IMG/VR virus record: IMGVR_UViG_3300009183_004565
Reading direction: 5' to 3' (one strand)
DNA from: a virus
Lineage: Duplodnaviria; Caudoviricetes
DNA length: 64,000 nucleotides
The notes under the pieces: model-generated
Database searches by the model: none
What the model was told of the DNA's origin: nothing
The model's input: only the letters and a program-made list of their open reading frames with translations
Shown: positions 1 to 64,000 of the stretch, one piece after another
How the letters are laid out: each line of letters opens with the position of its first letter
How positions within the stretch are numbered: position 1 is the stretch's first letter
Position numbers and translations under genes: made by a program

Positions 1-324
1 GCATTTGTTGGATGGTTAATTTATCGTATGATTGTTTCCTGGTTAGCTCTTAAAGAACTAGAAAAAAATGTAGACTATGCTGTTGAACTATTAGCAGAAA
101 AGGAAAAATATAAAATGCTAATGTTTGAACAAGTTGAACAAAATGGTCATAATGTTGTTCTTTGCTATGATATTAATAATAACTTCGTTGCACAAGGCGC
201 AACCAAAGAAGAAGTGATCGACCTAGCACGACAGCGTTATCCAAATCAAAATCTTGCCACACATAAAATTGAAGAACTTCAATGGATCAAGCCCAAATCC
301 GAGAAAAACTCAACCAATGGTTAA
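1..324 (+). CDS. Hypothetical protein with N-terminal hydrophobic segment, probably 5'-truncated by the window edge
   Basis: Frame is open from base 1 (AFVGWLIYRMIVSWLAL...), so the ATG at 28 may not be the true start; TAA at 322-324. Confidence 0.6.
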   Translation, partial: AFVGWLIYRMIVSWLALKELEKNVDYAVELLAEKEKYKMLMFEQVEQNGHNVVLCYDINNNFVAQGATKEEVIDLARQRYPNQNLATHKIEELQWIKPKSEKNSTNG

Positions 325-776
325 TCAACTTTGTTGAAAAACCCAATCCGTTATTAAACAACTGGCCTCCTTGTCCGTATGCAAGGAAGTCCAGACTTGA
401 TAATAAAATTCACGTAGTATTTGACAGCCCTTTGGAGATTGCTCGCTATGTCACCTTTCTGGATGATTATGATGTTGTGGTGTTATGTTTTAATCCAGCA
501 GACTATTCCGCTAGTCAGATAGAGCTGTTTACTCGACACATTAACAGTATCTTATTATGGCGAGATTATGTGGTACTCGAAGATCATCCTGATAGTGAAG
601 AAATAGTTTCAGGAATACAAATGAACTTTGGAGAATGTGGACTCATGGTACTACAGCGACTAAGTAAATTAAACGCAGCCGCAAACTCTCTCAATGAAAA
701 AGGTTACTACCACACTTGGTCAAAAGAATCATATAACGACGTTGTTCAATGGCGAAATGACATTCTGCAGAATTAA
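282..776 (+). CDS. Conserved phage hypothetical protein, loosely DUF1415-like
   Basis: 164 aa; W..F.E.P......PPCPYA motif recalls the CPFA motif of DUF1415; overlaps both neighbours in operon fashion. Confidence 0.5.
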   Translation: MDQAQIREKLNQWLINFVEKPNPLLNNWPPCPYARKSRLDNKIHVVFDSPLEIARYVTFLDDYDVVVLCFNPADYSASQIELFTRHINSILLWRDYVVLEDHPDSEEIVSGIQMNFGECGLMVLQRLSKLNAAANSLNEKGYYHTWSKESYNDVVQWRNDILQN

Positions 777-1182
777 CTTGGATGAGACCAATTACGCACT
801 ATCAGACAATTGGAAGTATATCCGTGATCCAGATCTGTATGTACTCAATTTGATTTATAAAAAATACTGTCAATACAAGAAGTTCGCCAGTGTAATGCCT
901 ATTTTCAATTCCCAATACACAGATCCTGCAACAGACATCATAGGATATACACACAACGATAATCTAGTGGCATTTAGTCTTGTCAAACGATACGATTCTT
1001 ATAATGTCGAAAGCATACAGTTTGCATGGGATTATAATAATCCGGAATTAAAACTAGGAATACGCAGCTTAGAAAACGAATGTGCCTTATACAAATTCCG
1101 TGGATTTAAGTTTCTGTATTTGGGTCTAGCACATCCGTACAAATCGCAAATAGCAGGATACGAAGTTCTTGGTCCGTTGTAA
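757..1182 (+). CDS. Ate/Bpt-like (aminoacyl-tRNA-protein transferase C-terminal, GNAT fold) protein
   Basis: LVAFS...FAWDY.NPELKLGIRSLENECALYKFRGFKFLYLG parallels the ATE_C pattern (FYDP....SLG...I..EI..A...G..Y.YLG); ATG 757 chosen over the track start at 694. Confidence 0.55.
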   Translation: MTFCRINLDETNYALSDNWKYIRDPDLYVLNLIYKKYCQYKKFASVMPIFNSQYTDPATDIIGYTHNDNLVAFSLVKRYDSYNVESIQFAWDYNNPELKLGIRSLENECALYKFRGFKFLYLGLAHPYKSQIAGYEVLGPL

Positions 1183-1193
1183 TTGCACAACAC

Positions 1194-1222
1194 TTGACCA
1201 TTAATACTACTTTTGCTATACT
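1194..1222 (+). promoter_or_regulatory. sigma70-type promoter
   Basis: TTGACC (1194-1199), 17 bp spacer, TG-n-TATACT (1217-1222), intergenic. Confidence 0.8.
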
Positions 1223-1251
1223 ATAACTCTGTCAACTTAATTGGAACAACT

Positions 1252-1641
1252 ATGTCAATGCACATGGCACACCCTGCACTTAGCACAACGGGCAAGCGAA
1301 AGGGCAAACAAAAATGGGCTAGTTCTGAGCAAAAGCAGCAAGCTCAAAAACTAGATGCAGAATGGAACGAGCTAATGAAGAAGTGGGGCTCCGAACAGCG
1401 TGAACGCGAACGTACTCGTGGACTTCGTGCAGCCACTTACAAACCCGCAGTCAATCCCCGACTTGCTGAAGCACGTAGTATTCCTAGTCTACCGGACCAG
1501 CATGTAGGTGCTGTAACAGTCAAACAGACTCCACGGTACACCGGAGATAAAATTGTAGGCATTGGTACGATGCATAAATCCAATGCTGTTCCTATCTTTA
1601 GCGATCAAGAAGCTAAAGAGATCTCATCCATGCGGAGATAA
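1252..1641 (+). CDS. Conserved T4-like phage hypothetical protein
   Basis: C-terminal YTG..I.GIGTMHKSNAVPIF motif that I recognise from T4-like phage proteins; ATG 1252 lies downstream of the promoter. Confidence 0.6.
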   Translation: MSMHMAHPALSTTGKRKGKQKWASSEQKQQAQKLDAEWNELMKKWGSEQRERERTRGLRAATYKPAVNPRLAEARSIPSLPDQHVGAVTVKQTPRYTGDKIVGIGTMHKSNAVPIFSDQEAKEISSMRR

Positions 1642-1645
1642 TGTA

Positions 1646-2137
1646 ATGAACAAAAAACTAGCTAAATTAGCATTTTCAAGACACGAATTAAGTAAATCAA
1701 TGACTTTTGAAGATGCATTGGAAATTTTATGGGACAGAAAACTAATAGCTAAAGGAGAAATGGCTGAGCAAGCTCTAGTTAAACAGAGCCACGGAATCTT
1801 AGTAAAACATTCTTATAACAAAAAAGGTAGCGACTATACAGACGGTACAGATAGCAAATATACCGAGGTTTGTTATTATGGTCCTTCGGCTTATGCTACA
1901 CTTGGGGGGTTGAAGAATAAAACCGGCACATTACGTGTAATGGTTTATGAACCAAAAACTAAAAAGAATTACTTCTTTTTAATTCCGCATAAAATTTATG
2001 CAAAGTATGGGGTTAACGGAGATAGCATGAAATTCTGGTTTACTAGAGACGGCCAACCAAGATCTCCTACTAATATTAATGCAGTTAAACCTGATCTTTG
2101 GGAACACAAATGTAGTGTTATGGAATGGGCAAAATAA
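1646..2137 (+). CDS. Hypothetical protein
   Basis: ORF from ATG 1646, directly after the upstream stop; no recognisable motif. Confidence 0.55.
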
Positions 2138-2157
2138 ATAGTTTTTTTAAGGAATAT

Positions 2158-2376
2158 GTGAGTAAAGAAGATTTAATTAGACTGACCGGAGTAGTAGATG
2201 AGCTATTACCCAGCGCCATGTTTCGTGTTATATTAGAAAATAACCATCCAATTATTGCTACTATTAGTGGTAGACTACGTAAAAATAATATACGCATATT
2301 AGCAGGTGATAATGTTGAAATAGAAATGAGTCCATACGATTTAAACCGTGGGCGCATAGTGTATCGCAATAAATAG
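2158..2376 (+). CDS. infA: Translation initiation factor IF-1
   Basis: GTG 2158 after AAGGA; MSKEDLI.L.G.V.E.LP...F.V.LEN......ISGR.RKN.IRIL.GD.V..E.SPYDL.RGRI.YR is the IF-1 consensus. Confidence 0.95.
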
Positions 2377-2380
2377 CAGT

Positions 2381-2932
2381 ATGCGCGAACTTATTGAATT
2401 AACCGAAGATAAACAAACCCTAGAGCTTAAGAAGCTGCCCTATGCCGAGGGCGGATTGGCTCCAGTTATGAGTCGTACTACAATACAAAATCACTACGGT
2501 AAACTGGCTCGTGGTTATGTTGATCGTTACAACAAGGGTGAGGGCGATGCCGCTTTTAACGAAGCAGGCGCATACTTACACAACATATTCTTCCCACAGC
2601 TTAGAGCACCCAAAAATGGAAACAGCCCATCGGGGGCAAGTCTAGCATTAATTAACAAGCATTTTGGAACTTTCACTGACTTCAAAAAAGAGTTTGCCGA
2701 AGAAGCAATGAAATTACAAGGATCTAATTGGATTTATCTTAGCCGTAACGGGCAAATTAAAACAATTAAAAATCATGCTAAACGCACAGATATTACACTG
2801 TTAGTTGATTGGTGGGAACATGCCTGGGCATTAGACTACGGTACAGACAAGAAAAAGTATTTACAGAATATATGGCGTATTATTAATTGGGAATATGTCA
2901 ATCGCAGAATTTACGCCGGAGATCGAGCATGA
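2381..2932 (+). CDS. Fe/Mn superoxide dismutase
   Basis: LPY..., NHYGK, FN.AG..LHNIFF and DWWEHAW..DY supply the H/H/D/H metal ligands; the metal cannot be determined from sequence alone. Confidence 0.9.
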
Positions 2933-3255
2933 TAGAACTAAATGAAAGTGCAGTAAGTAAGCTAAAACAGCTTTTCGAAGAAGAGGGAAATCCTAATCTT
3001 AAACTACGTGTATTTGTGCAGGGCGGCGGGTGCTCGGGTATGCAATACGGGTTCACTTTTGATGAAGAGCAAAATGAAGATGATTTTGATGTCAGTGTTG
3101 ATGGGGTAACAATGCTGGTAGATAGCATGAGCGCACAGTATCTGCAAAATGCCAAGATCAAATATACCGAAGATGCAATGGGTTCTAGCTTTAGCATTGA
3201 TAATCCGCAAGCCCAAACCACCTGCGGCTGCGGCAGTAGCTTCAATCCTTATTGA
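2929..3255 (+). CDS. erpA: A-type Fe-S carrier (ErpA/IscA, HesB family)
   Basis: [20 protein letters not shown] and CGCGSSF; ATGA overlap with the SOD stop. Confidence 0.9.
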
Positions 3256-3313
3256 TTTCTCAAAACCCAATCTACTTTAACTGCCATAAATACCTAGTAT
3301 ATTAGGATGATCT

Positions 3314-5782
3314 ATGGCAAAACAAACTGTTGATGTAGGTACTTCGGCTAGCGATGGCACAGGCGATGATCTACGTGTTGCTTTTACAAAAATAAACGAA
3401 AATTTTGATGAACTTTACAGCGGAAACGTAGAAGTTACAGCCGCTAATGTACTAGTTTATTCTGTAGCTGGGCGCACAGGTAACGTTGTATTAACTGTCA
3501 ATGATGTATCCCAGGCAGCAAGCAAGTCATATGTAAACACTTCTATCGCCAGTAATTTAGCCAACGTAACAGGGTCTATTACTAACAGCATCAATGCCAA
3601 TGTAGCTGCTGCAAATGTAGTTATAAGCAATCATTCAGCAAGAATAACCACTCTTGAAAGTAATTCAGCTGCCCAGGCCGCGCAGATTAATAGTTTAGTT
3701 ATAGTCAAAGCGAACGTAAGTTATGTTGATACTAGTATTAACAATGCCCTCGGTAATGCAGCCGTTTCTGTACAGTTTGCACAGATTAATGCAAATGTAA
3801 CTGCTGCAAATGCAGCTATTGCTACCAAAGCAAATGGAACAGCACACACATTCAGCGGTAACGTTACTGCCAATTGGTTACTAGCAAATGTTAACCTTAA
3901 AGTCAAAGATCATATTATAGTAGGCCCTGCTCATGACACTGGCGAAATCTGGGCCAATCCTGCAGGATTGTTTTTTGGCAATACTGCACTTACCGCCAAC
4001 TTGTACAGTGGAAGTCGATATTTCCAATTAAATTTACAAAACGTTGATCCATTGGGATCTGGGGATTTTGTCATAACTGCCGACGACGGTAACGATGCCA
4101 GTAATTTTTTATCAATGGGAGTAGCTGGTAGTAACTATAGTGATCCTGGCTATCCAGAAGTACTACCGCATGAAGGATACATATGGCATACTGGCGGTAA
4201 TTTACTACTGCACACACAAACCAATGCTATAAAATTACAAACACAAGATATTACTAGAGTAGAGATTACCAATGCCGGAGTCGTTAAATTACAATTAGGA
4301 ACTCAAATTCAGTTCTCAGATGGGTCTGTACAAAGTACTGCTTTCGTCGGCAACACAAATGTTGCTCCAATCAATGCTAATGTAACTGCAGCCAATTTGG
4401 CTATCTCAGCATTACAATCTAATGCAGGCACTCAACAAGCAAGTATTAATACTTTATTATCAAATGCCGCTACACAGGCCACAACACTTAACACATTAAC
4501 TGCAAATGCTGCTACCCAAGCCTCAGAATTAAGTACGTTAACTGCAAATGCAATTGTTCAAGACACATTAATTAATAATCTACGTGCAAATATTACAGCC
4601 GCAAATGCAAATGCAGCTACACAATCAACTTTAATATCAGCGTTACAAGCAAACATTATTGCAGCTAATTTGCGAATTGTATCCATTGATGCAAATTTAG
4701 GGTCTCAATCGTTATCCATTGATAACTTGATTTCAAATTCTGCCAGTCAAGGTAGTATTCTAAATACCTTACTTGCTAATGCTGGTAGCCAGGCTTTGAC
4801 ATTAAATACCCTAAGTTCAAATGCAGCAGCGCAGGCTATACTAATTAGTAGCCTAGATACAACTGTTTCTGGGCATACATCAAACATTGTCACACTAACT
4901 GCAAATGCTGCTGTACAAGCAGGAAATATTAATACTCTCCGAGGAAATATAACATCTATAGATGTTACCTTAGGAACACTAACAACTAATGCATCTTCTC
5001 AGCAGGCTAGTATTACTTCATTGACATCAAATGCCGCTACACAGGCTGTAACAATTAATAATTTATATACTCAAAGTAATGCACTTACAACAAATGTAGC
5101 AACGATTTACAATATGGTTAACGTAGGTAATGTTTCTATAACTGAATTATATTCTAATTTGCAATTTACAGCAAATACAGTGGAAGGTGCTATATTCAGG
5201 GCCAATCTTCAGGTACCAACACTTATTGCAAATGCAAACATATTTGTCGGAGAAAGTATACATGTAGGTGCATATCCTCAATTTGATGATGCTAATATCG
5301 CAGCATCGTTCTTGGGGAATATTAATTCAAAGTTTTTTATTGCTTTGCAAAATACTAACACAGGATCAAAGTCCGAGGGTGCAATAAAAATTATTGCCGA
5401 TGATGGCGACACCACAAATAATTATATCAATATTGGTATGTACGGTGAGAATTTCAGTGGAAACTTTGAGCAATCAGGTTTACCTTCATTCCCCCATGAT
5501 GGATATTTTACCACAATAGGAGGAAATGCTGCTGTACGTTCTACTGGTAACGTATATCTGAATGCAAATACATCATTAGTCAGACTTGAAAAAGATGGAG
5601 CTTTTACTTTAATAAATTGTGGATTAAAATTTGATTTAAATGGCAATTCACAAACAATACCGTATATTCCCGGCAGTGAACCGTTTACTGTAGCAAATAT
5701 CAGTAACTGGAATGCGGGAGTTAATACTATATCAGCAGCACTTAATCAACTAGCAGCTAGACTAAAGGCCCTTGGTGGTTAA
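3314..5782 (+). CDS. Virion fibre/baseplate protein with long coiled-coil
   Basis: N-terminal DGTGDDLR.AF.KINENF.ELY (T4 gp9/gp10-type attachment motif); Ala/Asn/Thr-rich 14-residue repeats; TAAATA upstream at 3287-3292. Confidence 0.75.
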   Translation: MAKQTVDVGTSASDGTGDDLRVAFTKINENFDELYSGNVEVTAANVLVYSVAGRTGNVVLTVNDVSQAASKSYVNTSIASNLANVTGSITNSINANVAAANVVISNHSARITTLESNSAAQAAQINSLVIVKANVSYVDTSINNALGNAAVSVQFAQINANVTAANAAIATKANGTAHTFSGNVTANWLLANVNLKVKDHIIVGPAHDTGEIWANPAGLFFGNTALTANLYSGSRYFQLNLQNVDPLGSGDFVITADDGNDASNFLSMGVAGSNYSDPGYPEVLPHEGYIWHTGGNLLLHTQTNAIKLQTQDITRVEITNAGVVKLQLGTQIQFSDGSVQSTAFVGNTNVAPINANVTAANLAISALQSNAGTQQASINTLLSNAATQATTLNTLTANAATQASELSTLTANAIVQDTLINNLRANITAANANAATQSTLISALQANIIAANLRIVSIDANLGSQSLSIDNLISNSASQGSILNTLLANAGSQALTLNTLSSNAAAQAILISSLDTTVSGHTSNIVTLTANAAVQAGNINTLRGNITSIDVTLGTLTTNASSQQASITSLTSNAATQAVTINNLYTQSNALTTNVATIYNMVNVGNVSITELYSNLQFTANTVEGAIFRANLQVPTLIANANIFVGESIHVGAYPQFDDANIAASFLGNINSKFFIALQNTNTGSKSEGAIKIIADDGDTTNNYINIGMYGENFSGNFEQSGLPSFPHDGYFTTIGGNAAVRSTGNVYLNANTSLVRLEKDGAFTLINCGLKFDLNGNSQTIPYIPGSEPFTVANISNWNAGVNTISAALNQLAARLKALGG

Positions 5783-5811
5783 ATGATAACAAAATAATGG
5801 ATTAAAAAAAT

Positions 5812-7695
5812 ATGCCAACATCATTAGTATCTATAGGTTCAGCAGCAAACGACGGGTCCGGTGACCCAATTCGAACAGCATTTGGTACAGTAAACGATAA
5901 TTTTGACCTTATAAATGCAACACTATTTGCAGGAACTGAGTCTAGTATTATTAGTGCAGTTAGCGTTACTGCCGGACAATTGATTTCGAATACATTTATA
6001 TTTGCAAATACCTACGTGAATGCCAATAGTATTGTTGGTAACACAGTGACTAGTAACGGAAACTTATACGTTAGTCAAGGTGGCGGTTATATCATTGGTA
6101 ACTTAACTGTTGTTGGAAATCTAAATGTTACCGGAAGTCAAGCAGCAAGTCAGAGTCAACAGTCCGGATCACCAATTCTTGCATTGCACTATTCTGCAAC
6201 GCCATTAACTATCAATGACGGAACCGATATTGGATTAGAATGGCAATATTACAAAGGCGCACAGAGACTAGGTTTCTTGGGTTGGCAAAATACCACTGGT
6301 ACGCTGGTGTACATGGACAATATCACTGATACTGCAAATGTTATCAGTGGGACCTACGGTAATGTCAGATTTGGTTCTTTACTAATAAGCAATACTACCG
6401 CTGCTACCAGCAATACGTCGGGCGCATTGCAAGTGACCGGTGGTGTTAGTACTCAAGGCAACTTGTATGTACAAGGAAATTTAAGAGCAACATTTGCAAA
6501 TGTGGCAAATTTATCTGTGTCTGGTTATTATGTCGGTAGTTTAAATTTTGCTGGGTCAGATACCATTTACATCAATGGAAGCCCAGTGCAAACAGCAGCT
6601 ACTTCTTTTAACGGTGGTCCTGTTGGATTGGCTACAACATTTAATTCTCTAACACAATCAACTTCAACTTCAACTGGTGCTGTTATTGTGCTAGGTGGGT
6701 TAGGAGTTGCTGGTAATATTTGGTCCGGTAATTTACATACCGCCGCCGGCGGTAATGTTAGAGCAAATGTACAAGGAACTATTTTTACCGTTGCACAACC
6801 TTTCATTACCAGTCTTGGAACGCTAACCAGCCTGTCTGTACAAGGACAAATTAATAGTAGGAATATTGTTCCAGAAACAAATTTAACATACAGTATAGGA
6901 TCAAGTACAAGTACACGATGGGCCAAAATTTGGGCATTTGACACTGACTTTAGTGGTGCAATGACTTTGGCTGGAATATTAACCTCAACTGCAAATATCA
7001 ATATCAACACTACCGGTGCTGCTTCTTTAAGCACAACCACTGCGGTAGCGGAGGTATTTAACACCGGTGCAACCACAGTTCGTATTGGTGGTGGCGGTGT
7101 AACAGAATTTGATAGTAACACTCAGTCAACATCTACAACAACCGGTGCAGTACAAATCATTGGTGGAGTTGGCATTGCAACTGGTAATTTGCACATTGGG
7201 GGCTCCGGTGGACGAGCAATTACTCATGCTGGGGATATTATACCGTCGGCAAATTTGGTTTCTAACTTGGGGTCACCAACTGCCTGGTATAACACATTCT
7301 TTGGAGTGTCAACTCAAGCCAAATATGCTGACTTGGCAGAAAACTATCTGTCAGATTATAATTATGAAACTGGTACTGTTGTTGTATTTGGTGGCGAACA
7401 AGAAATTACAATTACCAATGAATTTGCTGACACTAGAGTAGCCGGAGTTATTTCAACCAATCCTGCTTACTTAATGAATGCTGATCTTGACGGACTGCCA
7501 GTGGCACTACGAGGAAGGGTTCCTGTGAGAGTAACCGGTCCAGTAACAAAAGGTGATCTTTTAGTTACTTCTACCACCGAAGGATATGCAAGGAGTATTG
7601 GCCGAGACAACGGGTATGGTTTAGCTGTATTTGCAAAAAGTCTTGAATCAAATCAGGCCAATGGAACAAAAATAATTGAGGCAGTAATAATATAA
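5812..7695 (+). CDS. Tail fibre protein with C-terminal chaperone/peptidase-like domain
   Basis: N-terminal G..ANDGSGDPIR.AF...N.NF; TGA.xxxGG.G repeats; C-terminal YADLAENY...PAYLMN...PVALRGRVPVRV.G...KGDLLVTS typical of fibre C-terminal chaperone domains. Confidence 0.75.
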   Translation: MPTSLVSIGSAANDGSGDPIRTAFGTVNDNFDLINATLFAGTESSIISAVSVTAGQLISNTFIFANTYVNANSIVGNTVTSNGNLYVSQGGGYIIGNLTVVGNLNVTGSQAASQSQQSGSPILALHYSATPLTINDGTDIGLEWQYYKGAQRLGFLGWQNTTGTLVYMDNITDTANVISGTYGNVRFGSLLISNTTAATSNTSGALQVTGGVSTQGNLYVQGNLRATFANVANLSVSGYYVGSLNFAGSDTIYINGSPVQTAATSFNGGPVGLATTFNSLTQSTSTSTGAVIVLGGLGVAGNIWSGNLHTAAGGNVRANVQGTIFTVAQPFITSLGTLTSLSVQGQINSRNIVPETNLTYSIGSSTSTRWAKIWAFDTDFSGAMTLAGILTSTANININTTGAASLSTTTAVAEVFNTGATTVRIGGGGVTEFDSNTQSTSTTTGAVQIIGGVGIATGNLHIGGSGGRAITHAGDIIPSANLVSNLGSPTAWYNTFFGVSTQAKYADLAENYLSDYNYETGTVVVFGGEQEITITNEFADTRVAGVISTNPAYLMNADLDGLPVALRGRVPVRVTGPVTKGDLLVTSTTEGYARSIGRDNGYGLAVFAKSLESNQANGTKIIEAVII

Positions 7696-10600
7696 TGAGT
7701 GTAATTACTTGGGTAACTGCTAAAGGAAATCTTGGTACTATCCCGGAAACGCAATTCTATTCGTATCAACTTGAAGCAGTTGACAGCGATGAGCAATCTC
7801 TTTTCTATAGTGTTATTTCTGGGGATTTGCCGGGTGGCATGTATGTTAACCGATCCACTGGAGAAGTCCGAGGAACACCCAGTATTCAAAGTACAGTAGC
7901 TCAATCATTGACGTATGCCTTTACAATTAGAGCCACAAATCCCAATGGTGTAGTAGCAGATAGATCTTTTTCTTTAACTGTAAGTAACACTAGCGGTCCA
8001 GAAATTTTTCCTAAACCTGATTTGGTTGGTGCCTGGTTTGATGGTAATTTTTTAGATTATACTTTTCAAGCCATAAACAATAATTCTTCAGCACTACAAA
8101 CATGGTCTATACTATCCGGCGATTTGCCTCCCGGAACCACACTGTCTCCCAACGGAAGACTGTCAGGATATGTGTCGTTAATTGCGGCTAACTCAGACGA
8201 GTTAGGCTATGAAGCCAATGGCATTGATAATAAATCATTTGATATTTTACCCAAGAGTAGAGACAAATATTATAATTTCACTTTGCAAGTGACCGACGGT
8301 GCAAAATATAACACTCTAACTGTTAGAGTTTTGATTGTAAGCAAGGGCAGTTATACTGCCGATAATCTTATTACTGTAATCAATAATACCTTTATCAAGG
8401 TTGATGCAGATAATAAGTATAGACCAATTATTATCAATGCGCCACAAGTGTCAACAATTACAACATTGGGTAATAGTCTACAACGAAACGACACTATCAC
8501 AACAGTGTACGAATATCCCACATTATTGGCCGGGGATACATTTGCCTTTAAGATGATTGCATATGATCCTGAAGAAGCAAGCATATCGTGGAGTGCAGAC
8601 GAATTTCTGTTCAGTGGTCTAGATGAACTAGATGCTGCACAAAGAGATACTTTGATTATTGGTAATGCTACTGTAGGACCATATACACTTAACAGTACTC
8701 CGGCAAGTGCCAACGCAATCTCGGTAAGGATTAACGGACAACTTTTAATACCAATTGACGATTATTCAGTAAGTGGTGCCAATTTAACTTTTTCTCATTA
8801 TGCTATATCTAGTATAAACAGGGTATCAAATCTAGTAACTGTTACTACTGCTTCACATAGTTATACTGCCAATTCTGTAATTAAAGTAGCGAATGTTGCT
8901 AATTCAACTTTCAATGGTACCTTTACTGTTAGTAATGTGACCCCAACGACTATCACATACGTCCAGGTGATAGCCAATGCAAGTGCTTCATCAGGTACTG
9001 TATCCACGTATGCACCAACAATAAACGACGAAATTGAAATTTATTATATAGTAACTGGATCGGCACCAACTGGTACTGGATTTGATACCATTTTATTTGA
9101 TCAAGGCGTCGAAGGATTACCTGCAGGTGTTAGCATTGATACGAATACTGGTTGGCTGTCTGGACAACTTCCTGCCCAAGTCGAAGATGAAAAAATTTAT
9201 AGCTTGACTATCAATGCGTATAGAACTTTAACACCTTCTTATAAAAGCGATCCTGTAACTTTTAGTTTTAAAGCACGAAGAACAATCAATGAAGAAATTT
9301 CATGGAGTACGCCATTTGATTTAGGATATATCAATAACGGATCAATCAGTGAATTGTCAATTGCGGCTACAAACACATTAGGAAAAGAATTAGAGTATAG
9401 TTTAGTATATAATCCGTACAAACGTATACCGCAAGGATTAAAATTACTATCAACTGGACGATTTGTTGGCAGAGTTACGTTTCGATATTTTTCACTGGAT
9501 GGCAGTATAGGTCGAATAAATCTACTATCAACTACAAATATTAACATAGGAATGAGTATTCAGGGAGTTGGAGTTGCGGCTGGCTGTGAAGTAACTGCAA
9601 TCATTGACGATAACCAAATTGAAGTACGTCCGGCCATCTATGTGAGTCAAGGAACAGTTCTTACTTTTAGTGACATTACTACTACAACTGTAGCATCTAC
9701 TAGCTCAAATTCAATTTCTACAGCAATTGACGGAGGTTCTACTACTTTTGATCAAGATTGTTATTTTACTGCCAAGGCTATTGCAATCGACGGTAGTATC
9801 AGCAGTGAGAAAAATTTTGTAATACATATCAGTCAACGCAATCTTGCGCCGTACGAAAATTTATGGCTTAAGGCATTACCATCAAAAGAGCAAAGATTGG
9901 CATACAAGAACTTGATTGAAGATCAAGACCTATTTCCAGAATCAGTACTATACAGACCTGATGATCCTTACTTTGGAATTAGAAAAAGTTTACGTATACA
10001 ATTCTTATCTGGATTAAGTCCTTCTCAGATTGCGACATACACATCTGCCGTTGAGCGTAATCATTATACCAAAGTTATCAATTTTGGAGATATTAAAATC
10101 GCCCGTGCAATAGACGCCAATGGTAATATTGTTTACGAAATAGTATATGTTGATGCAGTAGATACTCAAACGTATGCCACCGCAGGGCCTCCGCTAAGTA
10201 AAGAACTTAATATTGCAAATGGATATTTAATAGGCAATACCGAATATAAAACTATCTATCCGAACAGTTTTACAAATATGCAATATCAAATTGATAATGC
10301 AATTGGATACACCAATAGGGGAGCATTGCCAAGTTGGATGACGTCTGTGCAAGAAAATGGTCAAGTACTTGGCCCAATTAAGGCTATTATATTAGCCTAT
10401 GTTCAACCCGGCGCTGGAAAATTAGTTCAATATAGATTAAAAAATACTCCAAAATTTCCAGCTGGAAATTTTTCTTTTGTAGCTGATAGATATCAGTGGG
10501 AAAACTATCTTTCTAAATTTTATGATGTGGTTAACGCAACATTCTTGCCTAGTAGGGATACTACCTTTGATAAATATCCCAACTTGGGCCAAGGATCTGA

Positions 10601-11501
10601 CAGTGTTGTTACTAGTTTCAAATTTGCAGTAACTTCGGCAAACACTATTGTAGTTGGTAACGATTTGGCGTTCGGGGTAGGATGGCAAATTTCTAATTTG
10701 GATTCTACTTCAACTATACCTGCCGATACTTATATCACTGAAATTGTAGATAATACTATTACAGTATCAAATGACGTGACTGGAATAATTGGCTCTAGTA
10801 TCAAGATTAACGGATCTGCAAATGCTGATTATGCTGTTTCGACCTATTTTAGTAATATAAATGGTTCATTAAGATCTAGATTAATACGTGAATCATTGAT
10901 TGATGGAGTGCAAAGTTTTCAAAACAACGAAACTATAATTTTTGCTCAGCAAGAAAACTTTGGCGGTGACCCAACTAACGATGGATGGTTACTCGAAGAT
11001 GGTACTACTAGTATTCCGGGGTACCTAGATAAACTAAGTGGGTTAAGTACTAAAAATCAAAGATGCGGAATTTGGGCCTTTAAATTCAACTCAATACCCA
11101 CTGTTGGATTTGATAGCGATGACACAGGATTTGATAGTCCCAGCACTGGACTATTTAATGGGTACTATGATCAAAGTGATGACTCGGAAATCCATTTAGA
11201 GTTTGTACAAGAGTTAATTGTAAATCAAACTATTAAAATACGTAGCGGTAAAACATACCCGGCATCAACGCTACAATACAAACTATCCAAAAATGTATCT
11301 ATTCCTAAATATTTGCCTTTTGAAGGCACTTTGGGTAGTGATGAAACCACATTTGACGGGGGTAGCTGTTACTGTCGTGAGGGCGACGAGCGTGGTGGAA
11401 TCCGTGGTGGAACTGCATTTAGCAACAACAGAGACAAATATGAGGTTCCAGAATCATTAGATAAATATATTAAATTCCCACAGGATGGAGTATTCGTATA
11501 A
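7695..11501 (+). CDS. Large virion structural protein with Ig-like (He_PIG-type) domains, probably baseplate
   Basis: 1268 aa; repeated Y.(V/I).SG.LP.G..L...G..SG units; translationally coupled to the fibre genes. Confidence 0.7.
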   Translation: MSVITWVTAKGNLGTIPETQFYSYQLEAVDSDEQSLFYSVISGDLPGGMYVNRSTGEVRGTPSIQSTVAQSLTYAFTIRATNPNGVVADRSFSLTVSNTSGPEIFPKPDLVGAWFDGNFLDYTFQAINNNSSALQTWSILSGDLPPGTTLSPNGRLSGYVSLIAANSDELGYEANGIDNKSFDILPKSRDKYYNFTLQVTDGAKYNTLTVRVLIVSKGSYTADNLITVINNTFIKVDADNKYRPIIINAPQVSTITTLGNSLQRNDTITTVYEYPTLLAGDTFAFKMIAYDPEEASISWSADEFLFSGLDELDAAQRDTLIIGNATVGPYTLNSTPASANAISVRINGQLLIPIDDYSVSGANLTFSHYAISSINRVSNLVTVTTASHSYTANSVIKVANVANSTFNGTFTVSNVTPTTITYVQVIANASASSGTVSTYAPTINDEIEIYYIVTGSAPTGTGFDTILFDQGVEGLPAGVSIDTNTGWLSGQLPAQVEDEKIYSLTINAYRTLTPSYKSDPVTFSFKARRTINEEISWSTPFDLGYINNGSISELSIAATNTLGKELEYSLVYNPYKRIPQGLKLLSTGRFVGRVTFRYFSLDGSIGRINLLSTTNINIGMSIQGVGVAAGCEVTAIIDDNQIEVRPAIYVSQGTVLTFSDITTTTVASTSSNSISTAIDGGSTTFDQDCYFTAKAIAIDGSISSEKNFVIHISQRNLAPYENLWLKALPSKEQRLAYKNLIEDQDLFPESVLYRPDDPYFGIRKSLRIQFLSGLSPSQIATYTSAVERNHYTKVINFGDIKIARAIDANGNIVYEIVYVDAVDTQTYATAGPPLSKELNIANGYLIGNTEYKTIYPNSFTNMQYQIDNAIGYTNRGALPSWMTSVQENGQVLGPIKAIILAYVQPGAGKLVQYRLKNTPKFPAGNFSFVADRYQWENYLSKFYDVVNATFLPSRDTTFDKYPNLGQGSDSVVTSFKFAVTSANTIVVGNDLAFGVGWQISNLDSTSTIPADTYITEIVDNTITVSNDVTGIIGSSIKINGSANADYAVSTYFSNINGSLRSRLIRESLIDGVQSFQNNETIIFAQQENFGGDPTNDGWLLEDGTTSIPGYLDKLSGLSTKNQRCGIWAFKFNSIPTVGFDSDDTGFDSPSTGLFNGYYDQSDDSEIHLEFVQELIVNQTIKIRSGKTYPASTLQYKLSKNVSIPKYLPFEGTLGSDETTFDGGSCYCREGDERGGIRGGTAFSNNRDKYEVPESLDKYIKFPQDGVFV

Positions 11502-13094
11502 ATGACAAGCCAAGTTAATCCAAATAATATTGATGGTACATACCCAGTTGCAGGCCAAGACAATGACAGTCAGGGCTTTCGTGACAACTTTACCAACATT
11601 CGAAACAATTTTACATATATTAAAGCAGAAGTCGAAGATTTACAGTCCAAGGCTGTACTCAAAACTGCGTTAACTAACACTACTATAGATAACAATCTAC
11701 AAGGTAATGCTATTGTTGGTGCCAGTTTAACCAGCTATAGAGAAACTTATAACGATATTGGTAGTGTTAGCGGGTCAATTACAGTTGACTTTACTAACGG
11801 TAATTTCCAAAAAATTACCATGAGCGGGTCAACTACCCTAGCTTTCAGTTTCCCTGACAGCGCAAGCGGACAATATTCAAGCATTAAATTATGGGTATCC
11901 AATCCCAGTGCTGGATATACATTGACATTACCAAGTACATGTACACTTGGTGATCCTGACACAATTGCAGGCTTAGCAGGAACTAGTCCTCCGATCATCA
12001 CATTTAATAGTGCAGAAATTGCCAATAATACCAATTATTTGTTTGAGTTCTTCACAGTAGACAAAGGTACTACAATTGGTATTAGAGATTTAATCCGCAA
12101 CAGAGACATTGATCTAAGCGGTTTAAGTATTACCGGAAATCTAACTATAGACAATGTTAGATCTACTGGCAATGTTGTTACTACTAACGGCATTTTTTGG
12201 GCAGCGAACGGTAATCCATATGCCCCACCAGCTAGTGGTTCATTTACTGGCAATGTTACATCAACTGCTGACTTCGTCGCCACAGGCAATGTATGGGCAC
12301 AAGCAGGTCATTTTAGAACAAGTGCAAGCACAGTATTTCTGGCCAACACAACACCAACCACCGGTTTCCTATTAGGCGGTGCAACTCAAATTTTTATCGG
12401 TGCAACAGCCGGTACTTCAACGTTTGCTGGTGTAATTAAGGCAAACGGTAACATTGTAGCTTCGGCAACAACAACATCTGTTGATACTAACACCGGAGCA
12501 CTAGTAGTAAAAGGTGGTGCTGCTGTTGTTGGCGTATTAAACGTTGGTGGTAATGTTGTAGCTGCCGCAACAACAGTATCAACGTCTACTACTACTGGTG
12601 CATTAGTTGTTGCTGGTGGTGCAGGTATCGCTGGCGTAGCAGTTGTAGGTGGTAACCTTGTTGCTGCTGCAACAACTACATCGGCTGCTGCTTCTACTAC
12701 TACTGGTGCATTAGTTGTTGCTGGTGGTGTTGGTGTTGCTAGTAACATCAATGTTGGTGGCAATCTTGTTACCACTGGTGGAAGAATTAACACTAGCAAT
12801 TTCTTAGCCACTGTGGTTACTGGACAAGAACTAGTAGCCAACGTAGCATATAATACATTCATCATTGATACTGCAAGTAGTGCAACAATTGCAAATCTAT
12901 GGGTTACTATCCCAGCATCAGCAGTTAATGGTACAGAAATGGTAATCAGTACATTAGCACCATTAACTTCGTGCAATGTTCGAGCCATTGGTGGTACTGT
13001 AAAATGGGTACCAACTACTTTTGCCTCAGCTGGTAATGTAGCAATTAAGTTAATTTACAGCTCAACAAGTAGCGCCTGGTTACGATCAGCTTAA
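11502..13094 (+). CDS. Virion structural/fibre protein
   Basis: N-terminal YPVAGQDNDSQGFRDNF..I..NF; three TGALVV.GG repeats. Confidence 0.7.
   Translation: MTSQVNPNNIDGTYPVAGQDNDSQGFRDNFTNIRNNFTYIKAEVEDLQSKAVLKTALTNTTIDNNLQGNAIVGASLTSYRETYNDIGSVSGSITVDFTNGNFQKITMSGSTTLAFSFPDSASGQYSSIKLWVSNPSAGYTLTLPSTCTLGDPDTIAGLAGTSPPIITFNSAEIANNTNYLFEFFTVDKGTTIGIRDLIRNRDIDLSGLSITGNLTIDNVRSTGNVVTTNGIFWAANGNPYAPPASGSFTGNVTSTADFVATGNVWAQAGHFRTSASTVFLANTTPTTGFLLGGATQIFIGATAGTSTFAGVIKANGNIVASATTTSVDTNTGALVVKGGAAVVGVLNVGGNVVAAATTVSTSTTTGALVVAGGAGIAGVAVVGGNLVAAATTTSAAASTTTGALVVAGGVGVASNINVGGNLVTTGGRINTSNFLATVVTGQELVANVAYNTFIIDTASSATIANLWVTIPASAVNGTEMVISTLAPLTSCNVRAIGGTVKWVPTTFASAGNVAIKLIYSSTSSAWLRSA
12585..12729 (+). 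repeat. Exact 37-bp direct repeat pair within the fibre gene
   Basis: TCTACTACTACTGGTGCATTAGTTGTTGCTGGTGGTG at 12585-12621 and 12693-12729, 108 bp apart, in frame. Confidence 0.9.
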
Positions 13095-13108
13095 TTAACC
13101 AAAACTAA

Positions 13109-13137
13109 TTGACTCCTAGTGTTGCATAGTGTATAAT
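13109..13137 (+). promoter_or_regulatory. sigma70-type promoter for the mazG operon
   Basis: TTGACT (13109-13114), 17 bp spacer, TATAAT (13132-13137). Confidence 0.9.
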
Positions 13138-13158
13138 TGTGCAAACTAGGAGTTTTTT
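13112..13158 (+). terminator. Intrinsic-terminator-like hairpin that also covers the mazG RBS
   Basis: ACTCCTAGT-G-TTGCA (13112-13126) pairs with TGCAA-ACTAGGAGT (13140-13153), followed by a T run ending at ATG 13159. Confidence 0.7.
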
Positions 13159-13593
13159 ATGACTGTAGACTTGAATCGTTATTCCGAATTTGTTGGTGCA
13201 GTTACCAGCCAACCATCACGAGATCTAACCACATTTATGAATCGGTTGGATGAGCTGGACGCCAACTTCAATTACGAAACAGACACACATGGCCCAGATA
13301 TTAATGTTCCGCTATTAATCACCGGCGCACTGGGACTTGCTGCCGAAACCGGAGAGTTTTGCGAGATACCCAAGAAAATGTTGTTCCAAGGTAAACCGTT
13401 AACCGAAGAAAACGTATTTCACATGAAACGTGAACTGGGTGATATCATGTGGTACTGGATCAATGCTTGTCGTGCATTGAACCTAGATCCCAATGACGTT
13501 ATTGCAGAAAACGTAAATAAACTTATGAGCCGCTACCCCGGCGGACATTTTGATGTACACTACTCCGAAAACAGGAGAGAAGGAGATTTGTAA
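13159..13593 (+). CDS. mazG: MazG-like NTP pyrophosphohydrolase
   Basis: GLAAETGEFCE..KK and ELGDIMWY...N..KL..RYP dimeric dUTPase/MazG motifs. Confidence 0.85.
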   Translation: MTVDLNRYSEFVGAVTSQPSRDLTTFMNRLDELDANFNYETDTHGPDINVPLLITGALGLAAETGEFCEIPKKMLFQGKPLTEENVFHMKRELGDIMWYWINACRALNLDPNDVIAENVNKLMSRYPGGHFDVHYSENRREGDL

Positions 13594-13829
13594 TGCACCC
13601 ACTTGTATCCGACTTATCTAATTTATCCAATGAAGATTTGCATAAAAAATACAATGAGTTAATGGCCAAGATGAATCAAGCATATCGTTCAGGACCCACA
13701 AGCATAATCCCACAGATGCAAATGATTATAGAAAACTATCGCTATGAAATGGATAAGCGTAATCGTAAAACACTAGAAGAGATGGAAGCCAAGAACGACA
13801 AACTCAAAGGAATAATTGATATCAAATGA
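13593..13829 (+). CDS. Hypothetical protein (coiled-coil)
   Basis: 78 aa, TAATG-coupled to mazG. Confidence 0.65.
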   Translation: MHPLVSDLSNLSNEDLHKKYNELMAKMNQAYRSGPTSIIPQMQMIIENYRYEMDKRNRKTLEEMEAKNDKLKGIIDIK

Positions 13830-14344
13830 AGTACGATAAGTTTGGTCAGGCATACACAATCACCAATCAACTTTGCGAAATATTGTACCAACAGCCCGAT
13901 GTTGACATTGGTAAATTTTTTGTAGAAGATTGGGATCAGTACAACAGCGCAGTTCGTGACACTTATGCTGATCTTCCATTGGTTGGAGAATATCACCCTT
14001 GCCCACCCAATTACGATGTTGATATGTTTCATCAAACTCAACAAAGTTTGTGGCACATGCCCGAAGAATATTTGAGTTTAGATATTGCACAATGGGTGTT
14101 GGGTCAATGTAAAACACAACAAGAATTACAACGTGTAGGCCAAGAATTACTATTGTACCAAGAAAGAAATTTATTTAACTTACTACGACAATTAAAATAC
14201 GTAGTGGATACATGGCGTACCAATAATATAGTTTGGGGAGTTGGTAGAGGTAGTAGTGTTGCTAGTTATGTGTTATACTTACTAGGTGTTCACAAAATTA
14301 ACAGCATATATTATGATTTAGATATTGAGGAATTTTTGCGGTAA
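13826..14344 (+). CDS. DNA polymerase III alpha (DnaE)-like fragment
   Basis: ELLLY...L.YVVD.WR..NIVWGVGRGSSVASYVLYLLGVHKI......L..EEFLR matches the DnaE GPGRGS...FERFL segment; ends before the catalytic DxD. Confidence 0.8.
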   Translation: MKYDKFGQAYTITNQLCEILYQQPDVDIGKFFVEDWDQYNSAVRDTYADLPLVGEYHPCPPNYDVDMFHQTQQSLWHMPEEYLSLDIAQWVLGQCKTQQELQRVGQELLLYQERNLFNLLRQLKYVVDTWRTNNIVWGVGRGSSVASYVLYLLGVHKINSIYYDLDIEEFLR

Positions 14345-14366
14345 ATAGGAACATAGGAGGCTATAC

Positions 14367-14771
14367 ATGAAACGAGTTTATACTACAGCAAATGGCAAAA
14401 AGATTAATATTGATGCCATTATTGCTACTAACGAAGATACTATTGCAGTAGGTAATATGCGAGTAAACGCTAGAGGTGATCAATTAGGGCCTGGCGGTGT
14501 TGTGGAAATGTCAAAAAGTCAAGTAATGAGTGAGTATTACAAACTAAACACTCCAGTTGCTGTTGATACTCCACTTGAACCTCATAAAAAACCTGTTCGA
14601 AAAGAACTAACTGACGATTGGGTCGAGCCTGTTGCAGAAACTGCTACTCAGGAAATCGTCGAAGAAGAAGCACCACGATCAACCTTGCGTGGAAGTCTAG
14701 CAGCATCAGTGTCAACAAATCAATTACCAGTAGCGCCAACTGCTAAAAAAACTGGTCCATCAAGAATCTAA
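14367..14771 (+). CDS. Hypothetical protein
   Basis: GGAGG RBS and TAAATA upstream; 134 aa. Confidence 0.65.
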   Translation: MKRVYTTANGKKINIDAIIATNEDTIAVGNMRVNARGDQLGPGGVVEMSKSQVMSEYYKLNTPVAVDTPLEPHKKPVRKELTDDWVEPVAETATQEIVEEEAPRSTLRGSLAASVSTNQLPVAPTAKKTGPSRI

Positions 14772-14783
14772 AGAGAGGAATCA

Positions 14784-15206
14784 ATGGCAGTCTCAAATCC
14801 GTTTGATCAAAAACGTGGATATCAATTTGGAATAGAAATAGAAGGTGAAATCAAACCGTTGCATGACAGTGTTATTGTCACCGACATGGACTTCAATGAT
14901 CGTAAATTGGCCAGTGGAATACTTTTGCTCGGCGACGACGGAAAGACGGATGGTATCCGTCCCCGGTGGTCAAAAGTATATGCCATTGGTCCAGAACAAA
15001 AAGATGTTCAAGTAGGGCAATGGATACTAGTCGAACACGGACGATGGAGTCGTGGTCTCAAGATTGTCAAGGATGAAGAAGAGTTTGTTATACGTCGCGC
15101 AGATCCTGAAGCAATCATCTTTGTCTCTGATGATGAACCCGAAGATATAAACACCATTTCAACCGCAGTACATGCAGAACGCAAACGTAGAGAACAATAC
15201 GAATGA
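14784..15206 (+). CDS. groS: GroES-like co-chaperonin
   Basis: IKPLHD.V.V......SGILL.......V.AIGP...DV.VG..IL pattern. Confidence 0.75.
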   Translation: MAVSNPFDQKRGYQFGIEIEGEIKPLHDSVIVTDMDFNDRKLASGILLLGDDGKTDGIRPRWSKVYAIGPEQKDVQVGQWILVEHGRWSRGLKIVKDEEEFVIRRADPEAIIFVSDDEPEDINTISTAVHAERKRREQYE

Positions 15207-16003
15207 TAACAACATTACCTTTTAGAACAGGTCACAAGTTGGACCTGGATGAGTACGGCTGGCCTGACCAGAGTTGCTACTGGTTTGAAATGGATCATCA
15301 ATATGAACAAGTGCCTGATTTTAAAACTATCTTTGATTACTATATTGTTAAAAATCATTGGAGCCAGTGGATCAAGCCCGGAATGACTTGTATTGATATT
15401 GGTGGGCATTCAGGAGATACTGCTATACCCATGATGACACAATGTCGATCAACTGTGTTGACTGTGGAACCCAATCCTGTTGTACTGCCTTACTTGAAAT
15501 TCAACTGTGGCGTTAACACACATCTAGGTCGATTTGTTGTTGCTACCGAAGCTGTTACAAATCAAAATGCCGATGGCCTCACATTCAAAGATCATCAAAA
15601 TGGTATGTGTAACGGTGGCCTAGTTGGCGAAACTTGGGATGCTGAAACCACTGCCAGGATGCAAGGTATGAGTGGCGAAAGTATCACAGTGACCGGTATG
15701 ACACTAGAAACAATGTTAACCAAATATCTAACTGCAGAAGAAATTGCAAAGATTGGATTTATTAAAACTGACACTGAAGGCCATGACATAGAAATCATTC
15801 GCAATATTCGTGATATTCTAGTAAAATATAAACCTGTGCTGTTCACTGAGTGGTTCGCTCAATATAGTGCAGCAGACACAGCAGAATTATTTAAAGTAAT
15901 AGACGAAGCAGGATACGCAGCATTCAACCCCGAAACAATGGAACCAGCAGACCCTAGTGTTCGCTGTGAAGATTTGGTTTGCTTACATCAAGATAATCTA
16001 TGA
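15203..16003 (+). CDS. FkbM-family methyltransferase
   Basis: CIDIGGHSGD, VEPNP, FIKTDTEGHD.EI motifs. Confidence 0.85.
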   Translation: MITTLPFRTGHKLDLDEYGWPDQSCYWFEMDHQYEQVPDFKTIFDYYIVKNHWSQWIKPGMTCIDIGGHSGDTAIPMMTQCRSTVLTVEPNPVVLPYLKFNCGVNTHLGRFVVATEAVTNQNADGLTFKDHQNGMCNGGLVGETWDAETTARMQGMSGESITVTGMTLETMLTKYLTAEEIAKIGFIKTDTEGHDIEIIRNIRDILVKYKPVLFTEWFAQYSAADTAELFKVIDEAGYAAFNPETMEPADPSVRCEDLVCLHQDNL

Positions 16004-16923
16004 AAGAACTTTGGACTGAGAAATATCGCCCATCAACAATAGATGGGTATGTATTCACTGACCCTGGCCAACGTGAACAAATTGAATACTTTATCAAGGA
16101 AAAAAGTGTTCCGCATTTACTGTTCACTGGTCCAGCTGGTACTGGTAAAACAACATTGGCTAAAATTCTAGTTAACAGTTTGGACATTGATCCGTATGAC
16201 TTCCTACAAGTCAATGCCAGCCGCGACAATGGTGTAGAATTTCTTAAAAGCAAAATTGAAGGCTTTGTTAGCACAATGCCATTTGGTGATTTAAAAATTG
16301 TACTATTAGACGAAGCAGATTATCTGTCACACAATGCACAGGCTATTTTGCGTGGCTTAATGGAGACATATCAAAGCCAGGCTAGGTTTATCTTAACTGC
16401 AAATCTAGCACACAAGATTATTAATCCACTAAAGAGTCGATGCACACAAATTGTAATTGATAAAACAGATCAAACAGAGTTTACTGCTCGTGCTGCCACG
16501 GTGTTGGTCACTGAAGGTGTAGAATTTGATCTTGACACCATTGATAGTTATGTTAAAGCCACGTATCCGGATCTACGTAGTTGTTTAAAACTTTTACAAA
16601 GTAATAGTGTAAGTGGTGCGTTAACTATTTCTAAAAGTGCCGGCGATGCTAGTACTATGGACTATAAACTAGGAGTTGTGGAACTATTTAAGAAAGGTGA
16701 CTTAAGAGGGGCACGAACACTACTATGTACTCATGCCACTGCCGATGACATGGAAGAGATCTTTACTTGGATGTATCAGAATTTGGATTTGTGGTCGCCT
16801 ACACCAGAAGGGCAAGATGAGGCAATTAAAATTATACGCAAAGGTGCAGCTACGCATTCGTTAGTAGCAGACTTTGAAATCAATCTTTCGGCAACCTTAG
16901 TAGAACTTAGTCAAATATCATGA
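16000..16923 (+). CDS. Clamp loader small subunit (RFC/T4 gp44-like AAA+)
   Basis: W.EKYRP, GPAGTGKT, NAS, LLDEAD, SRC motifs. Confidence 0.92.
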   Translation: MKELWTEKYRPSTIDGYVFTDPGQREQIEYFIKEKSVPHLLFTGPAGTGKTTLAKILVNSLDIDPYDFLQVNASRDNGVEFLKSKIEGFVSTMPFGDLKIVLLDEADYLSHNAQAILRGLMETYQSQARFILTANLAHKIINPLKSRCTQIVIDKTDQTEFTARAATVLVTEGVEFDLDTIDSYVKATYPDLRSCLKLLQSNSVSGALTISKSAGDASTMDYKLGVVELFKKGDLRGARTLLCTHATADDMEEIFTWMYQNLDLWSPTPEGQDEAIKIIRKGAATHSLVADFEINLSATLVELSQIS

Positions 16924-17288
16924 AAACTAAATCAATTTATCTTGTAGCACATTACGTAACTAGACCAAAGAATCCCAAGATGACACATATCGCAGGTTAC
17001 ATGAAAGATCCTGCTAATCATCAATACGACGAACAGGTTCAAGTCAGCACAAGGCTGCGTTCAAAAGATATCACTGGTGCTAAGATCATCATGAATCTCA
17101 GTGAGAAGCAGGTACAAACAAATGTGTTTAACGGTAATAAAAACTTTGACGAATTGTTTAAGTATTTCTTTAAAGGCTATCACAAGTATATCACCGACGT
17201 AATGGTTCAACTTGATGCAGAATATTTCAACAAAATGCTCGATGAAATGCAAGCAGAGGAGAAGAATGAAGAAACTCAAACACAGTGA
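16920..17288 (+). CDS. Hypothetical protein
   Basis: 122 aa, ATGA-coupled. Confidence 0.65.
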   Translation: MKTKSIYLVAHYVTRPKNPKMTHIAGYMKDPANHQYDEQVQVSTRLRSKDITGAKIIMNLSEKQVQTNVFNGNKNFDELFKYFFKGYHKYITDVMVQLDAEYFNKMLDEMQAEEKNEETQTQ

Positions 17289-17589
17289 ATCCGGCGACCG
17301 AGGATGGTTCGTAGGTAACTTTCCTGAGGCTGTTATACAATCAGAACATTTTGAAGCCTGTTGGCAATCTAATCCAGCTGGTAAAAAAGATGTTCCGCAC
17401 TACCATTTAAAAGCCACAGAACTACAGTTAATTACTCGAGGTCGTATGATAATTAACAATGTTGAGTTTGGTGTAGGTGATATTTGCGTACTAGAACCTG
17501 GGGAAGCATATTACGCCGAATACGTCGAAGACACCGAAGTTTTCGCCATTAAAACTCCCAGTGTACCCGACGATAAATACTATATATGA
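17266..17589 (+). CDS. Cupin-fold protein
   Basis: GWFVGNF...PHYHLKATE.QL...G.M......GDI....PGE; ATG 17266 after GAGGAG. Confidence 0.7.
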   Translation: MKKLKHSESGDRGWFVGNFPEAVIQSEHFEACWQSNPAGKKDVPHYHLKATELQLITRGRMIINNVEFGVGDICVLEPGEAYYAEYVEDTEVFAIKTPSVPDDKYYI

Positions 17590-17822
17590 ACCCAAAATTG
17601 TTTAAGGCCATGCGGTCTAAGAAGAAACGTGCTGTCGATCCTGACGCACCGCCGCGCCCCAATCTAATGACACATCAAGTAAAATTGCGTGATCAAGACG
17701 CTGTTATCAATATGTTGTCCGGTGATGTACATAGGTTAAAAGATACTATACAGCGTCTTGAGAATAAATTAAACAATCAAACCAATTATCTACAAGCATT
17801 ACATTCAAAACTTAAAAAATAA
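17586..17822 (+). CDS. Hypothetical protein (basic N-terminus, coiled-coil)
   Basis: 78 aa, coupled to neighbours. Confidence 0.6.
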   Translation: MNPKLFKAMRSKKKRAVDPDAPPRPNLMTHQVKLRDQDAVINMLSGDVHRLKDTIQRLENKLNNQTNYLQALHSKLKK

Positions 17823-18326
17823 ATGCCAACACTTTACTTAGATATGGACGGAGTTGTAGCTGACTTCGACGAATACGCTGCTCGCACCTTGGGTGTTCCA
17901 CCTAGTCAAGGAATCTATCCCGACGAAACATGGTATAAACTGGCAACTAATGCTAGACTATATCGTGACCTGATTCCAACACCTTATGCCAGTCAATTGG
18001 TTTATCAGTGTGAACAGTTTTGTAGTAAAAAACAATACGACCTTAAATTTCTAACTGCAGTGCCAAAAGGTAACGATGTACCTTGGGCATTCTATGATAA
18101 AGTGTATTGGGCTCGTAATTACTTTGCAACTATACCTGTCATGTTTGGTCCTTTTAGCAAAGACAAACATGTACATTGTCAGCCTGGTGATATATTAATT
18201 GACGATCGGCGAAGCAATATCGAAGAATGGCGTAACTCTGGTGGTATAGGTATATTGCATAAAGATTATACAGATACCATTAATCAACTTAATGTTCTCT
18301 TCCCGCAAGTTTCGTTGCAATTATAA
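17823..18326 (+). CDS. HAD-family 5'(3')-deoxyribonucleotidase
   Basis: LYLDMDGVVADF, FLTA, K...GDILIDDR motifs. Confidence 0.85.
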   Translation: MPTLYLDMDGVVADFDEYAARTLGVPPSQGIYPDETWYKLATNARLYRDLIPTPYASQLVYQCEQFCSKKQYDLKFLTAVPKGNDVPWAFYDKVYWARNYFATIPVMFGPFSKDKHVHCQPGDILIDDRRSNIEEWRNSGGIGILHKDYTDTINQLNVLFPQVSLQL

Positions 18327-19285
18327 ATTTTTCCTTCTAGAACAGTCTTACTCCAAGTACTTTCAATTTGATTGAACCATGCAATTGCGTGTTCTATTCC
18401 GTAATCAAAACTATTGTTTTCTTTGACTAACGGACGTAATTGATACATACTAGGGTTTCCTTTTTTACTCAATGGGTAGAACCCTAGCCAACAACAAGGA
18501 TAAACTTCACCATTTGCTGCTATATAAATTTCACGATTTTTATTCGAATAACAGTCTATTTCTCTTTCTTGTACTTTGATCTTTTTTAGAATACTGCCCG
18601 GATCACTAATAGAGTGCTGATACTGATTGTATAATGTTTCATAGTCGGTGGGCCCTTGGTAATTGCCTATTACGTGACTAAGTTGTTTATCTCTAGTAAA
18701 GACTACAGTTTTATCTCTACCTGCATCAACTAGTTCAAATCTCTTAAATCCCATTGCTTTAGATAATATTTCGGCTTGAGATATCTGATGCTTGTTATGA
18801 TCAAATTTAATCATTGCCCATACAGCACGGCCTCCTGCTTGTATAAACTTTAATGCATTCTCCAATATTAATTCAAAGTTTGTATATTGTCTGTATAGAT
18901 GATGAGTATCTGCCAATCCATCAATTCTAAACTGAACTTCTACTCCAAGCTCACCCAATCTACGCCATATATGTGGGCGCCCACTAGCATTGGTACTAAT
19001 ACTAATTTTTAATTGTGGATTTACAGCAACAAAGTATTCAATAATTGACAAACCATCCCGGGCCGTGATGAAATCACCATAGTTGCCGTTAATTAATATT
19101 TGATCAAGTTGTTGTAAAAAAGGAACAGTAAAGATTTTTTGAGCTTGCTCTAAGCTCATATCACAAACAGGATAGGTGTCTACGATATCTACACCACGAA
19201 AATTTCTTGGACATTCAGGACACGCCGCATTGCACCTAGTTGATATTTCTAAATGAACACGGCGGATCTCAGAATAACTTAGCAT
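18284..19285 (-). CDS. Radical SAM protein with C-terminal SPASM/twitch-like domain
   Basis: CNAACPEC (CxxxCxxC), NGNYGD, C-terminal C...G.VYPCC...C.ETC. Confidence 0.85.
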   Translation of the reverse strand: MLSYSEIRRVHLEISTRCNAACPECPRNFRGVDIVDTYPVCDMSLEQAQKIFTVPFLQQLDQILINGNYGDFITARDGLSIIEYFVAVNPQLKISISTNASGRPHIWRRLGELGVEVQFRIDGLADTHHLYRQYTNFELILENALKFIQAGGRAVWAMIKFDHNKHQISQAEILSKAMGFKRFELVDAGRDKTVVFTRDKQLSHVIGNYQGPTDYETLYNQYQHSISDPGSILKKIKVQEREIDCYSNKNREIYIAANGEVYPCCWLGFYPLSKKGNPSMYQLRPLVKENNSFDYGIEHAIAWFNQIESTWSKTVLEGKIYNCNETCGKRTLS

Positions 19286-19302
19286 TCAGTATTTACAATG
19301 AT

Positions 19303-20025
19303 TTAATCCTCCCCGTACAATTTAAGAACTTCTGCCACAGCCGGATGTCTACGAACATCCTTGACGGCAAATTCCACACCAGCAATGTATTGGCTGTCTT
19401 CAAAGTCGGCCATGAGCCGCTGAAAGTCTAGCAATCCGTTGTCCTTGGCCTTACGGTCGGCCTGCTGTGTGTCGCCTGTTACAACCATCTTGGAATTTTC
19501 TCCTAGTCTAGTGAGCAGCATTTTCATCTGAGAAGGCGTGGCGTTCTGCATTTCGTCAGCAACGATCCACGAGTTTTTAAATGTCCGCCCCCGCATGTAT
19601 GCTAGTGGAGCAATCTCTATATATTTTTCGTCTAGCAAACGAGCTACTTCCTGTGGTTTGTAATACTCCTCTATTATATCAAAGATAGGGCGTGTCCATG
19701 GCTCCATCTTTTGATTCAATGTACCCGGCAAAAATCCATGTTGCTCGTCATCAACGCCCACTGCAGGCCTAGTAATAACAATTCGAGAGCACTCTCCTGC
19801 TCTAAATGCTTTTAGTGCGGCCAACACAGCCAGCATAGTTTTACCTGTGCCTGCCGGGCCAGTAGCGAAAACTATTAAGCGTTGGGGATCTTCTAGTAAA
19901 TCTATGTATGTTTCTTGGTTACGACTTTTTGGCGTTAGTGCAATTGTTTTTCTTTGTTTTTGATATGGTTCAATGTTGCTTACTACAGATAATTGTGTTA
20001 CTTCGCTTCTACGGCGTTTGCTCAA
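19303..20025 (-). CDS. phoH: PhoH-family ATPase
   Basis: GPAGTGKT, TRPAV, GFLPG, PLAYMRGRTF, DEMQN, TRLGENS, GD..Q.D, VRRHP; TTG start at 20025 follows AAAGGAGG. Confidence 0.95.
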   Translation of the reverse strand: MSKRRRSEVTQLSVVSNIEPYQKQRKTIALTPKSRNQETYIDLLEDPQRLIVFATGPAGTGKTMLAVLAALKAFRAGECSRIVITRPAVGVDDEQHGFLPGTLNQKMEPWTRPIFDIIEEYYKPQEVARLLDEKYIEIAPLAYMRGRTFKNSWIVADEMQNATPSQMKMLLTRLGENSKMVVTGDTQQADRKAKDNGLLDFQRLMADFEDSQYIAGVEFAVKDVRRHPAVAEVLKLYGED

Positions 20026-20153
20026 GACTGCCTCCTTTGTATGTGGTGGTTCTGTTGACATTTGCCAGTTAGTGGGCTTGTCAATAAGTCCACGCAAATA
20101 TTTAAGGATTAGAATTGTTCATTTAATGACTATAGAAATTTAAATATATTGGA

Positions 20154-20678
20154 CTAAGTATTAGACCGTGTCCACTCACAATAAAGTCTATTGTTTAGAT
20201 CTTGTTTGATATCCGCTGCTTCAAATCCAAACTGTTCGGCATATTCTTTTAATAGTTTTGGTGACCATGGAAAAAAATCTATTTCTTTACACTCTTTGTT
20301 TCCGTGGTCCTGTAACCCAGGATTAACTCTCCAATAGATTCTAGCGGCAGGATTAAGTAAATTAACTATACACTTAATTTGTTTCTTAATTGTTTCTTCT
20401 GGGCCAAAGTTTATACTACCTAAACAAAATGCAACGTCGAATCGTTGTTCTGTTTTGAAATCTTCAATTGTGGTTTGATGATCAGCTTGCTCAAATGCAG
20501 GATCTATTCCCACTAGGTTAGCAATTAACGTTTTAAATGGATTTATCCCGCATCCAACATCTAATACCCATTCATCCGGGTTAATTTTTTTAGCGAGACT
20601 TAATCCAGAATATTGATAAAGATTAAGATGCCCACGCCAGTGCTGGCTGAAATAATTATTGAGTAGTTGTTGATTCAT
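20154..20678 (-). CDS. Class I SAM-dependent methyltransferase
   Basis: WVLDVGCG.N.FK...GID; ATG at 20678 chosen so that it does not overlap the divergent gene. Confidence 0.75.
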   Translation of the reverse strand: MNQQLLNNYFSQHWRGHLNLYQYSGLSLAKKINPDEWVLDVGCGINPFKTLIANLVGIDPAFEQADHQTTIEDFKTEQRFDVAFCLGSINFGPEETIKKQIKCIVNLLNPAARIYWRVNPGLQDHGNKECKEIDFFPWSPKLLKEYAEQFGFEAADIKQDLNNRLYCEWTRSNT

Positions 20679-20691
20679 ATAATTACTTATT
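20679..20691. promoter_or_regulatory. Putative back-to-back late-type promoters in a 13-bp divergent spacer
   Basis: Minus strand TAAGTA-5nt-ATG(20678); plus strand TAATTA-6nt-ATG(20692); variants of the TAAATA motif seen throughout the window. Confidence 0.45.
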
Positions 20692-21276
20692 ATGCTACCT
20701 GACAGAATATTTTTTACTGGCGTTCCCGGCTCGCGTTGGAGCGGCATTGCCCAAACGTTGGAATCCATTCCGGGATTCAATACTAGCGATCGCACACCCG
20801 AACGCACATATGAGCATCATGCCTATACAGGGCATGTGGGTGCTTACTTTGGATGGAAGATGGAATTTGATCCTGTGATCAGCTGGGTGGGGCAAGAACA
20901 TATTGATCAAGCGTGGACCGAGCCAGGTGGATGTCGCTTGGTCAAGAGCCATCAATGGCCCGATAAGTTTGCTGAAATAGAACGTCATTATCCTGATGAT
21001 TGGATCATGCTGGTATATCGCCCGGACATGGCCAGCTTTGCTTGGTGGCACGAAGCAGGTGGATTTCAGATTAAGTACCCTAGTTATAAATGGTACCAAG
21101 ACGAAGCAGATATGTTACACGAGATATCAAGGAACAATAAATTAATGCTACAGTATGCCTGTGAAAAACGTGCCACGTGGAATTACTTTACCGCAGACTG
21201 GATTAAAGAAAACTTTGATGCTGATGTAGCAGTTCCAGTTATTCATCCAGATATATTAGTAACTGTAATAAAATGA
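20692..21276 (+). CDS. P-loop / sulfotransferase-like protein of unknown function
   Basis: N-terminal IFFTGVPGSRWSG resembles the 5'-PSB/P-loop; later VKSH and LVYR. Confidence 0.5.
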   Translation: MLPDRIFFTGVPGSRWSGIAQTLESIPGFNTSDRTPERTYEHHAYTGHVGAYFGWKMEFDPVISWVGQEHIDQAWTEPGGCRLVKSHQWPDKFAEIERHYPDDWIMLVYRPDMASFAWWHEAGGFQIKYPSYKWYQDEADMLHEISRNNKLMLQYACEKRATWNYFTADWIKENFDADVAVPVIHPDILVTVIK

Positions 21277-21503
21277 AAGATCACGTTTGGTATATTAAAT
21301 ACAGTAGTGCCTGTACGATTTTAGTAGCAATGGTGTTTCATGTACTAGGTATAACTCCCTGGAATAGTTTCTTACAAATGATTGGAGCCGCAGGCTGGAT
21401 CTATGTTGGCTATCGCTGGAACGAACGTGCGCTGATGCTCAATTTTATCCCACAGTTTTTTATAATCATCCCTGGATTAATTTATATGTATTTTTTCAAA
21501 TAA
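21273..21503 (+). CDS. Small membrane protein
   Basis: 76 aa with about three hydrophobic segments. Confidence 0.7.
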   Translation: MKDHVWYIKYSSACTILVAMVFHVLGITPWNSFLQMIGAAGWIYVGYRWNERALMLNFIPQFFIIIPGLIYMYFFK

Positions 21504-21512
21504 GGATAGCAC

Positions 21513-22193
21513 ATGTCAAACAAGCATTTATTAATTGTTACCGGACCGCAAGGATCAGGTAATCATCTTTTTAGTAGAATTCTAAGTCAACACCCAGATG
21601 TTGAGGGATGGGAAGATCTTAAAAAAGAATATTGGGTTCCTAGTGATATAGAACCATTTGCTGAATACTGGCGATTTCCTGAACGATTAACTATAGATAA
21701 ATTTGCAAATAGTCAGTATTTTTTAGCCAATGTATCTTGTCCAGTTTATATGGACGGAACTCGTATTATTCCTAAAATTCGTGAAGTCGCTGATCGTGCG
21801 CGAAAGCTGGGTGTGCAAGTAACTATCGCTATAATTGTACGTGATAAGAATATCAACACAGTGCAGCAGCAAAGATTAATGAACGGATTTAGTTCCTTGG
21901 CAACGGCACAAGAATACTACTATGATAACATTTTAACTAGTGAGCATGAAGTACATTTTGTAGATCATGAAGCATTTTTCTTGCACGGAAAGCACTATCT
22001 TAAATGGTTGTCTAAAATTATGAATTTTCCTATTGCATGGAATAGCGACTCCGTTTATGACTTTATAGAAAAAGACGCTAACCATAAATACATTACACCA
22101 ATTGAAACACATTGGTTAGATGAGCACATTCGAGCAGGTCGCAGACCCTACAAAGATCGAAATATAGACGATCCAGCCAACAAAATAGCATAA
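21513..22193 (+). CDS. P-loop / sulfotransferase-like protein
   Basis: LLIVTGPQGSGNHLFSRILS; later IIVRD. Confidence 0.55.
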   Translation: MSNKHLLIVTGPQGSGNHLFSRILSQHPDVEGWEDLKKEYWVPSDIEPFAEYWRFPERLTIDKFANSQYFLANVSCPVYMDGTRIIPKIREVADRARKLGVQVTIAIIVRDKNINTVQQQRLMNGFSSLATAQEYYYDNILTSEHEVHFVDHEAFFLHGKHYLKWLSKIMNFPIAWNSDSVYDFIEKDANHKYITPIETHWLDEHIRAGRRPYKDRNIDDPANKIA

Positions 22194-22220
22194 ATATAAT
22201 AATATACAAGGAGTTCCATA

Positions 22221-22916
22221 ATGGACGCAAAACAATTTGTAAACAAAATCGTTGATGAAAATCAAGCCCTTTTCCGCGCCAGCCAACATAATGTAAAGGC
22301 TTACTTCGATAGCAAGCCAGCTAAAGAAGAGTTAGTAGAACATTTTATTGGTCGTATGATCAACGAGCGTATGAACATGGTTGAAATTGCCCAACAAGTA
22401 GCTAACATGCCTGCAGATGCTGACCCAGTTGAATTACAACTGTTGACTCAACAGGCACACGACGAAGCTGTACACTTTCGATTAGTTAAAGAAGTTATTG
22501 AACACATCCAAGGCTCGCCAGTGGATGTACAAGCTGCTATTGCTGCCGAAGCTGCAAAACCCACAGCAAAAGGTGCCAGCCTACTACAAAAATATGATGC
22601 ACAAGATGATGCTGCTGCGCTAGCTGCTTATCAATTGGTTGCCGAAGGTCGTGCAGAAGCTGTGTGGAATCAAATGGCTGAATGCATTGAAGATGAGTTT
22701 ATTAGTAATGCTTACGCTAAAATTGCCAAGGATGAAGGTTTCCACAGCAAAATTGGTGCTAGAGCTTTAGAAAAGCTAGTTACCACTGAAGCAGAACAAG
22801 TACGAATCGAAGCACTGGTTGCTCAGATGCGTAAAGACTTGTATGATATCAGTTGCCGGAATACCACTGCTGCTGCGGATGGTAAGCGACTAGTAGCCGA
22901 CGCTTACGGCTGGTAA
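22221..22916 (+). CDS. Ferritin-like diiron protein
   Basis: Ligand pattern E(NERMN)...DEAVH...E(VAEG)...DEGFH; strong RBS and TAAATA upstream. Confidence 0.8.
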   Translation: MDAKQFVNKIVDENQALFRASQHNVKAYFDSKPAKEELVEHFIGRMINERMNMVEIAQQVANMPADADPVELQLLTQQAHDEAVHFRLVKEVIEHIQGSPVDVQAAIAAEAAKPTAKGASLLQKYDAQDDAAALAAYQLVAEGRAEAVWNQMAECIEDEFISNAYAKIAKDEGFHSKIGARALEKLVTTEAEQVRIEALVAQMRKDLYDISCRNTTAAADGKRLVADAYGW

Positions 22917-23464
22917 TGAATATAGGACTCAGTCAACGAGTCCTGTTACACAAAAATAGAGCGTATGACGCCTTAGAGCATGGATGGTATTCATACTTAA
23001 AAGCGCATACGCTCTTTCCTATTGCAAACAGGCCTGGTCAAGATTTTAACAGTTTAGCTAACGAGCTAGATTGTTTTGTTATCACCGGCGGGGATGACAG
23101 CACAGTCAGACGGTTAACCGAAGTAAGATTGGCCACACACATGATTGCCAGACAAAAGCCCGTGATTGGTATTTGTCATGGAGCATTTTTGATTACAGAA
23201 ATGCTTGGTGGAGAAATAGCAGAAATTGGCAATCACGTAGATTGCGAACATCAGGTCAACTACTTTGGTGAACTGATTACTGTAAACAGCTATCACTCAT
23301 TGGCAATTAAAACCCCACAGAAATCAGCTACTATTTTAGCCTACGACGAGCACGGCAACTGCGAAGCCTGGATTGACGGGAATACTGCTGGTATAGTGTG
23401 GCATCCTGAGCGAATGAATGTGCCCTGGATTCCGGAAGAGATCGAGCAATTATTAGGTAAATAA
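22916..23464 (+). CDS. Class I glutamine amidotransferase (peptidase C26/PuuD-like)
   Basis: ITGGDD, GICHG nucleophile elbow, VNSYH, WHPE. Confidence 0.85.
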   Translation: MNIGLSQRVLLHKNRAYDALEHGWYSYLKAHTLFPIANRPGQDFNSLANELDCFVITGGDDSTVRRLTEVRLATHMIARQKPVIGICHGAFLITEMLGGEIAEIGNHVDCEHQVNYFGELITVNSYHSLAIKTPQKSATILAYDEHGNCEAWIDGNTAGIVWHPERMNVPWIPEEIEQLLGK

Positions 23465-23480
23465 TACAACAGGATCAATC

Positions 23481-24053
23481 ATGGCTACAAATATTAAAGA
23501 TATTATTGAAAATTTAAAGACACTATCAATGACTGATAGTGCCATTAACAGCTTAATGGATTATGAGCGTGTAATTGACGAACTAGACGTATACACTTTT
23601 GATAATTGGAAAAAAGGCGAATTAGTTGAAGGGCCAAAATATGAAAAATATTTTGTAACCTGTACATTTATGTGGCCTTACAAAATGATGCCCGATCCCA
23701 GAGGCGGCGAGCGTCTATTAGATTACGGCTGCGAAATAAAATTTAAAAAAGATCATTTACAATATCCAATTAAGTTAAAGGATCCTGATGATTTTAAACC
23801 AGGAACAAAAGTACCAAAACAAGCTCGTGTTCCAGTTTGGTTAGTGGAAATTGTTATGCCCAAGCAGCTCATGCAGGAAATTAATCAAGGCAGCGTTGAA
23901 CTAGAATCTGGTACTGTTGATGCTGAAGATATTGAGCAAAGTTACGAAACAGGATTAGATGACAACATGTACAAAACAGATAGCCAAGCACCAACGTCTG
24001 CTAGCCAAGGTGAGGATACTACCCCACAAGGAGCCCAAAATGGACCATTCTAA
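23481..24053 (+). CDS. Conserved phage hypothetical protein
   Basis: 190 aa, TAAATA upstream, acidic tail. Confidence 0.65.
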   Translation: MATNIKDIIENLKTLSMTDSAINSLMDYERVIDELDVYTFDNWKKGELVEGPKYEKYFVTCTFMWPYKMMPDPRGGERLLDYGCEIKFKKDHLQYPIKLKDPDDFKPGTKVPKQARVPVWLVEIVMPKQLMQEINQGSVELESGTVDAEDIEQSYETGLDDNMYKTDSQAPTSASQGEDTTPQGAQNGPF

Positions 24054-24591
24054 TATCAACGAAGGCTTGGAGAAAAACGATCTAAAAAGATTAGTACACC
24101 CTGAATTGCACATTGACGAATACAAAAGTAAAATGGGCAAAGATGAAGATATTATTGTGCTCAGTTTTAAAGTCACTGGGCGCGAGCCGGCTGAAGATCT
24201 TGTTAACTTCATTGAAAAAGGTTACGAATGGGTAATTGATGCCGATATCAGTTCTGGCGAAATGGGCGACGGGGATTATATTGTGTTTGTAGAAGCTGAT
24301 AGAACACGCGATATTCCTGAGAACATAATAAGTATGGTGGAAGATGTAATGAATTTGACCGAGCAGTCAATTGACGATTGGAGACTGCAACTAAGATCAA
24401 ATCCAACACAACTTGAGCTAACAGTAGATAATATTAAAAACAACGTTCCACTTACTACAAAAGATTACCTACGTCAGTACGGTTCAAAAGAACTAGACGA
24501 AATGCGTACTGCTGCTGGTATTTCAGTTAACACAAAAGCACCCAAAAACGACTATACCCAAAGCCTCAGAAGTTTAGCAGGCATCCTCTAA
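24040..24591 (+). CDS. Hypothetical protein, possibly virion-associated
   Basis: ATG 24040 after AAGGAG; N-terminal INEG resembles a prohead-protease site. Confidence 0.6.
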   Translation: MDHSNINEGLEKNDLKRLVHPELHIDEYKSKMGKDEDIIVLSFKVTGREPAEDLVNFIEKGYEWVIDADISSGEMGDGDYIVFVEADRTRDIPENIISMVEDVMNLTEQSIDDWRLQLRSNPTQLELTVDNIKNNVPLTTKDYLRQYGSKELDEMRTAAGISVNTKAPKNDYTQSLRSLAGIL

Positions 24592-24606
24592 AAACATCCA
24601 AAATCC

Positions 24607-24633
24607 ATAAATACTGTATCGAGGATACAGTAT
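24607..24633 (+). promoter_or_regulatory. Late-type promoter overlapping a perfect 10-bp hairpin that hides the RBS and start codon
   Basis: ATAAATA 24607-24613; ATACTGTATC(24611-20)-GAG-GATACAGTAT(24624-33). Confidence 0.75.
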
Positions 24634-25084
24634 GTGGATACTACAATTTTTACCAGATAGCTTCATTTTATATGTAGTTTATTCAGCAATAGCACTAGGT
24701 GCTGTTGGGCTACTGGCTAGCTACATCATCAAAGTTATTCCTTTCTTAAACATCTATAGAATCCCTATACAGATTTTATCTATTCTGTTGCTAACAGCTG
24801 GTGTGTACTGGTACGGCGGGTACAGCACTGAAATGTGGTGGCGCGGCGAAACTGCACGACTACAAGAAGAGATTAGAAAATCCGAAGAACGGGCTCCTGT
24901 AATTACCAAAGAAGTAGTTACAAAGTATAAAGATAAAATTCTTATTGTAAAACGTGGTGTGGAAGTTGTTAAAAAAGAAATTGAAATTAAACGTGAAATT
25001 ATTAACGAAGGCTGTAAGTTAAATCCTACAGCAGTCGAAATGTATAACAAAGGTGTAACAGGATCTGTGGAGGAAACAAAATGA
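24632..25084 (+). CDS. Putative inner-membrane spanin (Rz-like)
   Basis: N-terminal TM segments, periplasmic coiled-coil and C-terminal Cys; first gene of the lysis cassette. Confidence 0.55.
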   Translation: MWILQFLPDSFILYVVYSAIALGAVGLLASYIIKVIPFLNIYRIPIQILSILLLTAGVYWYGGYSTEMWWRGETARLQEEIRKSEERAPVITKEVVTKYKDKILIVKRGVEVVKKEIEIKREIINEGCKLNPTAVEMYNKGVTGSVEETK

Positions 25085-25344
25085 GATACTTCTTGTTATT
25101 AACAGTTTTCCTTGCAGCATGTACAACCACTGTTCCTGTTAAGCGTAAGTTTCCTGATGCAGACCCTTATATGTTCGAGGCTGCACCTACACTAGAAAAA
25201 CTTCCATCAAACACACAAGACCTAGACAAGTTAATTGCTAACTCCGCAGACAACTACGGAAAGTACAGAGAACTTGTACAACGTTACGAGATGTGGAAAG
25301 AGTGGTACATTAAACAAAAAGAAAACTTTGACAGCGTAAAATGA
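25081..25344 (+). CDS. Lipoprotein, putative outer-membrane spanin (Rz1-like)
   Basis: Lipobox FLAAC, Pro-rich mature region, overlaps the Rz-like gene. Confidence 0.6.
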   Translation: MRYFLLLTVFLAACTTTVPVKRKFPDADPYMFEAAPTLEKLPSNTQDLDKLIANSADNYGKYRELVQRYEMWKEWYIKQKENFDSVK

Positions 25345-25706
25345 AAAAAATAATAACAATAGCCATATTGGCAATCACATTATCAGGCTGTGCTACAGTA
25401 GACACAGTTAAAAAATACTGGCCAAGAGATCATGATCCTGTAATGTTCAATCAATTAGTAACAGCGAGTATTGCAATTGAAACAATTAATTGCGATCATC
25501 CAGATTGGAGTCCGGTAGTAGAAGTAACAAATCATTTATCCCGCTCAGCAGAATGGCGCGGTGATCCTCAAGCAGACAATCTTAAGGGATTGTTAAATCA
25601 TGCGGAACGTATGAGTCACGGTGGTAGCCGAACGTTCTGTGAACTAGGTAAGAAGACCGCTATACAAAGAATAGAAGCAGCAAAGTCTGCATGGAAAGGA
25701 AGATAA
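25341..25706 (+). CDS. Lipoprotein
   Basis: Signal peptide with lipobox LSGC. Confidence 0.7.
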   Translation: MKKIITIAILAITLSGCATVDTVKKYWPRDHDPVMFNQLVTASIAIETINCDHPDWSPVVEVTNHLSRSAEWRGDPQADNLKGLLNHAERMSHGGSRTFCELGKKTAIQRIEAAKSAWKGR

Positions 25707-25895
25707 ATGCATCCATTGGAAACAGAAATACAAGCAATTAACGAACAATGTCAGATGGGTAATATAAGCGCCGAAGAGCGAAATTACCTATTGACAGAAA
25801 TTAGAGATATTCGTGTAGCACAAGAATGTGCAGGTAATGAACAACTGTTCAGGCAATTAGTACAAGCATGTAATATCGCTATGGCTGTAGTTTAA
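25707..25895 (+). CDS. Hypothetical protein
   Basis: 62 aa, abuts the upstream stop. Confidence 0.55.
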   Translation: MHPLETEIQAINEQCQMGNISAEERNYLLTEIRDIRVAQECAGNEQLFRQLVQACNIAMAVV

Positions 25896-25909
25896 TAAAA
25901 GGAGATGAA

Positions 25910-26524
25910 ATGCAATTAACGGTAAGTCAAATAAAAGAAATGGTTCCGGGTATTCCTTATGCGGACCATTGGGTTGGGGCTTTAAATCAACTATTACCTG
26001 ATTATGAAATTAACACACCCAAGCGTGTAGCAGCATTCATTGCTCAGTGTGCTCATGAGTCGGGCGGATTTAAGTTTTTATCTGAGAACTTGAATTATAA
26101 AGCAGAAAGCCTAATGAAAGTATTCCCAAAATACTTTACCGACATGGGCACTGCAAAAGCTTATGAAAAGCAACCTGCAAAGATTGCAAATAAGATTTAC
26201 GGAGGTCGTATGGGCAACGGCGACGAGGCCTCGGGCGATGGTTTTAAGTACCGCGGTCGTGGACTAATTCAATTGACTGGTAAAACAAACTACGAATGGT
26301 TTGCAGCTAGTATTGAAGTTAGTCCTGAAGTGGCAAGTGCATACCTAGAAACATTTGAAGGTGCTGCACAAAGTGCTTGCTGGTTTTGGGAAAGCAACAA
26401 CCTAAACAAAGAAGCCGATGCTGGTGATATCAAGTTAATGACTAAAAAAATCAATGGTGGTTACATTGGGTTAGATGATCGCATCAAGCATTACAATCAC
26501 ATGTTGCATGTGCTAGGAGCATAA
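25910..26524 (+). CDS. GH19 (chitinase-like) endolysin
   Basis: AFIAQCAHESGGF...ENLNY, YRGRGLIQLTGK.NY, KKINGG..GL.DR. Confidence 0.92.
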   Translation: MQLTVSQIKEMVPGIPYADHWVGALNQLLPDYEINTPKRVAAFIAQCAHESGGFKFLSENLNYKAESLMKVFPKYFTDMGTAKAYEKQPAKIANKIYGGRMGNGDEASGDGFKYRGRGLIQLTGKTNYEWFAASIEVSPEVASAYLETFEGAAQSACWFWESNNLNKEADAGDIKLMTKKINGGYIGLDDRIKHYNHMLHVLGA

Positions 26525-26525
26525 T

Positions 26526-26771
26526 ATGAAATATCTACTAGTTCTATTATTACCCATGACTCTCATGGCGTGTACTGAAGGGTATCGTTACCCTTGCCAA
26601 GATCCAGACAACTGGGATAAAAAAGAATGCAAGAAGCCGTACTGTAGTGCAAACGGAACTTGCCCCGAAGACTTGCAACATTACGAAAAAGATAAAGCAG
26701 GTAACCCTATTCAACAAGTGGTACCCATGCAACCATCACAAAAAAATACATCTAAAGGAGATTGTAAATGA
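26526..26771 (+). CDS. Cys-rich lipoprotein
   Basis: Lipobox LMAC; YRYPCQDP.NW...C..P.C...G.CP. Confidence 0.7.
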   Translation: MKYLLVLLLPMTLMACTEGYRYPCQDPDNWDKKECKKPYCSANGTCPEDLQHYEKDKAGNPIQQVVPMQPSQKNTSKGDCK

Positions 26772-27214
26772 TATTCGCAAAAGAAAAATATACTACTGAC
26801 GAATTAAACGCACGACTGAAGTTTTTTATTGGTATTATTCTTGGTTTAACCCTGTTTGGTATTGTGTTTGTTGTTTTATTCAGTTTGATTTTTGTAACAC
26901 AACCAATGAACGGAATGAGTCCAGTTGATAACAAGTTCTTTGAACTTATTATTCCTGTTGCCACATTCTTGACTGGTACATTGTCAGGCATTATGCTGGC
27001 CGGCGATGACAAGGATTTGCGTGGTAAAGCGATTGATGCTGCAACTAAACCGTATACACCACCACCAGAACCATCATCAGTTGCAAAAGCATCAGCACCT
27101 AGCTTTAGCCCAGCACCAGTTGTAGCAGCAGCGGCAGCACCCGCAGCAACCGATTCAGTACAAATGGTAAATGGTAAGCCAGCTCCAGTGCAGCCAGCAT
27201 TTCCAGAAATTTAA
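26768..27214 (+). CDS. Two-TM membrane protein (holin-like) with Pro/Ala tail
   Basis: Two hydrophobic helices; lysis-cassette context. Confidence 0.55.
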   Translation: MIFAKEKYTTDELNARLKFFIGIILGLTLFGIVFVVLFSLIFVTQPMNGMSPVDNKFFELIIPVATFLTGTLSGIMLAGDDKDLRGKAIDAATKPYTPPPEPSSVAKASAPSFSPAPVVAAAAAPAATDSVQMVNGKPAPVQPAFPEI

Positions 27215-27226
27215 GGAAAAGGTACA

Positions 27227-27454
27227 ATGAGCTTTATAACTGATATGTTAAAAGCAGAAGGCGATAGTAATCCTAGTAGTAAAAGGACTATTGCCCTTTT
27301 GGCTTTTTTATTACTTGGTACTAGTTTTATCACTGAATTGTTCTATGGTATGAAAGTAAGTCAACCTACCATTGACACAATGATGTATATTGTAATTGGT
27401 GGATTAGGATTTACATCTGCAGAAAAATTTATTAAAAAGGAAGAAAAGAAATGA
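27227..27454 (+). CDS. Holin-like small membrane protein
   Basis: SSKR.I followed by two TM helices and a charged C-terminus (EKFIKKEEKK). Confidence 0.55.
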   Translation: MSFITDMLKAEGDSNPSSKRTIALLAFLLLGTSFITELFYGMKVSQPTIDTMMYIVIGGLGFTSAEKFIKKEEKK

Positions 27455-27639
27455 AATATCTATTAGCACTTATGATTGGTTTATTTGCAACCACAGCAGT
27501 ATATGCCGAAGCAGAAACTAAAAAGGCATGTGTAAAACAAATGGATCCAAAGACCAAGAAGGAAAAAGAAGTTTGCAAAACTATCAAGGTTCATAAGAAA
27601 CTTGAAGGTACTGCAATTCCCGACGGCAAGAAGAAGTAA
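27451..27639 (+). CDS. Small exported protein
   Basis: Signal peptide (AVYA-E), two Cys, very basic. Confidence 0.65.
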   Translation: MKYLLALMIGLFATTAVYAEAETKKACVKQMDPKTKKEKEVCKTIKVHKKLEGTAIPDGKKK

Positions 27640-27657
27640 TTCTCTGTAACTCAATTG

Positions 27658-27694
27658 TACGGTCAATGCCAAAAGTGTTGACCGTATTTCATTT
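27658..27694 (+). terminator. Intrinsic-terminator-like hairpin ending the lysis cassette
   Basis: TACGGTCAA (27658-66) / TTGACCGTA (27678-86), extendable by G-U pairs, then TTTCATTT. Confidence 0.65.
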
Positions 27695-27706
27695 ATACTA
27701 TATAAT
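27678..27706 (+). promoter_or_regulatory. sigma70-type promoter for dnaJ (probably leaderless mRNA)
   Basis: TTGACC, 17 bp spacer, TATAAT (27701-06); ATG 6 nt downstream and no SD. Confidence 0.85.
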
Positions 27707-27712
27707 ATTACT

Positions 27713-28576
27713 ATGACACATTATGATACCTTGGGAGTTCCTGAGTCCGCCAGTCTGGATGAAATTAAAAAGGCCTATCGTAAGTTGGCCAATCAACATC
27801 ATCCTGACAAAGGCGGTGATACAAATCAATTCCAACAAATACAAGCGGCATATGACGCTGTCGGAGACGAACAAAAACGTGCCCAGTATGATGCCGAACG
27901 CCGTGGCGGTGGCGGATTCAGATTTACAGTAAATGGACAGGATGTTGGCGGTGGTGGTATGCCGCATGAAATGGAAGATATGTTGCGTAATTTTGGATTT
28001 GCATTTGGGCCGGGCTTTGCTGGGCACGGAGATCCATTTGCACAATTTAGGCAACCGCGACGTAACAAAGATCTGCAAGTGGATGTAATTGTTAGTCTTG
28101 CTAGTACACTAGATGCTCAAACAAAAACAATCAGCGTTCAAAATACCAATGGTGATCGTACTACAGTTGAAGTACAAATACCACGTGGTGTGAAACCCAA
28201 TAGTACAATTAAATATCCCGGGCTCGGAGATAACTTCTTTACCTCGTTACAGCGTGGAGATCTTTATGTTAGAATTCACGTAGAAGGTGATACTAGATTT
28301 ACAGTAGATAATTTAGATTTATATAAGACCATTGAAGTTTCATGTGTTGATGCTATGCTTGGTTGTGTATTAACTGTAGAAGGTTTGGATAATAAAAAAT
28401 TTGATATTACTCTCCCAGCTGGCTCGCAACACGGATCTAAATTTAGACTGCCACAACAAGGATTGTATGCAATGAACCAAACCCATAGAGGATCATTGAT
28501 TGTAGTATTGCATATTAACATTCCTACTAATTTATCTGAGTCACAAATCGCTGTATTACGCAACATCTTCAACTAA
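27713..28576 (+). CDS. dnaJ: DnaJ-class co-chaperone (CbpA-like, no zinc finger)
   Basis: J domain with HPD (HHPDKGG), G/F region, C-terminal GDLYV domain, no CxxCxGxG repeats. Confidence 0.9.
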   Translation: MTHYDTLGVPESASLDEIKKAYRKLANQHHPDKGGDTNQFQQIQAAYDAVGDEQKRAQYDAERRGGGGFRFTVNGQDVGGGGMPHEMEDMLRNFGFAFGPGFAGHGDPFAQFRQPRRNKDLQVDVIVSLASTLDAQTKTISVQNTNGDRTTVEVQIPRGVKPNSTIKYPGLGDNFFTSLQRGDLYVRIHVEGDTRFTVDNLDLYKTIEVSCVDAMLGCVLTVEGLDNKKFDITLPAGSQHGSKFRLPQQGLYAMNQTHRGSLIVVLHINIPTNLSESQIAVLRNIFN

Positions 28577-28592
28577 TAATATAAATATTTTT

Positions 28593-30875
28593 ATGTTACA
28601 AACCAATCCCGAAATTGATCATGTTGTGTCCGAAGCTACGCTTTTAGCAAAATCTTTCAGTCACGAGTATGTAACACTGGAGCATGTCTTTTTAAGTATG
28701 GTTAGATATGATCCATTTAAAGATTTCATTGTCAGTTACGGTGCCGATGTTGAGGGTCTAGATGCAGACCTTGATGCTTATCTTGGTGCACAAGACTTGT
28801 TGGTAGTAAACGATTCTGATCCTAAAAAAACACATGCCTTAGAGCGTGTTTTTAATCGTGCATTCACCCAGGTACTTTTTAGTTCCAGAACCCATGTACA
28901 AATGATGGATTTATTTCTAAGTATCCATGCAGAAACTAGTAGCTATGCACATTACTTTATGGTCAAGTACAATCTTGATCGTGCAAAGCTTGTTGAAATG
29001 TACAATAAAAGTTATAAATCTGAAGCAGGTAAAGCTGTAGCAAGTGCAAGTCAAGCAGATAAGATTCTTGAACACTACTGTGACAACTTAAACAAAAAAG
29101 CCGAAGAGGGTAATATAGATCCGGTTATCGGAAGAGAAAACGAAACTAACGAAATTGTTGAAACTTTAGCACGTCGTAACAAATCAAATGTACTAATGAT
29201 TGGCGATCCAGGTGTTGGTAAAACAGCAATTGCCGAAGGATTAGCTCTAGCTATTGTTCTCAAAACAGTGCCAGAATATCTACTAGACTATACAGTATAC
29301 AATCTTGATATCAGCAGCTTGTTGGCAGGTAGTAAGTACCGCGGCGACTTTGAAGAAAAGATACACGAAATACTTGCAGCACTTAATGTTAAAGGCAAGT
29401 CAATACTGTTCATTGACGAAGCACATCAAATGCGCGGTGCAGGTGCAGGAAGTCAAAATAGTGTAGACTTTAGTAATATAATTAAACCTGCACTAAGCAA
29501 AGGTAAAATTAAAGTTATTGCTAGTACTACATGGGAAGAATATACGCAGAGTTTTGAAAAGGATCGTGCATTAATGCGACGCTTTCAACGTATTACTATC
29601 GACGAACCAAGTCCAGTAATAGCCAAAGAAATTTTATACGGATTACGTCTAAATTTTGAAAAGTTTCATGACGGTACTATTACCGACGATGCTATTGATG
29701 CAGCAGTTGAGCTCAGTGTGCGTTATCAAACAGATAAAAAACTCCCAGATAAGGCAATTGATCTTATTGATGCTTCTTGTGCCAAGTTAAAAATTAAAGG
29801 TACAGCATGGATTGTGGATCGTGCTGTTATCATTAACACTATCAGTAGACTTACTAGAATTCCTGTAGAACAGATTGGTAATACTGAAGGCGCAAAAGGA
29901 ATTGAAGGTCTAGAAGCAAATGTCAAAGATCGACTGTACGGACAAGATGCTGCTGTAGATACTGTGCTAGAAAAAATCTATGTTAGCCGTGCAGGATTGA
30001 AATCATTGAGTAAGCCAATTGGTAACTTCTTGTTCTTGGGTCCAACTGGTACTGGTAAAACAGAACTAGCAAAGTTACTGGCAGAAAATCTTGGCATGAA
30101 ACTGTTACGTTACGATATGAGTGAATATCAAGAACGTCATACTGTTGCTAAACTAATTGGTGCTCCTCCAGGCTATGTGGGCTACGAAGATGGCAACTTG
30201 GGTGGTGGGTTACTGATCAGTGATATTGAAAAGAATCCAAACTGTATTATACTAATGGACGAAATTGAAAAAGCTCATCCTGATGTAAGCAACATCTTAC
30301 TGCAAATGATGGATGAAGGAACTATTACCAGCAGTAACGGTAAGAAAGCCGACTGTCGCAATGCTATTGTTATTCTAACCAGTAATCTTGGTGCTGCGGA
30401 TAACGAACGTAACACAATTGGTTTTACCAAAGAACTGCAGAAATCCGGCGAAGATGACAAAGCAGTTAAAGACTTCTTTAAACCTGAATTTCGTAATCGT
30501 TTAGATGGCATTGTCAAGTTTGCCAAACTTGATGATCTAAGTATGCGTAAGATTGTTGGCAAGTTTATTGGTGAACTAAACGATTTACTACTAGAAAAAC
30601 AATTACGTGTTAGACTAACTGAAGCTGCAGTAGACGAATTGGTTACTAAAGGGTTTGATCCCAAGATGGGTGCTCGTCCATTGCAACGAAAGATCAATGA
30701 CTTAATTAAAGTACCTCTAAGTAAAAAGATCTTGTTTGACAAAATTCCTAGTAACAGTATAATAGTAGTAGGTTTTGTCGATGATAAGTTTGATTTTCAA
30801 ATTATAGCTTCGGCTGATACCACATATAGAATAGACGAAAATGGATATATCCTTTTGGAAGAGCCTATCATCTGA
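28593..30875 (+). CDS. clpA: ClpA-type Hsp100 AAA+ unfoldase
   Basis: Clp N-domain (HEYVTLEH), GDPGVGKT, GSKYRGDFEE, FIDEAH, LPDKAIDL, GPTGTGKT, GAPPGYVG, LMDEIEKAHPDV, GARPL; no ClpB M-domain. Confidence 0.93.
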   Translation: MLQTNPEIDHVVSEATLLAKSFSHEYVTLEHVFLSMVRYDPFKDFIVSYGADVEGLDADLDAYLGAQDLLVVNDSDPKKTHALERVFNRAFTQVLFSSRTHVQMMDLFLSIHAETSSYAHYFMVKYNLDRAKLVEMYNKSYKSEAGKAVASASQADKILEHYCDNLNKKAEEGNIDPVIGRENETNEIVETLARRNKSNVLMIGDPGVGKTAIAEGLALAIVLKTVPEYLLDYTVYNLDISSLLAGSKYRGDFEEKIHEILAALNVKGKSILFIDEAHQMRGAGAGSQNSVDFSNIIKPALSKGKIKVIASTTWEEYTQSFEKDRALMRRFQRITIDEPSPVIAKEILYGLRLNFEKFHDGTITDDAIDAAVELSVRYQTDKKLPDKAIDLIDASCAKLKIKGTAWIVDRAVIINTISRLTRIPVEQIGNTEGAKGIEGLEANVKDRLYGQDAAVDTVLEKIYVSRAGLKSLSKPIGNFLFLGPTGTGKTELAKLLAENLGMKLLRYDMSEYQERHTVAKLIGAPPGYVGYEDGNLGGGLLISDIEKNPNCIILMDEIEKAHPDVSNILLQMMDEGTITSSNGKKADCRNAIVILTSNLGAADNERNTIGFTKELQKSGEDDKAVKDFFKPEFRNRLDGIVKFAKLDDLSMRKIVGKFIGELNDLLLEKQLRVRLTEAAVDELVTKGFDPKMGARPLQRKINDLIKVPLSKKILFDKIPSNSIIVVGFVDDKFDFQIIASADTTYRIDENGYILLEEPII

Positions 30876-31560
30876 CGTTCAGATTGAGTATACTTCTAAG
30901 CAGTTTTACAAACAATACCTATATCGATTAGAGATAAATGCACCCGGATGCAAAAGTATTCGTAGTGAAGATATAGGTGAAAATATTGAACGTAGAAAGT
31001 CTTTTGCTCGAGATTACAACTATGGTGGTTCGTGGTGGGATAAAAGATTAAGGGAGATTCTATCATCTGCGGATATAGGATTTTTATACGCCCTTAAAGA
31101 TTTATTCTACGAATACCCGGATGTTAAAATTCGCACAGAAGAACCAAAAGTATCCATTTATGCTGATTGCGAGATCATGCTGCAAAGTGTAGCTAAATCT
31201 ATCAGTCCCGATTATAGACATCATATCATTTCAGCTACAGGCCCAGAGAGCAGTTTCAAAGAAAACATCTTAAAGGGTAATGCTGTTTTGGTAAAACGGC
31301 AACCGGCATTTAAATATCGTGTTTATTTCAAAGAAAAACGGTTTGACATAACGTCAAGAGTCCAAATACACAACTATCTTGTAAGCCTTGGTGATTTAGT
31401 AAAGATGACTTCAAATACTCAAGAACAATTAACTAGATCCGGAGATTGGATGTGGGGTTGTTATTTCTACACCAACGATCCCGGAGTAGCTAATTTGGTG
31501 CGTATTATTAATCCAGATATCATCAGAGAAGTTTGTGAGCTGGTATATATACAGGAATAA
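30841..31560 (+). CDS. Hypothetical protein
   Basis: 239 aa, overlaps the end of clpA. Confidence 0.6.
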   Translation: MDISFWKSLSSDVQIEYTSKQFYKQYLYRLEINAPGCKSIRSEDIGENIERRKSFARDYNYGGSWWDKRLREILSSADIGFLYALKDLFYEYPDVKIRTEEPKVSIYADCEIMLQSVAKSISPDYRHHIISATGPESSFKENILKGNAVLVKRQPAFKYRVYFKEKRFDITSRVQIHNYLVSLGDLVKMTSNTQEQLTRSGDWMWGCYFYTNDPGVANLVRIINPDIIREVCELVYIQE

Positions 31561-31582
31561 ATACCTGTATATCAAGGAGCCC

Positions 31583-31756
31583 ATGATGGCAAAAATACAC
31601 GAAGAAGTAATTGTAATTACAGTCAGTAAACTAGTAAAAGACTCTGATGCAGTAGATGCACCTGATCTTGCAAATACAGAGATCATTGCAGCTTTAGGAT
31701 CAGTAGCAGAAGAATTATTCGGCAACGGCGTTGTTGTCGAAGTAAACAAAGCCTAA
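31583..31756 (+). CDS. Small hypothetical protein
   Basis: AAGGAG RBS and TAAATA upstream; ATG at 31583 or 31586. Confidence 0.65.
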   Translation: MMAKIHEEVIVITVSKLVKDSDAVDAPDLANTEIIAALGSVAEELFGNGVVVEVNKA

Positions 31757-31781
31757 TCAAATTTAACCAAGAGAGAAATCA

Positions 31782-32723
31782 ATGACCAAAAAAGTAATTG
31801 GAGATAATGCCTCTACGCAGGCAAGCGCAGTGGCCGCGATTAAAGCAGCAGCAGCACAACGTGCAGGTGCTACCCCTTCACCAACTGATGCAGTTGCAAT
31901 GATTAAAGCAGCAGCAGCAAAGCAACAACAAGCACCACAACAACAAGGTCAACAATTTGACTTTAGTAAATGTCATTTACATATTGGTATGCCTTGTTAC
32001 GGTGGTAACGTAAGCGAACCAACAATGACATCATTGTTACGCTTTATTCTTATGGCGCAACAAGTTGGACTTAACTGGTCATTGGATACCATGGTCAATG
32101 AGAGTTTGGTTACTCGTGCCCGTAATAATCTAATGGCTAAAATGATGACCAACAAGTCTGCTACACACTTTATGTTTATTGATGCTGATATTCGTTTCCA
32201 ACCTGAATCCATTCTACAAATGATGGCCTGTGATAAAGACGTTATTGGTGGATTGTATCCCAAGAAAGCATTACCAGTTAATTATGTTATTAACTTACGT
32301 CGCGAAACTAAAGTACAAGGCGATATCTTTACTGTAGACACAATGGGCACTGGATTCTTGTTATTCAAGCGCCACGTATATGAACAACTGTGTGTAGCAC
32401 ATCCAGAATGCAAGTATGTGGACGATGTTGGTTTAGGTAAACAGTATGAACCTACAATGTTTAGCATCTTTGATGTTGGCATTGACGAAAAAGGACACTA
32501 CTTGTCTGAGGATTGGTTGTTCTGTCGTAGATGGTGTGCGCTAGGTGGCGAAATCTGGGCACATGGTAAAGTACTGCTGAATCACATCGGACACTATGAG
32601 TTTGTTGGTGATCTAAGCAAGATGCCATCATTTACTCATCCTCCAGGCGAAACAGCAGATGTAGGTGCTGGTCCTGCTGCATTGCAGGATGCTATTAAAA
32701 TGGCACAGAAGACACCTGCCTGA
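31782..32723 (+). CDS. GT-A fold glycosyltransferase-like protein with Ala/Gln-rich extensions
   Basis: HIGMPCYGG, ESLVTRARN, FMFIDADI (DxD), LSEDWLFC.RW...GG.IW. Confidence 0.75.
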   Translation: MTKKVIGDNASTQASAVAAIKAAAAQRAGATPSPTDAVAMIKAAAAKQQQAPQQQGQQFDFSKCHLHIGMPCYGGNVSEPTMTSLLRFILMAQQVGLNWSLDTMVNESLVTRARNNLMAKMMTNKSATHFMFIDADIRFQPESILQMMACDKDVIGGLYPKKALPVNYVINLRRETKVQGDIFTVDTMGTGFLLFKRHVYEQLCVAHPECKYVDDVGLGKQYEPTMFSIFDVGIDEKGHYLSEDWLFCRRWCALGGEIWAHGKVLLNHIGHYEFVGDLSKMPSFTHPPGETADVGAGPAALQDAIKMAQKTPA

Positions 32724-33199
32724 TGAGTACAGAGACCCTCCATTTTAAAATTGGGTTGAGTACTAACTCAACTGCCAAAATGCCAGAATTTACCCTAGGT
32801 GTAAACGGTACAACATATTTTAAAGGAACATTAAGTTCCGGGGGGTCCACTGAATATTTTGAGTTTGATGCTGAGATACAAGAAGGGGATGGGGTATTCG
32901 AACTCTGTCTCCTTAATAAGCAGGAAACTGATACTGTAAAAGGTGACAACGGAGAGATCTTAGAAGATATGCTACTTAACGTAGACAGCGTTGAAATAGA
33001 TGATATTGGTCTGGGATTTTTGCTATGGACTCATAGCAAATATTTTCCAACGTACCCCGAAAGTTATATTGAATATTGTAAAACCGCTGGTAACGATTTA
33101 CCAGAATCCGTGTTAAACTGTGTGACCATGGGGTGGAACGGGACTTGGAAAATCCCTTTTACTAGCCCTTTCTTTGTTTGGCTATTAGAAAATCTTTAA
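32723..33199 (+). CDS. Hypothetical protein, paralogous to 60120-60689
   Basis: Shared I..I..DD(I/V) and M..NG.....F..P....L motifs. Confidence 0.6.
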   Translation: MSTETLHFKIGLSTNSTAKMPEFTLGVNGTTYFKGTLSSGGSTEYFEFDAEIQEGDGVFELCLLNKQETDTVKGDNGEILEDMLLNVDSVEIDDIGLGFLLWTHSKYFPTYPESYIEYCKTAGNDLPESVLNCVTMGWNGTWKIPFTSPFFVWLLENL

Positions 33200-33228
33200 A
33201 CTAAATATAGCAATAGAATGGTAAAATC

Positions 33229-34131
33229 ATGTTTATTGCTAGTTTATTTGAAAATTATATTACTGAAGCTGGAGCAAACTTAGTAGTCCTATATCCTGGA
33301 AGATTTCAACCCTTTCATTTAGGACACAGAGAAGTATTTCAATCCCTTCAAGGTAAATTTGGACGCGATAGCGTGTATATTGCCACTAGCAATAAAACAG
33401 AATTACCAAAAAGCCCCTTTAATTTCACAGATAAAAGCATACTAATGCATGCCGCTGGTATTCCTGGCGATCGCATACTTGAAGTTGCAAGTCCTTATAA
33501 ACTCCCTGCTCAGTTTGATGCTGCAAATACTATCTTTATAGCCGCAATAGGTGCACCTGATGTGCAGCGCCTGTCGCCGGACAGTATTAAAAAGGATGGC
33601 ACAGAAGGATACTTTAAAACTTTTAAAAGTATAAAAGAATGTGCTACAGCTGACAAACATGGCTATGTTATTGTAGCCGAAGAACGTCACAAAGTCATTA
33701 ACATTGCCGGACAGCAGATAGATGTTAGTCACGGCACACAAACCCGCGAAGCATGGAATTTAGTAAGAGACAATCCCAAACAACGTAGCGAATTCTTGTT
33801 ACAAATGTACGGTAGAGATGATGCAGAACTAGGGCGTGTACTGGACAAAATTGCTCGCCCGGTCACTGAAGAAGCAGCCGGAGTTGGCGTAGTTAAAAAC
33901 GGTAATGATCCACGTTATAGCATGGCCACCATGGGCAACGATAATGATGTAACTGCTGCTACACTTCCCAAGATGATGAAGGGCTACCGTTTAACAGAAC
34001 GCTATAATAAATTACAAGAAGAAATAGCATCTTTAAAAGAAAAGTGGTCAACCAAGTATAAAAAAAGCATCAACTGCAATAACCCAAAAGGGTTCAGCCA
34101 GCGAGCACATTGCCAAGGTAGAAAAAAATAA
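33229..34131 (+). CDS. HxGH nucleotidyl/cytidylyltransferase-like protein with basic Cys C-terminal module
   Basis: YPGRFQPFHLGH, SPFNF.DK; C-terminal KWSTKYKKSINCNNPKGFSQRAHCQGRKK. Confidence 0.75.
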   Translation: MFIASLFENYITEAGANLVVLYPGRFQPFHLGHREVFQSLQGKFGRDSVYIATSNKTELPKSPFNFTDKSILMHAAGIPGDRILEVASPYKLPAQFDAANTIFIAAIGAPDVQRLSPDSIKKDGTEGYFKTFKSIKECATADKHGYVIVAEERHKVINIAGQQIDVSHGTQTREAWNLVRDNPKQRSEFLLQMYGRDDAELGRVLDKIARPVTEEAAGVGVVKNGNDPRYSMATMGNDNDVTAATLPKMMKGYRLTERYNKLQEEIASLKEKWSTKYKKSINCNNPKGFSQRAHCQGRKK

Positions 34132-34439
34132 TGTTACAGCACATCAAAGCTGATGTACATTGTTTATGGGACGATCATTTACCAATCTATCGCATATTTG
34201 TAGACGACGATTTGATAACAGAAAGAACATTTATCTGGCACTGTTATCGAGTTGTAATACGTGAGAATTTAGTTTGTGATTTAGAACCCGGAATACACAC
34301 ACTCAGAGTTGAAGCTGTTAATATTAGCGAAAACGGTGGCTTTAGATTTGAAAATTTTATACTCGAAGGCCGGACTGATGCGGAACATCCTAATCATCAT
34401 GATCCACAATACAAACAGATCACCTTTATTGTAAACTAA
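34131..34439 (+). CDS. Hypothetical protein
   Basis: 102 aa, TAATG-coupled. Confidence 0.6.
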   Translation: MLQHIKADVHCLWDDHLPIYRIFVDDDLITERTFIWHCYRVVIRENLVCDLEPGIHTLRVEAVNISENGGFRFENFILEGRTDAEHPNHHDPQYKQITFIVN

Positions 34440-34467
34440 TAAATACTAATTATTATAGGTAATTGAC

Positions 34468-35415
34468 ATGAAACCAACAGAATTTATTGTAGAAACTAGC
34501 CAAATTGCACAAGAAGCAGATAACATGCATGCTGACCATGAAGTACAAATGGCCAGATCTGATTGCTATAGTGCAGCCAAATACGCCATTGAGCTACATC
34601 GTATGCTTAAAGAGATCAGCGAACAACAAGGACTGGATGGCTGGGTAAGCGAAAAGATTACACTAGCAAATGATTACTTACGCTCAGTGCATGAGTATCT
34701 AGGGCACGAAATGGCACATGGTCAAGAGCAGGCCATGATGAGCTTCACTGCAGAAGCTGCAGAGTATGCCGTTGATCAATTGCTAGTAGAAGATGATTAC
34801 GATGATGCTGTGGCTGATTTCTTATCCAAGAACAAACCTACAGTAGGTAAAACACACAAGCCAAGAAAATCAGAACGTTTAGGCGGTAGTAGACATATTG
34901 GCGGTGGTGGAGAAAAAATGAAAGCAAGTCGCACAGGAATAAGTTCTAAGCCAACAGGTAAAGCTGTTGCAGGTCAAGCTAGTCTAGGCGAGGATGGCCA
35001 GAAAGGCATGAGTCGTGCTGCTAAAGGCTATGAGAAGTACGGCAAAGAGGGCATGCAAGCATTAGCCAAGGCCGGACGTGAAGGAAAAGATTTAACTAAG
35101 ATTAGAGACAAGTACAACAAATACGATAAAGGTGTATCAGAAGTGGCAATGAGTCCTGCTCCAACTCCACAAAAAAGTGGCATTCCATCAGATGCAACAA
35201 CCACAGTACCAGGAATGAAGGCTACCCCGGCTGATTTAAAGAAAGCTAACTCAAGTGCAGTTATTGGCGAAATGGCCACAGGTGGTGGATCCAGTTCGGG
35301 CGGTATTGCTACAAGCATGGGCGGCCCAGGACATAAATCAACATCGGGCGTTCCCAAGAAGGTTGGTAATGTACACAAGTCAAAAAAAATTGCAGTGGGC
35401 AAAGGCGTTTACTAA
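34468..35415 (+). CDS. Probable capsid-internal protein
   Basis: Starts MKPTEFIVE (like the T4 capsid-targeting sequence); many hydrophobic-x-E sites; basic Gly-rich segments. Confidence 0.55.
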   Translation: MKPTEFIVETSQIAQEADNMHADHEVQMARSDCYSAAKYAIELHRMLKEISEQQGLDGWVSEKITLANDYLRSVHEYLGHEMAHGQEQAMMSFTAEAAEYAVDQLLVEDDYDDAVADFLSKNKPTVGKTHKPRKSERLGGSRHIGGGGEKMKASRTGISSKPTGKAVAGQASLGEDGQKGMSRAAKGYEKYGKEGMQALAKAGREGKDLTKIRDKYNKYDKGVSEVAMSPAPTPQKSGIPSDATTTVPGMKATPADLKKANSSAVIGEMATGGGSSSGGIATSMGGPGHKSTSGVPKKVGNVHKSKKIAVGKGVY

Positions 35416-35975
35416 TGAGCGACATGCGTGACCTACTAGAGAAGATGTCATTTGCCGGACAGGCAGCGGGGCAAAAGCCCGGTGACCAAGTTCGTGGCAG
35501 TGAACCAATGCCTAAAAAGGGCGGAGGTAAAAAACATCCTTACGCTGGTCGTCTAGTAGGTGGCACTGATGAAAGCATTGACTATTGTGATGCATGCGAT
35601 CGTGTTAAGAGTAAATGTATCTGTGATGAAAAATCATCATTGAAAGAAGAATTTGATCAGTATCTTGCTGAGTACGGTGCACCAGGGTCTGCTATTGGCA
35701 ACGATACTGGCACTAATCCTCAAGAACAGGCAGCATTACGTCAACAACAAACTGCACAAAAACAAGAAATAAACAATCAACTTGCGGGACTAGTGGCGCA
35801 AGTAACTGGTGCACGAGCACAAATTGCACAGATTAACAAACAATTTCCTCAGGGTGCTAATCCAGTGGAAAAATCAATGGCACTAAGAGATATGCAAGGT
35901 CAAAGAATAGGTTTGCAAAATCAAATTGAAGATCTAATGACCCAAATTGCAGCATTGCGCTCACAAGCATTATAA
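35415..35975 (+). CDS. Probable capsid-internal protein
   Basis: MRDLLE leader, CDAC...CIC motif, Gln-rich coil. Confidence 0.5.
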   Translation: MSDMRDLLEKMSFAGQAAGQKPGDQVRGSEPMPKKGGGKKHPYAGRLVGGTDESIDYCDACDRVKSKCICDEKSSLKEEFDQYLAEYGAPGSAIGNDTGTNPQEQAALRQQQTAQKQEINNQLAGLVAQVTGARAQIAQINKQFPQGANPVEKSMALRDMQGQRIGLQNQIEDLMTQIAALRSQAL

Positions 35976-35986
35976 GAGAGATAGAA

Positions 35987-38023
35987 ATGTTTTTAGAAGA
36001 TTTTTACAATAAAAAGAATACACCCGAAGGCTTTGGTGCTGCAGTCAGTAATGTTGCCGCAAAGGTAGGTGACACATTGGCAAATGCATTGCCAAAAGAG
36101 ATGCAACCATTTAATAACGATACTGCTGCAAAAAATTATGCAAGTCTTAGGCCAGTAAAAAATCCTGTTAAAGAGAACTCAGGAGTTACCAAGCACAATG
36201 ATTACGATCGCTGGAGTGACGAAGTTGCCGCTGCAGGTGGTGAGATACACCCGCAGCGGGATGGAAATCGTTTGGTGGCACAAAGCTGGGACGGTGACGT
36301 CATTGGTGAATTTAATCTTAGAACCAATCAAGGTTATATTAACAGACAGCAAGGTGTGGCGGAAGGCAAAGGTGATTTTGCACAAGCCATTGAAAATCTA
36401 CACGGTTGGCATGAAGTAGAATCAAACAATCCTGACATAAGAATTTGGGAGTTTGATGATCGTGAAGGCGGTCACTACGCTCAAGGAACAGTGTATTACA
36501 TTGAGAAAACTGGTCGCATACAAATAGAGTTTGAAGACCATGACGGGTATCACGGTGGTGATGTAACTGATGCTTTTGATTCCATTGGTGATGCTATGAA
36601 TGTGTTAAAGAATATCACAGTGCAGATTAGACCAAACACCGGCAAAGCACGAGATTTTGATAAACTTGGTGGAAGAACTGTTGCAGGCCCAGATGATCTA
36701 TATAAAACTGATCGTGTAGGCCGGAAAGGTACCTTGAACAAGAGTCGCATGGATGCTATGAAAACATCTAGTCCGTATCGCAAGACAGGCCCCGAAGGTC
36801 AATTACCAGAGTCTGCTTTAGCAGAAGCCACAGGTGATCCAAAATTTGACAAGATGCTTAAAGGTATTACAGGTAAAAGGAAAGTAGCCAAACAACAAAA
36901 AACAGATACCAAACAACAGGCACGTGATGCTTTTGGTGGTATGTTTGGTGGCGGTAATCCTGCTGATAAACTTGGCATCAGAAAGAAAAACGTAGACGAA
37001 GGTAGTGAACTGCCTCCTAATGTAGTAGACATGATCAAGAAAATTGCTCAAAGTACTGCAGCTCCCGAACACAAAAAGGCCATGATCAACGCCTTGATAG
37101 CAAAATATCGTGACTCGGCCATGGCAGAAACTTACGGTGCTGAGTTACATACCAAGCACAAGAAGAATAGATTCAAACAACTTCAAAAAATAAAGAAAAC
37201 ACAGAAAAAAGCATTTGGTCTAGACGAAGCTGGCTGCACAATGACCAAGGAGGGTCGCGAATGCCCAATGCATGGTTTACAGGAATGCCCTGGTTACGGA
37301 ATGATGGAAACTTCTGCACAAAATAAATTGCACCAGCGTCATCAAGAAATTAGAAAGAAAAGTGGACTGCCACATCCTGATCATTACTTAAAGATGATGA
37401 AACAAAAGCAAGCAGAAATTGATGCATTACGATCAGAGATTGCTGCAGACAAGGCGAAAGGGCTAGGCGAAGCACGTAAGCCCGACTATAACTTTGATAT
37501 AGAAGATATCAAGAAACTTGAAAAAATAAGAGACTTGTCTACGTTAAAAACGTTAGCGTTTGATTTGATCAGTAAACCTAGTGCCAAGCCAATGAAGCCA
37601 GAAAAAGTTGAATGGTTCAGATCAGCTCTAGAGCGTATGGATAGTCCACTTAAAGTTATCAAGTTGATGTACGACTTGATGTTGAGTGGTGAAGGACATC
37701 AAGTGATTGGATCACGTAACAGCATGAAGGCCAACAGCTATCGCGGACGTTTTAGCGAACAAGAAGATATTAACGAACACATTGAACGTTACGTTGAGGA
37801 ACTTGGCCGTGCCGGATATGAAGTAGTTACTGAGTCGGCTATTGCTTGTCCTGAATGTGGCGGACCTGCATACAGCAATCCAATGTTGGCAGAGAAACAA
37901 GATGCTTGTTATCATAAAGTGAAAAGTCGTTACAAAGTATGGCCCAGTGCATACGCATCAGGTGCACTAGTTCGTTGCCGAAAAGTAGGCGCCAATAATT
38001 GGGGCAACAAGAGTAAAAAATGA
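35987..38023 (+). CDS. Probable capsid-internal polyprotein
   Basis: 678 aa made of unrelated modules separated by VKE/VAE/LAE/VDE/LDE/LGE/VTE sites; final module CYHKVKSRYKVWPSAYASGALVRCRK. Confidence 0.55.
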   Translation: MFLEDFYNKKNTPEGFGAAVSNVAAKVGDTLANALPKEMQPFNNDTAAKNYASLRPVKNPVKENSGVTKHNDYDRWSDEVAAAGGEIHPQRDGNRLVAQSWDGDVIGEFNLRTNQGYINRQQGVAEGKGDFAQAIENLHGWHEVESNNPDIRIWEFDDREGGHYAQGTVYYIEKTGRIQIEFEDHDGYHGGDVTDAFDSIGDAMNVLKNITVQIRPNTGKARDFDKLGGRTVAGPDDLYKTDRVGRKGTLNKSRMDAMKTSSPYRKTGPEGQLPESALAEATGDPKFDKMLKGITGKRKVAKQQKTDTKQQARDAFGGMFGGGNPADKLGIRKKNVDEGSELPPNVVDMIKKIAQSTAAPEHKKAMINALIAKYRDSAMAETYGAELHTKHKKNRFKQLQKIKKTQKKAFGLDEAGCTMTKEGRECPMHGLQECPGYGMMETSAQNKLHQRHQEIRKKSGLPHPDHYLKMMKQKQAEIDALRSEIAADKAKGLGEARKPDYNFDIEDIKKLEKIRDLSTLKTLAFDLISKPSAKPMKPEKVEWFRSALERMDSPLKVIKLMYDLMLSGEGHQVIGSRNSMKANSYRGRFSEQEDINEHIERYVEELGRAGYEVVTESAIACPECGGPAYSNPMLAEKQDACYHKVKSRYKVWPSAYASGALVRCRKVGANNWGNKSKK

Positions 38024-38409
38024 AATACCGAGAACTGCTAGAAGCCTGCTGGAAAGGATATCATAAAGAGGGCATGAAAACCATGTTCGGAAAAAGGTAT
38101 CCCAATTGCGTTAAAAATAAAAAATCCAACGAAGACATTGATACATCTCAGTTTGCAGAATCGGAACTAGAAGAAGATTTGCACAAATGGTTTAAAGAAA
38201 AGTGGGTGCGATTTGGCCCAGATGGAAAAATTCGTGGCGAGTGTGGCGGTCGAGATGACAGCGAAGGCAAACCAAAATGCTTGCCTGCTAGTAAAGCACA
38301 TGCCTTGGGTAAAAAAGGACGTTCCAGTGCCGGTGCTAGAAAACGCAGACAAGATCCAAATCCGGAACGCCATGGCAAGGCAATTAACGTAGCAACCAAA
38401 AAGAAATGA
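38020..38409 (+). CDS. Probable capsid-internal protein with basic Cys modules
   Basis: MKYRELLEACW.GY...YPNCVK and EDL.KWFKEKWV...CG...KPKCLP..KA modules. Confidence 0.55.
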   Translation: MKYRELLEACWKGYHKEGMKTMFGKRYPNCVKNKKSNEDIDTSQFAESELEEDLHKWFKEKWVRFGPDGKIRGECGGRDDSEGKPKCLPASKAHALGKKGRSSAGARKRRQDPNPERHGKAINVATKKK

Positions 38410-38825
38410 GAAATTTAATTAGACTAGTTGAAGCTGCTGAAAAAGATTGCCCCATTGCCACTCACGACATTGATGTCAATTTGAAACACAGGCAGCGAGC
38501 CATAGATGAGTACTACTACGGTCCTGCCAATCCTGACAAGCCCGGCAGCTATTGGAAAGACGCTGCTCGACGTTGGAACATAGATGAAAAAACTGCCCGA
38601 ACTATGCAGTGTGGCAACTGTGCAGCATTTGATGTTTCGGACAAGATGTGGGCCTGTATGGAAGCCGGCATCAAAGGTGATGATCAAGCCGTAGATGCCA
38701 TGGCTACTGTACAAAAAGCCGATTTGGGCTACTGTAATTTTTTACATTTTAAATGTGCTGGTACTAGAAGCTGTACTGCTTGGGTGACAGGCGGATCAAT
38801 TGATAACAAGGATCGCACCGAATGA
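38406..38825 (+). CDS. Cys-rich, HiPIP-like metal-binding protein
   Basis: CGNC..F....G.C.F..FKC...RSC..W. Confidence 0.5.
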   Translation: MRNLIRLVEAAEKDCPIATHDIDVNLKHRQRAIDEYYYGPANPDKPGSYWKDAARRWNIDEKTARTMQCGNCAAFDVSDKMWACMEAGIKGDDQAVDAMATVQKADLGYCNFLHFKCAGTRSCTAWVTGGSIDNKDRTE

Positions 38826-39235
38826 AAACTCATGAATTCGCATCAATAAGCAAAAAGAACCGTGGAATAAAAGAATCAAGAAGTAAATCAATTGAAGACT
38901 TCAAGCCTGCCAATCAAGCCTTGGACGATTTGAAAAGCCGATATTTGCCTGATTGGGAAATGATAGATCATCAAACACTACAGGCCAAATACGTGGCCCA
39001 AGATCATAGACATGCACTAAAGTTTGTGGCATTTATAAATCAACTTTGTGAACAGATGGATCATTTTGCCGAAGTAACTCAAGATGTAGCCGAGGTTGCT
39101 GTTAAAACAGCCACGTTTGATGTAAAAGGATTGACCATACTTGATTTTCAATTGGCAATGCGTGTAGATGCTTATGCTCGAATGCATAATATTGAGCAGG
39201 TACGCATGCAAGGTAATTTTGGGATGCATCCATAA
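38822..39235 (+). CDS. Pterin-4a-carbinolamine dehydratase-like protein
   Basis: L.DW.......L...Y....A..F...I....E..DH..E......V.V...T.DV.GLT..DF.LA..VD. Confidence 0.7.
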   Translation: MKTHEFASISKKNRGIKESRSKSIEDFKPANQALDDLKSRYLPDWEMIDHQTLQAKYVAQDHRHALKFVAFINQLCEQMDHFAEVTQDVAEVAVKTATFDVKGLTILDFQLAMRVDAYARMHNIEQVRMQGNFGMHP

Positions 39236-39238
39236 CTC

Positions 39239-39856
39239 ATGATAAAAGTTTGCGATTACAACATCTTGTTGGATCCTGTCTGTACCAAACCTAATCATAA
39301 CATATTTGATTCAGAAGATTTTCGATACTACGACAAAGACGGATTTGAATTAAACCGTGCCGAAATTGGATTTTACCAAGCCATGAATTACAAATTAGAT
39401 CGATCACTTAATCATCTCTGCTTTCAACAAGACTGGCTGAAAATAAACAGTGCTGGATTGTATCTTGATCATTGTTTGATTTTACATAGATGCAGATACG
39501 ATAAAGAAGCCCAAGATCAATTGTTTACGTTACGAAAAACTATACCAGCAGCCAGCTTGGTGATGAATACCATTGCCAAATGGGGATTTGATTTTGCTCT
39601 TGATGCTGTAGATGATGACTACAATCTTTATGAAGTGTTGCACGTCGAATGCGATTACACATCATATGACAAATTTTGCCATCAGCTTGATCATGTTCAA
39701 AACAAACTAATGCAAATTGACTGGCAAGATGCTGCTCAACAAATACTCAGCAATAAAGAAAAATGGAATGGTTTAAAAGGATTCGAGCAGAATCACTGGA
39801 AGGCTAATTTTTTGCTAGGTTGGAACAAGTCAGAGTACACCGAAAAAACAATTTAA
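39239..39856 (+). CDS. Conserved phage hypothetical protein
   Basis: 205 aa; YYDKDGFEL...KWG.DFALD. Confidence 0.6.
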   Translation: MIKVCDYNILLDPVCTKPNHNIFDSEDFRYYDKDGFELNRAEIGFYQAMNYKLDRSLNHLCFQQDWLKINSAGLYLDHCLILHRCRYDKEAQDQLFTLRKTIPAASLVMNTIAKWGFDFALDAVDDDYNLYEVLHVECDYTSYDKFCHQLDHVQNKLMQIDWQDAAQQILSNKEKWNGLKGFEQNHWKANFLLGWNKSEYTEKTI

Positions 39857-39870
39857 CCAAGGAGAATCAA

Positions 39871-40014
39871 ATGGCAAAAGCATCAACTAGCGGTAAAAAT
39901 GTAATTCAAAAAATTGTAAAATTAACTAGTCAGGGCGGTCGTAATCCCAAGACCAGTGCAATGAACAAGTCAAAAAGACAGAGTCATAAACAGAGTAGAG
40001 GACAAGGTAGATAA
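39871..40014 (+). CDS. Small basic protein
   Basis: ATG 39871 after AAGGAG; 47 aa, Lys/Arg-rich. Confidence 0.6.
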   Translation: MAKASTSGKNVIQKIVKLTSQGGRNPKTSAMNKSKRQSHKQSRGQGR

Positions 40015-40035
40015 ATACCTATTATAGGGTTCGTT

Positions 40036-40470
40036 ATGGAAGAATTAATCAAAACTAGTAAAGTGGCTTTTGCCAGCGAATATGCTTTTATGATCAAAGC
40101 ACAGTTTTTTCACTGGAACATAGAAGGTCCAAACTTTCCACAATATCATGAATTATTAAATACAATTTACAACGAAGTGCAGGAACAACTAGATCCCTTT
40201 GCCGAAAACATCCGCAAGCTTGGTGCATGGACTCCAGCTAGTTTTACAAGATTCAGTATGTTGAGTCAAATTGAAGATGAAACACAGATCATGCCTGCTG
40301 AAGCAATGTTGGCAGAATTGTATCAAGACTGTGAAAAAATGATCCAAATGTTTCAAGTGGTTTACATGCTAGCTGAGCAAAATAGAGAATTTGGACTAGC
40401 CAACTTCTACGCAGACCGTCAAGATGCTCACGCAAAACATTGTTGGATGCTTCGCTCAACACTTAAATAA
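40036..40470 (+). CDS. dps: Dps (DNA-binding ferritin-like protein)
   Basis: K...FHWNIEG..F...HELL...Y.E.....D..AE.IR.LG. Confidence 0.92.
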   Translation: MEELIKTSKVAFASEYAFMIKAQFFHWNIEGPNFPQYHELLNTIYNEVQEQLDPFAENIRKLGAWTPASFTRFSMLSQIEDETQIMPAEAMLAELYQDCEKMIQMFQVVYMLAEQNREFGLANFYADRQDAHAKHCWMLRSTLK

Positions 40471-40471
40471 C

Positions 40472-40496
40472 AATGCGGCTTAGGCCGCATTTTTTT
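40472..40496 (+). terminator. Intrinsic terminator after dps
   Basis: AATGCGGC-TTAG-GCCGCATT followed by a T run. Confidence 0.9.
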
Positions 40497-40517
40497 AATA
40501 ATTATATTCAAGGTATT

Positions 40518-41093
40518 ATGCTAATTGTTTATATTCACGGCGCCAGCGCAACTGGAGAAAGTTTTAACTATATTCGTGATCATATTAAAGGTCACGAAGA
40601 ATTAGTCATTGACTACGACAGTCGCAATGGCTTTGAAAAGAATCTAGCCGATATGCGTTATCAATTAAGTGAGTTTCATAGTATGTTTTTTATATGTCAC
40701 AGTCTAGGTGGTATATATGCATTACATCTAGCCGACGAAATGCCTGAACGTGTTCTAGGTGCAATTACGTTAAGTACTCCATATGGCGGGGCTGAGATAG
40801 CTGATGTTGCAAAATACTTTTTGCCATACAGTAGATTATTAAAAGATATTGGGCCCAACTCATGGGCAATGCGGCAAGCAAGGAAGATAGAAATACATCA
40901 TCCTTGGACCAATGTAGTTACCGTTACAGGTAATGCGCCTTGGGTAGTACAACCAAATGACGGGGTAGTTACCATTGCCAGTCAGCGTCATCATGGTCAA
41001 GACATGGAGTTAGTAGAATTAGAATCCAACCACTATGAAGTGGTACTAAGTGATCAAACAGTAAAGATAATTCAAGAAAGGTTACCACAATGA
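40518..41093 (+). CDS. Alpha/beta hydrolase
   Basis: YIHGA, ICHSLGG nucleophile elbow, TPYGG, NDGVV, SNHY. Confidence 0.85.
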   Translation: MLIVYIHGASATGESFNYIRDHIKGHEELVIDYDSRNGFEKNLADMRYQLSEFHSMFFICHSLGGIYALHLADEMPERVLGAITLSTPYGGAEIADVAKYFLPYSRLLKDIGPNSWAMRQARKIEIHHPWTNVVTVTGNAPWVVQPNDGVVTIASQRHHGQDMELVELESNHYEVVLSDQTVKIIQERLPQ

Positions 41094-41287
41094 TAGGCGA
41101 AATGTTAGTATGGGGATTTTTCAGCGCACTAGGTTGGATGAGTGCAAACTACACAGTAGAAAAAGTGTTTCCCGAAAAACAAATTAAAGAAGAACAAGTG
41201 TGTTCCATATGGCAAGAAGAAAAACAGTCAGACGGCACTGTACATAGAACAAGAATCTGCGAACCAAACATAAAGACTTCACCTTAG
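41090..41287 (+). CDS. Small hypothetical protein with N-terminal TM
   Basis: 65 aa, coupled to the hydrolase gene. Confidence 0.55.
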   Translation: MIGEMLVWGFFSALGWMSANYTVEKVFPEKQIKEEQVCSIWQEEKQSDGTVHRTRICEPNIKTSP

Positions 41288-41350
41288 GACCGTGAGGGCG
41301 CGGCTGCTGCGCTACCCACGGGAGTCGTGCCCCAAGGGTTGAAGTGAGCA
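41276..41350 (+). ncRNA. Candidate structured RNA, family not recognised
   Basis: 39 of 52 nt in 41287-41338 are G/C in an AT-rich genome; nested helices CCGTG/CACGG, GG/CC, GCGCGG/CTGCGC; outer ACTTCA/TGAAGT. Confidence 0.5.
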
Positions 41351-41367
41351 ATAACATTTACGATACT

Positions 41368-42237
41368 ATGCGAATTCAATTTGATTTTATACAAGGTCCA
41401 ATGAGTCTAGAGATTGCGTTACTAGACAATCCTGCTGTTCAGGAATGGGCCAGGAGATTTGTAGGAACAAATTTAAAATTAAGATCAAACTTCTTTGATA
41501 ATTTGTATGTTAGAGCGTGGGATCCTACATACGTACAACAATGTTTAGATAAACTATATATTGACTTATCAGAATTAGCATCCCTAGGATTCCCATATAC
41601 CGGTGTTATGCCAACATGCTTAGATGAAATTACGCGAACATGGACCAATCATTTGCATAGATATTTTACTCATACATTATGGGATGTATGCGAGCAATGT
41701 GATCATCACGCCTCTGATCGCATAAAAGATCTATTGCACGATGTTAACATTTATGTTCACGAAATAGAAGATCATTATCCAAACGAGGCCGAAGGGTTGG
41801 CTGTTGATAGTATTCCAGAAATTTACTTGTCGTCGGAACCAAGTTATAAAGAAAACATCTGGTGGACTATTCCCGACGAGCACAGGCAATACCACAGCAA
41901 AGAATATGCTGATGTAATTATGGGCTCACAGATTCAAGGCAAAACTCTACTCAGGAATTACTTAGATGGCGATAATCCCAACGATAGAGATACTACCGGT
42001 CATTGGGTCGCCGCTGGTGCGTTGAGAATAATGACTACCGACGCTAGGCAAAGAATATACCAAAGTGTAGGATTTAACAATTGGTTACAACGATGGGGAG
42101 TCAATCCTGACGCTGCATACTATGATTTTCCGCTTGGCAACATAACAAATAAAAATCTTTTTCCCCTTATTGTCGATGCTTTTAGTCACGACCACCAAAA
42201 GGGACGATCGCATGTTACAGCATCATATTTTGAATAA
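41368..42237 (+). CDS. Hypothetical protein, paralogous to 62750-63592
   Basis: N.LHRY, H..E, G(K/R).....Y...D, F..W and PLG.I motifs shared with the 62750 ORF. Confidence 0.6.
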   Translation: MRIQFDFIQGPMSLEIALLDNPAVQEWARRFVGTNLKLRSNFFDNLYVRAWDPTYVQQCLDKLYIDLSELASLGFPYTGVMPTCLDEITRTWTNHLHRYFTHTLWDVCEQCDHHASDRIKDLLHDVNIYVHEIEDHYPNEAEGLAVDSIPEIYLSSEPSYKENIWWTIPDEHRQYHSKEYADVIMGSQIQGKTLLRNYLDGDNPNDRDTTGHWVAAGALRIMTTDARQRIYQSVGFNNWLQRWGVNPDAAYYDFPLGNITNKNLFPLIVDAFSHDHQKGRSHVTASYFE

Positions 42238-42249
42238 CGTATATTGTCA

Positions 42250-43398
42250 ATGAATCCAAACTACTGCCCTGATTTATTTACTAACCTGTTTGTTCAAAAA
42301 TATGATGCTACACATGCAGAACTTGCATATTGTTGTATAAGCGAAAGAACTACTCCAACAAATAAAATAGACTTTTTTCATAAAAAATTGGAAGATGGAC
42401 GACAATATTTTTTATCAACCGGCGAGTTGCCCAAAGATTGTCAGGTATGTGTAGATTGTGAAAATAACGGAACAATATCACGACGTTTAGCAGAACTGTC
42501 GTATGAACATAGACCTTATACATTTGATCGAGACGTGCTGAGATTACAGTATAACTGTGACAACATTTGTAATTTAAAATGTATTGGGTGTGGTGGATGG
42601 TATAGTTCTGCTTGGATCGAAGATGAAATTAAACTTGGGAGCTTCGGAAGAATTGATCCTACCACCTCAGAAATATTTATTTTTAAACCAACTAAACACA
42701 ATTCAATAATATTAGATCTGGATGTATCTAAAGTGCATTCGGTATATTTCAATGGCGGAGAGCCATTGATGACCAAAGATCACTTAAGAGTATTACAATA
42801 TCTAGTAGAAAACGGAAAACCAAGTAATCAGATTCCAAAAGATATCCATGTTACTTATAATACAAATGCAACTCACCCACTAACAGATGAAATGATAAAA
42901 ATGTGGGAGCAATTTGCTTCTGTACACCTAGTGGCCAGTATTGACGGAATTCATGATTCGTTTGAATATATAAGATTCCCAGCTAATTGGAACAAGGTTG
43001 TAGAAAATATTAATAATTATAGAAATGCTGGAATCCAAACATCTTTTGGTATTAATATTGGTGTTCACAATGTGATGTATTATAAAGAGTTGGAGCAGTT
43101 TTGTTTTGATAATTCTATAGAGTTAACTTATCAGCATGATACCCAAGGAGTGTTATCCTTAGTAAATTTACCAAAACACTTAATACCAACGGTATTGGAG
43201 TATCTTGAAACTTTACCCCAAACCAAAACTAAAGAAATATTAATAAACTGTGTATCCAAGATTCAACAACCGGATGTTTCAGCGTGGGTCAATTGGCTTA
43301 GTAAATTAGATTCCATACGTGGGAATAATTGGAAAAAAAGTTTGCATCGCCTTTATGATTTAGACCCTAAATATTTTGACTCTATTGAAATATTGTAG
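42250..43398 (+). CDS. Radical SAM protein with N-terminal Cys-rich (twitch-like) domain
   Basis: CNLKCIGC, YFNGGEP, YNTNAT, SIDG, YIRFP.NW. Confidence 0.85.
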   Translation: MNPNYCPDLFTNLFVQKYDATHAELAYCCISERTTPTNKIDFFHKKLEDGRQYFLSTGELPKDCQVCVDCENNGTISRRLAELSYEHRPYTFDRDVLRLQYNCDNICNLKCIGCGGWYSSAWIEDEIKLGSFGRIDPTTSEIFIFKPTKHNSIILDLDVSKVHSVYFNGGEPLMTKDHLRVLQYLVENGKPSNQIPKDIHVTYNTNATHPLTDEMIKMWEQFASVHLVASIDGIHDSFEYIRFPANWNKVVENINNYRNAGIQTSFGINIGVHNVMYYKELEQFCFDNSIELTYQHDTQGVLSLVNLPKHLIPTVLEYLETLPQTKTKEILINCVSKIQQPDVSAWVNWLSKLDSIRGNNWKKSLHRLYDLDPKYFDSIEIL

Positions 43399-43404
43399 TA
43401 TAAT
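43376..43404 (+). promoter_or_regulatory. sigma70-type promoter
   Basis: TTGACT (43376-81), 17 bp spacer, TATAAT (43399-404). Confidence 0.85.
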
Positions 43405-43431
43405 CATATTCTTAACCTATAGGAGTCGCAG

Positions 43432-43692
43432 ATGACATCAAGAATGTTTAGTTCTGAGCAAAAAGCAAAACTTACACAAATTATCAACGAAGGGATGGCA
43501 GTCATGCAAGAAGTCGAAGATCTCAATGCAGGATTAGCCGATACTGTCAAAGCCATTGCAGAAGAAATGGAAATTAAACCAGCTATCCTTAAGAAAGCCA
43601 TTCGCATTGCACACAAAGCCAGACTCGGTGACGAAAATGCCGATCATGAGGAGCTTAACACTATTCTTGAAACAGTAGGCAAAACTCTTTGA
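43432..43692 (+). CDS. Small dsDNA-binding protein (T4 DsbA / GapR-like)
   Basis: Helical L...I.E......EVEDL...L.D..KA..EE..I...L.K.I pattern. Confidence 0.6.
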   Translation: MTSRMFSSEQKAKLTQIINEGMAVMQEVEDLNAGLADTVKAIAEEMEIKPAILKKAIRIAHKARLGDENADHEELNTILETVGKTL

Positions 43693-43979
43693 ACGAGTTA
43701 TTGCATAAAACTTTTGCCTGGATACAAGAGGATTGGCGTAGCCACAAATTAAGATTTTTTGTTGAAATATTAGGCTGGGCATGTAGTATTGGGTGTGCGC
43801 TTACGTTTGCGCTCACTGTGCCCAATCCTCCTTTATTTGTGTTATATCCAATTTGGATCATTGGGTGTTTACTATACACATGGGCTTCATGGAGTCGACG
43901 TAGTTTTGGTATGTTACTTAATTACCTGTTATTAACAACTATAGACTCAATTGGTCTTGCAAGATTACTACTTAACTAG
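43689..43979 (+). CDS. Small membrane protein
   Basis: TTG start, three hydrophobic segments. Confidence 0.65.
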   Translation: MNELLHKTFAWIQEDWRSHKLRFFVEILGWACSIGCALTFALTVPNPPLFVLYPIWIIGCLLYTWASWSRRSFGMLLNYLLLTTIDSIGLARLLLN

Positions 43980-43985
43980 TATAAT
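43957..43985 (+). promoter_or_regulatory. sigma70-type promoter for the DNA polymerase (probably leaderless mRNA)
   Basis: TTGCAA (43957-62), 17 bp spacer, TATAAT (43980-85); ATG 5 nt downstream and no SD. Confidence 0.8.
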
Positions 43986-43990
43986 AAACT

Positions 43991-46651
43991 ATGAGTTACA
44001 TTGACGCCTTGTACGACAGAAATGCAGACCGTATCCACATTGTGGAACGAGTCAACGATGAACGAGTATATCGAGAATATCCAGCCAATCACATATTTTA
44101 CTACGATGACCCACGTGGGAAGTATCGCACCGTATACGGAACTCCAGTAAGTAGATTCTCTAGTCGTTCAAATAAAGAATATCAAAAAGAGTTACGCATT
44201 AACAGTAACAAACGTCTTTGGGAATCGGATATCAATCCTGTATTCCGTTGCCTTGAAGAAAACTATTCTGGAACAACCTCTCCAAAACTACACACGGCAT
44301 TCTTTGACATTGAGGTTGACTTTGATCCAGTAAAAGGATTTAGTAAGCCCGAAGATCCGTTTAATCCAATTACTGCTATTTCCATTTATATGGATTGGTT
44401 GGACAAAATGGTTACATTGGTTATTCCGCCAAAGAGCTATAGTTGGGAGACTGCACAAGAAATTTGCAATCAATTTGATAACTGTTTCTTATTTGAACGT
44501 GAACAAGATCTACTTAGTACATTCTTGGATCTCATTGACGATGCAGATATACTAAGTGGCTGGAACTCAGAAGGCTTTGATATTCCGTACATGACCATGC
44601 GTATTACTCGTGTGTTGAGCAAAGATGATACACGTAGATTCTGTTTGTGGGGGCAACTACCCAAGCAACGTACATTCGAACGCTTTGGTGCAGAGAACTT
44701 GACCTTTGACTTGATTGGTCGTGTGCATATGGACTATATGCAACTGTATCGTAAGTACACATATGAAGAACGTCACAGTTATTCACTTGACGCCATTGGT
44801 GAATATGAACTAGACGAGCGTAAAACACAATACGAAGGTACACTGGATCAACTGTACAACAAAGACTTTCCCGAGTTTATCAAGTATAATCGACAAGATA
44901 CTATGCTTGTTGCCAAACTAGATAAGAAATTACGATTCCTAGATCTAGCCAATGAACTTGCACATGATAATACTGTGCTACTGCCCACTACTATGGGTGC
45001 AGTGGCAGTTACCGAGCAGGCAATTATTAATGAAGCACATCAACGTGGTATGGTAGTACCTAACAGGAAAGGTAGAGATGATCAAGGTGACACGCAAGCG
45101 GCAGGTGCCTATGTTGCTTTTCCCAAAAGGGGCATGCACGACTGGATCGGAGCCATTGACATCAACTCGCTCTATCCCTCGGCTATTAGAGCCCTTAACA
45201 TGGCGCAAGAAAGTATTGTTGGGCAACTCCGACCAATAATGACAGACAAATATATTCAAGATAAAATGACTGCAGGCAGCAGTTTTGCTGATGCCTGGGA
45301 AAACATGTTTGGTAGTCTTGAGTATACTGCGGTAATGGCAGGAGAGCCAGGAACTGAAATTACCGTTGACTGGGAAGCCGGCGGATCGGATGTAATGAGT
45401 GCTGCTGATATATGGAGATTAATCTTTGACTCAAATAAACCTTGGATGCTTAGTGCAAACGGCACAATCTTTAGCTACGAACAAAAAGCCATTGTACCCG
45501 GATTACTGGAACGATGGTACGCGGAACGAAAAGAGCTCCAGGCAAAGAAAAAGGAATCCACAACCGACGAAGACAAAGCCTTCTGGGACAAACGACAACT
45601 TGTCAAGAAGATTAACCTTAACAGTCTCTACGGAGCAATCCTTAATCCTGGATGTAGATTTTTCGACAAAAGGATTGGTCAAAGCACTACTCTCACTGGA
45701 CGAATCATTGCTAGGCACATGGATGCATATATCAATGAGTGCATCATGGGGGAATACGACCATGTGGGCGAAAGCATCATCTATGGAGACACTGACTCAT
45801 GTTATTTTACAGCTTGGCCGGCTATCCGAAGTGAAGTTGAATCAGGACGAATGGAATGGAATAAAGAAATTTGTGCCCAACTGTACGACACCATTGCGGA
45901 ACAAGTTAACGACAGCTTCCCAGCATTTATGGAACGAGCTTGCCATGTGCCGAGGTCTATGGGTGGACTCATTAAAGGTGGTCGCGAACTCGTGGCCTCC
46001 AAAGGGCTCTTTATTAAAAAGAAGCGATATGCAGTCCTCATATATGATCTCGAAGGAGTCAGGCTTGACAGTCATGGCAAGCCCGGCAAGGTCAAGGCTA
46101 TGGGTCTTGACCTAAAGCGTTCAGACACGCCCAAGGTTGTGCAAGACTTCTTGAGTGAACTGTTAACTGCTGTGCTAACTGGTGCAGCACGGGAAGAAAT
46201 ATACGATCGTGTTCGTGAATTTAAAATAGCATTCCAAGACCGACCTGCATGGGAAAAAGGTACACCTAAACGTGTAAACAACTTGACCAAGTATGGCAAA
46301 GAAGAAGAACGTCTAGGCCGTGCTAACATGCCCGGACATGTTCGTGCTGCTCTTAACTGGAACAATCTACGTCGTATGCATGGCGATCAATACAGCTTGG
46401 CCATTGTTGATGGTATGAAAACCATTGTTTGTAAATTAAAAGATAATCCGTTAGGATATACTAGTGTTGGTTATCCCACAGATGAAACTCATATTCCGCA
46501 ATGGTTTAAGGATTTACCTTTTGATGATGGACTCATGGAAGCCACTATTGTAAATCAGAAGGTAGAAAATCTATTAGGTGTACTAGAGTGGGATATTCCC
46601 AATCATACTGATATCAAAACAACATTTGATAGCTTGTTTAGTTTTGAGTAA
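43991..46651 (+). CDS. Family B DNA polymerase with 3'-5' exonuclease (T4 gp43-like)
   Basis: FFDIEV (ExoI), WNSEGFDIPY (ExoII), YN.QD (ExoIII), DINSLYPS, K..LNSLYG, YGDTDS, KKRY. Confidence 0.97.
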   Translation: MSYIDALYDRNADRIHIVERVNDERVYREYPANHIFYYDDPRGKYRTVYGTPVSRFSSRSNKEYQKELRINSNKRLWESDINPVFRCLEENYSGTTSPKLHTAFFDIEVDFDPVKGFSKPEDPFNPITAISIYMDWLDKMVTLVIPPKSYSWETAQEICNQFDNCFLFEREQDLLSTFLDLIDDADILSGWNSEGFDIPYMTMRITRVLSKDDTRRFCLWGQLPKQRTFERFGAENLTFDLIGRVHMDYMQLYRKYTYEERHSYSLDAIGEYELDERKTQYEGTLDQLYNKDFPEFIKYNRQDTMLVAKLDKKLRFLDLANELAHDNTVLLPTTMGAVAVTEQAIINEAHQRGMVVPNRKGRDDQGDTQAAGAYVAFPKRGMHDWIGAIDINSLYPSAIRALNMAQESIVGQLRPIMTDKYIQDKMTAGSSFADAWENMFGSLEYTAVMAGEPGTEITVDWEAGGSDVMSAADIWRLIFDSNKPWMLSANGTIFSYEQKAIVPGLLERWYAERKELQAKKKESTTDEDKAFWDKRQLVKKINLNSLYGAILNPGCRFFDKRIGQSTTLTGRIIARHMDAYINECIMGEYDHVGESIIYGDTDSCYFTAWPAIRSEVESGRMEWNKEICAQLYDTIAEQVNDSFPAFMERACHVPRSMGGLIKGGRELVASKGLFIKKKRYAVLIYDLEGVRLDSHGKPGKVKAMGLDLKRSDTPKVVQDFLSELLTAVLTGAAREEIYDRVREFKIAFQDRPAWEKGTPKRVNNLTKYGKEEERLGRANMPGHVRAALNWNNLRRMHGDQYSLAIVDGMKTIVCKLKDNPLGYTSVGYPTDETHIPQWFKDLPFDDGLMEATIVNQKVENLLGVLEWDIPNHTDIKTTFDSLFSFE

Positions 46652-46657
46652 ATATGA

Positions 46658-47620
46658 ATGTATACAATTATTGATAATGTATGGCATAAATCAATGAAAC
46701 TACATCAACTAGTAGGATTACGAAACGAATTGCAAGAATCAATTGAACTCTCTACGATTCTACAAGGTGTACAAAAAAATCAAGATACGTTAAATCACAT
46801 TATTTTTCAAGCAGACGAAAAGTATGGGCAGAGAATTGCTGACTTGTCCAAAAAGCATGCTCGAGTGATTGAAGTAGTACAAGAAGATTTACAAGAAATT
46901 AAACAGTTAGTTGAAGAGTTAAATGCCGAGATATCTCATGAAACTGCTCGTTTCTTTCATGAAAATTATCAAACAGAATGCATGTTTACAGATCCAAGAG
47001 AGATACGTAATCATAAATTGTTGGAAATGGCCGAAGGCAGCAGAGAAGTATTAGAATCAAGAGTAGGTCTATATTGTGACTGGAAATATGCCACGTTAGA
47101 AATAGGATGCAGGGATGGCGAATGGACCAAAAAACTAATTGCTGCAGATCCATTGTACATTACTGATATCAACGAGGAGTTTCTTATAAGCACTGTTAAT
47201 CAGTTTACCAAGGAATATCAAGCACGACTCCGAAAGTATTTGGTTAAAGATTATCAGATATCTAACTTACCTATAAACCAATTTGGATTTATTTTTAGTT
47301 ACAATTTTTTTAATTATCTAAGCCTAGACAGTATTAAACAATTGTTAATTCAAGCCAACCAATGGTTAAAACCTGGTGGCGTAATGATGTTTACTTATAA
47401 CAATGCCGACATGAGTGCCAGTGCTGGCATGTGTGAAGGTTACTTTATGACCTATGTTCCAAAAAGCATGTTGGCCCCAATGGTAGAAAGTCTAGGGTAC
47501 GAAATAATAAGTGCCCCGGACTATAATCCCTCGACTAGTTGGATTGAAATTAGGAAGCCCGGAATTTTAAAAACTGTCAAAGCTCACCAAGCATTAGGTG
47601 AAATAGTACACAGAGGTTAG
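46658..47620 (+). CDS. SAM-dependent methyltransferase-like protein with N-terminal coiled-coil
   Basis: LEIGCRDG, FIFSYNFFNY, LKPGG. Confidence 0.7.
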   Translation: MYTIIDNVWHKSMKLHQLVGLRNELQESIELSTILQGVQKNQDTLNHIIFQADEKYGQRIADLSKKHARVIEVVQEDLQEIKQLVEELNAEISHETARFFHENYQTECMFTDPREIRNHKLLEMAEGSREVLESRVGLYCDWKYATLEIGCRDGEWTKKLIAADPLYITDINEEFLISTVNQFTKEYQARLRKYLVKDYQISNLPINQFGFIFSYNFFNYLSLDSIKQLLIQANQWLKPGGVMMFTYNNADMSASAGMCEGYFMTYVPKSMLAPMVESLGYEIISAPDYNPSTSWIEIRKPGILKTVKAHQALGEIVHRG

Positions 47621-47649
47621 TTGACTTTTCTAAATACAATAGTTACAAT
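47621..47649 (+). promoter_or_regulatory. sigma70-type promoter with a TAAATA motif in the spacer
   Basis: TTGACT (47621-26), 17 bp spacer, TACAAT (47644-49); TAAATA at 47631-36. Confidence 0.8.
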
Positions 47650-47673
47650 TACAAATATTCTTAGGAGAAATAA

Positions 47674-48405
47674 ATGCGAGATTACTTACTCGATATAGTA
47701 TCACACACTCATAGTTTGGGTGTTATTGATTTAGTTAAAATTACCGGTACTGATTCGTTGACTCTTGTTAACGCAGTTGGCGAAGAACGTGTGGCTATTG
47801 TGGAAGCACAATTTCATAATCCTGTTCCAGAGTTTATGGGTACCTTTGGTATGCCTAATCTGGGCAAACTTAATACCATTCTTAATATTCCTGAGTACAA
47901 GGAAGATGCCAAACTGTCTATTATCTCTAAAGACGTCGAAGGTGTCAAGACACCCGAAGGCATTCATTTTGAAAACAAAGAAGGAGATTTTAAAAATAGT
48001 TATCGATTCATGAGTGCCAATGTAGTAAACAACACTTTGCAAACAGTTAAGTTTAAAGGTGTTAAATGGGGAGTAGAAATTGAACCCAGCGTGACTTCGA
48101 TACAGAAACTTCGATTTCAAGCACAAGCCAATAGTGAAGAAACAAGTTTTATTGCCAAAGTTGAAAATGGTAATTTAGTATTCTATTTTGGTGATCATAG
48201 TAGTCATGCTGGTAACTTTGTGTTTGCACACGATGTAGCAGGAACATTGACCAAAGCATGGCATTGGCCAATTGCTGCTGTAATTAGTATTTTGGCATTG
48301 CCTGGTGATAAAATGATTAGATTCAGTGACGAAGGTGCAGCTCAAATTACGGTGGATTCTGGATTAGCCGTTTATAATTATATCTTGCCAGCACAAACCA
48401 AGTGA
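47674..48405 (+). CDS. Putative sliding clamp (gp45/PCNA-like)
   Basis: 243 aa, beta-rich two-part pattern, clamp-sized, near polB, with a clamp loader in the window; no decisive motif. Confidence 0.5.
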   Translation: MRDYLLDIVSHTHSLGVIDLVKITGTDSLTLVNAVGEERVAIVEAQFHNPVPEFMGTFGMPNLGKLNTILNIPEYKEDAKLSIISKDVEGVKTPEGIHFENKEGDFKNSYRFMSANVVNNTLQTVKFKGVKWGVEIEPSVTSIQKLRFQAQANSEETSFIAKVENGNLVFYFGDHSSHAGNFVFAHDVAGTLTKAWHWPIAAVISILALPGDKMIRFSDEGAAQITVDSGLAVYNYILPAQTK

Positions 48406-49046
48406 TAGATTTTATAGAATATTATAAAACAAAGGGTCATGTGTTCGGCGAATGTATGAGTAAAGCCGACACTGACCTTATGTACGTTAATATTCCTAAA
48501 AATGCCAGTTCATGGACCAAACCTAATTTAAAAGATTGGGGATGGGAGAATTACAACTATCATACTGATAATTTGTATCATAAACATGCTATAATAGTTT
48601 TGCGTAATCCAGTTGAACGTTGGTTAAGTGGCATTGCTGAATACATGTATCTGTACCATAGAAATTTAGATACAGCACATTTTTCAAATTGTTTTTTTGA
48701 TTTAGTATTTGATAGAATAGCATTTGACGATCACACCGAACAACAAGTATTATTCTTAGAAGGATTGAATCTTACTAACTGTACTTTCTTTTGGTGTGGA
48801 TCTCAATATAGAGAACTATTCAGTCATTTTTTAAATAATCGCGGAATGAGTAATAGATATTTCAATTACGATTATCAACATGTGACACAAGATGATCCTA
48901 TCAGAAGTCAATTCAAACAAACTTTTAAACAGGTACTAGATAAAAATTCTAAATACACTACGAATTTGGATAATTTTTTTTCTAAAGACTACAAACTAAT
49001 TAGATCTATTAATTTTTATGACAATCATTCAATCTTTTCAAATTAG
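48402..49046 (+). CDS. Sulfotransferase-family (Sulfotransfer_2-like) protein 1
   Basis: GTG start; YVNIPKNASSW (5'-PSB) and LRNPVERWLSG (3'-PB). Confidence 0.75.
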   Translation: MIDFIEYYKTKGHVFGECMSKADTDLMYVNIPKNASSWTKPNLKDWGWENYNYHTDNLYHKHAIIVLRNPVERWLSGIAEYMYLYHRNLDTAHFSNCFFDLVFDRIAFDDHTEQQVLFLEGLNLTNCTFFWCGSQYRELFSHFLNNRGMSNRYFNYDYQHVTQDDPIRSQFKQTFKQVLDKNSKYTTNLDNFFSKDYKLIRSINFYDNHSIFSN

Positions 49047-49668
49047 AGGACTAATTGACCCAACAGAAAAATTTATATTCCTGGATGTATCAAAAAATGC
49101 CTCTACAAAGATTCTAAATACTCTGCGTAATGCCGAATGGACCAATTTGCCTGTTATGGAACGAAAAGAAAAAAATAATTTTCTTAACGACAAAATACTT
49201 TTTTCTGTACTAAGGGAACCATATGAGAGATGGGTAAGCGGATTTACAACATATGCTAAGTTGCCAGGAGCCAGGGGAACTCTTAATCTCTCGTTGTATA
49301 GATTATTAAACTCAGATCATTGGTACATTACTTTACAATCAATATTTGACTTTAGTGATAATTTTGAATTTGATATTCATACTCAATTACAATGCAATTG
49401 TTTTGACAGTTATAATGATACAAATACAGATATTAACTTTTTTCTACTTAACGAAAATGTTTGGTCCAATTTGCAAAATTGGTGCGATACTGTTAATTTA
49501 GAAATATTTTTTAACGATCGTTATGTAAATCAAACAGCCAAATCAAATTTAATATATAATCGAATAGTATCGTTTCTAGATACAAATCCTCGTTATAAAG
49601 AAAAATTAATGACTTGGTTACAACCTGATTACGATTTTTTTAACTCAGTGAAATTTGTTGCCCAATGA
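49018..49668 (+). CDS. Sulfotransferase-family protein 2
   Basis: LDVSKNASTKI and LREPYERWVSG. Confidence 0.75.
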   Translation: MTIIQSFQIRGLIDPTEKFIFLDVSKNASTKILNTLRNAEWTNLPVMERKEKNNFLNDKILFSVLREPYERWVSGFTTYAKLPGARGTLNLSLYRLLNSDHWYITLQSIFDFSDNFEFDIHTQLQCNCFDSYNDTNTDINFFLLNENVWSNLQNWCDTVNLEIFFNDRYVNQTAKSNLIYNRIVSFLDTNPRYKEKLMTWLQPDYDFFNSVKFVAQ

Positions 49669-50309
49669 AATTAATAAAATACTGGTACGCGGACTCTCTA
49701 ATAGATCCAGATCAAAAATTTTGGTATCTTCCAATATATAAAAATGCCAGCACTAAGATTACCTCATGTTTAAAAAGAAAGAATTGGGATACACTAATTC
49801 GCACCAATATAATCAACGAAGATAAGTTTGTTAATAAATCTGTGCAATTTGCAATACTTCGCGACCCATACGAGCGTTGGATCTCTACTTATGTTTCTTA
49901 TATTAAAAATCCTATATTTGATCAATCTTCTTTGAATTCTCTGTTAGCATCAAAAAATAAAGATGATTTTGTTGAATTGCTATTTAATCGTGCACCTATT
50001 CAAGAATTTGATATGTATACCAATTTACAATCTGTAGCACTTTTAGATCATCCAGACTTAAAAAAAATTAACTTTTTTTGGCTCAATGGTCAGACTGGAT
50101 ATCAATTAAATAAATGGCTTCAGTCTCATAATGAAATAACATCATTGAATAACAGTATAGAAAACGGGATTGATAAAAAAGACCCACTATACCGAGAAGT
50201 AATTTCTTTTTTATTTAATTACAAGAATCATAAAATTAAAAACAAAATAATGGATTATTTACAACCAGACTACGATTTTATAAGCGGAATTAATTTTTAT
50301 GCAAGATAA
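49665..50309 (+). CDS. Sulfotransferase-family protein 3
   Basis: LPIYKNASTKI and LRDPYERWIS. Confidence 0.75.
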   Translation: MKLIKYWYADSLIDPDQKFWYLPIYKNASTKITSCLKRKNWDTLIRTNIINEDKFVNKSVQFAILRDPYERWISTYVSYIKNPIFDQSSLNSLLASKNKDDFVELLFNRAPIQEFDMYTNLQSVALLDHPDLKKINFFWLNGQTGYQLNKWLQSHNEITSLNNSIENGIDKKDPLYREVISFLFNYKNHKIKNKIMDYLQPDYDFISGINFYAR

Positions 50310-51846
50310 TTTAACAAGTAAACAAAATGATTACGCAGTATTCTTACCTGCTATCTCGGGCTTCTATGCAACTTTTATAGGAAAGCAGCGTGTTAACAAC
50401 GACTATGTTGACCCTGCACGTTTTCCTGTAGGACTAACTGACTTAGAGCAAATGAATTGGCTTAACAGTCAGCAATCTTGGTTTCCGTATCGCTGGAGTT
50501 TGTATTCAGGTGGTCATGCCAATTTGGATTTAACCAAAGACGATCCAAGCGAGGACATGGTTCGTAAACGCGAACCGGGTACATTCATGTTAGGTGACTC
50601 AGGTGGATTCCAAATTGCCAAGGGTTTATGGGAAGGTGATTGGAAAGCCAACTCAGGTTGCCCCAAGGCTCAAGGTAAACGCGAAGCGGTACTTAAATGG
50701 CTGGATGGCATTGCTGATTACGGCATGATTCTTGATATACCTACCTGGGTAACTAAAGATCCCAAGGCCAGCGCCGCCTGTCAAATCAAAACAGTTCCTG
50801 AAGCTATTGCAGCAACAAAGTTTAACAATGAATACTTTATTGCAAACAGAAAAGGCAAAGACAACGGTGGTGCCAAGTTCTTAAATGTGTTACAAGGTTC
50901 TACACACACCAATGCAGAATCTTGGTATCAAGAAATGAAAAAGTATTGCGATCCTGCACAGTATCCTGGCAAACACTTTGATGGGTGGGCAATGGGCGGA
51001 CAGAACATGTGTGATGTACATTTAATCCTAAAGCGATTGATTGCATTACGTTACGACAATTTACTACAAGAAGGTGTTCATGATTGGATGCACTTCTTGG
51101 GTACTTCAAAACTAGAGTGGGCATTACTACTCACAGATATACAGAGATCAATACGCCGATATGTTAACCCTTCTTTTACTATTTCCTTTGACTGTGCTAG
51201 TCCTTTCCTTGCTACGGCGAATGGACAAGTCTACCACGAAATTGACCTTACCCCAGGACAAAAATGGTCCTATAGAATGAATCCCAGTGCCGACGATAAA
51301 AAATATTCCACAGATACTCGCAGTTACAAAGACGGCACTATACAAGACGGTTTCTGGAAACATTTTGACGAAAGTCCGATTAGCCAACGTTTACAAATGA
51401 AAGATATTTGTATATATAAACCCGGCGACCTAAATAAGAATGGCAAGGAAGGCAAGACTTCTTGGGATAGTTTCAGTTATGCATTGCTAATGGGGCATAA
51501 CGTATGGACGCACATTGAATCAGTTCAACGTGCCAATCGTGAATATGATGCCGGCAACTATCCTGCTATGATGCAGTATAGTGGCCCCGGACAAGATAAG
51601 TTTAAAGATATCATTGATAGTATTTTTGCTGCGCCTGACAAACAAACAGCACTTGATATCGTTGAACATTATAGTAAGTATTGGATGGAAATTGTTGGCA
51701 CTAGAGGCAACAAAGGTAAAAAAGCGTTGAATTCTGAAACAATGATGGATGTGCATTTTGAATTAGAAGGCAGTAGTGTTAAAGTAGAGAAGTCCAAGAA
51801 AGAAAAACCCTTGGCAATTTTAAATCCAGATCTTTTTGAGGTATAA
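50299..51846 (+). CDS. dpdA: TGT-superfamily guanine transglycosylase, DpdA-like (DNA-acting inferred)
   Basis: MLGDSGGFQI, MILDIP, NVLQG, GWAMGG, HFLG, FDCASP, MGHN are TGT catalytic/binding motifs; the CxCxxC Zn motif of tRNA TGTs is not visible; folE/queD/queE nearby. Confidence 0.8.
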   Translation: MQDNLTSKQNDYAVFLPAISGFYATFIGKQRVNNDYVDPARFPVGLTDLEQMNWLNSQQSWFPYRWSLYSGGHANLDLTKDDPSEDMVRKREPGTFMLGDSGGFQIAKGLWEGDWKANSGCPKAQGKREAVLKWLDGIADYGMILDIPTWVTKDPKASAACQIKTVPEAIAATKFNNEYFIANRKGKDNGGAKFLNVLQGSTHTNAESWYQEMKKYCDPAQYPGKHFDGWAMGGQNMCDVHLILKRLIALRYDNLLQEGVHDWMHFLGTSKLEWALLLTDIQRSIRRYVNPSFTISFDCASPFLATANGQVYHEIDLTPGQKWSYRMNPSADDKKYSTDTRSYKDGTIQDGFWKHFDESPISQRLQMKDICIYKPGDLNKNGKEGKTSWDSFSYALLMGHNVWTHIESVQRANREYDAGNYPAMMQYSGPGQDKFKDIIDSIFAAPDKQTALDIVEHYSKYWMEIVGTRGNKGKKALNSETMMDVHFELEGSSVKVEKSKKEKPLAILNPDLFEV

Positions 51847-52053
51847 ATGTACAAAGCTAAAATTAAACAACTTGAAGAATCTCATCGTGTGTTAAACAAA
51901 CAGATAGACGACATGGAACGTAATCATCCTCATGTTGAAGTTGATCGACTTGCTGAAATGAAAAAGAAAAAACTACTTGTTAAAGACGAAATCAGCCGTC
52001 TTAATAAGTTACAATGGGATCACGATCATGAAACGGTACACGGCGATGAATAG
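51847..52053 (+). CDS. DUF465/YdcH-like small coiled-coil protein
   Basis: L...H..L..QI..........L..MKKKKL..KDEI..L. Confidence 0.75.
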   Translation: MYKAKIKQLEESHRVLNKQIDDMERNHPHVEVDRLAEMKKKKLLVKDEISRLNKLQWDHDHETVHGDE

Positions 52054-52555
52054 AAACGGACATAACAATGCAAGCCTTTTTGTAGGCACTGAAGTAGAAC
52101 ATACACCTGCATTTGATTTAAAGACACTATTTGTTGTTGATATACAATCTATAGAATTAATCGAAGCCGCATACCTTGCACATAAATGCGAACACATATA
52201 CTTTGGTGCTAATCAAAGTTTTGCACCCAACGGTACTGCTAATTATTTTACTTTATGGGAAGAAATGATTACCCATTTTCTTAAGAAAGATCGTTTGTGT
52301 ACGTTGGATTTTGATGTATCCCATGTTGAATATGTATTGGAATATGGGTTCACCGAATATCATAATTTTATCCCAATGATTTCGGTTAAATTGCCCTATA
52401 TACAACAATTAGGATATAATGCTATAATTAAGCTCGACGATAAAGATTTTAATGCAACCAATCCTGGTGTATGGTGTCATAGTGTACACAAGTTACAAAA
52501 TCGTCGAGTGTTCACTGACTGGTCTAAATACACCAAAGACGAGATTATTAAATGA
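52046..52555 (+). CDS. Conserved phage protein of unknown function in the deazaguanine locus
   Basis: F.G.EVEHTPA...KTLFV, HIYFGANQSF, K.DD.DF.ATNPGVWCH. Confidence 0.6.
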   Translation: MNRNGHNNASLFVGTEVEHTPAFDLKTLFVVDIQSIELIEAAYLAHKCEHIYFGANQSFAPNGTANYFTLWEEMITHFLKKDRLCTLDFDVSHVEYVLEYGFTEYHNFIPMISVKLPYIQQLGYNAIIKLDDKDFNATNPGVWCHSVHKLQNRRVFTDWSKYTKDEIIK

Positions 52556-52980
52556 ATCAAGAACAAAGACAAACAGCAGATAGAATTATAGAACGTGCCG
52601 AAAGACAAATTTGGGTAACTTTTAGGCGCGAAGGTATCCATAAATACCCAGCAGCATTGGAGGAACCACAACTTGCGGATGTATCTTTTCTTGGCTATCC
52701 TCATCGCCATATCTTTCATTTCCGGGTGTCAATTGATGTGTTCCACAATGACCGGGACATCGAATTCATCCAATTCAAACGCTGGCTCGAAGGGCTGTAT
52801 AGTGCTAGTACACTCATTTTAGATTATAAAAGTTGCGAAATGATTGCTGATGACTTATATGTCCAAATTGCTAGTAAATTTCCCGGACGTAATGTTATAA
52901 TCAACGTGAGTGAAGACGGCGAAAATGGCTGTACTATCACTTACAATACACACCAACCTTATCAATCAATGAAAATTTAA
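52552..52980 (+). CDS. QueD-like T-fold protein (DpdL-like candidate)
   Basis: EGIH.YP, LGYPHRHIFHF (LxxxHRHxF), EF, SCEMIA, VSEDGENG. Confidence 0.6.
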   Translation: MNQEQRQTADRIIERAERQIWVTFRREGIHKYPAALEEPQLADVSFLGYPHRHIFHFRVSIDVFHNDRDIEFIQFKRWLEGLYSASTLILDYKSCEMIADDLYVQIASKFPGRNVIINVSEDGENGCTITYNTHQPYQSMKI

Positions 52981-52981
52981 T

Positions 52982-53356
52982 ATGGTTAAAGCTCCTCCAT
53001 GTATAGTATTAGGGTGCGGAAGATCTTCTTCTTACATTAATAGAAACCAAGATGGCACAAAAAAATATCGAAATACCTGTAGCAAACATCATAAAACGAA
53101 TTTAAACATGTCTAAAAAAGATTATTGCGAAAATATTGATGGTCGCCTTGGATTTAAATGTACCACTACTATCTTAGGTCCGTATCAATTACAAGTAGAT
53201 CACGTTGACGGAGATCGTTACAATAACGATCCAAAAAATCTTCAGACTTTGTGTGCTTGTTGTCACGCTCATAAAACGCATAAAGAAAAAAATCATCTTA
53301 GACGTTACAATAAAAAAATACAAACTACATTTAATTCAATTTTCAACTTTCAATAA
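52982..53356 (+). mobile_element. Free-standing HNH endonuclease gene (putative homing endonuclease)
   Basis: QVDHVDGD..NN...NLQTLCACCH..KT; N-terminal C...C...C.KH zinc motif. Confidence 0.8.
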
Positions 53357-53373
53357 AAATCTAAGGAGCAACT

Positions 53374-54297
53374 ATGCCCCGAGTAAAAAAGTCTGCTGCA
53401 CTAGATGCCGAGCACGAAAAACTCATTGCGGTTTTAAAGTTTACACCACGTACCTATAAAATTTCATTGTGGGGATATGGTGGCGAATCTGTTATGGGTA
53501 CCGTACCTCGCGAAATCTACGATTACTTTAAACAGCGTAGACTTGATGTTAGTGGCTTTGCATGGGACAGCGACTACGCCGAAGAAAACAATATTCCCGA
53601 AGCGATGTGGCCATTCTCTCCTGGTTCATGGTACGAGTGTGATGATATAGCACATGTCAATGGTGTTGTATTAGATAGTGGCACTGTACACATTGAAGAT
53701 GAAAACGGTGACGAAATTCTCCAGTGTGGGATTGATGCTTTCCAAGACGAAGACTGTCCTGAATTAGATTACACAGACGAAACCTTTATTGACGATAAGC
53801 CGCCAGGCACTATAGTATTCATTGGCAACAGTAACGAAAAAGGTACGTTCTTTGAAGGCAGTATTGATCTTAGTGCCCCGTTTGATATCAACAAACTAAC
53901 TTTCAAAATTGAAGACGTAGACGGCAGTGAAGTTGTCTGCGGAATAGAATACGACGGCGAGTCGATTGATAACTATGGTGGCGATACCACTGGCAAGAGT
54001 TCAGAATTTGGATTCTATGTTGCAGGATCAATGAAGAATGGTAAGTGGGAACGTTATCGTAACGAAGATGATTGCACTTACGAAATGACTGCATGGTTTC
54101 CAAAAAACACCAAACCTGTGCGCGAAGGTGTTTATGAAATTGATGCAGGTAATAAAGAAAAATGGCCAAACTTTAGTCCAACTACAGCACGATGGACAGG
54201 CACACGATGGCTCAGTGTCTGGGCAGATGACACTCCCGAAACACCAGAAGTAAAAATAAAACAATGGCGTGGCATTGCCTACGATCCAAACAACTAA
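53374..54297 (+). CDS. Acidic hypothetical protein
   Basis: 307 aa, AAGGAG RBS. Confidence 0.65.
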   Translation: MPRVKKSAALDAEHEKLIAVLKFTPRTYKISLWGYGGESVMGTVPREIYDYFKQRRLDVSGFAWDSDYAEENNIPEAMWPFSPGSWYECDDIAHVNGVVLDSGTVHIEDENGDEILQCGIDAFQDEDCPELDYTDETFIDDKPPGTIVFIGNSNEKGTFFEGSIDLSAPFDINKLTFKIEDVDGSEVVCGIEYDGESIDNYGGDTTGKSSEFGFYVAGSMKNGKWERYRNEDDCTYEMTAWFPKNTKPVREGVYEIDAGNKEKWPNFSPTTARWTGTRWLSVWADDTPETPEVKIKQWRGIAYDPNN

Positions 54298-54319
54298 CCT
54301 TAATAACTAGGAGAATAAA

Positions 54320-54538
54320 ATGGCCGCAGCATGGCTCAAGAAGTATCTAAAGATGAAACCCGAAGTCAATCAAATCTTTGAAGACCTCGAGAAATACAAA
54401 GAGTTTTGTGTAACATACGGTTACATCTACGACGAGCGTCACTTGTACAACGAAAAAACACCTTGGGGCGAGTTCGAACGTGTACAACGTGGCAAATGGC
54501 CCAAGATGAATTGGTATGCCAAGAAGGAACGTACCTAA
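54320..54538 (+). CDS. Hypothetical protein
   Basis: 72 aa, AGGAG RBS. Confidence 0.65.
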   Translation: MAAAWLKKYLKMKPEVNQIFEDLEKYKEFCVTYGYIYDERHLYNEKTPWGEFERVQRGKWPKMNWYAKKERT

Positions 54539-54542
54539 TTAA

Positions 54543-55088
54543 ATGAACGTTTTAACTTACGATCATGTACTCCCAACTTGGTTAGAGGAGTCTGGAGAAA
54601 ATCAGTTCTATAGATTTCCTTTAGAATATAATCATCGCACAAAAGATGAAAATCCTCCATTTTTTGGTAAGTGTCTATACAACAAAAAAACAGGAGTATA
54701 TGTTCAATCTCCTTATTTTGTAGATGCTTTGTGTGATTGTATTAGGTATGACCTTGTGAATAAAATTGACCCAAGTGCAACATTCAATGAATTTCAAAGA
54801 GTGATTGTAAACGGGCAGATAGGTGGTATGTCTCCTGGTAGACATCCTGACTATGATGATCGTAATATGTGGACTGCTGTTTATTTCCTGTTAGGAAATT
54901 CAGGAGACCTAGTATTTTATCTTGATAACACTACTAAGAAGATCAAGTTTAGAAAACATAGATTGGTAGTGTTTAATAGTCGTATAGAACACGAAGCACT
55001 AGCACCCAATGAAGGTGATTGGAGAATGAGCATTGGTATCAATTGGTATATGGATACCAAATTTAATGAAATTGTAAAAGGAAAATAA
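54543..55088 (+). CDS. 2OG-Fe(II) oxygenase
   Basis: HPD (HxD), TAVYFL...SG.L.F, LVVFNSRIEHEA (distal H), RMSI (2OG-binding R). Confidence 0.8.
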   Translation: MNVLTYDHVLPTWLEESGENQFYRFPLEYNHRTKDENPPFFGKCLYNKKTGVYVQSPYFVDALCDCIRYDLVNKIDPSATFNEFQRVIVNGQIGGMSPGRHPDYDDRNMWTAVYFLLGNSGDLVFYLDNTTKKIKFRKHRLVVFNSRIEHEALAPNEGDWRMSIGINWYMDTKFNEIVKGK

Positions 55089-56281
55089 TGCGTAAATTAT
55101 GGTATATGGGTCTAGAACCCTATAAAGCACGATACACTCTACAGTTACAAGAGTGGAATCGTGCTGTATTTGACCGCCGTGGCATCAACTACGAAATAGT
55201 AGAAGGCGAAACGCTAAGTAACGACCAAGCCATTGTAACCGGACAAGTGCTAGATGCACATGGTCGTACATACTTTGGTATGAGCCAACTGATGAATCTT
55301 GTTCGCAAGATGAAAGCAGGAGAAGTTACCAATGAAGATGTTGTATACTTCGAAGACATGTTTCAACCTGGTATCGAGAGCTTGCCTTATATCATGCAGC
55401 AGTGCGATCCTGCTATGCGTCCCAAGATTGCTGTTCGTTGTCTTGCACAAAGCATTGACCCAGATGACTTTGTTCATGTCTGGGGCATGCAACAGTGGAT
55501 GGGGCATTATGAAAAGATGGTAGATAGTTTTGCCGATATCGTTCTTGCCAGTAACGAAGAAATGGTTATGCACATGAAGGTTGCAGGATGGCAGGCTCCT
55601 GTGTATAATATTAGTGGACTGGCATTTGGCAAAGAGGAAGTACGTGGTCGTGTGGCCGGTGCACTAAAGCCATTCCATGGTCGTAAGTATCGTGTGGGAT
55701 TTGCTGCCCGATGGGATCAAGAGAAGCAACCAGACTTTTACATGGATCTAATAGAAGAATATCACCGTCGTGCCAGTTTTGTGTTTAATGATTGGCCCAA
55801 TGTTGAGTTCTGCGTATTCAGTGGCAGTAAACTAAAAAGCAATAACGACAGTTACATGGCTCGTACTCGACGTATGCAGGCTGAAGGTAAACTTGTCGTT
55901 CATGAGGACTTGGAAAAAAATGATTATTATAATTTACTCAATGATACTCGTGTGTTATTCAATTGCGCTTTACAAGACTGGGTTAGTAACACTGTCAGCG
56001 AAGCCGACACTCTGGGATGTAATGTGTTATATCCCGCATATCGTAGTTTTCCTGAGTCTTTTGCTAACGATCATGAAAGACTTTACATTCCTTGGAGTAT
56101 AGATGACGCAATTACTAAACTTAATAAGCTATTGGAGCATCCTCATCCCGGTATGGGCACCATTAGTGATTGGACTGGGGGTACCATTGATCGCATTGTG
56201 GACATTCTAGAAGGCAAGGGCGAACAGTGGCAGCGCATGAGTACCGACTATCGTAAACATACACACGAGCACAAGTATTAA
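55088..56281 (+). CDS. GT-B fold glycosyltransferase
   Basis: FAARWDQEKQP, K.DYY..L....V.FN.ALQDWVS....EA...GC..LYP.YRSFPE. Confidence 0.75.
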   Translation: MRKLWYMGLEPYKARYTLQLQEWNRAVFDRRGINYEIVEGETLSNDQAIVTGQVLDAHGRTYFGMSQLMNLVRKMKAGEVTNEDVVYFEDMFQPGIESLPYIMQQCDPAMRPKIAVRCLAQSIDPDDFVHVWGMQQWMGHYEKMVDSFADIVLASNEEMVMHMKVAGWQAPVYNISGLAFGKEEVRGRVAGALKPFHGRKYRVGFAARWDQEKQPDFYMDLIEEYHRRASFVFNDWPNVEFCVFSGSKLKSNNDSYMARTRRMQAEGKLVVHEDLEKNDYYNLLNDTRVLFNCALQDWVSNTVSEADTLGCNVLYPAYRSFPESFANDHERLYIPWSIDDAITKLNKLLEHPHPGMGTISDWTGGTIDRIVDILEGKGEQWQRMSTDYRKHTHEHKY

Positions 56282-57255
56282 TGAAAATAGTTATCACAGG
56301 AGGATGTGGCTACATTGGTAGTCACATCGCACGAGCACTAAAACAACACAATGCAGATAATTGTGTATACATTATTGACCGTGTGCGTAGAGATCATACA
56401 CTTCAAGATGTAGACGGCTACCTACACGAAGATTATGCCAGCAAGAACAGTTTGCTATGGATTACGGAACTAGAACCTGATGTTATTGTGCATTGTGCAG
56501 GCAGCAGTCTTGTTGGCGAGAGTATGACCAATCCTGCTGAGTATTATGAAAACAATATTGCAAAGACTATTACTCTATTGTCGCATGTAAAAGATCTACG
56601 TAAGAAACCTTTGATACTGTTTAGTAGTAGTGCCAGTGTGTACGGCAATCCTGCGACTGTTCCGGTATATGAGTCAGATCCCAAACTGCCTATCAGTCCA
56701 TATGGTGTTAGCAAACATGTTACTGAACGACTATTAAGTGACTATCATGCAGCATACGGTGTTCCTAGTGTGTGCTTTAGATATTTTAATGCAGCCGGAG
56801 CAGAACCTTTTGCACATGACCTTGGGCAAGCACCTGGTGCCAGTCATATCGTTGCTAGAATACTAGAAGCCAAACTTGCTGGGAAATCGTTTACGCTTAA
56901 TGGTGCAGATTATAACACACCGGATCGTACTTGTATTCGTGATTACATACACGTATGGGATTTGGCTGACGCACACATACGTGCCATTGAGTGGATGAAC
57001 AATGAGAATGAGAAACGTGCTGCAGTGATGAATCTTGGTACTCAACATGGTATTAGCAATCAAGAGATTATTGATTATGTAACAGTAAACTACGGTGGCA
57101 TTGATGTTGTAGTTGGGCCAAGGCGCCCCGGAGATCCAGATCGACTTGTTGCTGATGCAAGTGTAGCATATGCTTTATTAAAATGGAAACCTGTCTACTC
57201 AACGATCAATCAAATTGTTGATAGTGCATACAAATGGTATACTCGTGAGCTTTGA
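56281..57255 (+). CDS. galE: UDP-glucose 4-epimerase
   Basis: TGGCGYIGSH, SSSASVYG, PYGVSK (YxxxK), FRYFNAAG, RDYIHV.DLA.AH, R.GD. Confidence 0.9.
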   Translation: MKIVITGGCGYIGSHIARALKQHNADNCVYIIDRVRRDHTLQDVDGYLHEDYASKNSLLWITELEPDVIVHCAGSSLVGESMTNPAEYYENNIAKTITLLSHVKDLRKKPLILFSSSASVYGNPATVPVYESDPKLPISPYGVSKHVTERLLSDYHAAYGVPSVCFRYFNAAGAEPFAHDLGQAPGASHIVARILEAKLAGKSFTLNGADYNTPDRTCIRDYIHVWDLADAHIRAIEWMNNENEKRAAVMNLGTQHGISNQEIIDYVTVNYGGIDVVVGPRRPGDPDRLVADASVAYALLKWKPVYSTINQIVDSAYKWYTREL

Positions 57256-57829
57256 TCGCATATTGGAGTTTGAACAAGCACTGGCCGAATACACAGGTGC
57301 GCCATACGCAATCATGACTGATTGTTGTACTCATGCTATTGAGTTGTGTCTAAGATTTCAAAAGCCCACTCATTGTGCATTTACTGCTTTTACCTATCTG
57401 TCTGTGCCAATGACCATGCACAAACTAGGAATTGAGTACAGATTGATTCCCGAAGTATGGACTGGCGAATATCAATTCCACGGAACCACAATTTGGGATA
57501 GCGCACGTAGGCTAGAGCGAGGAATGTATCGAGCAGGACAGATGCAATGTCTCAGCTTCGGTTACACTAAGCCTTTACAAATAGGCCGTGGTGGTGCTAT
57601 ACTGTTAGACAATGAACAAGCATACAACACTATAACGGAACAACGATATGATGGGCGCAAATTATCAGTTACACCCTGGCAGGAACAAAAAACCTTCATG
57701 GTGGGCTATCATTATAGACCGACTCCGGAAGAAGCTGCGATTGGATTAATAAAATTGCGCGATGTTAATGAACTGCCTAAATATCACGAATATCCTGATC
57801 TAAGAGATATTAAAATTATTGGAGAATAA
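57245..57829 (+). CDS. Short DegT/DnrJ-family PLP aminotransferase-like protein
   Basis: FE..LAEY.GA.YA....CCTHA, P..Y.S.P, WDSA, CLSFG..KPL..G.GGAIL, A.IGL.KL; only about 194 aa. Confidence 0.7.
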   Translation: MSFDRILEFEQALAEYTGAPYAIMTDCCTHAIELCLRFQKPTHCAFTAFTYLSVPMTMHKLGIEYRLIPEVWTGEYQFHGTTIWDSARRLERGMYRAGQMQCLSFGYTKPLQIGRGGAILLDNEQAYNTITEQRYDGRKLSVTPWQEQKTFMVGYHYRPTPEEAAIGLIKLRDVNELPKYHEYPDLRDIKIIGE

Positions 57830-57830
57830 G

Positions 57831-58661
57831 TTGACCACAAAAGAATTTACACCAAATCCAGTATTAAACGAAACACCTGATAAAGAATTTGTTCCTATGG
57901 AACTGGAATCTATGTATGTGGCTTTACCACAAAAGGTATATGTGAAAGCTGGCGAAGCTGCTGCCGCTAAACAATCATATTTGTCGGATGCTATTCGTGC
58001 CAGGATGAAACGTGACGGTAAAAGATACTGGGCAGGAGATAACATCAGTGACTATCTAGCGGACAGTGACAAAGAACATCTAATCAGCGAAGCCGCAGAA
58101 GCATTTGAACTAGTACTAGACCGTTTGCTGATTGATCGCGAAAATGATCCTAACAGTCGAGGTACAGCACGACGCCTGGCTAAAATGTACTTCAACGAAA
58201 TAATGGCAGGTAGATATGAAACGGCACCAGACGCAACGGCTTTTCCAAATGATTCGGAGGAAAGATATGAAGGTATGCTTGTGGTTAGAAGTGAACTTCG
58301 CAGTATGTGTAGCCATCATCACCAGCCCGTTACTGGTGTTGCTTATATTGGTATTATCGCCGCTAATAAACTTATCGGTCTTAGTAAGTATACTCGTATT
58401 GCTCAGTGGTGCGCTCGTCGTGGCACACTACAAGAAGAGCTGTGTAATGATATCGCTAGAGAGATTATGAAGGCCACTGATGCTAAAGATGTAGCAGTAT
58501 ATGTACAAGCGATACATGGATGTTGCGAAAATCGCGGCATTATGGCACATAGTTCGTTAACTCAAACTACAGTATTAAAGGGAACATTCAAAGATGATCC
58601 TCATACTAAGAAGGAATTCTTCGACAACATTAAACTACAACAAGAATTTGCACCAAGGTAA
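57831..58661 (+). CDS. folE: GTP cyclohydrolase I with N-terminal extension
   Basis: TARRLAKMY, SMCSHHHQP, GLSKY.RI, QE.L...I, HGCC..RG, KEF; TTG 57831 follows GGAGA. Confidence 0.95.
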   Translation: MTTKEFTPNPVLNETPDKEFVPMELESMYVALPQKVYVKAGEAAAAKQSYLSDAIRARMKRDGKRYWAGDNISDYLADSDKEHLISEAAEAFELVLDRLLIDRENDPNSRGTARRLAKMYFNEIMAGRYETAPDATAFPNDSEERYEGMLVVRSELRSMCSHHHQPVTGVAYIGIIAANKLIGLSKYTRIAQWCARRGTLQEELCNDIAREIMKATDAKDVAVYVQAIHGCCENRGIMAHSSLTQTTVLKGTFKDDPHTKKEFFDNIKLQQEFAPR

Positions 58662-58700
58662 TTTGCTCCAACCGCCTTAAATATAAGGTAAAGGAGCAAA
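58662..58700 (+). promoter_or_regulatory. RBS-sequestering hairpin with a late-type promoter in its apex
   Basis: TTTGCTCC(58662-69)/GGAGCAAA(58693-700), inner CCTTA/TAAGG, TAAATA at 58678-83. Confidence 0.7.
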
Positions 58701-58701
58701 A

Positions 58702-59031
58702 ATGTCAGACGAACAAGAAGAGTTTAAAAAAAAATTACAAGCCCTAAAGCCCAAAAAAAAGAAGTTAGCCGTTCCTGAAGGTTTCTTAGACGATGCTAAA
58801 AGTTACGAAGGCAAATTAGAAGCTGTTAAAATAATCTCAGAGCGAGAAAAAGATCGAGTTATTTTGATATTTAAAAAAATGATTGCACAAGGTAAAGAAG
58901 ATGCAATACGTATTGAACGAGAAAAACTAGAAGCTAAACGAGCAGCTGAAGCTAAAGAAGCATTAGAAAGAGCAGCAAAGATAGCAAAAGAAAAGTTAGC
59001 CAAAAAATCATTATTTGGTAAAAAGAAGTAA
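58702..59031 (+). CDS. Highly charged hypothetical protein
   Basis: 109 aa, Lys/Glu/Ala-rich coiled-coil. Confidence 0.65.
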   Translation: MSDEQEEFKKKLQALKPKKKKLAVPEGFLDDAKSYEGKLEAVKIISEREKDRVILIFKKMIAQGKEDAIRIEREKLEAKRAAEAKEALERAAKIAKEKLAKKSLFGKKK

Positions 59032-59049
59032 ATTCAATTAATCAAGGAG

Positions 59050-59244
59050 ATGTATATGAAACTCAACGACAAGCTAGTAAAATGCAACGATCATTTTACT
59101 GTCTATATGTACGACAATGGCTATATGGTTGAAATTGGTGGACGTGACGACAACGACGAATGGGTTACTGCCAAAGTTCTTTGCACAGATTTTAAAGAAC
59201 TAACCAATCTTATCGAAGAAGCTACCATAATGGAACGTGACTAA
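59050..59244 (+). CDS. Small hypothetical protein
   Basis: AAGGAG RBS; 64 aa. Confidence 0.65.
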   Translation: MYMKLNDKLVKCNDHFTVYMYDNGYMVEIGGRDDNDEWVTAKVLCTDFKELTNLIEEATIMERD

Positions 59245-59777
59245 TGAAAAAGTTAATTATCTCGGATGCTGAATTTAAAAAATTAGTTCACAAGCTCTGC
59301 AGAGATATTGCCAATAGCGATTGGCGACCTGACTATGTTGTAGGTTTAACTCGTGGTGGACTTACTGCTGCTGCCATGATCAGTCATTATTTTGATGTTC
59401 CTATGGAAACATTGAAGCCAAGATCGGAAAGCAATTGCTGGATGGCTGAAGATGCATTTGGATATATTCCAGACGGTCCGCTACGTGAAGGCATAGATAA
59501 ACGCAGTGACGCTACATTTAAAAAGAAAATTCTTGTTGTCGATGACATTAACGATACCGGTTCTACACTTGAATGGATACGTGAAGATTGGCAATCAAGT
59601 TGTTTGCCCAACGACGAATCTTGGAAATATGTATGGAACAAGAACGTGCGTTTTGCTGTATTAATCAATAACGAATCCAGTAACTATGAGCATGTGGATT
59701 ATTCAGGTCGTAACATTAATAAACTTGATGATCCGTGTTGGGTAGTGTTCCCCTGGGAAAATTGGTGGGAGGCATGA
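59244..59777 (+). CDS. Type I phosphoribosyltransferase (Gpt-like)
   Basis: YVVGLTRGGL, ILVVDDINDTGSTL (PRPP loop), WVVFPWE. Confidence 0.9.
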   Translation: MKKLIISDAEFKKLVHKLCRDIANSDWRPDYVVGLTRGGLTAAAMISHYFDVPMETLKPRSESNCWMAEDAFGYIPDGPLREGIDKRSDATFKKKILVVDDINDTGSTLEWIREDWQSSCLPNDESWKYVWNKNVRFAVLINNESSNYEHVDYSGRNINKLDDPCWVVFPWENWWEA

Positions 59778-60112
59778 TTGCCTTACCGCCAGGCTGTACT
59801 GTTACCTATGCTGTTTGGGTCGATGTAAATCGACTCACCAACGAAATGGTTGAATGGTATCGTCAAGTTGATGGCAAGGTTTACGAAGATCGTTGGTATG
59901 ATACTCGAGGTAGAGAACAAACAGTAAACTACGTGAGTTATGGCAAGAGCAAACGATGCCATCATCATCACAACGGTCAAGGTGGTACTAGGTTACACTT
60001 CCACGGTGATGATGCTAGTGCGGCCAGTATGTTTATATTAAAGTTTTTCAATCACGTAACTAGTAATAATTTACAAGACGTAATGGAACGTCATGCTCAC
60101 GAGGTTGACTAA
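59774..60112 (+). CDS. Hypothetical protein
   Basis: ATG 59774 after GGAGG, ATGA-coupled. Confidence 0.6.
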   Translation: MIALPPGCTVTYAVWVDVNRLTNEMVEWYRQVDGKVYEDRWYDTRGREQTVNYVSYGKSKRCHHHHNGQGGTRLHFHGDDASAASMFILKFFNHVTSNNLQDVMERHAHEVD

Positions 60113-60119
60113 GTAAATT

Positions 60120-60689
60120 ATGATCAATGTAGGAATATATCTAGAATCTAAGCCATTTAATGATAATTGGCCAAAAATTAAAATCTATCATAACAATAGT
60201 CTACTCGACGATGTAATTTGTCATCAGTCACTAGAGTTACATTATCAAATTAAACCTAGCGTTGATAACCTTCTCTCAATTGAGATGTACGGAAAAAGAT
60301 TCGGCGATGGCGGAATATATGATGTGGACAGTAACGGACAAGGACAAGAAATTCAAATTAAAGATATTACTTTTGATGATGTGTCAATTGATCACTTGTT
60401 GTCAAAAGTTGAATTTGAAACCCACTGGACTGAACACCAGCTTTCTTCACACAACGAAGAATTTAGATCTAAATATAATAGATATCAATCCAACGGTATG
60501 ATAGTCTTTAACGGAAGACTGAATTTTAATTTTTCAACTCCTATATATGATTTTTTAATTGATAAAAAGTATAAAGTTGATCATAACAAAGACATTGCTT
60601 ATTTTAGTAACAGCACGGAACTATTTAATTTTCATCTTGGATTAAGTAAATTAGAAGAAATTAAAAAAATTATTACAGAAAATGAATAA
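60120..60689 (+). CDS. Hypothetical protein, paralogous to 32723-33199
   Basis: TAAGTA-4nt-ATG start; shared motifs with the 32723 ORF. Confidence 0.6.
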   Translation: MINVGIYLESKPFNDNWPKIKIYHNNSLLDDVICHQSLELHYQIKPSVDNLLSIEMYGKRFGDGGIYDVDSNGQGQEIQIKDITFDDVSIDHLLSKVEFETHWTEHQLSSHNEEFRSKYNRYQSNGMIVFNGRLNFNFSTPIYDFLIDKKYKVDHNKDIAYFSNSTELFNFHLGLSKLEEIKKIITENE

Positions 60690-62187
60690 AAAAGTTTTAG
60701 TATTATCAGTTCCGCGACTCGAACCACATCGCCCCCCAATTAGTGCTACTCTTGTTGCTACTGTATGCAAAAATCACGGTTGTGATGTTAAGTTACGAGA
60801 TCTAAATATTGAATTTTATCATTATTGTAAATTAAATAATATAGAATATCAAAAATTTGATCCAATTTGGGATAGATATGTAGAACCATCAAATTTAGAA
60901 CTATCACATATACACACTCATATAGATAATTTTATTGCAACTGAAGATTTGCATTCTTACGATATCATTATGATCAGTGTATTTGGCTCAAGTAGCCATT
61001 ACTTCACTGAAATGTTATTAAAAAAAATTGCAGTAGATAGATCTTATAAAATTTTATTAGGTGGTTCGGGAGCATTTGTGTCTATTATGAATCGTGGGCA
61101 TAATTCTTTTGTTGTGGAGATGCAAAAACAAAATCTAATAGACGATTTTATAAAAGGCGAGTGCGAAGAATCCTTAAAATATTATTTAGACGGTAAAGAA
61201 TATCCAGGAATTAATAACTATGATCCTGTGCAGATTGATGATTTAGATTCATTACCGTTAATTGATTATAGTTTTGTTGACTTAGATGCTTATGAATATC
61301 TCACTGAAACTAAAGATGTTTATGTAGAAGGTAGTAGGGGATGTGTACGTAAATGTACTTATTGTGATGTTCAGAAATTTTGGCCAAAATATCGTTTCAG
61401 AAGTGGTCAGCATATTGCACACGAGCTTATTAACAATTACGAAAAATTTGGCATTAAAAAATTTTACTTTACTGATAGCTTAGTTAACGGAAGTTTAAAA
61501 TCATTCAATCAGATGTGCGATATTCTTGCTAATTACCCATATAGCAAAGAAATTAGCTGGGGAGGACAATTTATTTTCAGAAATGAAAGAACTGTGCCAC
61601 CGGAGCATTTTGAAATGATCGCTAAGGCCGGCGGTACTAATACTTTTTACGTAGGAATAGAAACTGGCAGTGATCAAGTTAGAAAACAAATGGGTAAAAA
61701 TTTTACCAACGAAGATATTAGTTATCAACTTGAAGAATTTAAAAAGAATAAATTGAAATGTACTTTTTTAATGTTTCCTGGCTATATTACAGAAACTGAA
61801 AAGGATCATCAAGACACATTAGATATGTTTTTAAGATGGCAAAAGTATGTAGCCAGTGGAACTATCAATGGTTTAGAATTAGGTAGTCCTTTGATAGTTC
61901 TCGAAGGAACCCCACTAGCTAGTATGATTGATGAGTATCAAATTGCATTTTTAGAGAGTGATAGAATTACTACTGGTAATTTCTGGGTATCAAAATTAAA
62001 TCCAAGTTTTGATTTTGAGCAGCGAGCTATTAGGCAAATCAGACTATACGAAGAAGCTGCAAAATATAAATGGCCTATTTGGAGATTTGAATCAAGAGCT
62101 GAAGAATTAAAACAAACTCTAATTAGATTTTATGAAATAAAAGAAAAAAATCCAACATATAAGATAACACCAATTAAAATTAATTAA
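60682..62187 (+). CDS. Cobalamin-binding (class B) radical SAM protein
   Basis: N-terminal B12-binding-like domain (ISVF, ILLGG, GECE), SRGCVRKCTYC, FTDSL.NG, GIETGS..V...MGK. Confidence 0.85.
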   Translation: MNKKVLVLSVPRLEPHRPPISATLVATVCKNHGCDVKLRDLNIEFYHYCKLNNIEYQKFDPIWDRYVEPSNLELSHIHTHIDNFIATEDLHSYDIIMISVFGSSSHYFTEMLLKKIAVDRSYKILLGGSGAFVSIMNRGHNSFVVEMQKQNLIDDFIKGECEESLKYYLDGKEYPGINNYDPVQIDDLDSLPLIDYSFVDLDAYEYLTETKDVYVEGSRGCVRKCTYCDVQKFWPKYRFRSGQHIAHELINNYEKFGIKKFYFTDSLVNGSLKSFNQMCDILANYPYSKEISWGGQFIFRNERTVPPEHFEMIAKAGGTNTFYVGIETGSDQVRKQMGKNFTNEDISYQLEEFKKNKLKCTFLMFPGYITETEKDHQDTLDMFLRWQKYVASGTINGLELGSPLIVLEGTPLASMIDEYQIAFLESDRITTGNFWVSKLNPSFDFEQRAIRQIRLYEEAAKYKWPIWRFESRAEELKQTLIRFYEIKEKNPTYKITPIKIN

Positions 62188-62198
62188 TAAATACTGTT

Positions 62199-62280
62199 CT
62201 ACACAGCGGCCTTTCTGGCATTCATCCCGCTTTACAAATTCTGCAAGCCTATGCTAAAATCTTAACATAGGAGAAAAACA
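62199..62280 (+). promoter_or_regulatory. Structured 5' leader of queD (riboswitch candidate)
   Basis: TAAATA 62188-93; AGCGG(62205-09)/CCGCT(62227-31); CCTATG(62248-53)/CATAGG(62266-71) covering AGGAG (62269-73). Confidence 0.5.
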
Positions 62281-62778
62281 ATGCAACCTGTTGTATATAA
62301 ATTTACTAGTACCAAAGAGTATCACGACGCCTTTCCTTGCGCTTACCGGCAATGGCGTGCCGATAGTCATTGTAATCTAATACACGGCTATTCATTTAGT
62401 ATGAAGTTCTACTTTGGTACTAACGACTTAGACGTTCGTAATTGGGCAGCTGACTACGGTGGACTTAAAGAACTTAAAAAGATTCTTGAAGATCAATTTG
62501 ACCACACATTAATTGTAGCCGAGGACGATCCCGAACTTGCAACATTTAAGTTGTTACAAGAACGGAACATGGCCAAGATTGTCATACTACCACGTTTAGG
62601 CTGTGAAGGCCTAGCTGACTCGCTGTACAAATATGTGAATGGTGTTTATATTCCTGATATGTGGGGACCTAGTGAAGCTGAACGCTTATGGTGTTATCGT
62701 GTAGAGGTTAGAGAGACACAAGCAAACATGGCGTACCGAGAAGGTCACCGTGAATGGAACGAGGATCTGTTTGCGTAA
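62281..62778 (+). CDS. queD: 6-carboxy-5,6,7,8-tetrahydropterin synthase
   Basis: FPCAYRQW...SHC..IHGY, DYG.LK...K.LE..FDH, GCE.LA, V.V.ET. Confidence 0.88.
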   Translation: MQPVVYKFTSTKEYHDAFPCAYRQWRADSHCNLIHGYSFSMKFYFGTNDLDVRNWAADYGGLKELKKILEDQFDHTLIVAEDDPELATFKLLQERNMAKIVILPRLGCEGLADSLYKYVNGVYIPDMWGPSEAERLWCYRVEVRETQANMAYREGHREWNEDLFA

Positions 62779-63592
62779 GTTCGTTATACGATGTGCCCGG
62801 AATCCGGATGGTCAAGAATTCTTAGACTTAGAATTCAATATTCGTCCGGGCTCTTACTCCGGCAAATGGATAGACTGCATACGTAGTGTGGAACACTTAC
62901 CTCCACATCAATACGGATTTCCCAAATGGCTAGAACACGATGCCGGTGTATACGAGCAACGTATTGCAGATGCATTAAACAACAACACAGATATACAAGA
63001 GTTTTTATTAGACTCTAACATTGATAGAACCGTGATCAATCAAGACTTGGTCAATGCTGTCCATAGATATATTGAGCACAATCATCAACATGCCGCCGAA
63101 CATCTTGTGTTACACAATGACATACATTACTTAGAAAGTATTTGGGAAGGTGCAACTGATGTTGTGTTCAAGAAGTTACAGTGGGTACCACCAGGGCTAA
63201 TAATTGACATGACCTTGGATGACTATAAAGAATTTACTACAGAACCATGCACTAACTTTATACAAGACGATTTTAGTCATGTAGGACGTAGTCCACATAA
63301 CAGTTACCTATATCAAGATGACTCCAGTCTGTACACTAGTTGTGTTATACAACATAAAGTTGGTTCAGGTGCTAAATGGTTTATTCCTGATGATAGTCAT
63401 ATCTTTAAGGACGAACGTGGATTCAGATCGTGGGTCAGTGAACATCAAGCGTTTTTTAAAAAGCAATGGGCGATAGAAACTAATAACGATCCTAGGCTTT
63501 GTTTTGGCCGTATTATTATTGCCGAAGGTGTGGAAGATTATAGTCGGATTGATAGGACATTTGACTTCGTAGTAAAAGCTTTTATTATCTAA
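62750..63592 (+). CDS. Hypothetical protein, paralogous to 41368-42237
   Basis: Shared motifs with the 41368 ORF; exact start uncertain. Confidence 0.55.
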   Translation: MNGTRICLRKFVIRCARNPDGQEFLDLEFNIRPGSYSGKWIDCIRSVEHLPPHQYGFPKWLEHDAGVYEQRIADALNNNTDIQEFLLDSNIDRTVINQDLVNAVHRYIEHNHQHAAEHLVLHNDIHYLESIWEGATDVVFKKLQWVPPGLIIDMTLDDYKEFTTEPCTNFIQDDFSHVGRSPHNSYLYQDDSSLYTSCVIQHKVGSGAKWFIPDDSHIFKDERGFRSWVSEHQAFFKKQWAIETNNDPRLCFGRIIIAEGVEDYSRIDRTFDFVVKAFII

Positions 63593-63613
63593 ATATTTGT
63601 AGTATAATACATT

Positions 63614-64000
63614 ATGTCAAAAATTAAAATTGCAGAGCTGTTTTACAGCATACAAGGAGAAGGTCGTTACATGGGTGTGCCTAGTGTGTTCTTGCGAACA
63701 TTTGGGTGTAACTTTAAATGTGCCGGCTTTGGTATGCCTCGAGGACAATTAAGTACAGAGGCAGATTTGGTTGATCCGGAAAAATATAAATTCTACGATA
63801 AACTACCTTTAGTTAGCACAGGTTGCGATAGTTACGCTAGTTGGGATCCAAGATTTAAAGATCTTAGTCCCATGCTCGAAAGCGATGCTATTGCGGATCG
63901 TATCATGGAGATATTGCCTTTTAACGAGTGGCGAGATGAACACTTGGTTATTACAGGTGGAGAACCTTTACTAGGGTGGCAACGTGCTTATCCGGACTTG
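63614..64000 (+). CDS. queE: 7-carboxy-7-deazaguanine synthase (radical SAM), partial, runs off the window
   Basis: Not in the ORF track because it has no stop. My translation: MSKIKIAELFYSIQGEGRYMGVPSVFLRTFGCNFKC...GCDSYASW...HLVITGGEPLL. Confidence 0.92.
   Translation, partial: MSKIKIAELFYSIQGEGRYMGVPSVFLRTFGCNFKCAGFGMPRGQLSTEADLVDPEKYKFYDKLPLVSTGCDSYASWDPRFKDLSPMLESDAIADRIMEILPFNEWRDEHLVITGGEPLLGWQRAYPDL

Follow-up and report, generated by a model that had tools for sequence, protein, structure and literature searches.

The question raised by this locus, which occupies positions 43991-64000 of the 64,000-nucleotide stretch analysed here (the window), is which modified base the phage puts into its DNA. 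The original prediction was a new hypermodification pathway, in which enzymes encoded between the 7-deazaguanine genes would decorate the base further. Every gene it named is present, and the listed genes form one co-directional run on the + strand that starts with polB. The locus is a 7-deazaguanine DNA-modification module of an already-known kind. The best explanation of the whole, to which we give a probability of about one half, is that a freshwater jumbo phage, with a backbone related to that of Pseudomonas phage PA5oct, encodes its DNA replication and modification here, and that a glycosyltransferase tied to the 7-deazaguanine pathway adds a sugar to the modified DNA or to the base precursor.

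The module is anchored by a family B DNA polymerase (43991..46651, +; Pfam DNA_pol_B 111 bits, plus an exo domain), which is syntenic with the PA5oct polymerase. It is followed by a class I SAM methyltransferase with a coiled N-terminus (46658..47620, +; Methyltransf_12/25/11/23), present in 61 of 80 relatives with a median identity of merely 37%, and by a phrog_12062 protein (47674..48405, +), a homologue of PA5oct gp170 whose counterpart in Phosso is annotated as a sliding clamp. The gp162-gp173 backbone of PA5oct shares, in the same order, polB, gp170, the DpdA-like gp168, the glycosyltransferase (GT)-like gp167 and DpdL (gp166), then a short epimerase-like gp164, the phosphoribosyltransferase (PRTase) gp163, QueE (gp162), an exonuclease and an ATPase; however, the DpdA proteins are merely 34% identical, and the PA5oct block lacks FolE and QueD as well as GalE, DegT, sulfotransferase, 2OG and B12 radical SAM genes. 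About 80 relatives share the order DpdA-u192-DpdL-u72-GT-GalE-DegT-FolE...PRT-u125-QueD...QueE. A small DUF465 protein is encoded after the DpdA-like gene (51847..52053, +), and 37/80 relatives have such a protein. The region is also prone to take up unrelated cargo, which in relatives includes Bax1-I, SbtA, FG-GAP and IMPDH/GMP reductase.

Judging from family assignments, three enzymes would convert GTP into 7-carboxy-7-deazaguanine (CDG): the GTP cyclohydrolase I FolE, which has an N-terminal extension (57819..58661, +; Pfam 139 bits), the CPH4 synthase QueD (62281..62778, +; Pfam PTPS 53 bits) and the CDG synthase QueE. The 5' part of queE lies in the window (63614..64000, +; N-terminus matched), and the gene stops 456 nt beyond its end; the full-length protein has 280 residues and is 48% identical to the QueE of BUCT-ZZ01. 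QueD carries a variant motif, CxxxHGY, which is common to the QueD of ACP17, phiST, BUCT-ZZ01 and the present phage. That queC is missing from the window had been noticed at the outset; this is borne out, and the absence extends past position 64000, since QueC was found neither in the whole 144-kb contig nor in a complete relative of 337 kb. The sole PP-loop matches in the searches of that contig and that relative, a 403-residue protein which is not QueC and NadE, were rejected as candidates. The absence of QueC is explained by the DpdL-type route to dDG described by Cui et al. 2023 (PMC10516641).

DpdL, a QueD-like T-fold protein and proposed CDG decarboxylase, is indeed encoded here (52552..52980, +). 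It is the "second T-fold protein" of the original prediction, which is thus real and can now be named: its LGYPHRHIF stretch fits the DpdL signature LxxxHRHxF (PMC10516641), and it is 57% identical to the DpdL of ACP17 and 35% identical to that of phiST. As the phage has DpdL but no QueC, CDG is most likely decarboxylated to 7-deazaguanine, a step that DpdL would catalyse by analogy with the results of Cui et al. 2023. The likeness to the dDG system of phiST (PMC10516641) extends to FolE, QueD with its CxxxHGY motif, QueE, the LxxxHRHxF motif of DpdL, a TGT-fold DpdA, the absence of QueC and the location beside a DNA polymerase. In contrast, the DpdA considered here is longer and belongs to a very divergent subfamily common to PA5oct and Vibrio phage 2.275.O, and the conserved block adds a GT4-like GT, GalE, a DegT-like protein, a PRTase and u192, none of which phiST has.

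This divergent TGT-fold DNA transglycosylase (515 aa; 50299..51846, +; DSGGFQ at residue 100) would exchange guanine in DNA for 7-deazaguanine after replication. It has no Pfam match, Pfam TGT included, and its predicted model is of moderate quality (pLDDT 64); its best 50 Foldseek matches in the PDB are all tRNA-guanine transglycosylases, and its hhalign comparison with DpdA3 of ACP17 gives a probability of 66% (E 5.5e-5). Its homologues adjoin deazaguanine genes in PA5oct and in Vibrio phage 2.275.O, and it has more than 590 relatives in IMG/VR. The guanine released by the exchange would probably be recycled by the purine PRTase of the cluster (XPRT/HGPRT-like; 59244..59777, +; Pfam Pribosyltran 43 bits, NCBIfam), whose homologues in PA5oct (gp163) and BUCT-ZZ01 lie within the same cluster.

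The conservation of this PRTase in the lineage, in PA5oct and in BUCT-ZZ01 also fits a route in which CDG is ribosylated by the PRTase and then decarboxylated, and polB incorporates 7-deaza-dGTP, the TGT-like protein having another role. The TubE-type chemistry of tubercidin biosynthesis offers a parallel, and one relative has an IMPDH/GMP-reductase gene in its cluster. We find this nucleotide-level route hard to credit: the TGT-fold protein is always present, the clusters of ACP17 and BUDD contain no PRTase, and Cui et al. 2023 (PMC10516641) conclude that the base is inserted after replication in every known case.

One of the genes that set this module apart from that of phiST codes for a GT-B (GT4-like) glycosyltransferase (55088..56281, +), a conserved partner of DpdL that is assigned by its fold: the AF2 model (pLDDT 78) matches GlgM, glycogen synthase, WaaG, PimA, MshA and BshA in Foldseek, and the protein has a D297-x7-E305 motif. 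The GT adjoins DpdL in the approximately 80 close relatives, where its median identity (75%) is on par with those of DpdA and FolE, and also in PA5oct, ACP17, BUDD/X1, BCSR5, Phosso and the cyanophage BUCT-ZZ01. In cultured phages, its homologues occur solely in those with DpdL, always within the deazaguanine cluster (BUCT-ZZ01, ACP17, BUDD, X1), and PA5oct gp167 is related to it with an hhalign probability of 97.5%. Six of seven sampled distant metagenomic homologues (29-35% identity) adjoin DpdL, FolE or QueE on other backbones. In ACP17, the GT sits between DpdA3 and DpdL; PMC10516641 makes no mention of it. The proposal that the sugar enzymes belong to the pathway therefore stands for the GT, which accompanies DpdL on very different backbones, and, within the lineage, for GalE and the short DegT-like protein; the pairing is not universal, since no GT is found near DpdL in phiST or RHph_I1_18.

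From these gene neighbourhoods we conclude that the GT is functionally tied to the deazaguanine pathway. It would most likely add a sugar to deazaguanine-bearing DNA or to the base precursor. The occurrence of the GT beside the pathway in many unrelated phages makes glycosylated 7-deazaguanine in DNA a plausible candidate base. Unsubstituted 7-deazaguanine has no hydroxyl for O-glycosylation, so that attachment of a sugar would require a C-, N- or other linkage; no nucleoside of this kind, with sugar-linked 7-deazaguanine in DNA, is reported in the literature searched. In favour of the proposal, the DNA of PA5oct resists G-containing restriction enzymes (PMC12191111); against it, phiST, the sole DpdL phage whose DNA has been measured, contains plain dDG (Cui et al. 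2023, PMC10516641) and has no homologue of the GT.

The sugar donor would be UDP-galactose, supplied by the adjacent UDP-glucose 4-epimerase GalE (56281..57255, +; TIGR01179 288 bits, against an NCBIfam equivalog cut-off of 262), which follows the GT and is present in 48/80 relatives. An amino sugar may come from the short DegT-like PLP enzyme (204 aa; 57215..57829, +; Pfam DegT 67 bits; PLP-lysine motif SFGYTK). The idea that the latter is a fragment was rejected, as relatives have the same compact form (205-225 aa). GalE, this DegT-like protein, the purine PRTase and two uncharacterised proteins are kept within the lineage. Among the small proteins, u192 (52028..52555, +; 50/80 relatives) is a conserved partner of DpdL and the GT, with homologues in ACP17 (gp122) and in metagenomic loci L102 and L112, while u72 (54320..54538, +; 58/80 relatives) invariably occupies the gap between DpdL and the GT. 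The lysine-rich u109 and u64 (58702..59244, +) are partly conserved, the His-rich u125 (59735..60112, +) follows the PRTase in relatives, and the acidic u307 (53374..54297, +), which had no family match in profile searches, is found in 11/80 relatives at variable positions, usually after the GT.

Another epimerase-2OG-DegT module and a second GT exist elsewhere in the genome, so that the role of GalE and DegT may lie with other glycans. The final base would then be plain dDG, as in phiST, whose dDG carries no sugar, and the GT, GalE, the DegT-like protein and the sulfotransferases would be auxiliary glycan genes that lie in an early region tolerant of insertions and whose products act on polysaccharide of the host surface, on virion proteins or on some target other than DNA. 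The unrelated cargo in the variable slots, the several full-length DegT genes of relatives, the sporadic, low-GC sulfotransferases and the reading of jumbo-phage GT clusters as surface-polysaccharide modifiers (Iyer et al. 2021, PMC7824862) are consistent with this explanation, which we consider unlikely but to be taken seriously. It does not account for a GT family found solely in DpdL-type deazaguanine clusters, nor for the GT-DpdL pairing on T4-like, PA5oct-like and polA/UDG-type backbones alike.

It is somewhat less likely that the GT belongs to the pathway and yet does not decorate DNA, either because its substrate is an intermediate in the form of a free base or a nucleotide, or because it is an accessory factor for making or inserting 7-deazaguanine. 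This would also explain why the heterologous expression in E. coli of dpdA and dpdL from ACP17 and phiST gave no dDG, a failure for which Cui et al. 2023 suggested that other enzymes are perhaps required (PMC10516641). Small-molecule GT4 enzymes (MshA, BshA, GlgM, OtsA) are among the best structural matches, and u192 travels with DpdL and the GT. Against this, phiST makes dDG without this GT, and a sugar at N9 would presumably block insertion by DpdA.

The remaining tailoring genes are of a different nature. Three tandem PAPS-type sulfotransferase-like paralogues (48402..50309, +; 48402-49046, 49018-49668, 49665-50309) form an island of 28-30% GC; two match Sulfotransfer_2 above the cut-off, paralogy with them places the third in the family, and each carries both PAPS-binding motifs, KNAS(S/T) and RxPxERWxS. 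A 2OG-Fe(II) oxygenase-like gene (54543..55088, +; PF13640 E 7e-5, below the gathering score; 34% GC) is an insertion coupled to the GT. The class-B (B12-type) radical SAM enzyme, encoded with u189 (60120..62187, +; 29-31% GC), has a Radical_SAM match of 60 bits, the CxxxCxxC motif as CVRKCTYC and a weak B12-binding match, all its NCBIfam matches being far under their cut-offs. To these are added an HNH endonuclease (52982..53356, +; Pfam HNH_3/HNH; 1/80 relatives; 32% GC), probably a homing insertion, and u280 (62750..63592, +), which is of ordinary GC and for which tblastn found no paralogue in the contig. In relatives, the slots of the low-GC genes are filled by unrelated cargo. From their distribution and composition, we regard the sulfotransferases, 2OG oxygenase, B12 radical SAM enzyme, HNH endonuclease, u189 and u280 as recent strain-specific insertions.

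Support is weak for the originally proposed sulfation and methylation of the base, and likewise for its hydroxylation, and a serial pathway that would hydroxylate, glycosylate, add an amino sugar, sulfate and radical-methylate 7-deazaguanine is very improbable. It is true that overlapping stops and starts couple 2OG-GT-GalE-DegT-FolE translationally, that the sulfotransferases have kept both PAPS-binding motifs, that an APS-kinase-like gene is present in 3/3 large contigs with sulfotransferases versus 1/7 without, and that the module of some relatives repeatedly includes further B12 and SPASM radical SAM genes. However, the 2OG gene, u189 and u280 occur in 0/80 relatives and the radical SAM gene in 3/80, at a different position; the sulfotransferases (0 to 3 copies, in about 35/80 relatives) are found neither in the complete relative nor in cultured phages; the phage homologues of the oxygenase are generic cyanophage 2OG genes only, unlinked to deazaguanine; and all of these genes except u280 have a low GC.

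Returning to a glycosylated 7-deazaguanine, a GT-B enzyme with a sugar epimerase in the replication module is a combination shared with the T4 alpha/beta-glucosyltransferases and the 5mYOX/TET-GT-epimerase clusters (bioRxiv 10.1101/2023.12.21.572611). In that study, experiments established phage GT-B DNA glycosyltransferases which need an epimerase encoded next to them and are similar to BshA and MshA, two enzymes that are also structural neighbours of the present GT. Unlike in the pyrimidine systems, no dCMP/dUMP hydroxymethylase, TET or C5 methyltransferase was found here, hence no source of hydroxymethyl-pyrimidine, and the GT accompanies DpdL and with it a purine analogue; the search for TET/JBP gave no match, its control likewise giving no signal. 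ThyA is canonical in this phage, the relatives use ThyX, and no alternative target for glycosylation was seen. The galQ and manQ of animal tRNA (PMC12518689), in which a dedicated glycosyltransferase adds a hexose to a derivative of 7-deazaguanine carried by a nucleic acid, resemble our proposal, but they are found in RNA and their sugar is on the cyclopentenediol side chain, which is impossible here for want of QueC and the enzymes that follow it in queuosine synthesis. The linkage of the GT to the pathway is the new point, and a sugar-bearing 7-deazaguanine, if real, would be a base unreported so far.

The window corresponds to bases 47073–111072, on the reverse strand, of a 144,478-bp IMG/VR viral contig whose CheckV completeness is 41%, which implies a genome of approximately 350 kb. 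Sequences near-identical to this stretch were found only in Logan contigs assembled from metagenomes of lakes and other freshwater, and a megablast search of the 20-kb region of interest (43991–64000) against cultured phages gave no match. The genes of this region are tightly packed and all on the + strand, with several overlaps between stop and start codons. The backbone order (polB, phrog_12062, the DpdA-like gene, ..., QueE, 5'–3' exonuclease, AAA ATPase) is the same as in PA5oct. The original prediction listed 7-deazaguanine genes interleaved with sugar, sulfate, oxygenase and radical SAM genes, and this list is borne out by families (Pfam, NCBIfam, PHROGs), by the folds of the TGT-like protein and of the glycosyltransferase, and by motifs. 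The family databases support polB, a class I SAM methyltransferase, DUF465, an HNH endonuclease, FolE, a purine PRTase, QueD and the N-terminus of QueE; the match of the 2OG-Fe(II) oxygenase is weak.

The 515-aa protein encoded at 50299–51846 is, judging from its predicted fold and its DSGGFQ motif, a member of the TGT/DpdA superfamily. Its AlphaFold model is of moderate confidence (pLDDT 64) with a good core (residues 122–370), and the top 50 matches of the model in the PDB (Foldseek) are all tRNA-guanine transglycosylases, the best with an E-value of 5e-6. The DSGGFQ motif (residues 100–105), which carries the catalytic Asp, is invariant across 16 relatives and aligns with DSGGLQ of ACP17 gp123. 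The Pfam TGT family (PF01702) does not match the window protein and matches one of the 16 relatives (E 0.048), and profile and sequence searches of the PDB with this protein and with the glycosyltransferase returned nothing useful. The alignment of profiles (hhalign) gives a probability of 66% (E 5.5e-5) with ACP17 gp123, a DpdA3, and 0.35% with the TGT of phage BUDD; an HMM of the lineage's DpdA-like proteins matched neither of these two. Homologues of the DpdA-like protein adjoin deazaguanine genes: QueE in PA5oct, and QueF, YhhQ, QueC, Gat and FolE in Vibrio phage 2.275.O.

The second T-fold protein (52552–52980) has the sequence LGYPHRHIF at residue 47, which is the signature LxxxHRHxF that defines DpdL and replaces the CxxxHGH of QueD (Cui et al. 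2023, PMC10516641). It is 57% identical to ACP17 gp125 and 35% identical to phiST CGPG_00067. In phiST, the DpdL route is tied to the complete replacement of G by 2'-deoxy-7-deazaguanosine (dDG); the function of DpdL as a decarboxylase of 7-carboxy-7-deazaguanine is a proposal, and heterologous tests of it failed (PMC10516641). DpdL occurs together with FolE, QueD, QueE and DpdA, without QueC. The original prediction had remarked that queC is missing from the window, which is correct, and the search past the window end, in this contig and in a relative whose genome is complete (337 kb, terminal repeats present), did not find it either. Two candidates were rejected, NadE in the complete relative and, upstream of the window in this contig (L001, C1:121997-125095), a 403-aa SGGGDS PP-loop protein that is not QueC-like. 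The gene of the latter adjoins an acetamidase/formamidase-like gene and a short-chain dehydrogenase, which is unusual cargo for a phage. Since DpdL is present, the absence of queC is probably not a gap but a hallmark of the dDG route, and the sequence points to the known DpdL-type dDG pathway as the most likely base pathway.

The QueD of the window (62281–62778) and those of the DpdL-type phages compared, ACP17, phiST and BUCT-ZZ01 among them, all have CxxxHGY in place of the canonical CxxxHGH. A preQ1 riboswitch in the intergenic region before queD (62188–62283) was considered and rejected, as there is no Rfam match at E<=1 over 43000–64000.

Every window protein was mapped onto the loci of the best 80 (72–86% identity) of the more than 590 IMG/VR relatives of the DpdA-like protein. 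The block that is kept reads DpdA, (DUF465), u192, DpdL, u72, GT (the GT-B, GT4-like glycosyltransferase at 55088–56281), GalE, a short DegT, FolE, ..., PRTase, u125, QueD, ..., QueE, where u72, u125 and u192 are uncharacterized proteins. The median identity over the surveyed loci is 75% for GT, 76% for DpdA and 80% for FolE, so that the conservation of GT equals that of the two others. The sulfotransferases are present in about 35 of the 80 loci, in 0 to 3 copies, and absent from the complete relative; the B12 radical SAM gene is found in three loci, at a different position and with 30% identity, the HNH gene in one, and the 2OG oxygenase and the uncharacterized u189 and u280 in none. The GC content of the sulfotransferase, HNH, 2OG oxygenase, u189 and radical SAM genes is 28–34%, against 39–44% for the conserved genes; u280 (39%) is the exception among the accessory genes, and tblastn found no paralogue of it within the contig. 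The proposal that the interleaved enzymes form a single tailoring pathway is thus retained for GT, with GalE and the DegT-like protein, and loses ground for the 2OG oxygenase, the radical SAM enzyme and the sulfotransferases.

The region accepts unrelated insertions. The equivalent slots of the relatives hold SbtA (L018:19482-20444), Bax1-I (L016:12427-13194), an FG-GAP protein, IMPDH/GMP reductase (L032:14747-15904), SPASM and B12 radical SAM enzymes, and UDP-glucose dehydrogenase (L061:10469-11662). SbtA is a bicarbonate transporter, and its presence in a relative's cluster hints at a cyanobacterial host. A second sugar module lies outside the deazaguanine cluster, some 17 kb beyond the end of the window, on the - strand (~80667–83329 in window-extended coordinates; L002:672-3334), just after DHFR and the canonical ThyA. 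It consists of an SDR epimerase/dehydratase (323 aa), a 2OG-Fe(II) oxygenase with a strong match (196 aa) and a full-length DegT (374 aa). Because of the unrelated cargo and of this second module, position inside the cluster is not evidence for a role in the pathway. Another GT1-family gene is present elsewhere in the genome, and relatives have two or three full DegT genes.

The AF2 model of the 397-aa GT has a GT-B fold (pLDDT 78, pTM 0.79) and matches GlgM, glycogen synthase, WaaG, PimA, MshA and BshA with a Foldseek probability of 1.0. At the EX7E-type position, the window GT has D297-x7-E305, where PA5oct gp167 has E-x7-E at the aligned site. Its only Pfam match, to Glyco_trans_1_2, falls short of the cut-off (21 bits for 25); the complete relative has a homologue that reaches 26.8 bits for a cut-off of 26.4, and distant homologues carry PF00534. 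The gene directly 3' of GT, adjacent and coupled to it, encodes GalE (NCBIfam equivalog TIGR01179, 288.1 bits for a cut-off of 262.3), and this pairing is kept in relatives. The DegT-like protein (Pfam, 67 bits) has the PLP-lysine motif SFGYTK in 204 aa, against approximately 360 for full-length proteins, and the short form is conserved.

The GT family is large (794 clusters at 50% identity). By tblastn, homologues were detected in only five of 50,697 cultured-phage records, each time within a DpdL-type cluster, in the order DpdL–GT in the cyanophage BUCT-ZZ01 (63% identity), DpdA3–GT–DpdL in ACP17, and GT–TGT–DpdL in the Xanthomonas phages BUDD and X1. In PA5oct, gp167, located between the DpdA-like gene and DpdL, matches GT by hhalign (97.5%), and profile methods add homologues in BCSR5 and Phosso. 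Among seven distant representatives whose contigs were fetched (29–35% identity), six adjoin DpdL, QueD, QueE or FolE; their backbones differ from the present one, and some are polA–UDG; the seventh lies on a 2.8-kb contig that is uninformative either way. We found no mention of a GT beside DpdL in the literature searched. The association is not universal: no GT is present within 7–8 kb of DpdL in phiST and in Rhizobium phage RHph_I1_18. Vibrio phage 2.275.O has a DpdA-like gene with QueC and QueF, and neither DpdL nor GT (its gene 469, a candidate GT homologue, was rejected with an hhalign probability of 0.1%), which indicates that GT is linked to DpdL rather than to a DpdA subtype. GT travels with DpdL widely, and GalE and the short DegT do so in the block of this lineage. 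The identity of the BUCT-ZZ01 GT to that of the window suggests genetic exchange of this lineage of jumbo phages with cyanophages of fresh water.

The protein u192 co-travels in a GT-like manner, in ACP17 and two metagenomic loci; it had no usable match in the ESM Atlas. A distant metagenomic phage (L099:6820-7956) encodes a 378-aa fusion whose N-terminal part is DpdL, directly 5' of GT. The BUCT-ZZ01 cluster contains a second GT (447 aa), and in RHph_I1_18 (L103) a macro-domain (Appr-1-p processing) protein follows DpdL, where GT would be.

What the GT glycosylates may be approached from precedents. Among the DNA glycosyltransferases of phages that have been validated by experiment are GT-B enzymes that come closest, of the solved structures, to BshA and MshA, and many require a neighboring epimerase as the source of the donor (bioRxiv 10.1101/2023.12.21.572611). 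The window shares a GT and a partner epimerase with the DNA glycosylation systems of T4 and the 5mYOX-GT phages, but their source of a hydroxymethyl-pyrimidine acceptor was not found here. The thymidylate synthase is a canonical ThyA, that of relatives is ThyX, and no Tet_JBP (TET/JBP) domain was found in the genome, in a search whose control matched nowhere; on these grounds a hydroxymethyl-pyrimidine was rejected as the target of GT, and the genome appears to offer no other usual handle for glycosylation. The ThyA (G000, C1:31603-32511, with DHFR beside it) is eukaryote-like, and two relatives (G001 and G002) have ThyX, which amounts to a synthase swap within one lineage. The DNA of PA5oct is resistant to restriction enzymes whose sites contain G (PMC12191111). 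In tRNA, glycosylated queuosines carry a hexose on a 7-deazaguanine derivative (PMC12518689), but this sugar is attached to a side chain for which the phage lacks the enzymes.

We favor, with a probability of about 0.5, a dDG pathway followed by glycosylation of its product, on the basis of the lack of another handle, the GT-B/epimerase precedent, the resistance of PA5oct DNA and the glycosylated queuosines. The pathway itself is known; the new feature would be the conserved GT, together with GalE and the DegT-like protein. Since 7-deazaguanine has no hydroxyl, the linkage would be unusual, most likely C- or N-.

The sulfotransferases (three tandem paralogues, 48402–50309) all have both PAPS-binding motifs, KNAS(S/T) (5'-PSB) and RxPxERWxS (3'-PB); two copies match Sulfotransfer_2 (31.2 and 22.1 bits for a cut-off of 22) and the third is recognized as a paralogue of these. 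Elsewhere in the contig (- strand, ~87034–88034 window-extended; L003:15967-16967), a protein with an APS-kinase-like P-loop domain fused to DUF2061 is encoded next to a 122-aa HxGH cytidylyltransferase-like (nucleotidyltransferase-like) protein, a pair that could possibly supply PAPS. The APS-kinase-like gene is present in all three large contigs that have sulfotransferases and in one of the seven that do not, a co-occurrence that argues that PAPS is really used, but not that DNA is what becomes sulfated. The radical SAM enzyme matches Radical_SAM above the cut-off and has CVRKCTYC (CxxxCxxC); its B12-binding domain, at 21.7 bits, does not reach the cut-off of 32.1, and its NCBIfam subfamily matches are far under the cut-offs. 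The homologues of the 2OG gene are generic cyanophage 2OG genes only. That the base is sulfated, hydroxylated or methylated by a radical mechanism is best seen as a set of speculative, strain-specific possibilities.

To our knowledge, the phage 7-deazaguanine marks described so far have small C7 substituents, and the DNA bases found to carry sugars (hmC, hmU, 5-hydroxycytosine) are all pyrimidines. Attachment of a sugar to a 7-deazapurine in DNA would be new chemistry. A broader proposal, which we hold only tentatively and consider rather unlikely as a whole, is that GT, where it travels with DpdL, is the sign of a widespread and so far unreported type of phage DNA modification in which 7-deazaguanine bears a sugar; it would be shared by PA5oct, ACP17, BUCT-ZZ01, BUDD/X1, BCSR5 and Phosso, and by jumbo phages of fresh water in their thousands. 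In the present phage the sugar would be a galactose-type hexose, possibly aminated, and sulfated by the three sulfotransferases, which would make it the first sulfated DNA base. The GT–DpdL pair exists in cultured phages, including the therapy candidate PA5oct, so that the prediction is directly testable. Should the outcome be negative, the locus would be one more dDG pathway of the usual kind, amid cargo genes. If glycosylation is real, it might account for the observation that dpdA and dpdL alone yield no dDG in E. coli, and it would give these phages an extra layer of anti-restriction camouflage.

Follow-up and report, generated by a model that had tools for sequence, protein, structure and literature searches.

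A GT4-type glycosyltransferase of phage 7-deazaguanine clusters is a candidate for glycosylating a deazapurine destined for DNA

An oxygenase, a glycosyltransferase (GT), an epimerase and a DegT-like protein are encoded one after the other and run directly into folE in a giant lake phage. Do they form a single module that puts sugar on DNA, and if so, which base receives it? The initial annotation of the stretch of DNA analysed here (64,000 nucleotides, hereafter the window) had treated them as one block. The coordinates of the open reading frames confirm that the four genes lie on the plus strand and overlap or abut (Table 1). At both the oxygenase/GT and the GT/GalE junction, TAATG gives a one-base overlap. 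The frame of the mini-DegT overlaps the 3' end of GalE and is open from a TTG at 57215 (57215-57829, 204 aa); its true start is likely to be the GTG at 57245, which gives MSFDRIL as in the homologues. Its TAA stop (57827-57829) is followed by the TTG start of folE at 57831, with a GGAG 8 nt before it. Dense packing is the norm throughout this phage operon, and adjoining codons are therefore no proof in themselves of a common function. The block is real and tightly packed, yet it is a composite of core, clade-specific and strain-specific genes. Around it, h72 precedes the GT in 77 out of 81 searched loci (80 from IMG/VR and that of phage BUCT-ZZ01) and has no family match in profile searches, whereas homologues of the phosphoribosyltransferase (PRTase) are found in the same cluster in BUCT-ZZ01, PA5oct and 13 of 80 diverse loci. 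The product of another frame (h307, 53374-54297) was considered as a potential second GT; it has no relatives in Pfam, the PDB or the Atlas.

Table 1. Genes of the block and of its surroundings in the window.
Feature	Coordinates	Strand	Length (aa)	Basis
2OG-Fe(II) oxygenase, small, prolyl-hydroxylase-like; strain-specific insert	54543..55088	+	181	PF13640, phrog_274
GT, GT-B/GT4-type glycosyltransferase	55088..56281	+	397	AF2 fold, donor-site residues, neighbourhood
GalE, UDP-glucose 4-epimerase	56281..57255	+	324	TIGR01179 equivalog, PF01370
Mini-DegT, PLP-dependent sugar-aminotransferase-like, without C-terminal domain	57245..57829	+	194-204	PF01041
FolE, GTP cyclohydrolase I, first step of deazaguanine synthesis	57831..58661	+		PF01227, NF006824
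p515, divergent DpdA/TGT-like, presumed DNA guanine transglycosylase (context only)	50299..51846	+		Motifs, hhalign
DpdL, QueD paralogue, proposed CDG decarboxylase (context only)	52552..52980	+		LGYPHRHIF, phrog_17812
h72, small conserved protein preceding the GT	54320..54538	+		Recurrence; no family match
PRTase, purine-type phosphoribosyltransferase, recurrent cluster member	59244..59777	+		PF00156 at 43 bits

The GT could be placed only through its family profile and a fold search; the single sequence had no match among PDB chains. Its sole Pfam match is a weak one to Glyco_trans_1_2 (PF13524; 21.3 bits, cut-off 25), whereas 41 of the 66 members of its family reach E <= 0.01 with PF00534, and the family profile matches GT4 chains of the PDB at 2e-4. 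The AF2 model (pLDDT 95) has two Rossmann-like domains separated by a cleft, as expected of a GT-B fold, and aligns over 300-350 residues with the retaining GT4 enzymes SPS, MshA, BshA and PglA (VIA Z 24-27); the match to BshA, MshA and the likewise retaining SenB and BGluT extends over the whole protein (Z 23-27). R208 and K213 are invariant (66/66 members), D297 is present in 64 of the 66, and position 305, eight residues further in the D297-x7-E305 motif, is E or D in all of them. We take D/E-x7-E, together with the Arg/Lys that bind the nucleotide diphosphate, to be the GT4 signature. The protein is best assigned as a GT-B/GT4-type enzyme with intact donor-site residues, and sugar transfer is its predicted activity. 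Its N-terminal (acceptor) domain has invariant residues as well (R15, D56, Q67, D90, D127 and E142). The family comprises 794 representatives, which stay separate from the wider GT4 families, and more than 8,000 scored homologues in a database of 5.8 billion proteins. Viral loci were found with an alignment of distant members and not with the single distant representatives P0266 and P0159, the latter of 655 aa and devoid of any recognisable extra domain. Neither of the T4 glucosyltransferases (AGT and BGT) is among the best 50 Foldseek or VIA structure matches, which leaves kinship possible, and a cyanophage protein named 'DNA alpha-GT' ranks 19 in BFVD (TM 0.5). The family is acidic (median pI 5.7; 5.0 for the N-domain), and the clamp-docking tail seen on the phage DNA polymerase is absent from this GT; both features are weak hints against action on a base within DNA.

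Several observations tie the GT to the synthesis of 7-deazaguanine. First, GT and DpdL, the latter a marker for QueC-less 7-deazaguanine modification of DNA, occur together in all 67 close loci having at least 3 kb of upstream sequence and in 76 of 80 diverse viral loci; of these 80, 66 have QueE and 57 have FolE. Second, the pair recurs in cultured phages from several distinct lineages (BUCT-ZZ01, ACP17, Xanthomonas BUDD, PA5oct, Phosso and BCSR5), and in the related Xanthomonas phage X1 matches to GT and DpdL lie ~1.6 kb apart. Third, the two genes are adjacent even between lineages in which FolE and QueD are only ~30-35% identical, and the clusters are located amid replication genes. Fourth, the gene set of the window is that of a DpdL-type system, i.e. 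a protein with the DpdL signature, FolE, QueD and QueE, but no QueC. The LGYPHRHIF of DpdL fits LxxxHRHxF, the published signature of this protein (Cui et al. 2023, PMC10516641), and the sequence matches phrog_17812 and is 57% identical to the DpdL of ACP17. FolE scores 139 bits with PF01227 and 137 bits with NF006824, QueD is present, and a QueE-like frame with a weak Pfam match only lies at the edge of the window; no QueC scores above the cut-off in the contig or in three complete close relatives. As for the transglycosylase, p515 matches no Pfam family (TGT included) and no PHROG, but it has the motifs GDSGGFQ, LQGS and HFLGT and is 34% identical (1e-85) to a 540-aa protein of PA5oct. Alignment of its family profile with that of the DpdA3-type proteins of ACP17, BUDD and BUCT-ZZ01 (hhalign, 96% probability, E 3e-9, DSGGFQ motif aligned) places it among DpdA-family transglycosylases. 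The link between GT and deazaguanine is strongly supported. The base-glycosylation module that had been proposed is upheld as regards the GT, which conserved neighbourhoods tie to this pathway in many unrelated phages, and not as regards hydroxylation preceding the transfer of sugar.

Which sugar could the GT use? GalE passes the equivalog cut-off of TIGR01179 (288.1 bits against 262.3) and matches PF01370 at 1e-45. The gene is present in 42 of 43 close loci with enough flank and in 30 of the 80 diverse ones, being missing from most of the latter, and it lies immediately 3' of the GT in 15 close and 15 diverse loci. The cluster of PA5oct retains an epimerase fragment and the PRTase. Judged by its sequence, GalE is a genuine UDP-glucose 4-epimerase that often accompanies the GT, in agreement with its annotated role as a supplier of sugar nucleotides.

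We propose that the core of the block is a retaining GT4-type GT belonging to a QueC-less DpdL-type cluster (DpdA-like p515, DpdL, FolE, QueD, QueE and PRTase). GalE would most likely feed it a UDP-hexose, e.g. UDP-galactose, and the GT would most likely add the hexose to a 7-deazaguanine-derived base, resulting in a sugar-bearing purine in phage DNA. The transfer could take place on the free base, before its insertion by the DpdA-like transglycosylase, or on the base already in DNA. The clade-specific mini-DegT and the strain-specific oxygenase would be optional tailoring enzymes. We hold this reading, of a composite block whose GT glycosylates a 7-deazaguanine-derived base destined for phage DNA, with middling confidence.

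The alternative that survives best, which we nevertheless regard as rather unlikely, is that the GT works in the deazaguanine pathway on a soluble acceptor and that its sugar never enters DNA. One conceivable product is a short-lived glycoside of CDG or DG which helps their decarboxylation or handling; another is the glycoside of a by-product of pterin or deazapurine type. The solved structures that match best are GT4 enzymes of small molecules (BshA, MshA, SenB, LmbT and the pterin glucosyltransferase BGluT), and such folds in an acidic family, acceptor domain included, fit a soluble acceptor better than DNA; the lack of a clamp tail, and the glycosylation of a free 7-deazapurine base by HuiG in huimycin synthesis, point in the same direction. 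Yet the neighbours of the cluster are replication genes and a DpdA-like transglycosylase rather than transporters or regulators, its diversified sugar-related neighbours fit a product exposed to host defence, and there is no evident reason for a phage to spend UDP-sugar on a by-product. It is more improbable that GT, GalE and the DegT-like protein are ordinary glycan genes, acting on the host envelope or the virion and merely located beside preQ-type genes. GT4 folds are characteristic of glycan synthesis, but the adjacency of GT and DpdL across such divergent lineages, the separation of the GT family from the wider GT4 families and the lack of membrane or lipid-carrier genes in the cluster argue against this.

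The mini-DegT matches PF01041 with 67 bits (cut-off 19.8), but over profile positions 162-240 only. Its homologues make up more than 7,400 clusters, and the 120 listed among them are 174-204 aa long, nearly all 192-204. D95 (the PLP aspartate) and K119 (the PLP lysine) are invariant, and the lysine that carries a mutation in the 9bgr entry is aligned to K119. The best PDB folds for its AF2 model (pLDDT 88) are the large domains of GDP-perosamine synthase, PseC and ArnB, although it covers only ~40% of each target (TMt 0.34-0.42). Like these DegT/DnrJ/EryC1 aminotransferases, it has the PLP lysine, the aspartate and a large domain folded in the same way, but it departs from the two-domain architecture of ~360-390 aa of the DegT/DnrJ/EryC1/StrS proteins: the chain is roughly half as long as normal, has no C-terminal domain and is short of ~50 residues in the large one. 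A frameshifted full-length DegT was rejected, since the three-frame translation downstream contains no C-terminal domain and nearly all 120 listed homologues are equally short. The gene is found in 32 of 43 close loci versus 1 of 60 diverse loci, i.e. it encodes a conserved mini PLP enzyme almost confined to a giant freshwater phage clade. The block contains no dehydratase that could provide a keto sugar. The notion that DegT supplies amino sugars is supported only in part, being weakened by the truncation, the missing partner and the restriction to close relatives.

It had also been suggested that sugar is added after hydroxylation, the oxygenase first placing on a DNA base (deazaguanine or pyrimidine) a hydroxyl which the GT then glycosylates, as in T-even hmC and base J. 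This is highly unlikely. The two genes overlap, and the oxygenase keeps its catalytic residues, with H101-x-D103, H150 and R161, which correspond to the HxD...H triad and the 2OG-binding arginine, invariant in 14 homologues. On the other hand, its only Pfam match at E <= 0.01 is a weak one of prolyl-hydroxylase type (PF13640, 2OG-FeII_Oxy_3; 24 bits, below the cut-off of 27), with no match to Tet_JBP. It matches PHROGs 274 (1e-19) and 81, and neither the protein nor its family profile matches a PDB sequence. It has only 14 clusters in the database of 5.8 billion proteins that yielded the >8,000 homologues of the GT, no relatives in the IMG/VR scan, and it is absent from two sets of 80 related GT loci (0/160). 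The slot 5' of the GT is hypervariable, and in relatives it holds unrelated genes (a CmcI-like sugar O-methyltransferase, a nucleotidyltransferase with a cupin, and others), two of them sugar-related. As the GT is conserved without the oxygenase, it cannot depend on it; and because the latter is rare, absent from these 160 loci, devoid of a Tet_JBP match and encoded in a hypervariable slot, the scheme is unsupported and, as a general mechanism, largely refuted. The oxygenase is a rare strain-specific add-on, not a conserved first step. No more credible is a GT that acts on some other DNA base and so adds a second, independent mark. The T4-related character of the phage and a thymidylate-synthase-family enzyme encoded elsewhere are all that speak for it; no hydroxymethylase, kinase or methyltransferase accompanies the GT, the constant partner is DpdL, and the suggested pyrimidine-directed mark finds no support.

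How does the locus compare with known systems? The dDG system of Cellulophaga phage phiST, of the DpdL/DpdA3 type (Cui, Hutinet et al., NAR 2023, PMC10516641), has in common with it FolE, QueD, QueE, a DpdL with LxxxHRHxF, a divergent DpdA-type transglycosylase, the lack of QueC and a location near replication genes. It lacks GalE and any member of the GT family, and the dDG in its DNA is plain, whereas the lake phage has a larger p515-type transglycosylase, GT, GalE, PRTase and tailoring genes. Since phiST makes plain dDG with DpdL and without GT, the GT is not required for the function of DpdL. The T4 alpha- and beta-glucosyltransferases, which act on hmC DNA, share with the phage GT the GT-B fold, a phage-encoded transfer of sugar linked to a replaced DNA base and a presumed host UDP-sugar donor; the lake-phage GT differs in lacking a hydroxymethyl acceptor, in its predicted purine target, in its acidic family and in having small-molecule GT4 enzymes as closest folds. 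A counter-point to a glycosylated base is that 7-deazaguanine itself has no hydroxyl group. BshA, MshA, SenB and BGluT (PDB 6n1x, 3c4q, 8jjn and 5ze7) have the D/E-x7-E motif and the Arg/Lys donor residues, but the phage GT is only 8-13% identical to them, has its own invariant residues in the N-domain and is found in a context of phage DNA modification. The likeness to HuiG of Kutzneria albida (PMC7439116, bioRxiv 10.64898/2026.04.15.718813) lies in the predicted reaction, as this enzyme transfers a sugar onto a 7-deazaguanine-type base from the FolE/QueD/QueE route. HuiG, however, belongs to a secondary-metabolite cluster without a nucleic-acid insertion enzyme, and its acceptor is the O-methylated preQ0 free base.

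To our knowledge, the sugar-decorated DNA bases known so far are all pyrimidines (glucosyl- and arabinosyl-hmC, base J), and the 7-deazaguanine bases known in DNA all bear small groups. The literature searched, which did not extend to the 2024 MMBR review of deazaguanines, revealed no glycosylated 7-deazaguanine in phage DNA. If the proposed reading is true, a genome would for the first time be seen to contain a purine analogue bearing sugar, and this would unite the protection strategies based on sugars and on deazaguanine in one base. It could also clarify two published observations. In E. coli, the dpdL and dpdA of ACP17 did not by themselves produce dDG, and other enzymes may be needed according to the authors (PMC10516641); the GT would be a candidate for the missing factor. 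In the P. aeruginosa jumbo phage PA5oct, the DNA is resistant to restriction enzymes whose sites contain G, and nucleases sensing hypermodified DNA target this phage (PMC12191111); a glycosylated deazapurine might account for its undefined G modification. Because several cultured phages carry the GT, the prediction is directly testable. More tentatively, glycosylated 7-deazapurines may be present in the DNA of the giant freshwater phages, whose clade is very abundant, and in that of phages resembling PA5oct or ACP17 and of others, with the sugar possibly further aminated, oxidised or methylated by the enzymes that strains swap in the variable slot, which would make it a variable of the arms race.

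The window represents the minus strand of a 144-kb IMG/VR contig with an estimated completeness of 41%. The phage itself is an uncultured freshwater giant related to T4, and its near-complete relatives measure 354-374 kb. The four-gene block recognised in the initial annotation (oxygenase, glycosyltransferase or GT, GalE, and a DegT-like protein) is present, with all ORFs as described. A TAATG one-base overlap joins both the oxygenase to the GT and the GT to GalE, the DegT-like frame begins before GalE ends, and the folE start codon, preceded by GGAG, lies two bases past the DegT-like stop. Alignment with homologues suggests GTG 57245 as the true start of the DegT-like gene. This close packing is no evidence of common function because the whole operon is normally this tight.

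The decisive argument comes from the neighbourhood, compared across related loci. The genes around the block (see the table) include those of DpdL, the proposed decarboxylase of 7-carboxy-7-deazaguanine (CDG), and of p515, a divergent DpdA/TGT-like protein; hhalign matches the p515 family to the DpdA3-type transglycosylases of ACP17, BUDD, and BUCT-ZZ01 with 96% probability. Downstream of the block are FolE, a purine-type phosphoribosyltransferase (PRTase), QueD, and a QueE-like ORF; QueC was found neither in the contig nor in three complete close relatives. In 80 close loci, with GTs 77-87% identical to that of the window, DpdL is present in all 67 with enough upstream flank, and the 43 with at least 6 kb downstream encode GalE (42), FolE (41), and a DegT-like protein (32). 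In 80 diverse loci, with GTs 32-47% identical to the representative P0199 and including phages of roughly 50-100 kb with family A polymerases, the genes found within 8 kb of the GT are DpdL (76 loci), QueE (66), FolE (57), GalE (30, directly after the GT in 15), and the DegT-like protein (one). Among cultured phages, the GT adjoins DpdL and a DpdA-type gene in Synechococcus phage BUCT-ZZ01, Acidovorax phage ACP17, Xanthomonas phage BUDD, Pseudomonas jumbo phage PA5oct, and Sinorhizobium phage Phosso. About 3 kb separates GT and DpdL in Burkholderia phage BCSR5, and matches to both lie about 1.6 kb apart in Xanthomonas phage X1. The BUCT-ZZ01 GT is 63% identical to that of the window, compared with only 28-36% for FolE, QueD, DpdL, and PRTase. 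The GT family is absent from the DpdL-bearing phages phiST, RHph_I1_18, and Ahp1.

Coordinates of the features discussed, in the window unless a locus number is given
Feature	Coordinates	Remarks
DNA polymerase	43991-46651	C-terminus TTFDSLFSFE
h243	47674-48405	phrog_12062
p515	50299-51846	515 aa; no Pfam match; DSGGFQ-type motifs
p192	51977-52555	
DpdL	52552-52980	upstream of GT; LGYPHRHIF (LxxxHRHxF signature)
HNH endonuclease	52982-53356	inserted after dpdL; C-terminus TTFNSIFNFQ
h307	53374-54297	very acidic orphan; no Pfam, PDB or Atlas kin
h72	54320-54538 (+)	
Hypervariable slot	54539-55087	upstream of GT; variant gaps in L006, L007, L013, L036, L063, L073
Oxygenase	54543-55088 (+)	181 aa
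GT	55088-56281 (+)	397 aa
GalE	56281-57255 (+)	
Mini-DegT	57245-57829 (+)	
folE	57831-58661 (+)	
B12-binding radical SAM enzyme	60682-62187	
QueD	62281-62778	C-terminus NEDLFA
p192 homologue, ACP17	L083:7326-7724	27% identity, 3e-12
Epimerase fragment and PRTase, PA5oct	L087:7645-8609	
Smaller GT and DpdL phages	L103:13347-14570; L108:12089-14710	

Several other genes accompany these clusters. The homologue of p192 in ACP17 is directly upstream of DpdA3, and p192, found in 26 of the 80 diverse loci, is a second conserved but unassigned partner of the cluster. In nearly every locus with a p515-type DpdA gene, h243 lies ahead of that gene, either adjoining it or with sulfotransferase-like genes between. 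The orphan h307 is upstream of the small conserved protein h72 in the window, but in about 20 relatives it separates the GT from GalE, and therefore moves within the cluster. The B12-binding radical SAM enzyme, present in only 4 of 80 close relatives, looks like a further accessory tailoring candidate. In PA5oct, a PRTase and the N-terminal 172 aa of an NAD-dependent epimerase sit between DpdL and QueE; the epimerase fragment is apparently a GalE of the same module that has decayed or been split. In the smaller phages that have both GT and DpdL, DNA polymerase A has a uracil-DNA-glycosylase-like domain fused to its N-terminus. The C-termini of p515, QueD, and the DpdA3-type consensus (alignment A5) read NPDLFEV, NEDLFA, and LExLF, respectively; these could be weak clamp-binding tails tying base exchange to the replication fork. 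The HNH endonuclease ends almost exactly like the DNA polymerase, and a homing endonuclease may thus carry the latter's presumed sliding-clamp docking tail.

The proposal of a base-glycosylation module holds in part: neighbourhood ties the GT to the DpdL-type cluster, and the hydroxylation-first step fails because the GT is conserved in loci without the oxygenase. The latter occurs in none of the 80 close and none of the 80 diverse loci, is rare overall (14 clusters in the protein database), and has no relatives that we could find in IMG/VR. Its sole Pfam match is a sub-threshold one to 2OG-FeII_Oxy_3, with none to Tet_JBP; it is probably active, since H-x-D, the distal His, and Arg are invariant in 14 homologues. 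Nothing separates h72 from the GT in about 40% of close relatives, and in the remainder the gap is filled by at least six unrelated gene families, those with Pfam matches being a MazG-like pyrophosphohydrolase, a radical SAM enzyme, an SDR fragment, a CmcI-like sugar O-methyltransferase, and a nucleotidyltransferase with a cupin. The oxygenase is one further occupant of this swap slot, a strain-specific insert. GalE scores above the curated GalE equivalog cut-off. The DegT-like protein (mini-DegT) consists of the large domain only, itself short by about 50 residues, with invariant Schiff-base lysine and pyridine-binding aspartate; its predicted structure (pLDDT 88) can be superposed on the same domain in GDP-perosamine synthase, PseC, and ArnB. 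It has more than 7,400 homologous clusters, and the 120 listed all span 174-204 aa (nearly all 192-204), which rules out a broken gene: mini-DegT is a conserved reduced PLP enzyme.

The GT itself has no sequence match in the PDB. Its AlphaFold2 model (pLDDT 95, 66-sequence alignment) predicts a GT-B fold, with Z of 24-27 to retaining GT4 enzymes such as sucrose-phosphate synthase, MshA, BshA, PglA, SenB, and the pterin glucosyltransferase BGluT. All 66 members share R208 and K213, at least 64 keep D297-x7-E305, and 41 of the 66 match PF00534. More than 8,000 homologues were scored, the best 120 being 81-97% identical, and the family comprises 794 representatives at 50% clustering. Three arguments favour a soluble acceptor. 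First, the nearest folds are small-molecule GT4 enzymes. Second, with a pI of 5.0, the acceptor domain is acidic. Third, the clamp-docking tail of the phage's DNA polymerase was sought on the GT and is absent.

Our best reading, which we give even chances as a whole, is that FolE, QueD, and QueE would make CDG, on which DpdL would then act; the GT, supplied by GalE, would put a hexose on the deazaguanine-derived base; and the DpdA-like enzyme would swap the base for guanine in DNA, glycosylation coming before or after insertion. The released guanine may be salvaged by the PRTase. TGT-family enzymes accept bulky 7-substituents. Plain 7-deazaguanine offers no hydroxyl group as an obvious acceptor for the sugar. 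In phiST, dG is fully replaced by the 7-deazaguanine deoxynucleoside, DpdL and DpdA3 having been proposed for this in a study that mentions no glycosyltransferase (Cui et al. 2023, PMC10516641). The DNA of PA5oct withstands enzymes whose sites contain G, and the phage is restricted by nucleases that recognise hypermodified DNA (2025 preprint, PMC12191111). HuiG demonstrates that glycosylation of a free 7-deazapurine base is possible, in secondary metabolism (PMC7439116). We found no description of glycosylated deazaguanine in DNA in the literature.

The locus counts, the cultured phages, and the DpdL phages lacking the GT together reveal a layered system, in which 1) the GT is a core component of DpdL-type clusters, optional by lineage, with GalE a frequent partner; 2) mini-DegT is a clade-specific addition of the giant freshwater phages; and 3) the oxygenase is strain-specific. 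Our analysis thus tells apart core, clade-specific, and strain-specific layers, and recognises mini-DegT as conserved in its reduced form and the oxygenase as a rare gene inserted into a swap slot.

What the first reader, a model, noticed from the sequence alone, without database searches (positions are those of the whole stretch)
62188..62280. Riboswitch-like structured leader that hides the queD ribosome-binding site
Seen: most TAAATA-type starts in this window give leaderless or short-leader mRNAs, but queD has an ~80-nt leader. It contains a 5' helix AGCGG/CCGCT (with an internal GCC/GGC option) and a 3' hairpin CCTATG/CATAGG that pairs the AGG of the AGGAG SD. An alternative GCTT(62229-32)/AAGC(62245-48) helix would overlap both. 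It does not match the preQ1-I/II/III layouts I know; the UGCAAG...GCUAAAA words only loosely recall SAM-II. Inference: a phage-encoded aptamer sensing a pathway metabolite (preQ0/CDG/pterin/GTP/SAM), or a protein-binding operator, that controls deazaguanine synthesis.
Basis: partly seen in the sequence, partly recalled or inferred. Interest (0 to 1): 0.8.

Follow-up and report, generated by a model that had tools for sequence, protein, structure and literature searches.

The report
Phage queD-leader pseudoknot riboswitch candidate
The 93-base gap before this phage's queD gene encodes a small RNA pseudoknot shaped like a class I preQ1 riboswitch; hundreds of uncultured freshwater and marine phages keep it with compensating base changes, no catalogued RNA family matches it, and its wiring suggests a bound ligand turns translation on.

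Summary
[quoted passage not shown] Alone the leader does not fold better than shuffles (z -0.55). Comparison settles it.

- **P1:** paired in 57 of 57 distinct relatives, with compensatory changes at 3 of its 5 pairs.
- **Missed pseudoknot:** loop GGCAUUCA (62217-62224) pairs with UGCAAGCC (62242-62249). This P2 covaries, including a CA/UG to CG/CG swap (135 versus 4 unique sequences, none discordant).
- **Layout:** an H-type pseudoknot like preQ1-I, with an invariant C before the P1 3' strand (mostly UC) and a 10-11 nt A-rich L3. Rfam's PreQ1 model does not detect it, even at E <= 10.
- **Distribution:** the first ORF after the motif is QueD-like in 147 of 157 unique leaders. It is also present in 72 of 80 loci of a marine QueD clade (41% protein identity). 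It is nearly absent from 185,579 prokaryote genomes and was not found in GenBank phages.
- **Wiring:** the P2 3' strand is shared with the helix that masks the SD or the start codon. A ligand-stabilised pseudoknot should therefore free the ribosome site, making this an ON switch. The ON logic and the ligand are inferred, not shown.

This scan found the same motif before on other DNA (at least 40 genomes), with the same reading.

The parts
62188..62193 (+). TAAATA box, a T4-type late-promoter-like -10 element, abutting the stop codon of the upstream radical-SAM ORF
   Evidence: An exact TAAATA lies within 45 nt upstream of P1 in 104 of 155 unique relatives, mostly 5-11 nt from P1, with A at -1 in 70%. 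Promoter function and the transcription start are inferred, not shown.
62205..62209 (+). P1 5' strand, AGCGG
   Evidence: Pairs with 62227-62231. It is 100% paired in 57 distinct sequences, with changes AU>UA, GC>CG and CG>AU/UA.
62210..62216 (+). L1, CCUUUCU. Length varies from 5 to 11 nt across the family. C62211 is invariant and U62212 nearly so.
   Evidence: Alignment A1.
62217..62224 (+). P2 5' strand, GGCAUUCA. It consists of P2a (GGC, then an A.A mismatch or bulge, then U), a conserved U.C mismatch, and P2b (CA).
   Evidence: Covariation with 62242-62249. duplexfold recovers the same two-part helix across the family.
62225..62226 (+). L2, UC. C62226 is invariant and sits at the position of the preQ1-I specificity cytosine.
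   Evidence: It is an invariant column in A1. L2 is UC in 97 of 139 unique sequences. The role of this C in preQ1-I comes from PMC3905878 and PMC8752633.
62227..62231 (+). P1 3' strand, CCGCU
62232..62241 (+). L3, UUACAAAUUC: an A-rich tail of constant length (10-11 nt). A62234, A62236, A62238, U62240 and C62241 are invariant.
62242..62249 (+). P2 3' strand, UGCAAGCC. Its last two Cs (62248-62249) also belong to the anti-SD hairpin. Its UGCA can also pair with UGCA at 62282-62285, which overlaps the start codon.
62248..62253 (+). Anti-SD arm, CCUAUG
   Evidence: The hairpin with 62266-62271 folds at -7.1 kcal/mol. Without its two closing C-G pairs it does not fold (0.0 kcal/mol).
62266..62273 (+). 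CAUAGG arm plus SD AGGAG (62269-62273)
   Evidence: P(unpaired) of the SD's AGG is 0.00-0.01 in the unconstrained ensemble.
62281..62778 (+). queD (PTPS / CPH4 synthase-like, 165 aa), the regulated gene
   Evidence: Pfam PF01242 at 3.6e-14 and phrog_2389 at 2.3e-35.
62750..64000 (+). Downstream genes that probably share the transcript: a 280-aa ORF with no family match, then a QueE-like radical-SAM gene (from 63614, running off the window)
   Evidence: That they form one operon is inferred from the tight spacing.

Best explanation
The queD leader is a phage-specific riboswitch candidate built as an H-type pseudoknot of the preQ1-I kind.

**Anatomy (window coordinates).**
- P1: 62205-62209 with 62227-62231.
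- P2: 62217-62224 with 62242-62249, containing a conserved U.C mismatch.
- L2: UC, whose C62226 is invariant.
- L3: a 10-nt A-rich tail.

**Proposed mechanism.**
- Without ligand, the P2 3' strand is used by the expression platform. In this window its two terminal Cs close the CCUAUG/CAUAGG hairpin that covers the SD. In other family members the same strand pairs with the start-codon region. Translation of queD, and probably of the downstream queE-like gene, is then low.
- A purine-like ligand is most likely a 7-deazaguanine such as preQ1, preQ0 or CDG. It would be read by C62226 at the P1/P2 junction and stabilise P2. This pulls the shared bases out of the masking helix and exposes the ribosome site, giving an ON switch.

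**Shown:** conservation, P1 and P2 covariation, the strand shared between P2 and the masking helices, the association with queD, and restriction to phages.

**Inferred:** that a small molecule binds, which one it is, the ON direction, and the transcription start about 5 nt upstream of P1 from the TAAATA box.
For: 1. **Conservation.** The search for related loci gave 592 IMG/VR stretches encoding a QueD relative (the 80 kept are 87-93% identical), and their upstream regions are nearly all alignable.
2. **P1.** It is 100% paired in 57 distinct sequences, with 3 of 5 pairs showing changes on both sides. P1 and P2 together are 92.9% paired against 33-45% when the partners are slid, and 0 of 500 shuffles reach the covariation score.
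3. **P2b.** CA/UG occurs in 135 unique sequences and CG/CG in 4, with no discordant case. Other P2 variants are GGCA/UGCC, GGCG/CGCC, GGUG/CACC, GGACA/UGUCU and AUGACGC/GUGUCAU.
4. **Independent events.** On a FastTree tree of the downstream QueD domain (233 loci), the P1 state changes at least 23 times and the P2b state at least 5 times. The tree is rough.
5. **preQ1-I-like features.** An invariant C lies just 5' of the P1 3' strand, mostly as UC, as in type I (PMC11625349; PMC8752633). L3 is A-rich and constant at 10-11 nt. P1 is closed by GG/CC.
6. **Gene association.** The first ORF after the motif is QueD-like in 147 of 157 unique leaders. The motif is kept in 72 of 80 loci of a marine clade whose QueD is only 41% identical.
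7. **Shared strand.** In 99% of 147 leaders at least 2 nt of the P2 3' strand are also paired in the platform's MFE structure, and in 98.6% at least 3 SD nt or at least 2 start-codon nt are paired there. The anti-start helix covaries: CAUC/GAUG, CAUUG/CAAUG and GCCAUUGUU/AACAAUGGC.
8. **Copy number.** There is one copy in the window and in the 144-kb record.
Against: - No ligand was tested, and no RNA run holding this sequence could be listed.
- The single sequence does not fold better than shuffles.
- Rfam PreQ1 (RF00522) gives no hit at the leader even at E <= 10.
- L1 is N-C-U, not the UU or U6 of preQ1-I. Two extra pyrimidines sit where the alpha-site adenine (A30 in the C. antarcticum riboswitch) precedes P2. 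The pocket therefore differs.
- Thermodynamic modelling supports the ON direction only modestly. Mean P(unpaired) of SD plus start rises from 0.41 to 0.54 when the pseudoknot is made unavailable. It rises by at least 0.1 in 95 of 197 leaders and falls by at least 0.1 in 13. In this window it goes only from 0.34-0.36 to 0.41.
- Turning on a biosynthetic gene with a product of the same pathway is not the usual logic.
- Related sequences are not independent, so the shuffle statistics overstate significance.
Confidence: 0.6

Rival explanations
1. The pseudoknot and ON wiring are the same, but the ligand is not a 7-deazaguanine. Candidates are free guanine (released when a DpdA-type enzyme swaps bases in DNA), the FolE product or another pterin intermediate (feed-forward), or some other metabolite.
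For: - The pocket differs from preQ1-I in L1 and at the 3' end of L3.
- ON logic fits a substrate or demand signal better than an end product.
- A purine-type phosphoribosyltransferase (59244-59777) and folE (57819-58661) lie in the same cluster.
- QueC was not found in two 100%-complete motif-bearing phage genomes, so their own pathway would stop at CDG.
Against: - The invariant C next to P1, the UC motif and the A-rich tail are the hallmarks of the preQ1 pocket.
- No gene other than queD-like genes is regularly controlled.
- Nothing here discriminates between ligands that share a guanine-like face.
Confidence: 0.2
2. It is a ligand-independent or protein-dependent translational operator. The pseudoknot and hairpin would compete as a fixed attenuator, a thermometer or Mg2+ sensor, or the binding site of a phage protein such as QueD itself or a late translational regulator.
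For: - No ligand evidence exists.
- P2 can reach 7-8 pairs and could form without a ligand.
- T4-type phages use RNA-binding translational repressors and RBS-masking hairpins (own knowledge).
Against: - The invariant unpaired bases cluster at the P1/P2 junction (C62226, the L3 adenines, U62240, C62241) while the helices vary freely. That is the pattern of a small-molecule pocket.
- The aptamer is kept across two QueD clades and several different platforms.
- The architecture parallels a known metabolite sensor of the same pathway.
Confidence: 0.13
3. It is an ordinary preQ1-I OFF switch: ligand binding represses queD, as in bacteria.
For: All characterised preQ1 riboswitches repress (review PMC11625349). 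Feedback repression of a biosynthetic gene is the common logic.
Against: - The SD lies outside P2, 20 nt downstream of it in this window.
- The P2 3' strand is the anti-SD or anti-start strand, so forming P2 removes the mask rather than making one.
- The Rfam model does not recognise the leader.
Confidence: 0.06

Closest known systems
preQ1-I riboswitch (Rfam RF00522; types I-III, e.g. B. subtilis queC, T. tengcongensis, Carnobacterium antarcticum, E. coli)
   Same: - H-type pseudoknot with a 5-bp P1 closed by G-C pairs.
- A cytosine immediately 5' of the P1 3' strand, preceded by U as in type I.
- An A-rich L3 directly after P1.
- P2 formed between the loop and the 3' tail.
- A position in front of 7-deazaguanine (queuosine-precursor) synthesis genes.
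   Different: - Not detected by the Rfam model even at E <= 10.
- P2 is 7-8 positions long with a conserved U.C mismatch, against 3-4 pairs.
- L1 is 5-11 nt and reads N-C-U, not UU.
- Extra invariant pyrimidines (Y-U-C) lie between the A-run and P2.
- The SD is not in P2, and the P2 3' strand doubles as the anti-SD or anti-start strand, which implies ON rather than OFF.
- It is found almost only in uncultured phages.
preQ1-II and preQ1-III riboswitches
   Same: Same pathway. They are pseudoknotted, and class III also has an expression platform away from the pocket.
   Different: Those are HLout pseudoknots of about 80-100 nt with other consensus sequences, linked to queT. Rfam gives no hit here.
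ON-type purine riboswitches (e.g. the add adenine riboswitch)
   Same: Translational ON logic, in which ligand binding captures a strand that would otherwise mask the SD.
   Different: They have a three-way junction fold and show no sequence or structural similarity to this leader.
Other riboswitch-like RNAs seen in phage and marine metagenomes (glutamine riboswitch/glnA RNA, SAM-V; own knowledge)
   Same: Small pseudoknotted RNAs carried by phages in front of auxiliary metabolic genes.
   Different: Different folds and ligands. No Rfam family matched this leader.

Membership tests
preQ1-I riboswitch (RF00522) | H-type pseudoknot: a 5-bp P1 plus a P2 between the hairpin loop and the 3' tail | tested here: met
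   P1 is 100% paired with 3 covarying pairs. P2 is 87% paired with 4 pairs changed on both sides. P2b swaps CA/UG to CG/CG without exception.
preQ1-I riboswitch (RF00522) | Specificity cytosine immediately 5' of the P1 3' strand (UC in type I, AC in types II and III) | tested here: met
   C62226 is invariant in 57 sequences. L2 is UC in 97 of 139 unique sequences and AC in 9. The feature is defined in PMC11625349 and PMC8752633.
preQ1-I riboswitch (RF00522) | A-rich L3 tail directly after P1 | tested here: met
   L3 is constant at 10-11 nt, with invariant adenines at 62234, 62236 and 62238.
preQ1-I riboswitch (RF00522) | Conserved U (U6, or UU) at the start of L1, and the alpha-site adenine directly before the P2 3' strand | tested here: not met
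   L1 begins N-C-U. The bases before the P2 3' strand are Y-U-C, not A or AC (compared).
preQ1-I riboswitch (RF00522) | Scores at or above the family's gathering threshold (39 bits) | tested here: not met
   There is no PreQ1 hit at the leader at E <= 10 in the window, in L028 or in the whole 144-kb record. The control search did find the family in B. subtilis.
preQ1-I riboswitch (RF00522) | SD within or abutting the P2 3' strand, so that ligand binding represses | tested here: not met
   The SD (62269-62273) lies 20 nt downstream of P2, and the P2 3' strand is the anti-SD or anti-start strand.
preQ1-I riboswitch (RF00522) | Binds preQ1 or preQ0 | not testable with these tools
   This needs in-line probing, ITC or a reporter assay.
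SAM-II / SAM-V | Match to the family covariance model | tested here: not met
   Neither family appears among the matches up to E = 10.
freshwater-2 RNA (RF02980) | Match to the family model above gathering (49.9 bits) | tested here: not met
   The score is 18.6 bits (E 1.2), and the aligned part is essentially the AGGAGAAAA..AUG ribosome site.

The most novel reading that the evidence does not exclude
This is a riboswitch class found only in phages. It has kept the preQ1-I scaffold but re-tuned the pocket and reversed the output. It would sense a purine-like signal of demand or supply and switch ON synthesis of a 7-deazaguanine DNA hypermodification late in infection. Candidate signals are free guanine released by base exchange in DNA, CDG in these QueC-less phages, or the FolE product. 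It would be the first metabolite-sensing RNA known to govern virus DNA modification.
Probability: 0.25. Interest if true: 0.9.

Novelty: new variant of a known kind. Interest (0 to 1): 0.8.

Why it matters
- **Possible first of its kind.** If it binds a ligand, this would be a new riboswitch class or subclass. It has over a thousand candidate loci in IMG/VR, it is apparently confined to uncultured phages, and it controls the first committed step of 7-deazaguanine synthesis.
- **Anti-restriction link.** Known phage 7-deazaguanine DNA modifications protect against host restriction (own knowledge), so this RNA would govern that pathway.
- **ON version of a small scaffold.** An ON-acting relative of one of the smallest known aptamer scaffolds would be useful for RNA engineering.
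- **How pockets evolve.** It would show how a binding pocket is re-tuned to a new signal or output.
- **Readout of phage sensing.** It would reveal what a phage senses while it rewrites its DNA chemistry.
- **Testable now.** The RNA is about 85 nt, so the idea can be tested directly.

Tried and rejected
- **Rfam.** The gathering search of the whole window gave nothing. E-value searches of the leader and of an AGAGG-type relative gave only chance-level hits: MIR390, freshwater-2 on the SD part, and emrB-Lactobacillus. RF00522 on the whole record gave nothing at the leader.
Not conserved.
- **Inner GCC/GGC hairpin.** Ambiguous, and kept only as a possible ligand-free conformer.
- **Alternative P2 register with AUGCU in the hairpin arm.** Rejected, because the base after GGC covaries with the base before GCC (A/U, G/C, U/A; also GGUG/CACC and GGACA/UGUCU).
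- **Genuine preQ1-I sequences for a cross-test.** A search of 121 genomes of one phylum gave none, so R1 was not tested against real preQ1-I RNAs.
- **RNA evidence for a transcription start.** No RNA holder was listed for window:61700-62900.
- **Cultured phages.** blastn of the locus and of the leader against the phage collection (INPHARED GenBank records) gave no true match. The closest cultured QueD proteins are at most 54% identical. R1 finds no motif near queD in ACP17, Xanthomonas X1, PhiXhv-15, Phosso or Motura.
- **Weak R1 hits in the Haliscomenobacter MAG** (21 bits): they lie in coding sequence and are chance matches.
- **Literature.** Seven full-text searches found no description of a phage queD-leader riboswitch or of an ON-type preQ1-like switch. 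The library does not hold most subscription-journal papers.

Full report
**1. What is there**

The finding lies in the 93-nt gap between a B12-binding-type radical-SAM ORF (60682-62187) and queD (62281-62778; PF01242, phrog_2389). A QueE-like gene starts at 63614 and folE lies at 57819-58661. The window is part of a 144-kb IMG/VR virus record estimated to be 41% complete. It carries a family B DNA polymerase (phrog_262).

- AGCGG 62205-62209 with CCGCT 62227-62231.
- CCTATG 62248-62253 with CATAGG 62266-62271. This hairpin covers the AGG of SD AGGAG (62269-62273).
- The ATG is at 62281.

The sequence alone folds no better than shuffles (z -0.55).

**2. Comparative evidence**

Their upstream regions align almost base for base through an approximately 45-nt core.

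On 57 distinct sequences, P1 is paired in every one. Three of its five pairs show changes on both sides: AU>UA, GC>CG and CG>AU/UA.

The loop is also complementary to the sequence that follows the conserved tail, which gives a pseudoknot helix, P2. In the window this is GGCAUUCA (62217-62224) with UGCAAGCC (62242-62249).
- The distal part (P2a) varies with compensation. Examples are GGCA/UGCC, GGCG/CGCC, GGUG/CACC, GGACA/UGUCU and AUGACGC/GUGUCAU.
- The proximal part (P2b) is CA/UG in 135 unique sequences and CG/CG in 4, with none discordant.
- A U.C mismatch between P2a and P2b is conserved.
- P1 and P2 together are 92.9% paired, against 33-45% when the 3' partners are slid by 1-3 columns. 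None of 500 shuffles reaches the observed covariation.

On a rough FastTree tree of the downstream QueD domain (233 loci), the P1 state changes at least 23 times and the P2b state at least 5 times. These counts may be inflated by tree error and recombination. They still argue against a single inherited change.

**3. Architecture**

Reading 5' to 3':

| Element | Content |
|---|---|
| P1 | 5 bp, top two pairs invariant G-C |
| L1 | 5-11 nt, N-C-U... |
| P2 5' strand | loop side of the pseudoknot |
| L2 | UC in 97 of 139 unique sequences; the C is invariant |
| P1 3' strand | pairs back to P1 5' |
| L3 | constant 10-11 nt, A-rich, UUACAAAUUC |
| P2 3' strand | tail side of the pseudoknot |

. 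The invariant unpaired bases cluster at the P1/P2 junction.

This is the layout of class I preQ1 riboswitches. In those, the cytosine before the P1 3' strand pairs with the ligand, the A-rich tail docks on P1, and type I members have UC at this place (PMC3905878; PMC11625349; PMC8752633).

The differences are these:
- P2 is much longer.
- L1 is longer and lacks the UU or U6.
- Y-U-C sits where the alpha-site adenine precedes P2.
- Rfam's PreQ1 model gives no hit at E <= 10 in the window, in a relative, or in the whole record.

I therefore do not file it as a member of RF00522. I read it as a variant of that kind.

**4. Expression platform**

Two main designs occur.
- In the window's class, the last two Cs of the P2 3' strand are the closing pairs of the anti-SD hairpin. 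That hairpin folds at -7.1 kcal/mol, and without those two pairs it does not fold at all.
- In the second class, the P2 3' strand continues into a 7-9-bp helix with the start-codon region. This helix covaries: CAUC/GAUG, CAUUG/CAAUG and GCCAUUGUU/AACAAUGGC. At -9 to -13.7 kcal/mol it is usually more stable than P2 alone (-4 to -10 kcal/mol).

Across 147 leaders, 99% share at least 2 nt between the P2 3' strand and the platform's MFE helix. In 98.6% the SD or the start codon is paired. Forming P2 must therefore undo the mask.

If a ligand stabilises the pseudoknot, as in preQ1-I, the switch is ON. This step is inference.

Ensemble modelling supports it only modestly. Accessibility of SD plus start rises from 0.41 to 0.54 on average when the pseudoknot is made unavailable. 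In the window it rises only from 0.34-0.36 to 0.41. There, the SD can also pair with the start of the coding sequence, and UGCA 62242-62245 can pair with UGCA 62282-62285.

**5. Distribution**

- The first ORF after the motif is QueD-like in 147 of 157 unique leaders. The real exceptions are a cupin-like ORF, a 243-aa unknown ORF, and a homing-endonuclease-like insert.
- A pattern scan of one genome from each of 185,579 prokaryote species gave 29 stretches. Only 4 are true instances. All 4 precede QueD-like ORFs in MAG contigs that look like binned phage DNA.
- The motif has one copy in the window and one in the whole record.
- A marine QueD clade, 41% identical in protein and with 586 or more IMG/VR stretches, carries the motif in 72 of 80 loci. 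There P1 is AGAGG/CCUCU and P2 is GACUUUCA/UGCAAGUC, and there is no TAAATA box.
- No GenBank phage record matched, and the closest cultured phages lack the motif near queD.
- No paper describing it was found.

**6. Promoter**

A TAAATA box (TAAGTA in some) lies mostly 5-11 nt upstream of P1, with A at -1 in 70%. It resembles T4-type late promoters (own knowledge). If it is used, the transcript would start a few bases before P1, so the aptamer would be the 5' end of a late mRNA. This is not shown, because no RNA run could be listed.

**7. Ligand**

This is unknown.
- The scaffold and the gene association point to a 7-deazaguanine.
- QueC was not found in the record, nor in two 100%-complete motif-bearing genomes of 383 and 354 kb. 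The phages' own pathway may therefore end at CDG.
- The altered pocket and the ON logic leave room for guanine, CDG or a pterin intermediate.

**8. Verdict**

This is a real, strongly conserved, phage-specific cis-regulatory pseudoknot (confidence above 0.95). It is probably a riboswitch (about 0.7) and probably ON (about 0.65 given that it binds a ligand). The ligand is unresolved.

The same motif was found earlier by this scan in at least 40 other genomes, with the same conclusion. My analysis was made before I read those notes and agrees with them. It adds the P2b covariation, the redefinition of L2 and L3, and the marine clade.

Noticed in passing
L113:5-56 and L113:68-997: A second, degenerate copy of the leader (R1 31 bits; P1 ACCAG/CUGGU; the tail reads UUCGCC instead of CUCUGC). 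It precedes an inserted 309-aa ORF with a SAM-methyltransferase-like GxGxG motif. It lies about 1 kb upstream of the intact leader and queD, and looks like a cassette insertion that duplicated the leader.
   Followed up: partly
L204 and L212 (IMG/VR loci): A 282-aa ORF that looks like a homing endonuclease from its N-terminal sequence (not tested) is inserted after the motif. It has its own SD and is the first ORF downstream.
   Followed up: no
G001 (Haliscomenobacter sp. MAG): C1:164381-164434 and C58:25260-25311: Two different contigs of one Bacteroidota MAG each carry a full motif with a TAAATA box and a QueD-like ORF. This is either binned phage DNA or a hint at the host group.
   Followed up: partly
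G124 and G126 (383-kb and 354-kb virus records holding L077 and L181): These motif-bearing jumbo-phage genomes are rated 100% complete yet have no QueC hit. The only weak hits, in other records, cover just the N-terminal part of the profile. Their own pathway would stop at CDG unless host QueC is used.
   Followed up: partly
window 62750-63592: A 280-aa ORF between queD and the QueE-like gene has no Pfam or PHROG match. Its GTG start overlaps the end of queD by 29 nt.
   Followed up: no
PF01702 (TGT) finds nothing in the whole record.
   Followed up: partly
window 52982-53356: An HNH endonuclease ORF (124 aa) sits inside the modification gene cluster.
   Followed up: no
L305:1177-1431 (marine clade): The ORF directly upstream of the marine leader weakly resembles the phage late-transcription coactivator (PF16805, E 0.0017, below cut-off). 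This hints that the marine carriers are T4-like too. Here the upstream stop codon abuts P1 and there is no TAAATA box.
   Followed up: no
window 62242-62245 and 62282-62285: The palindromic UGCA at the start of the P2 3' strand can pair with the UGCA that overlaps the start codon. In this window the P2 3' strand may therefore mask both the SD and the AUG. It does not covary in the CCGC variants.
   Followed up: partly
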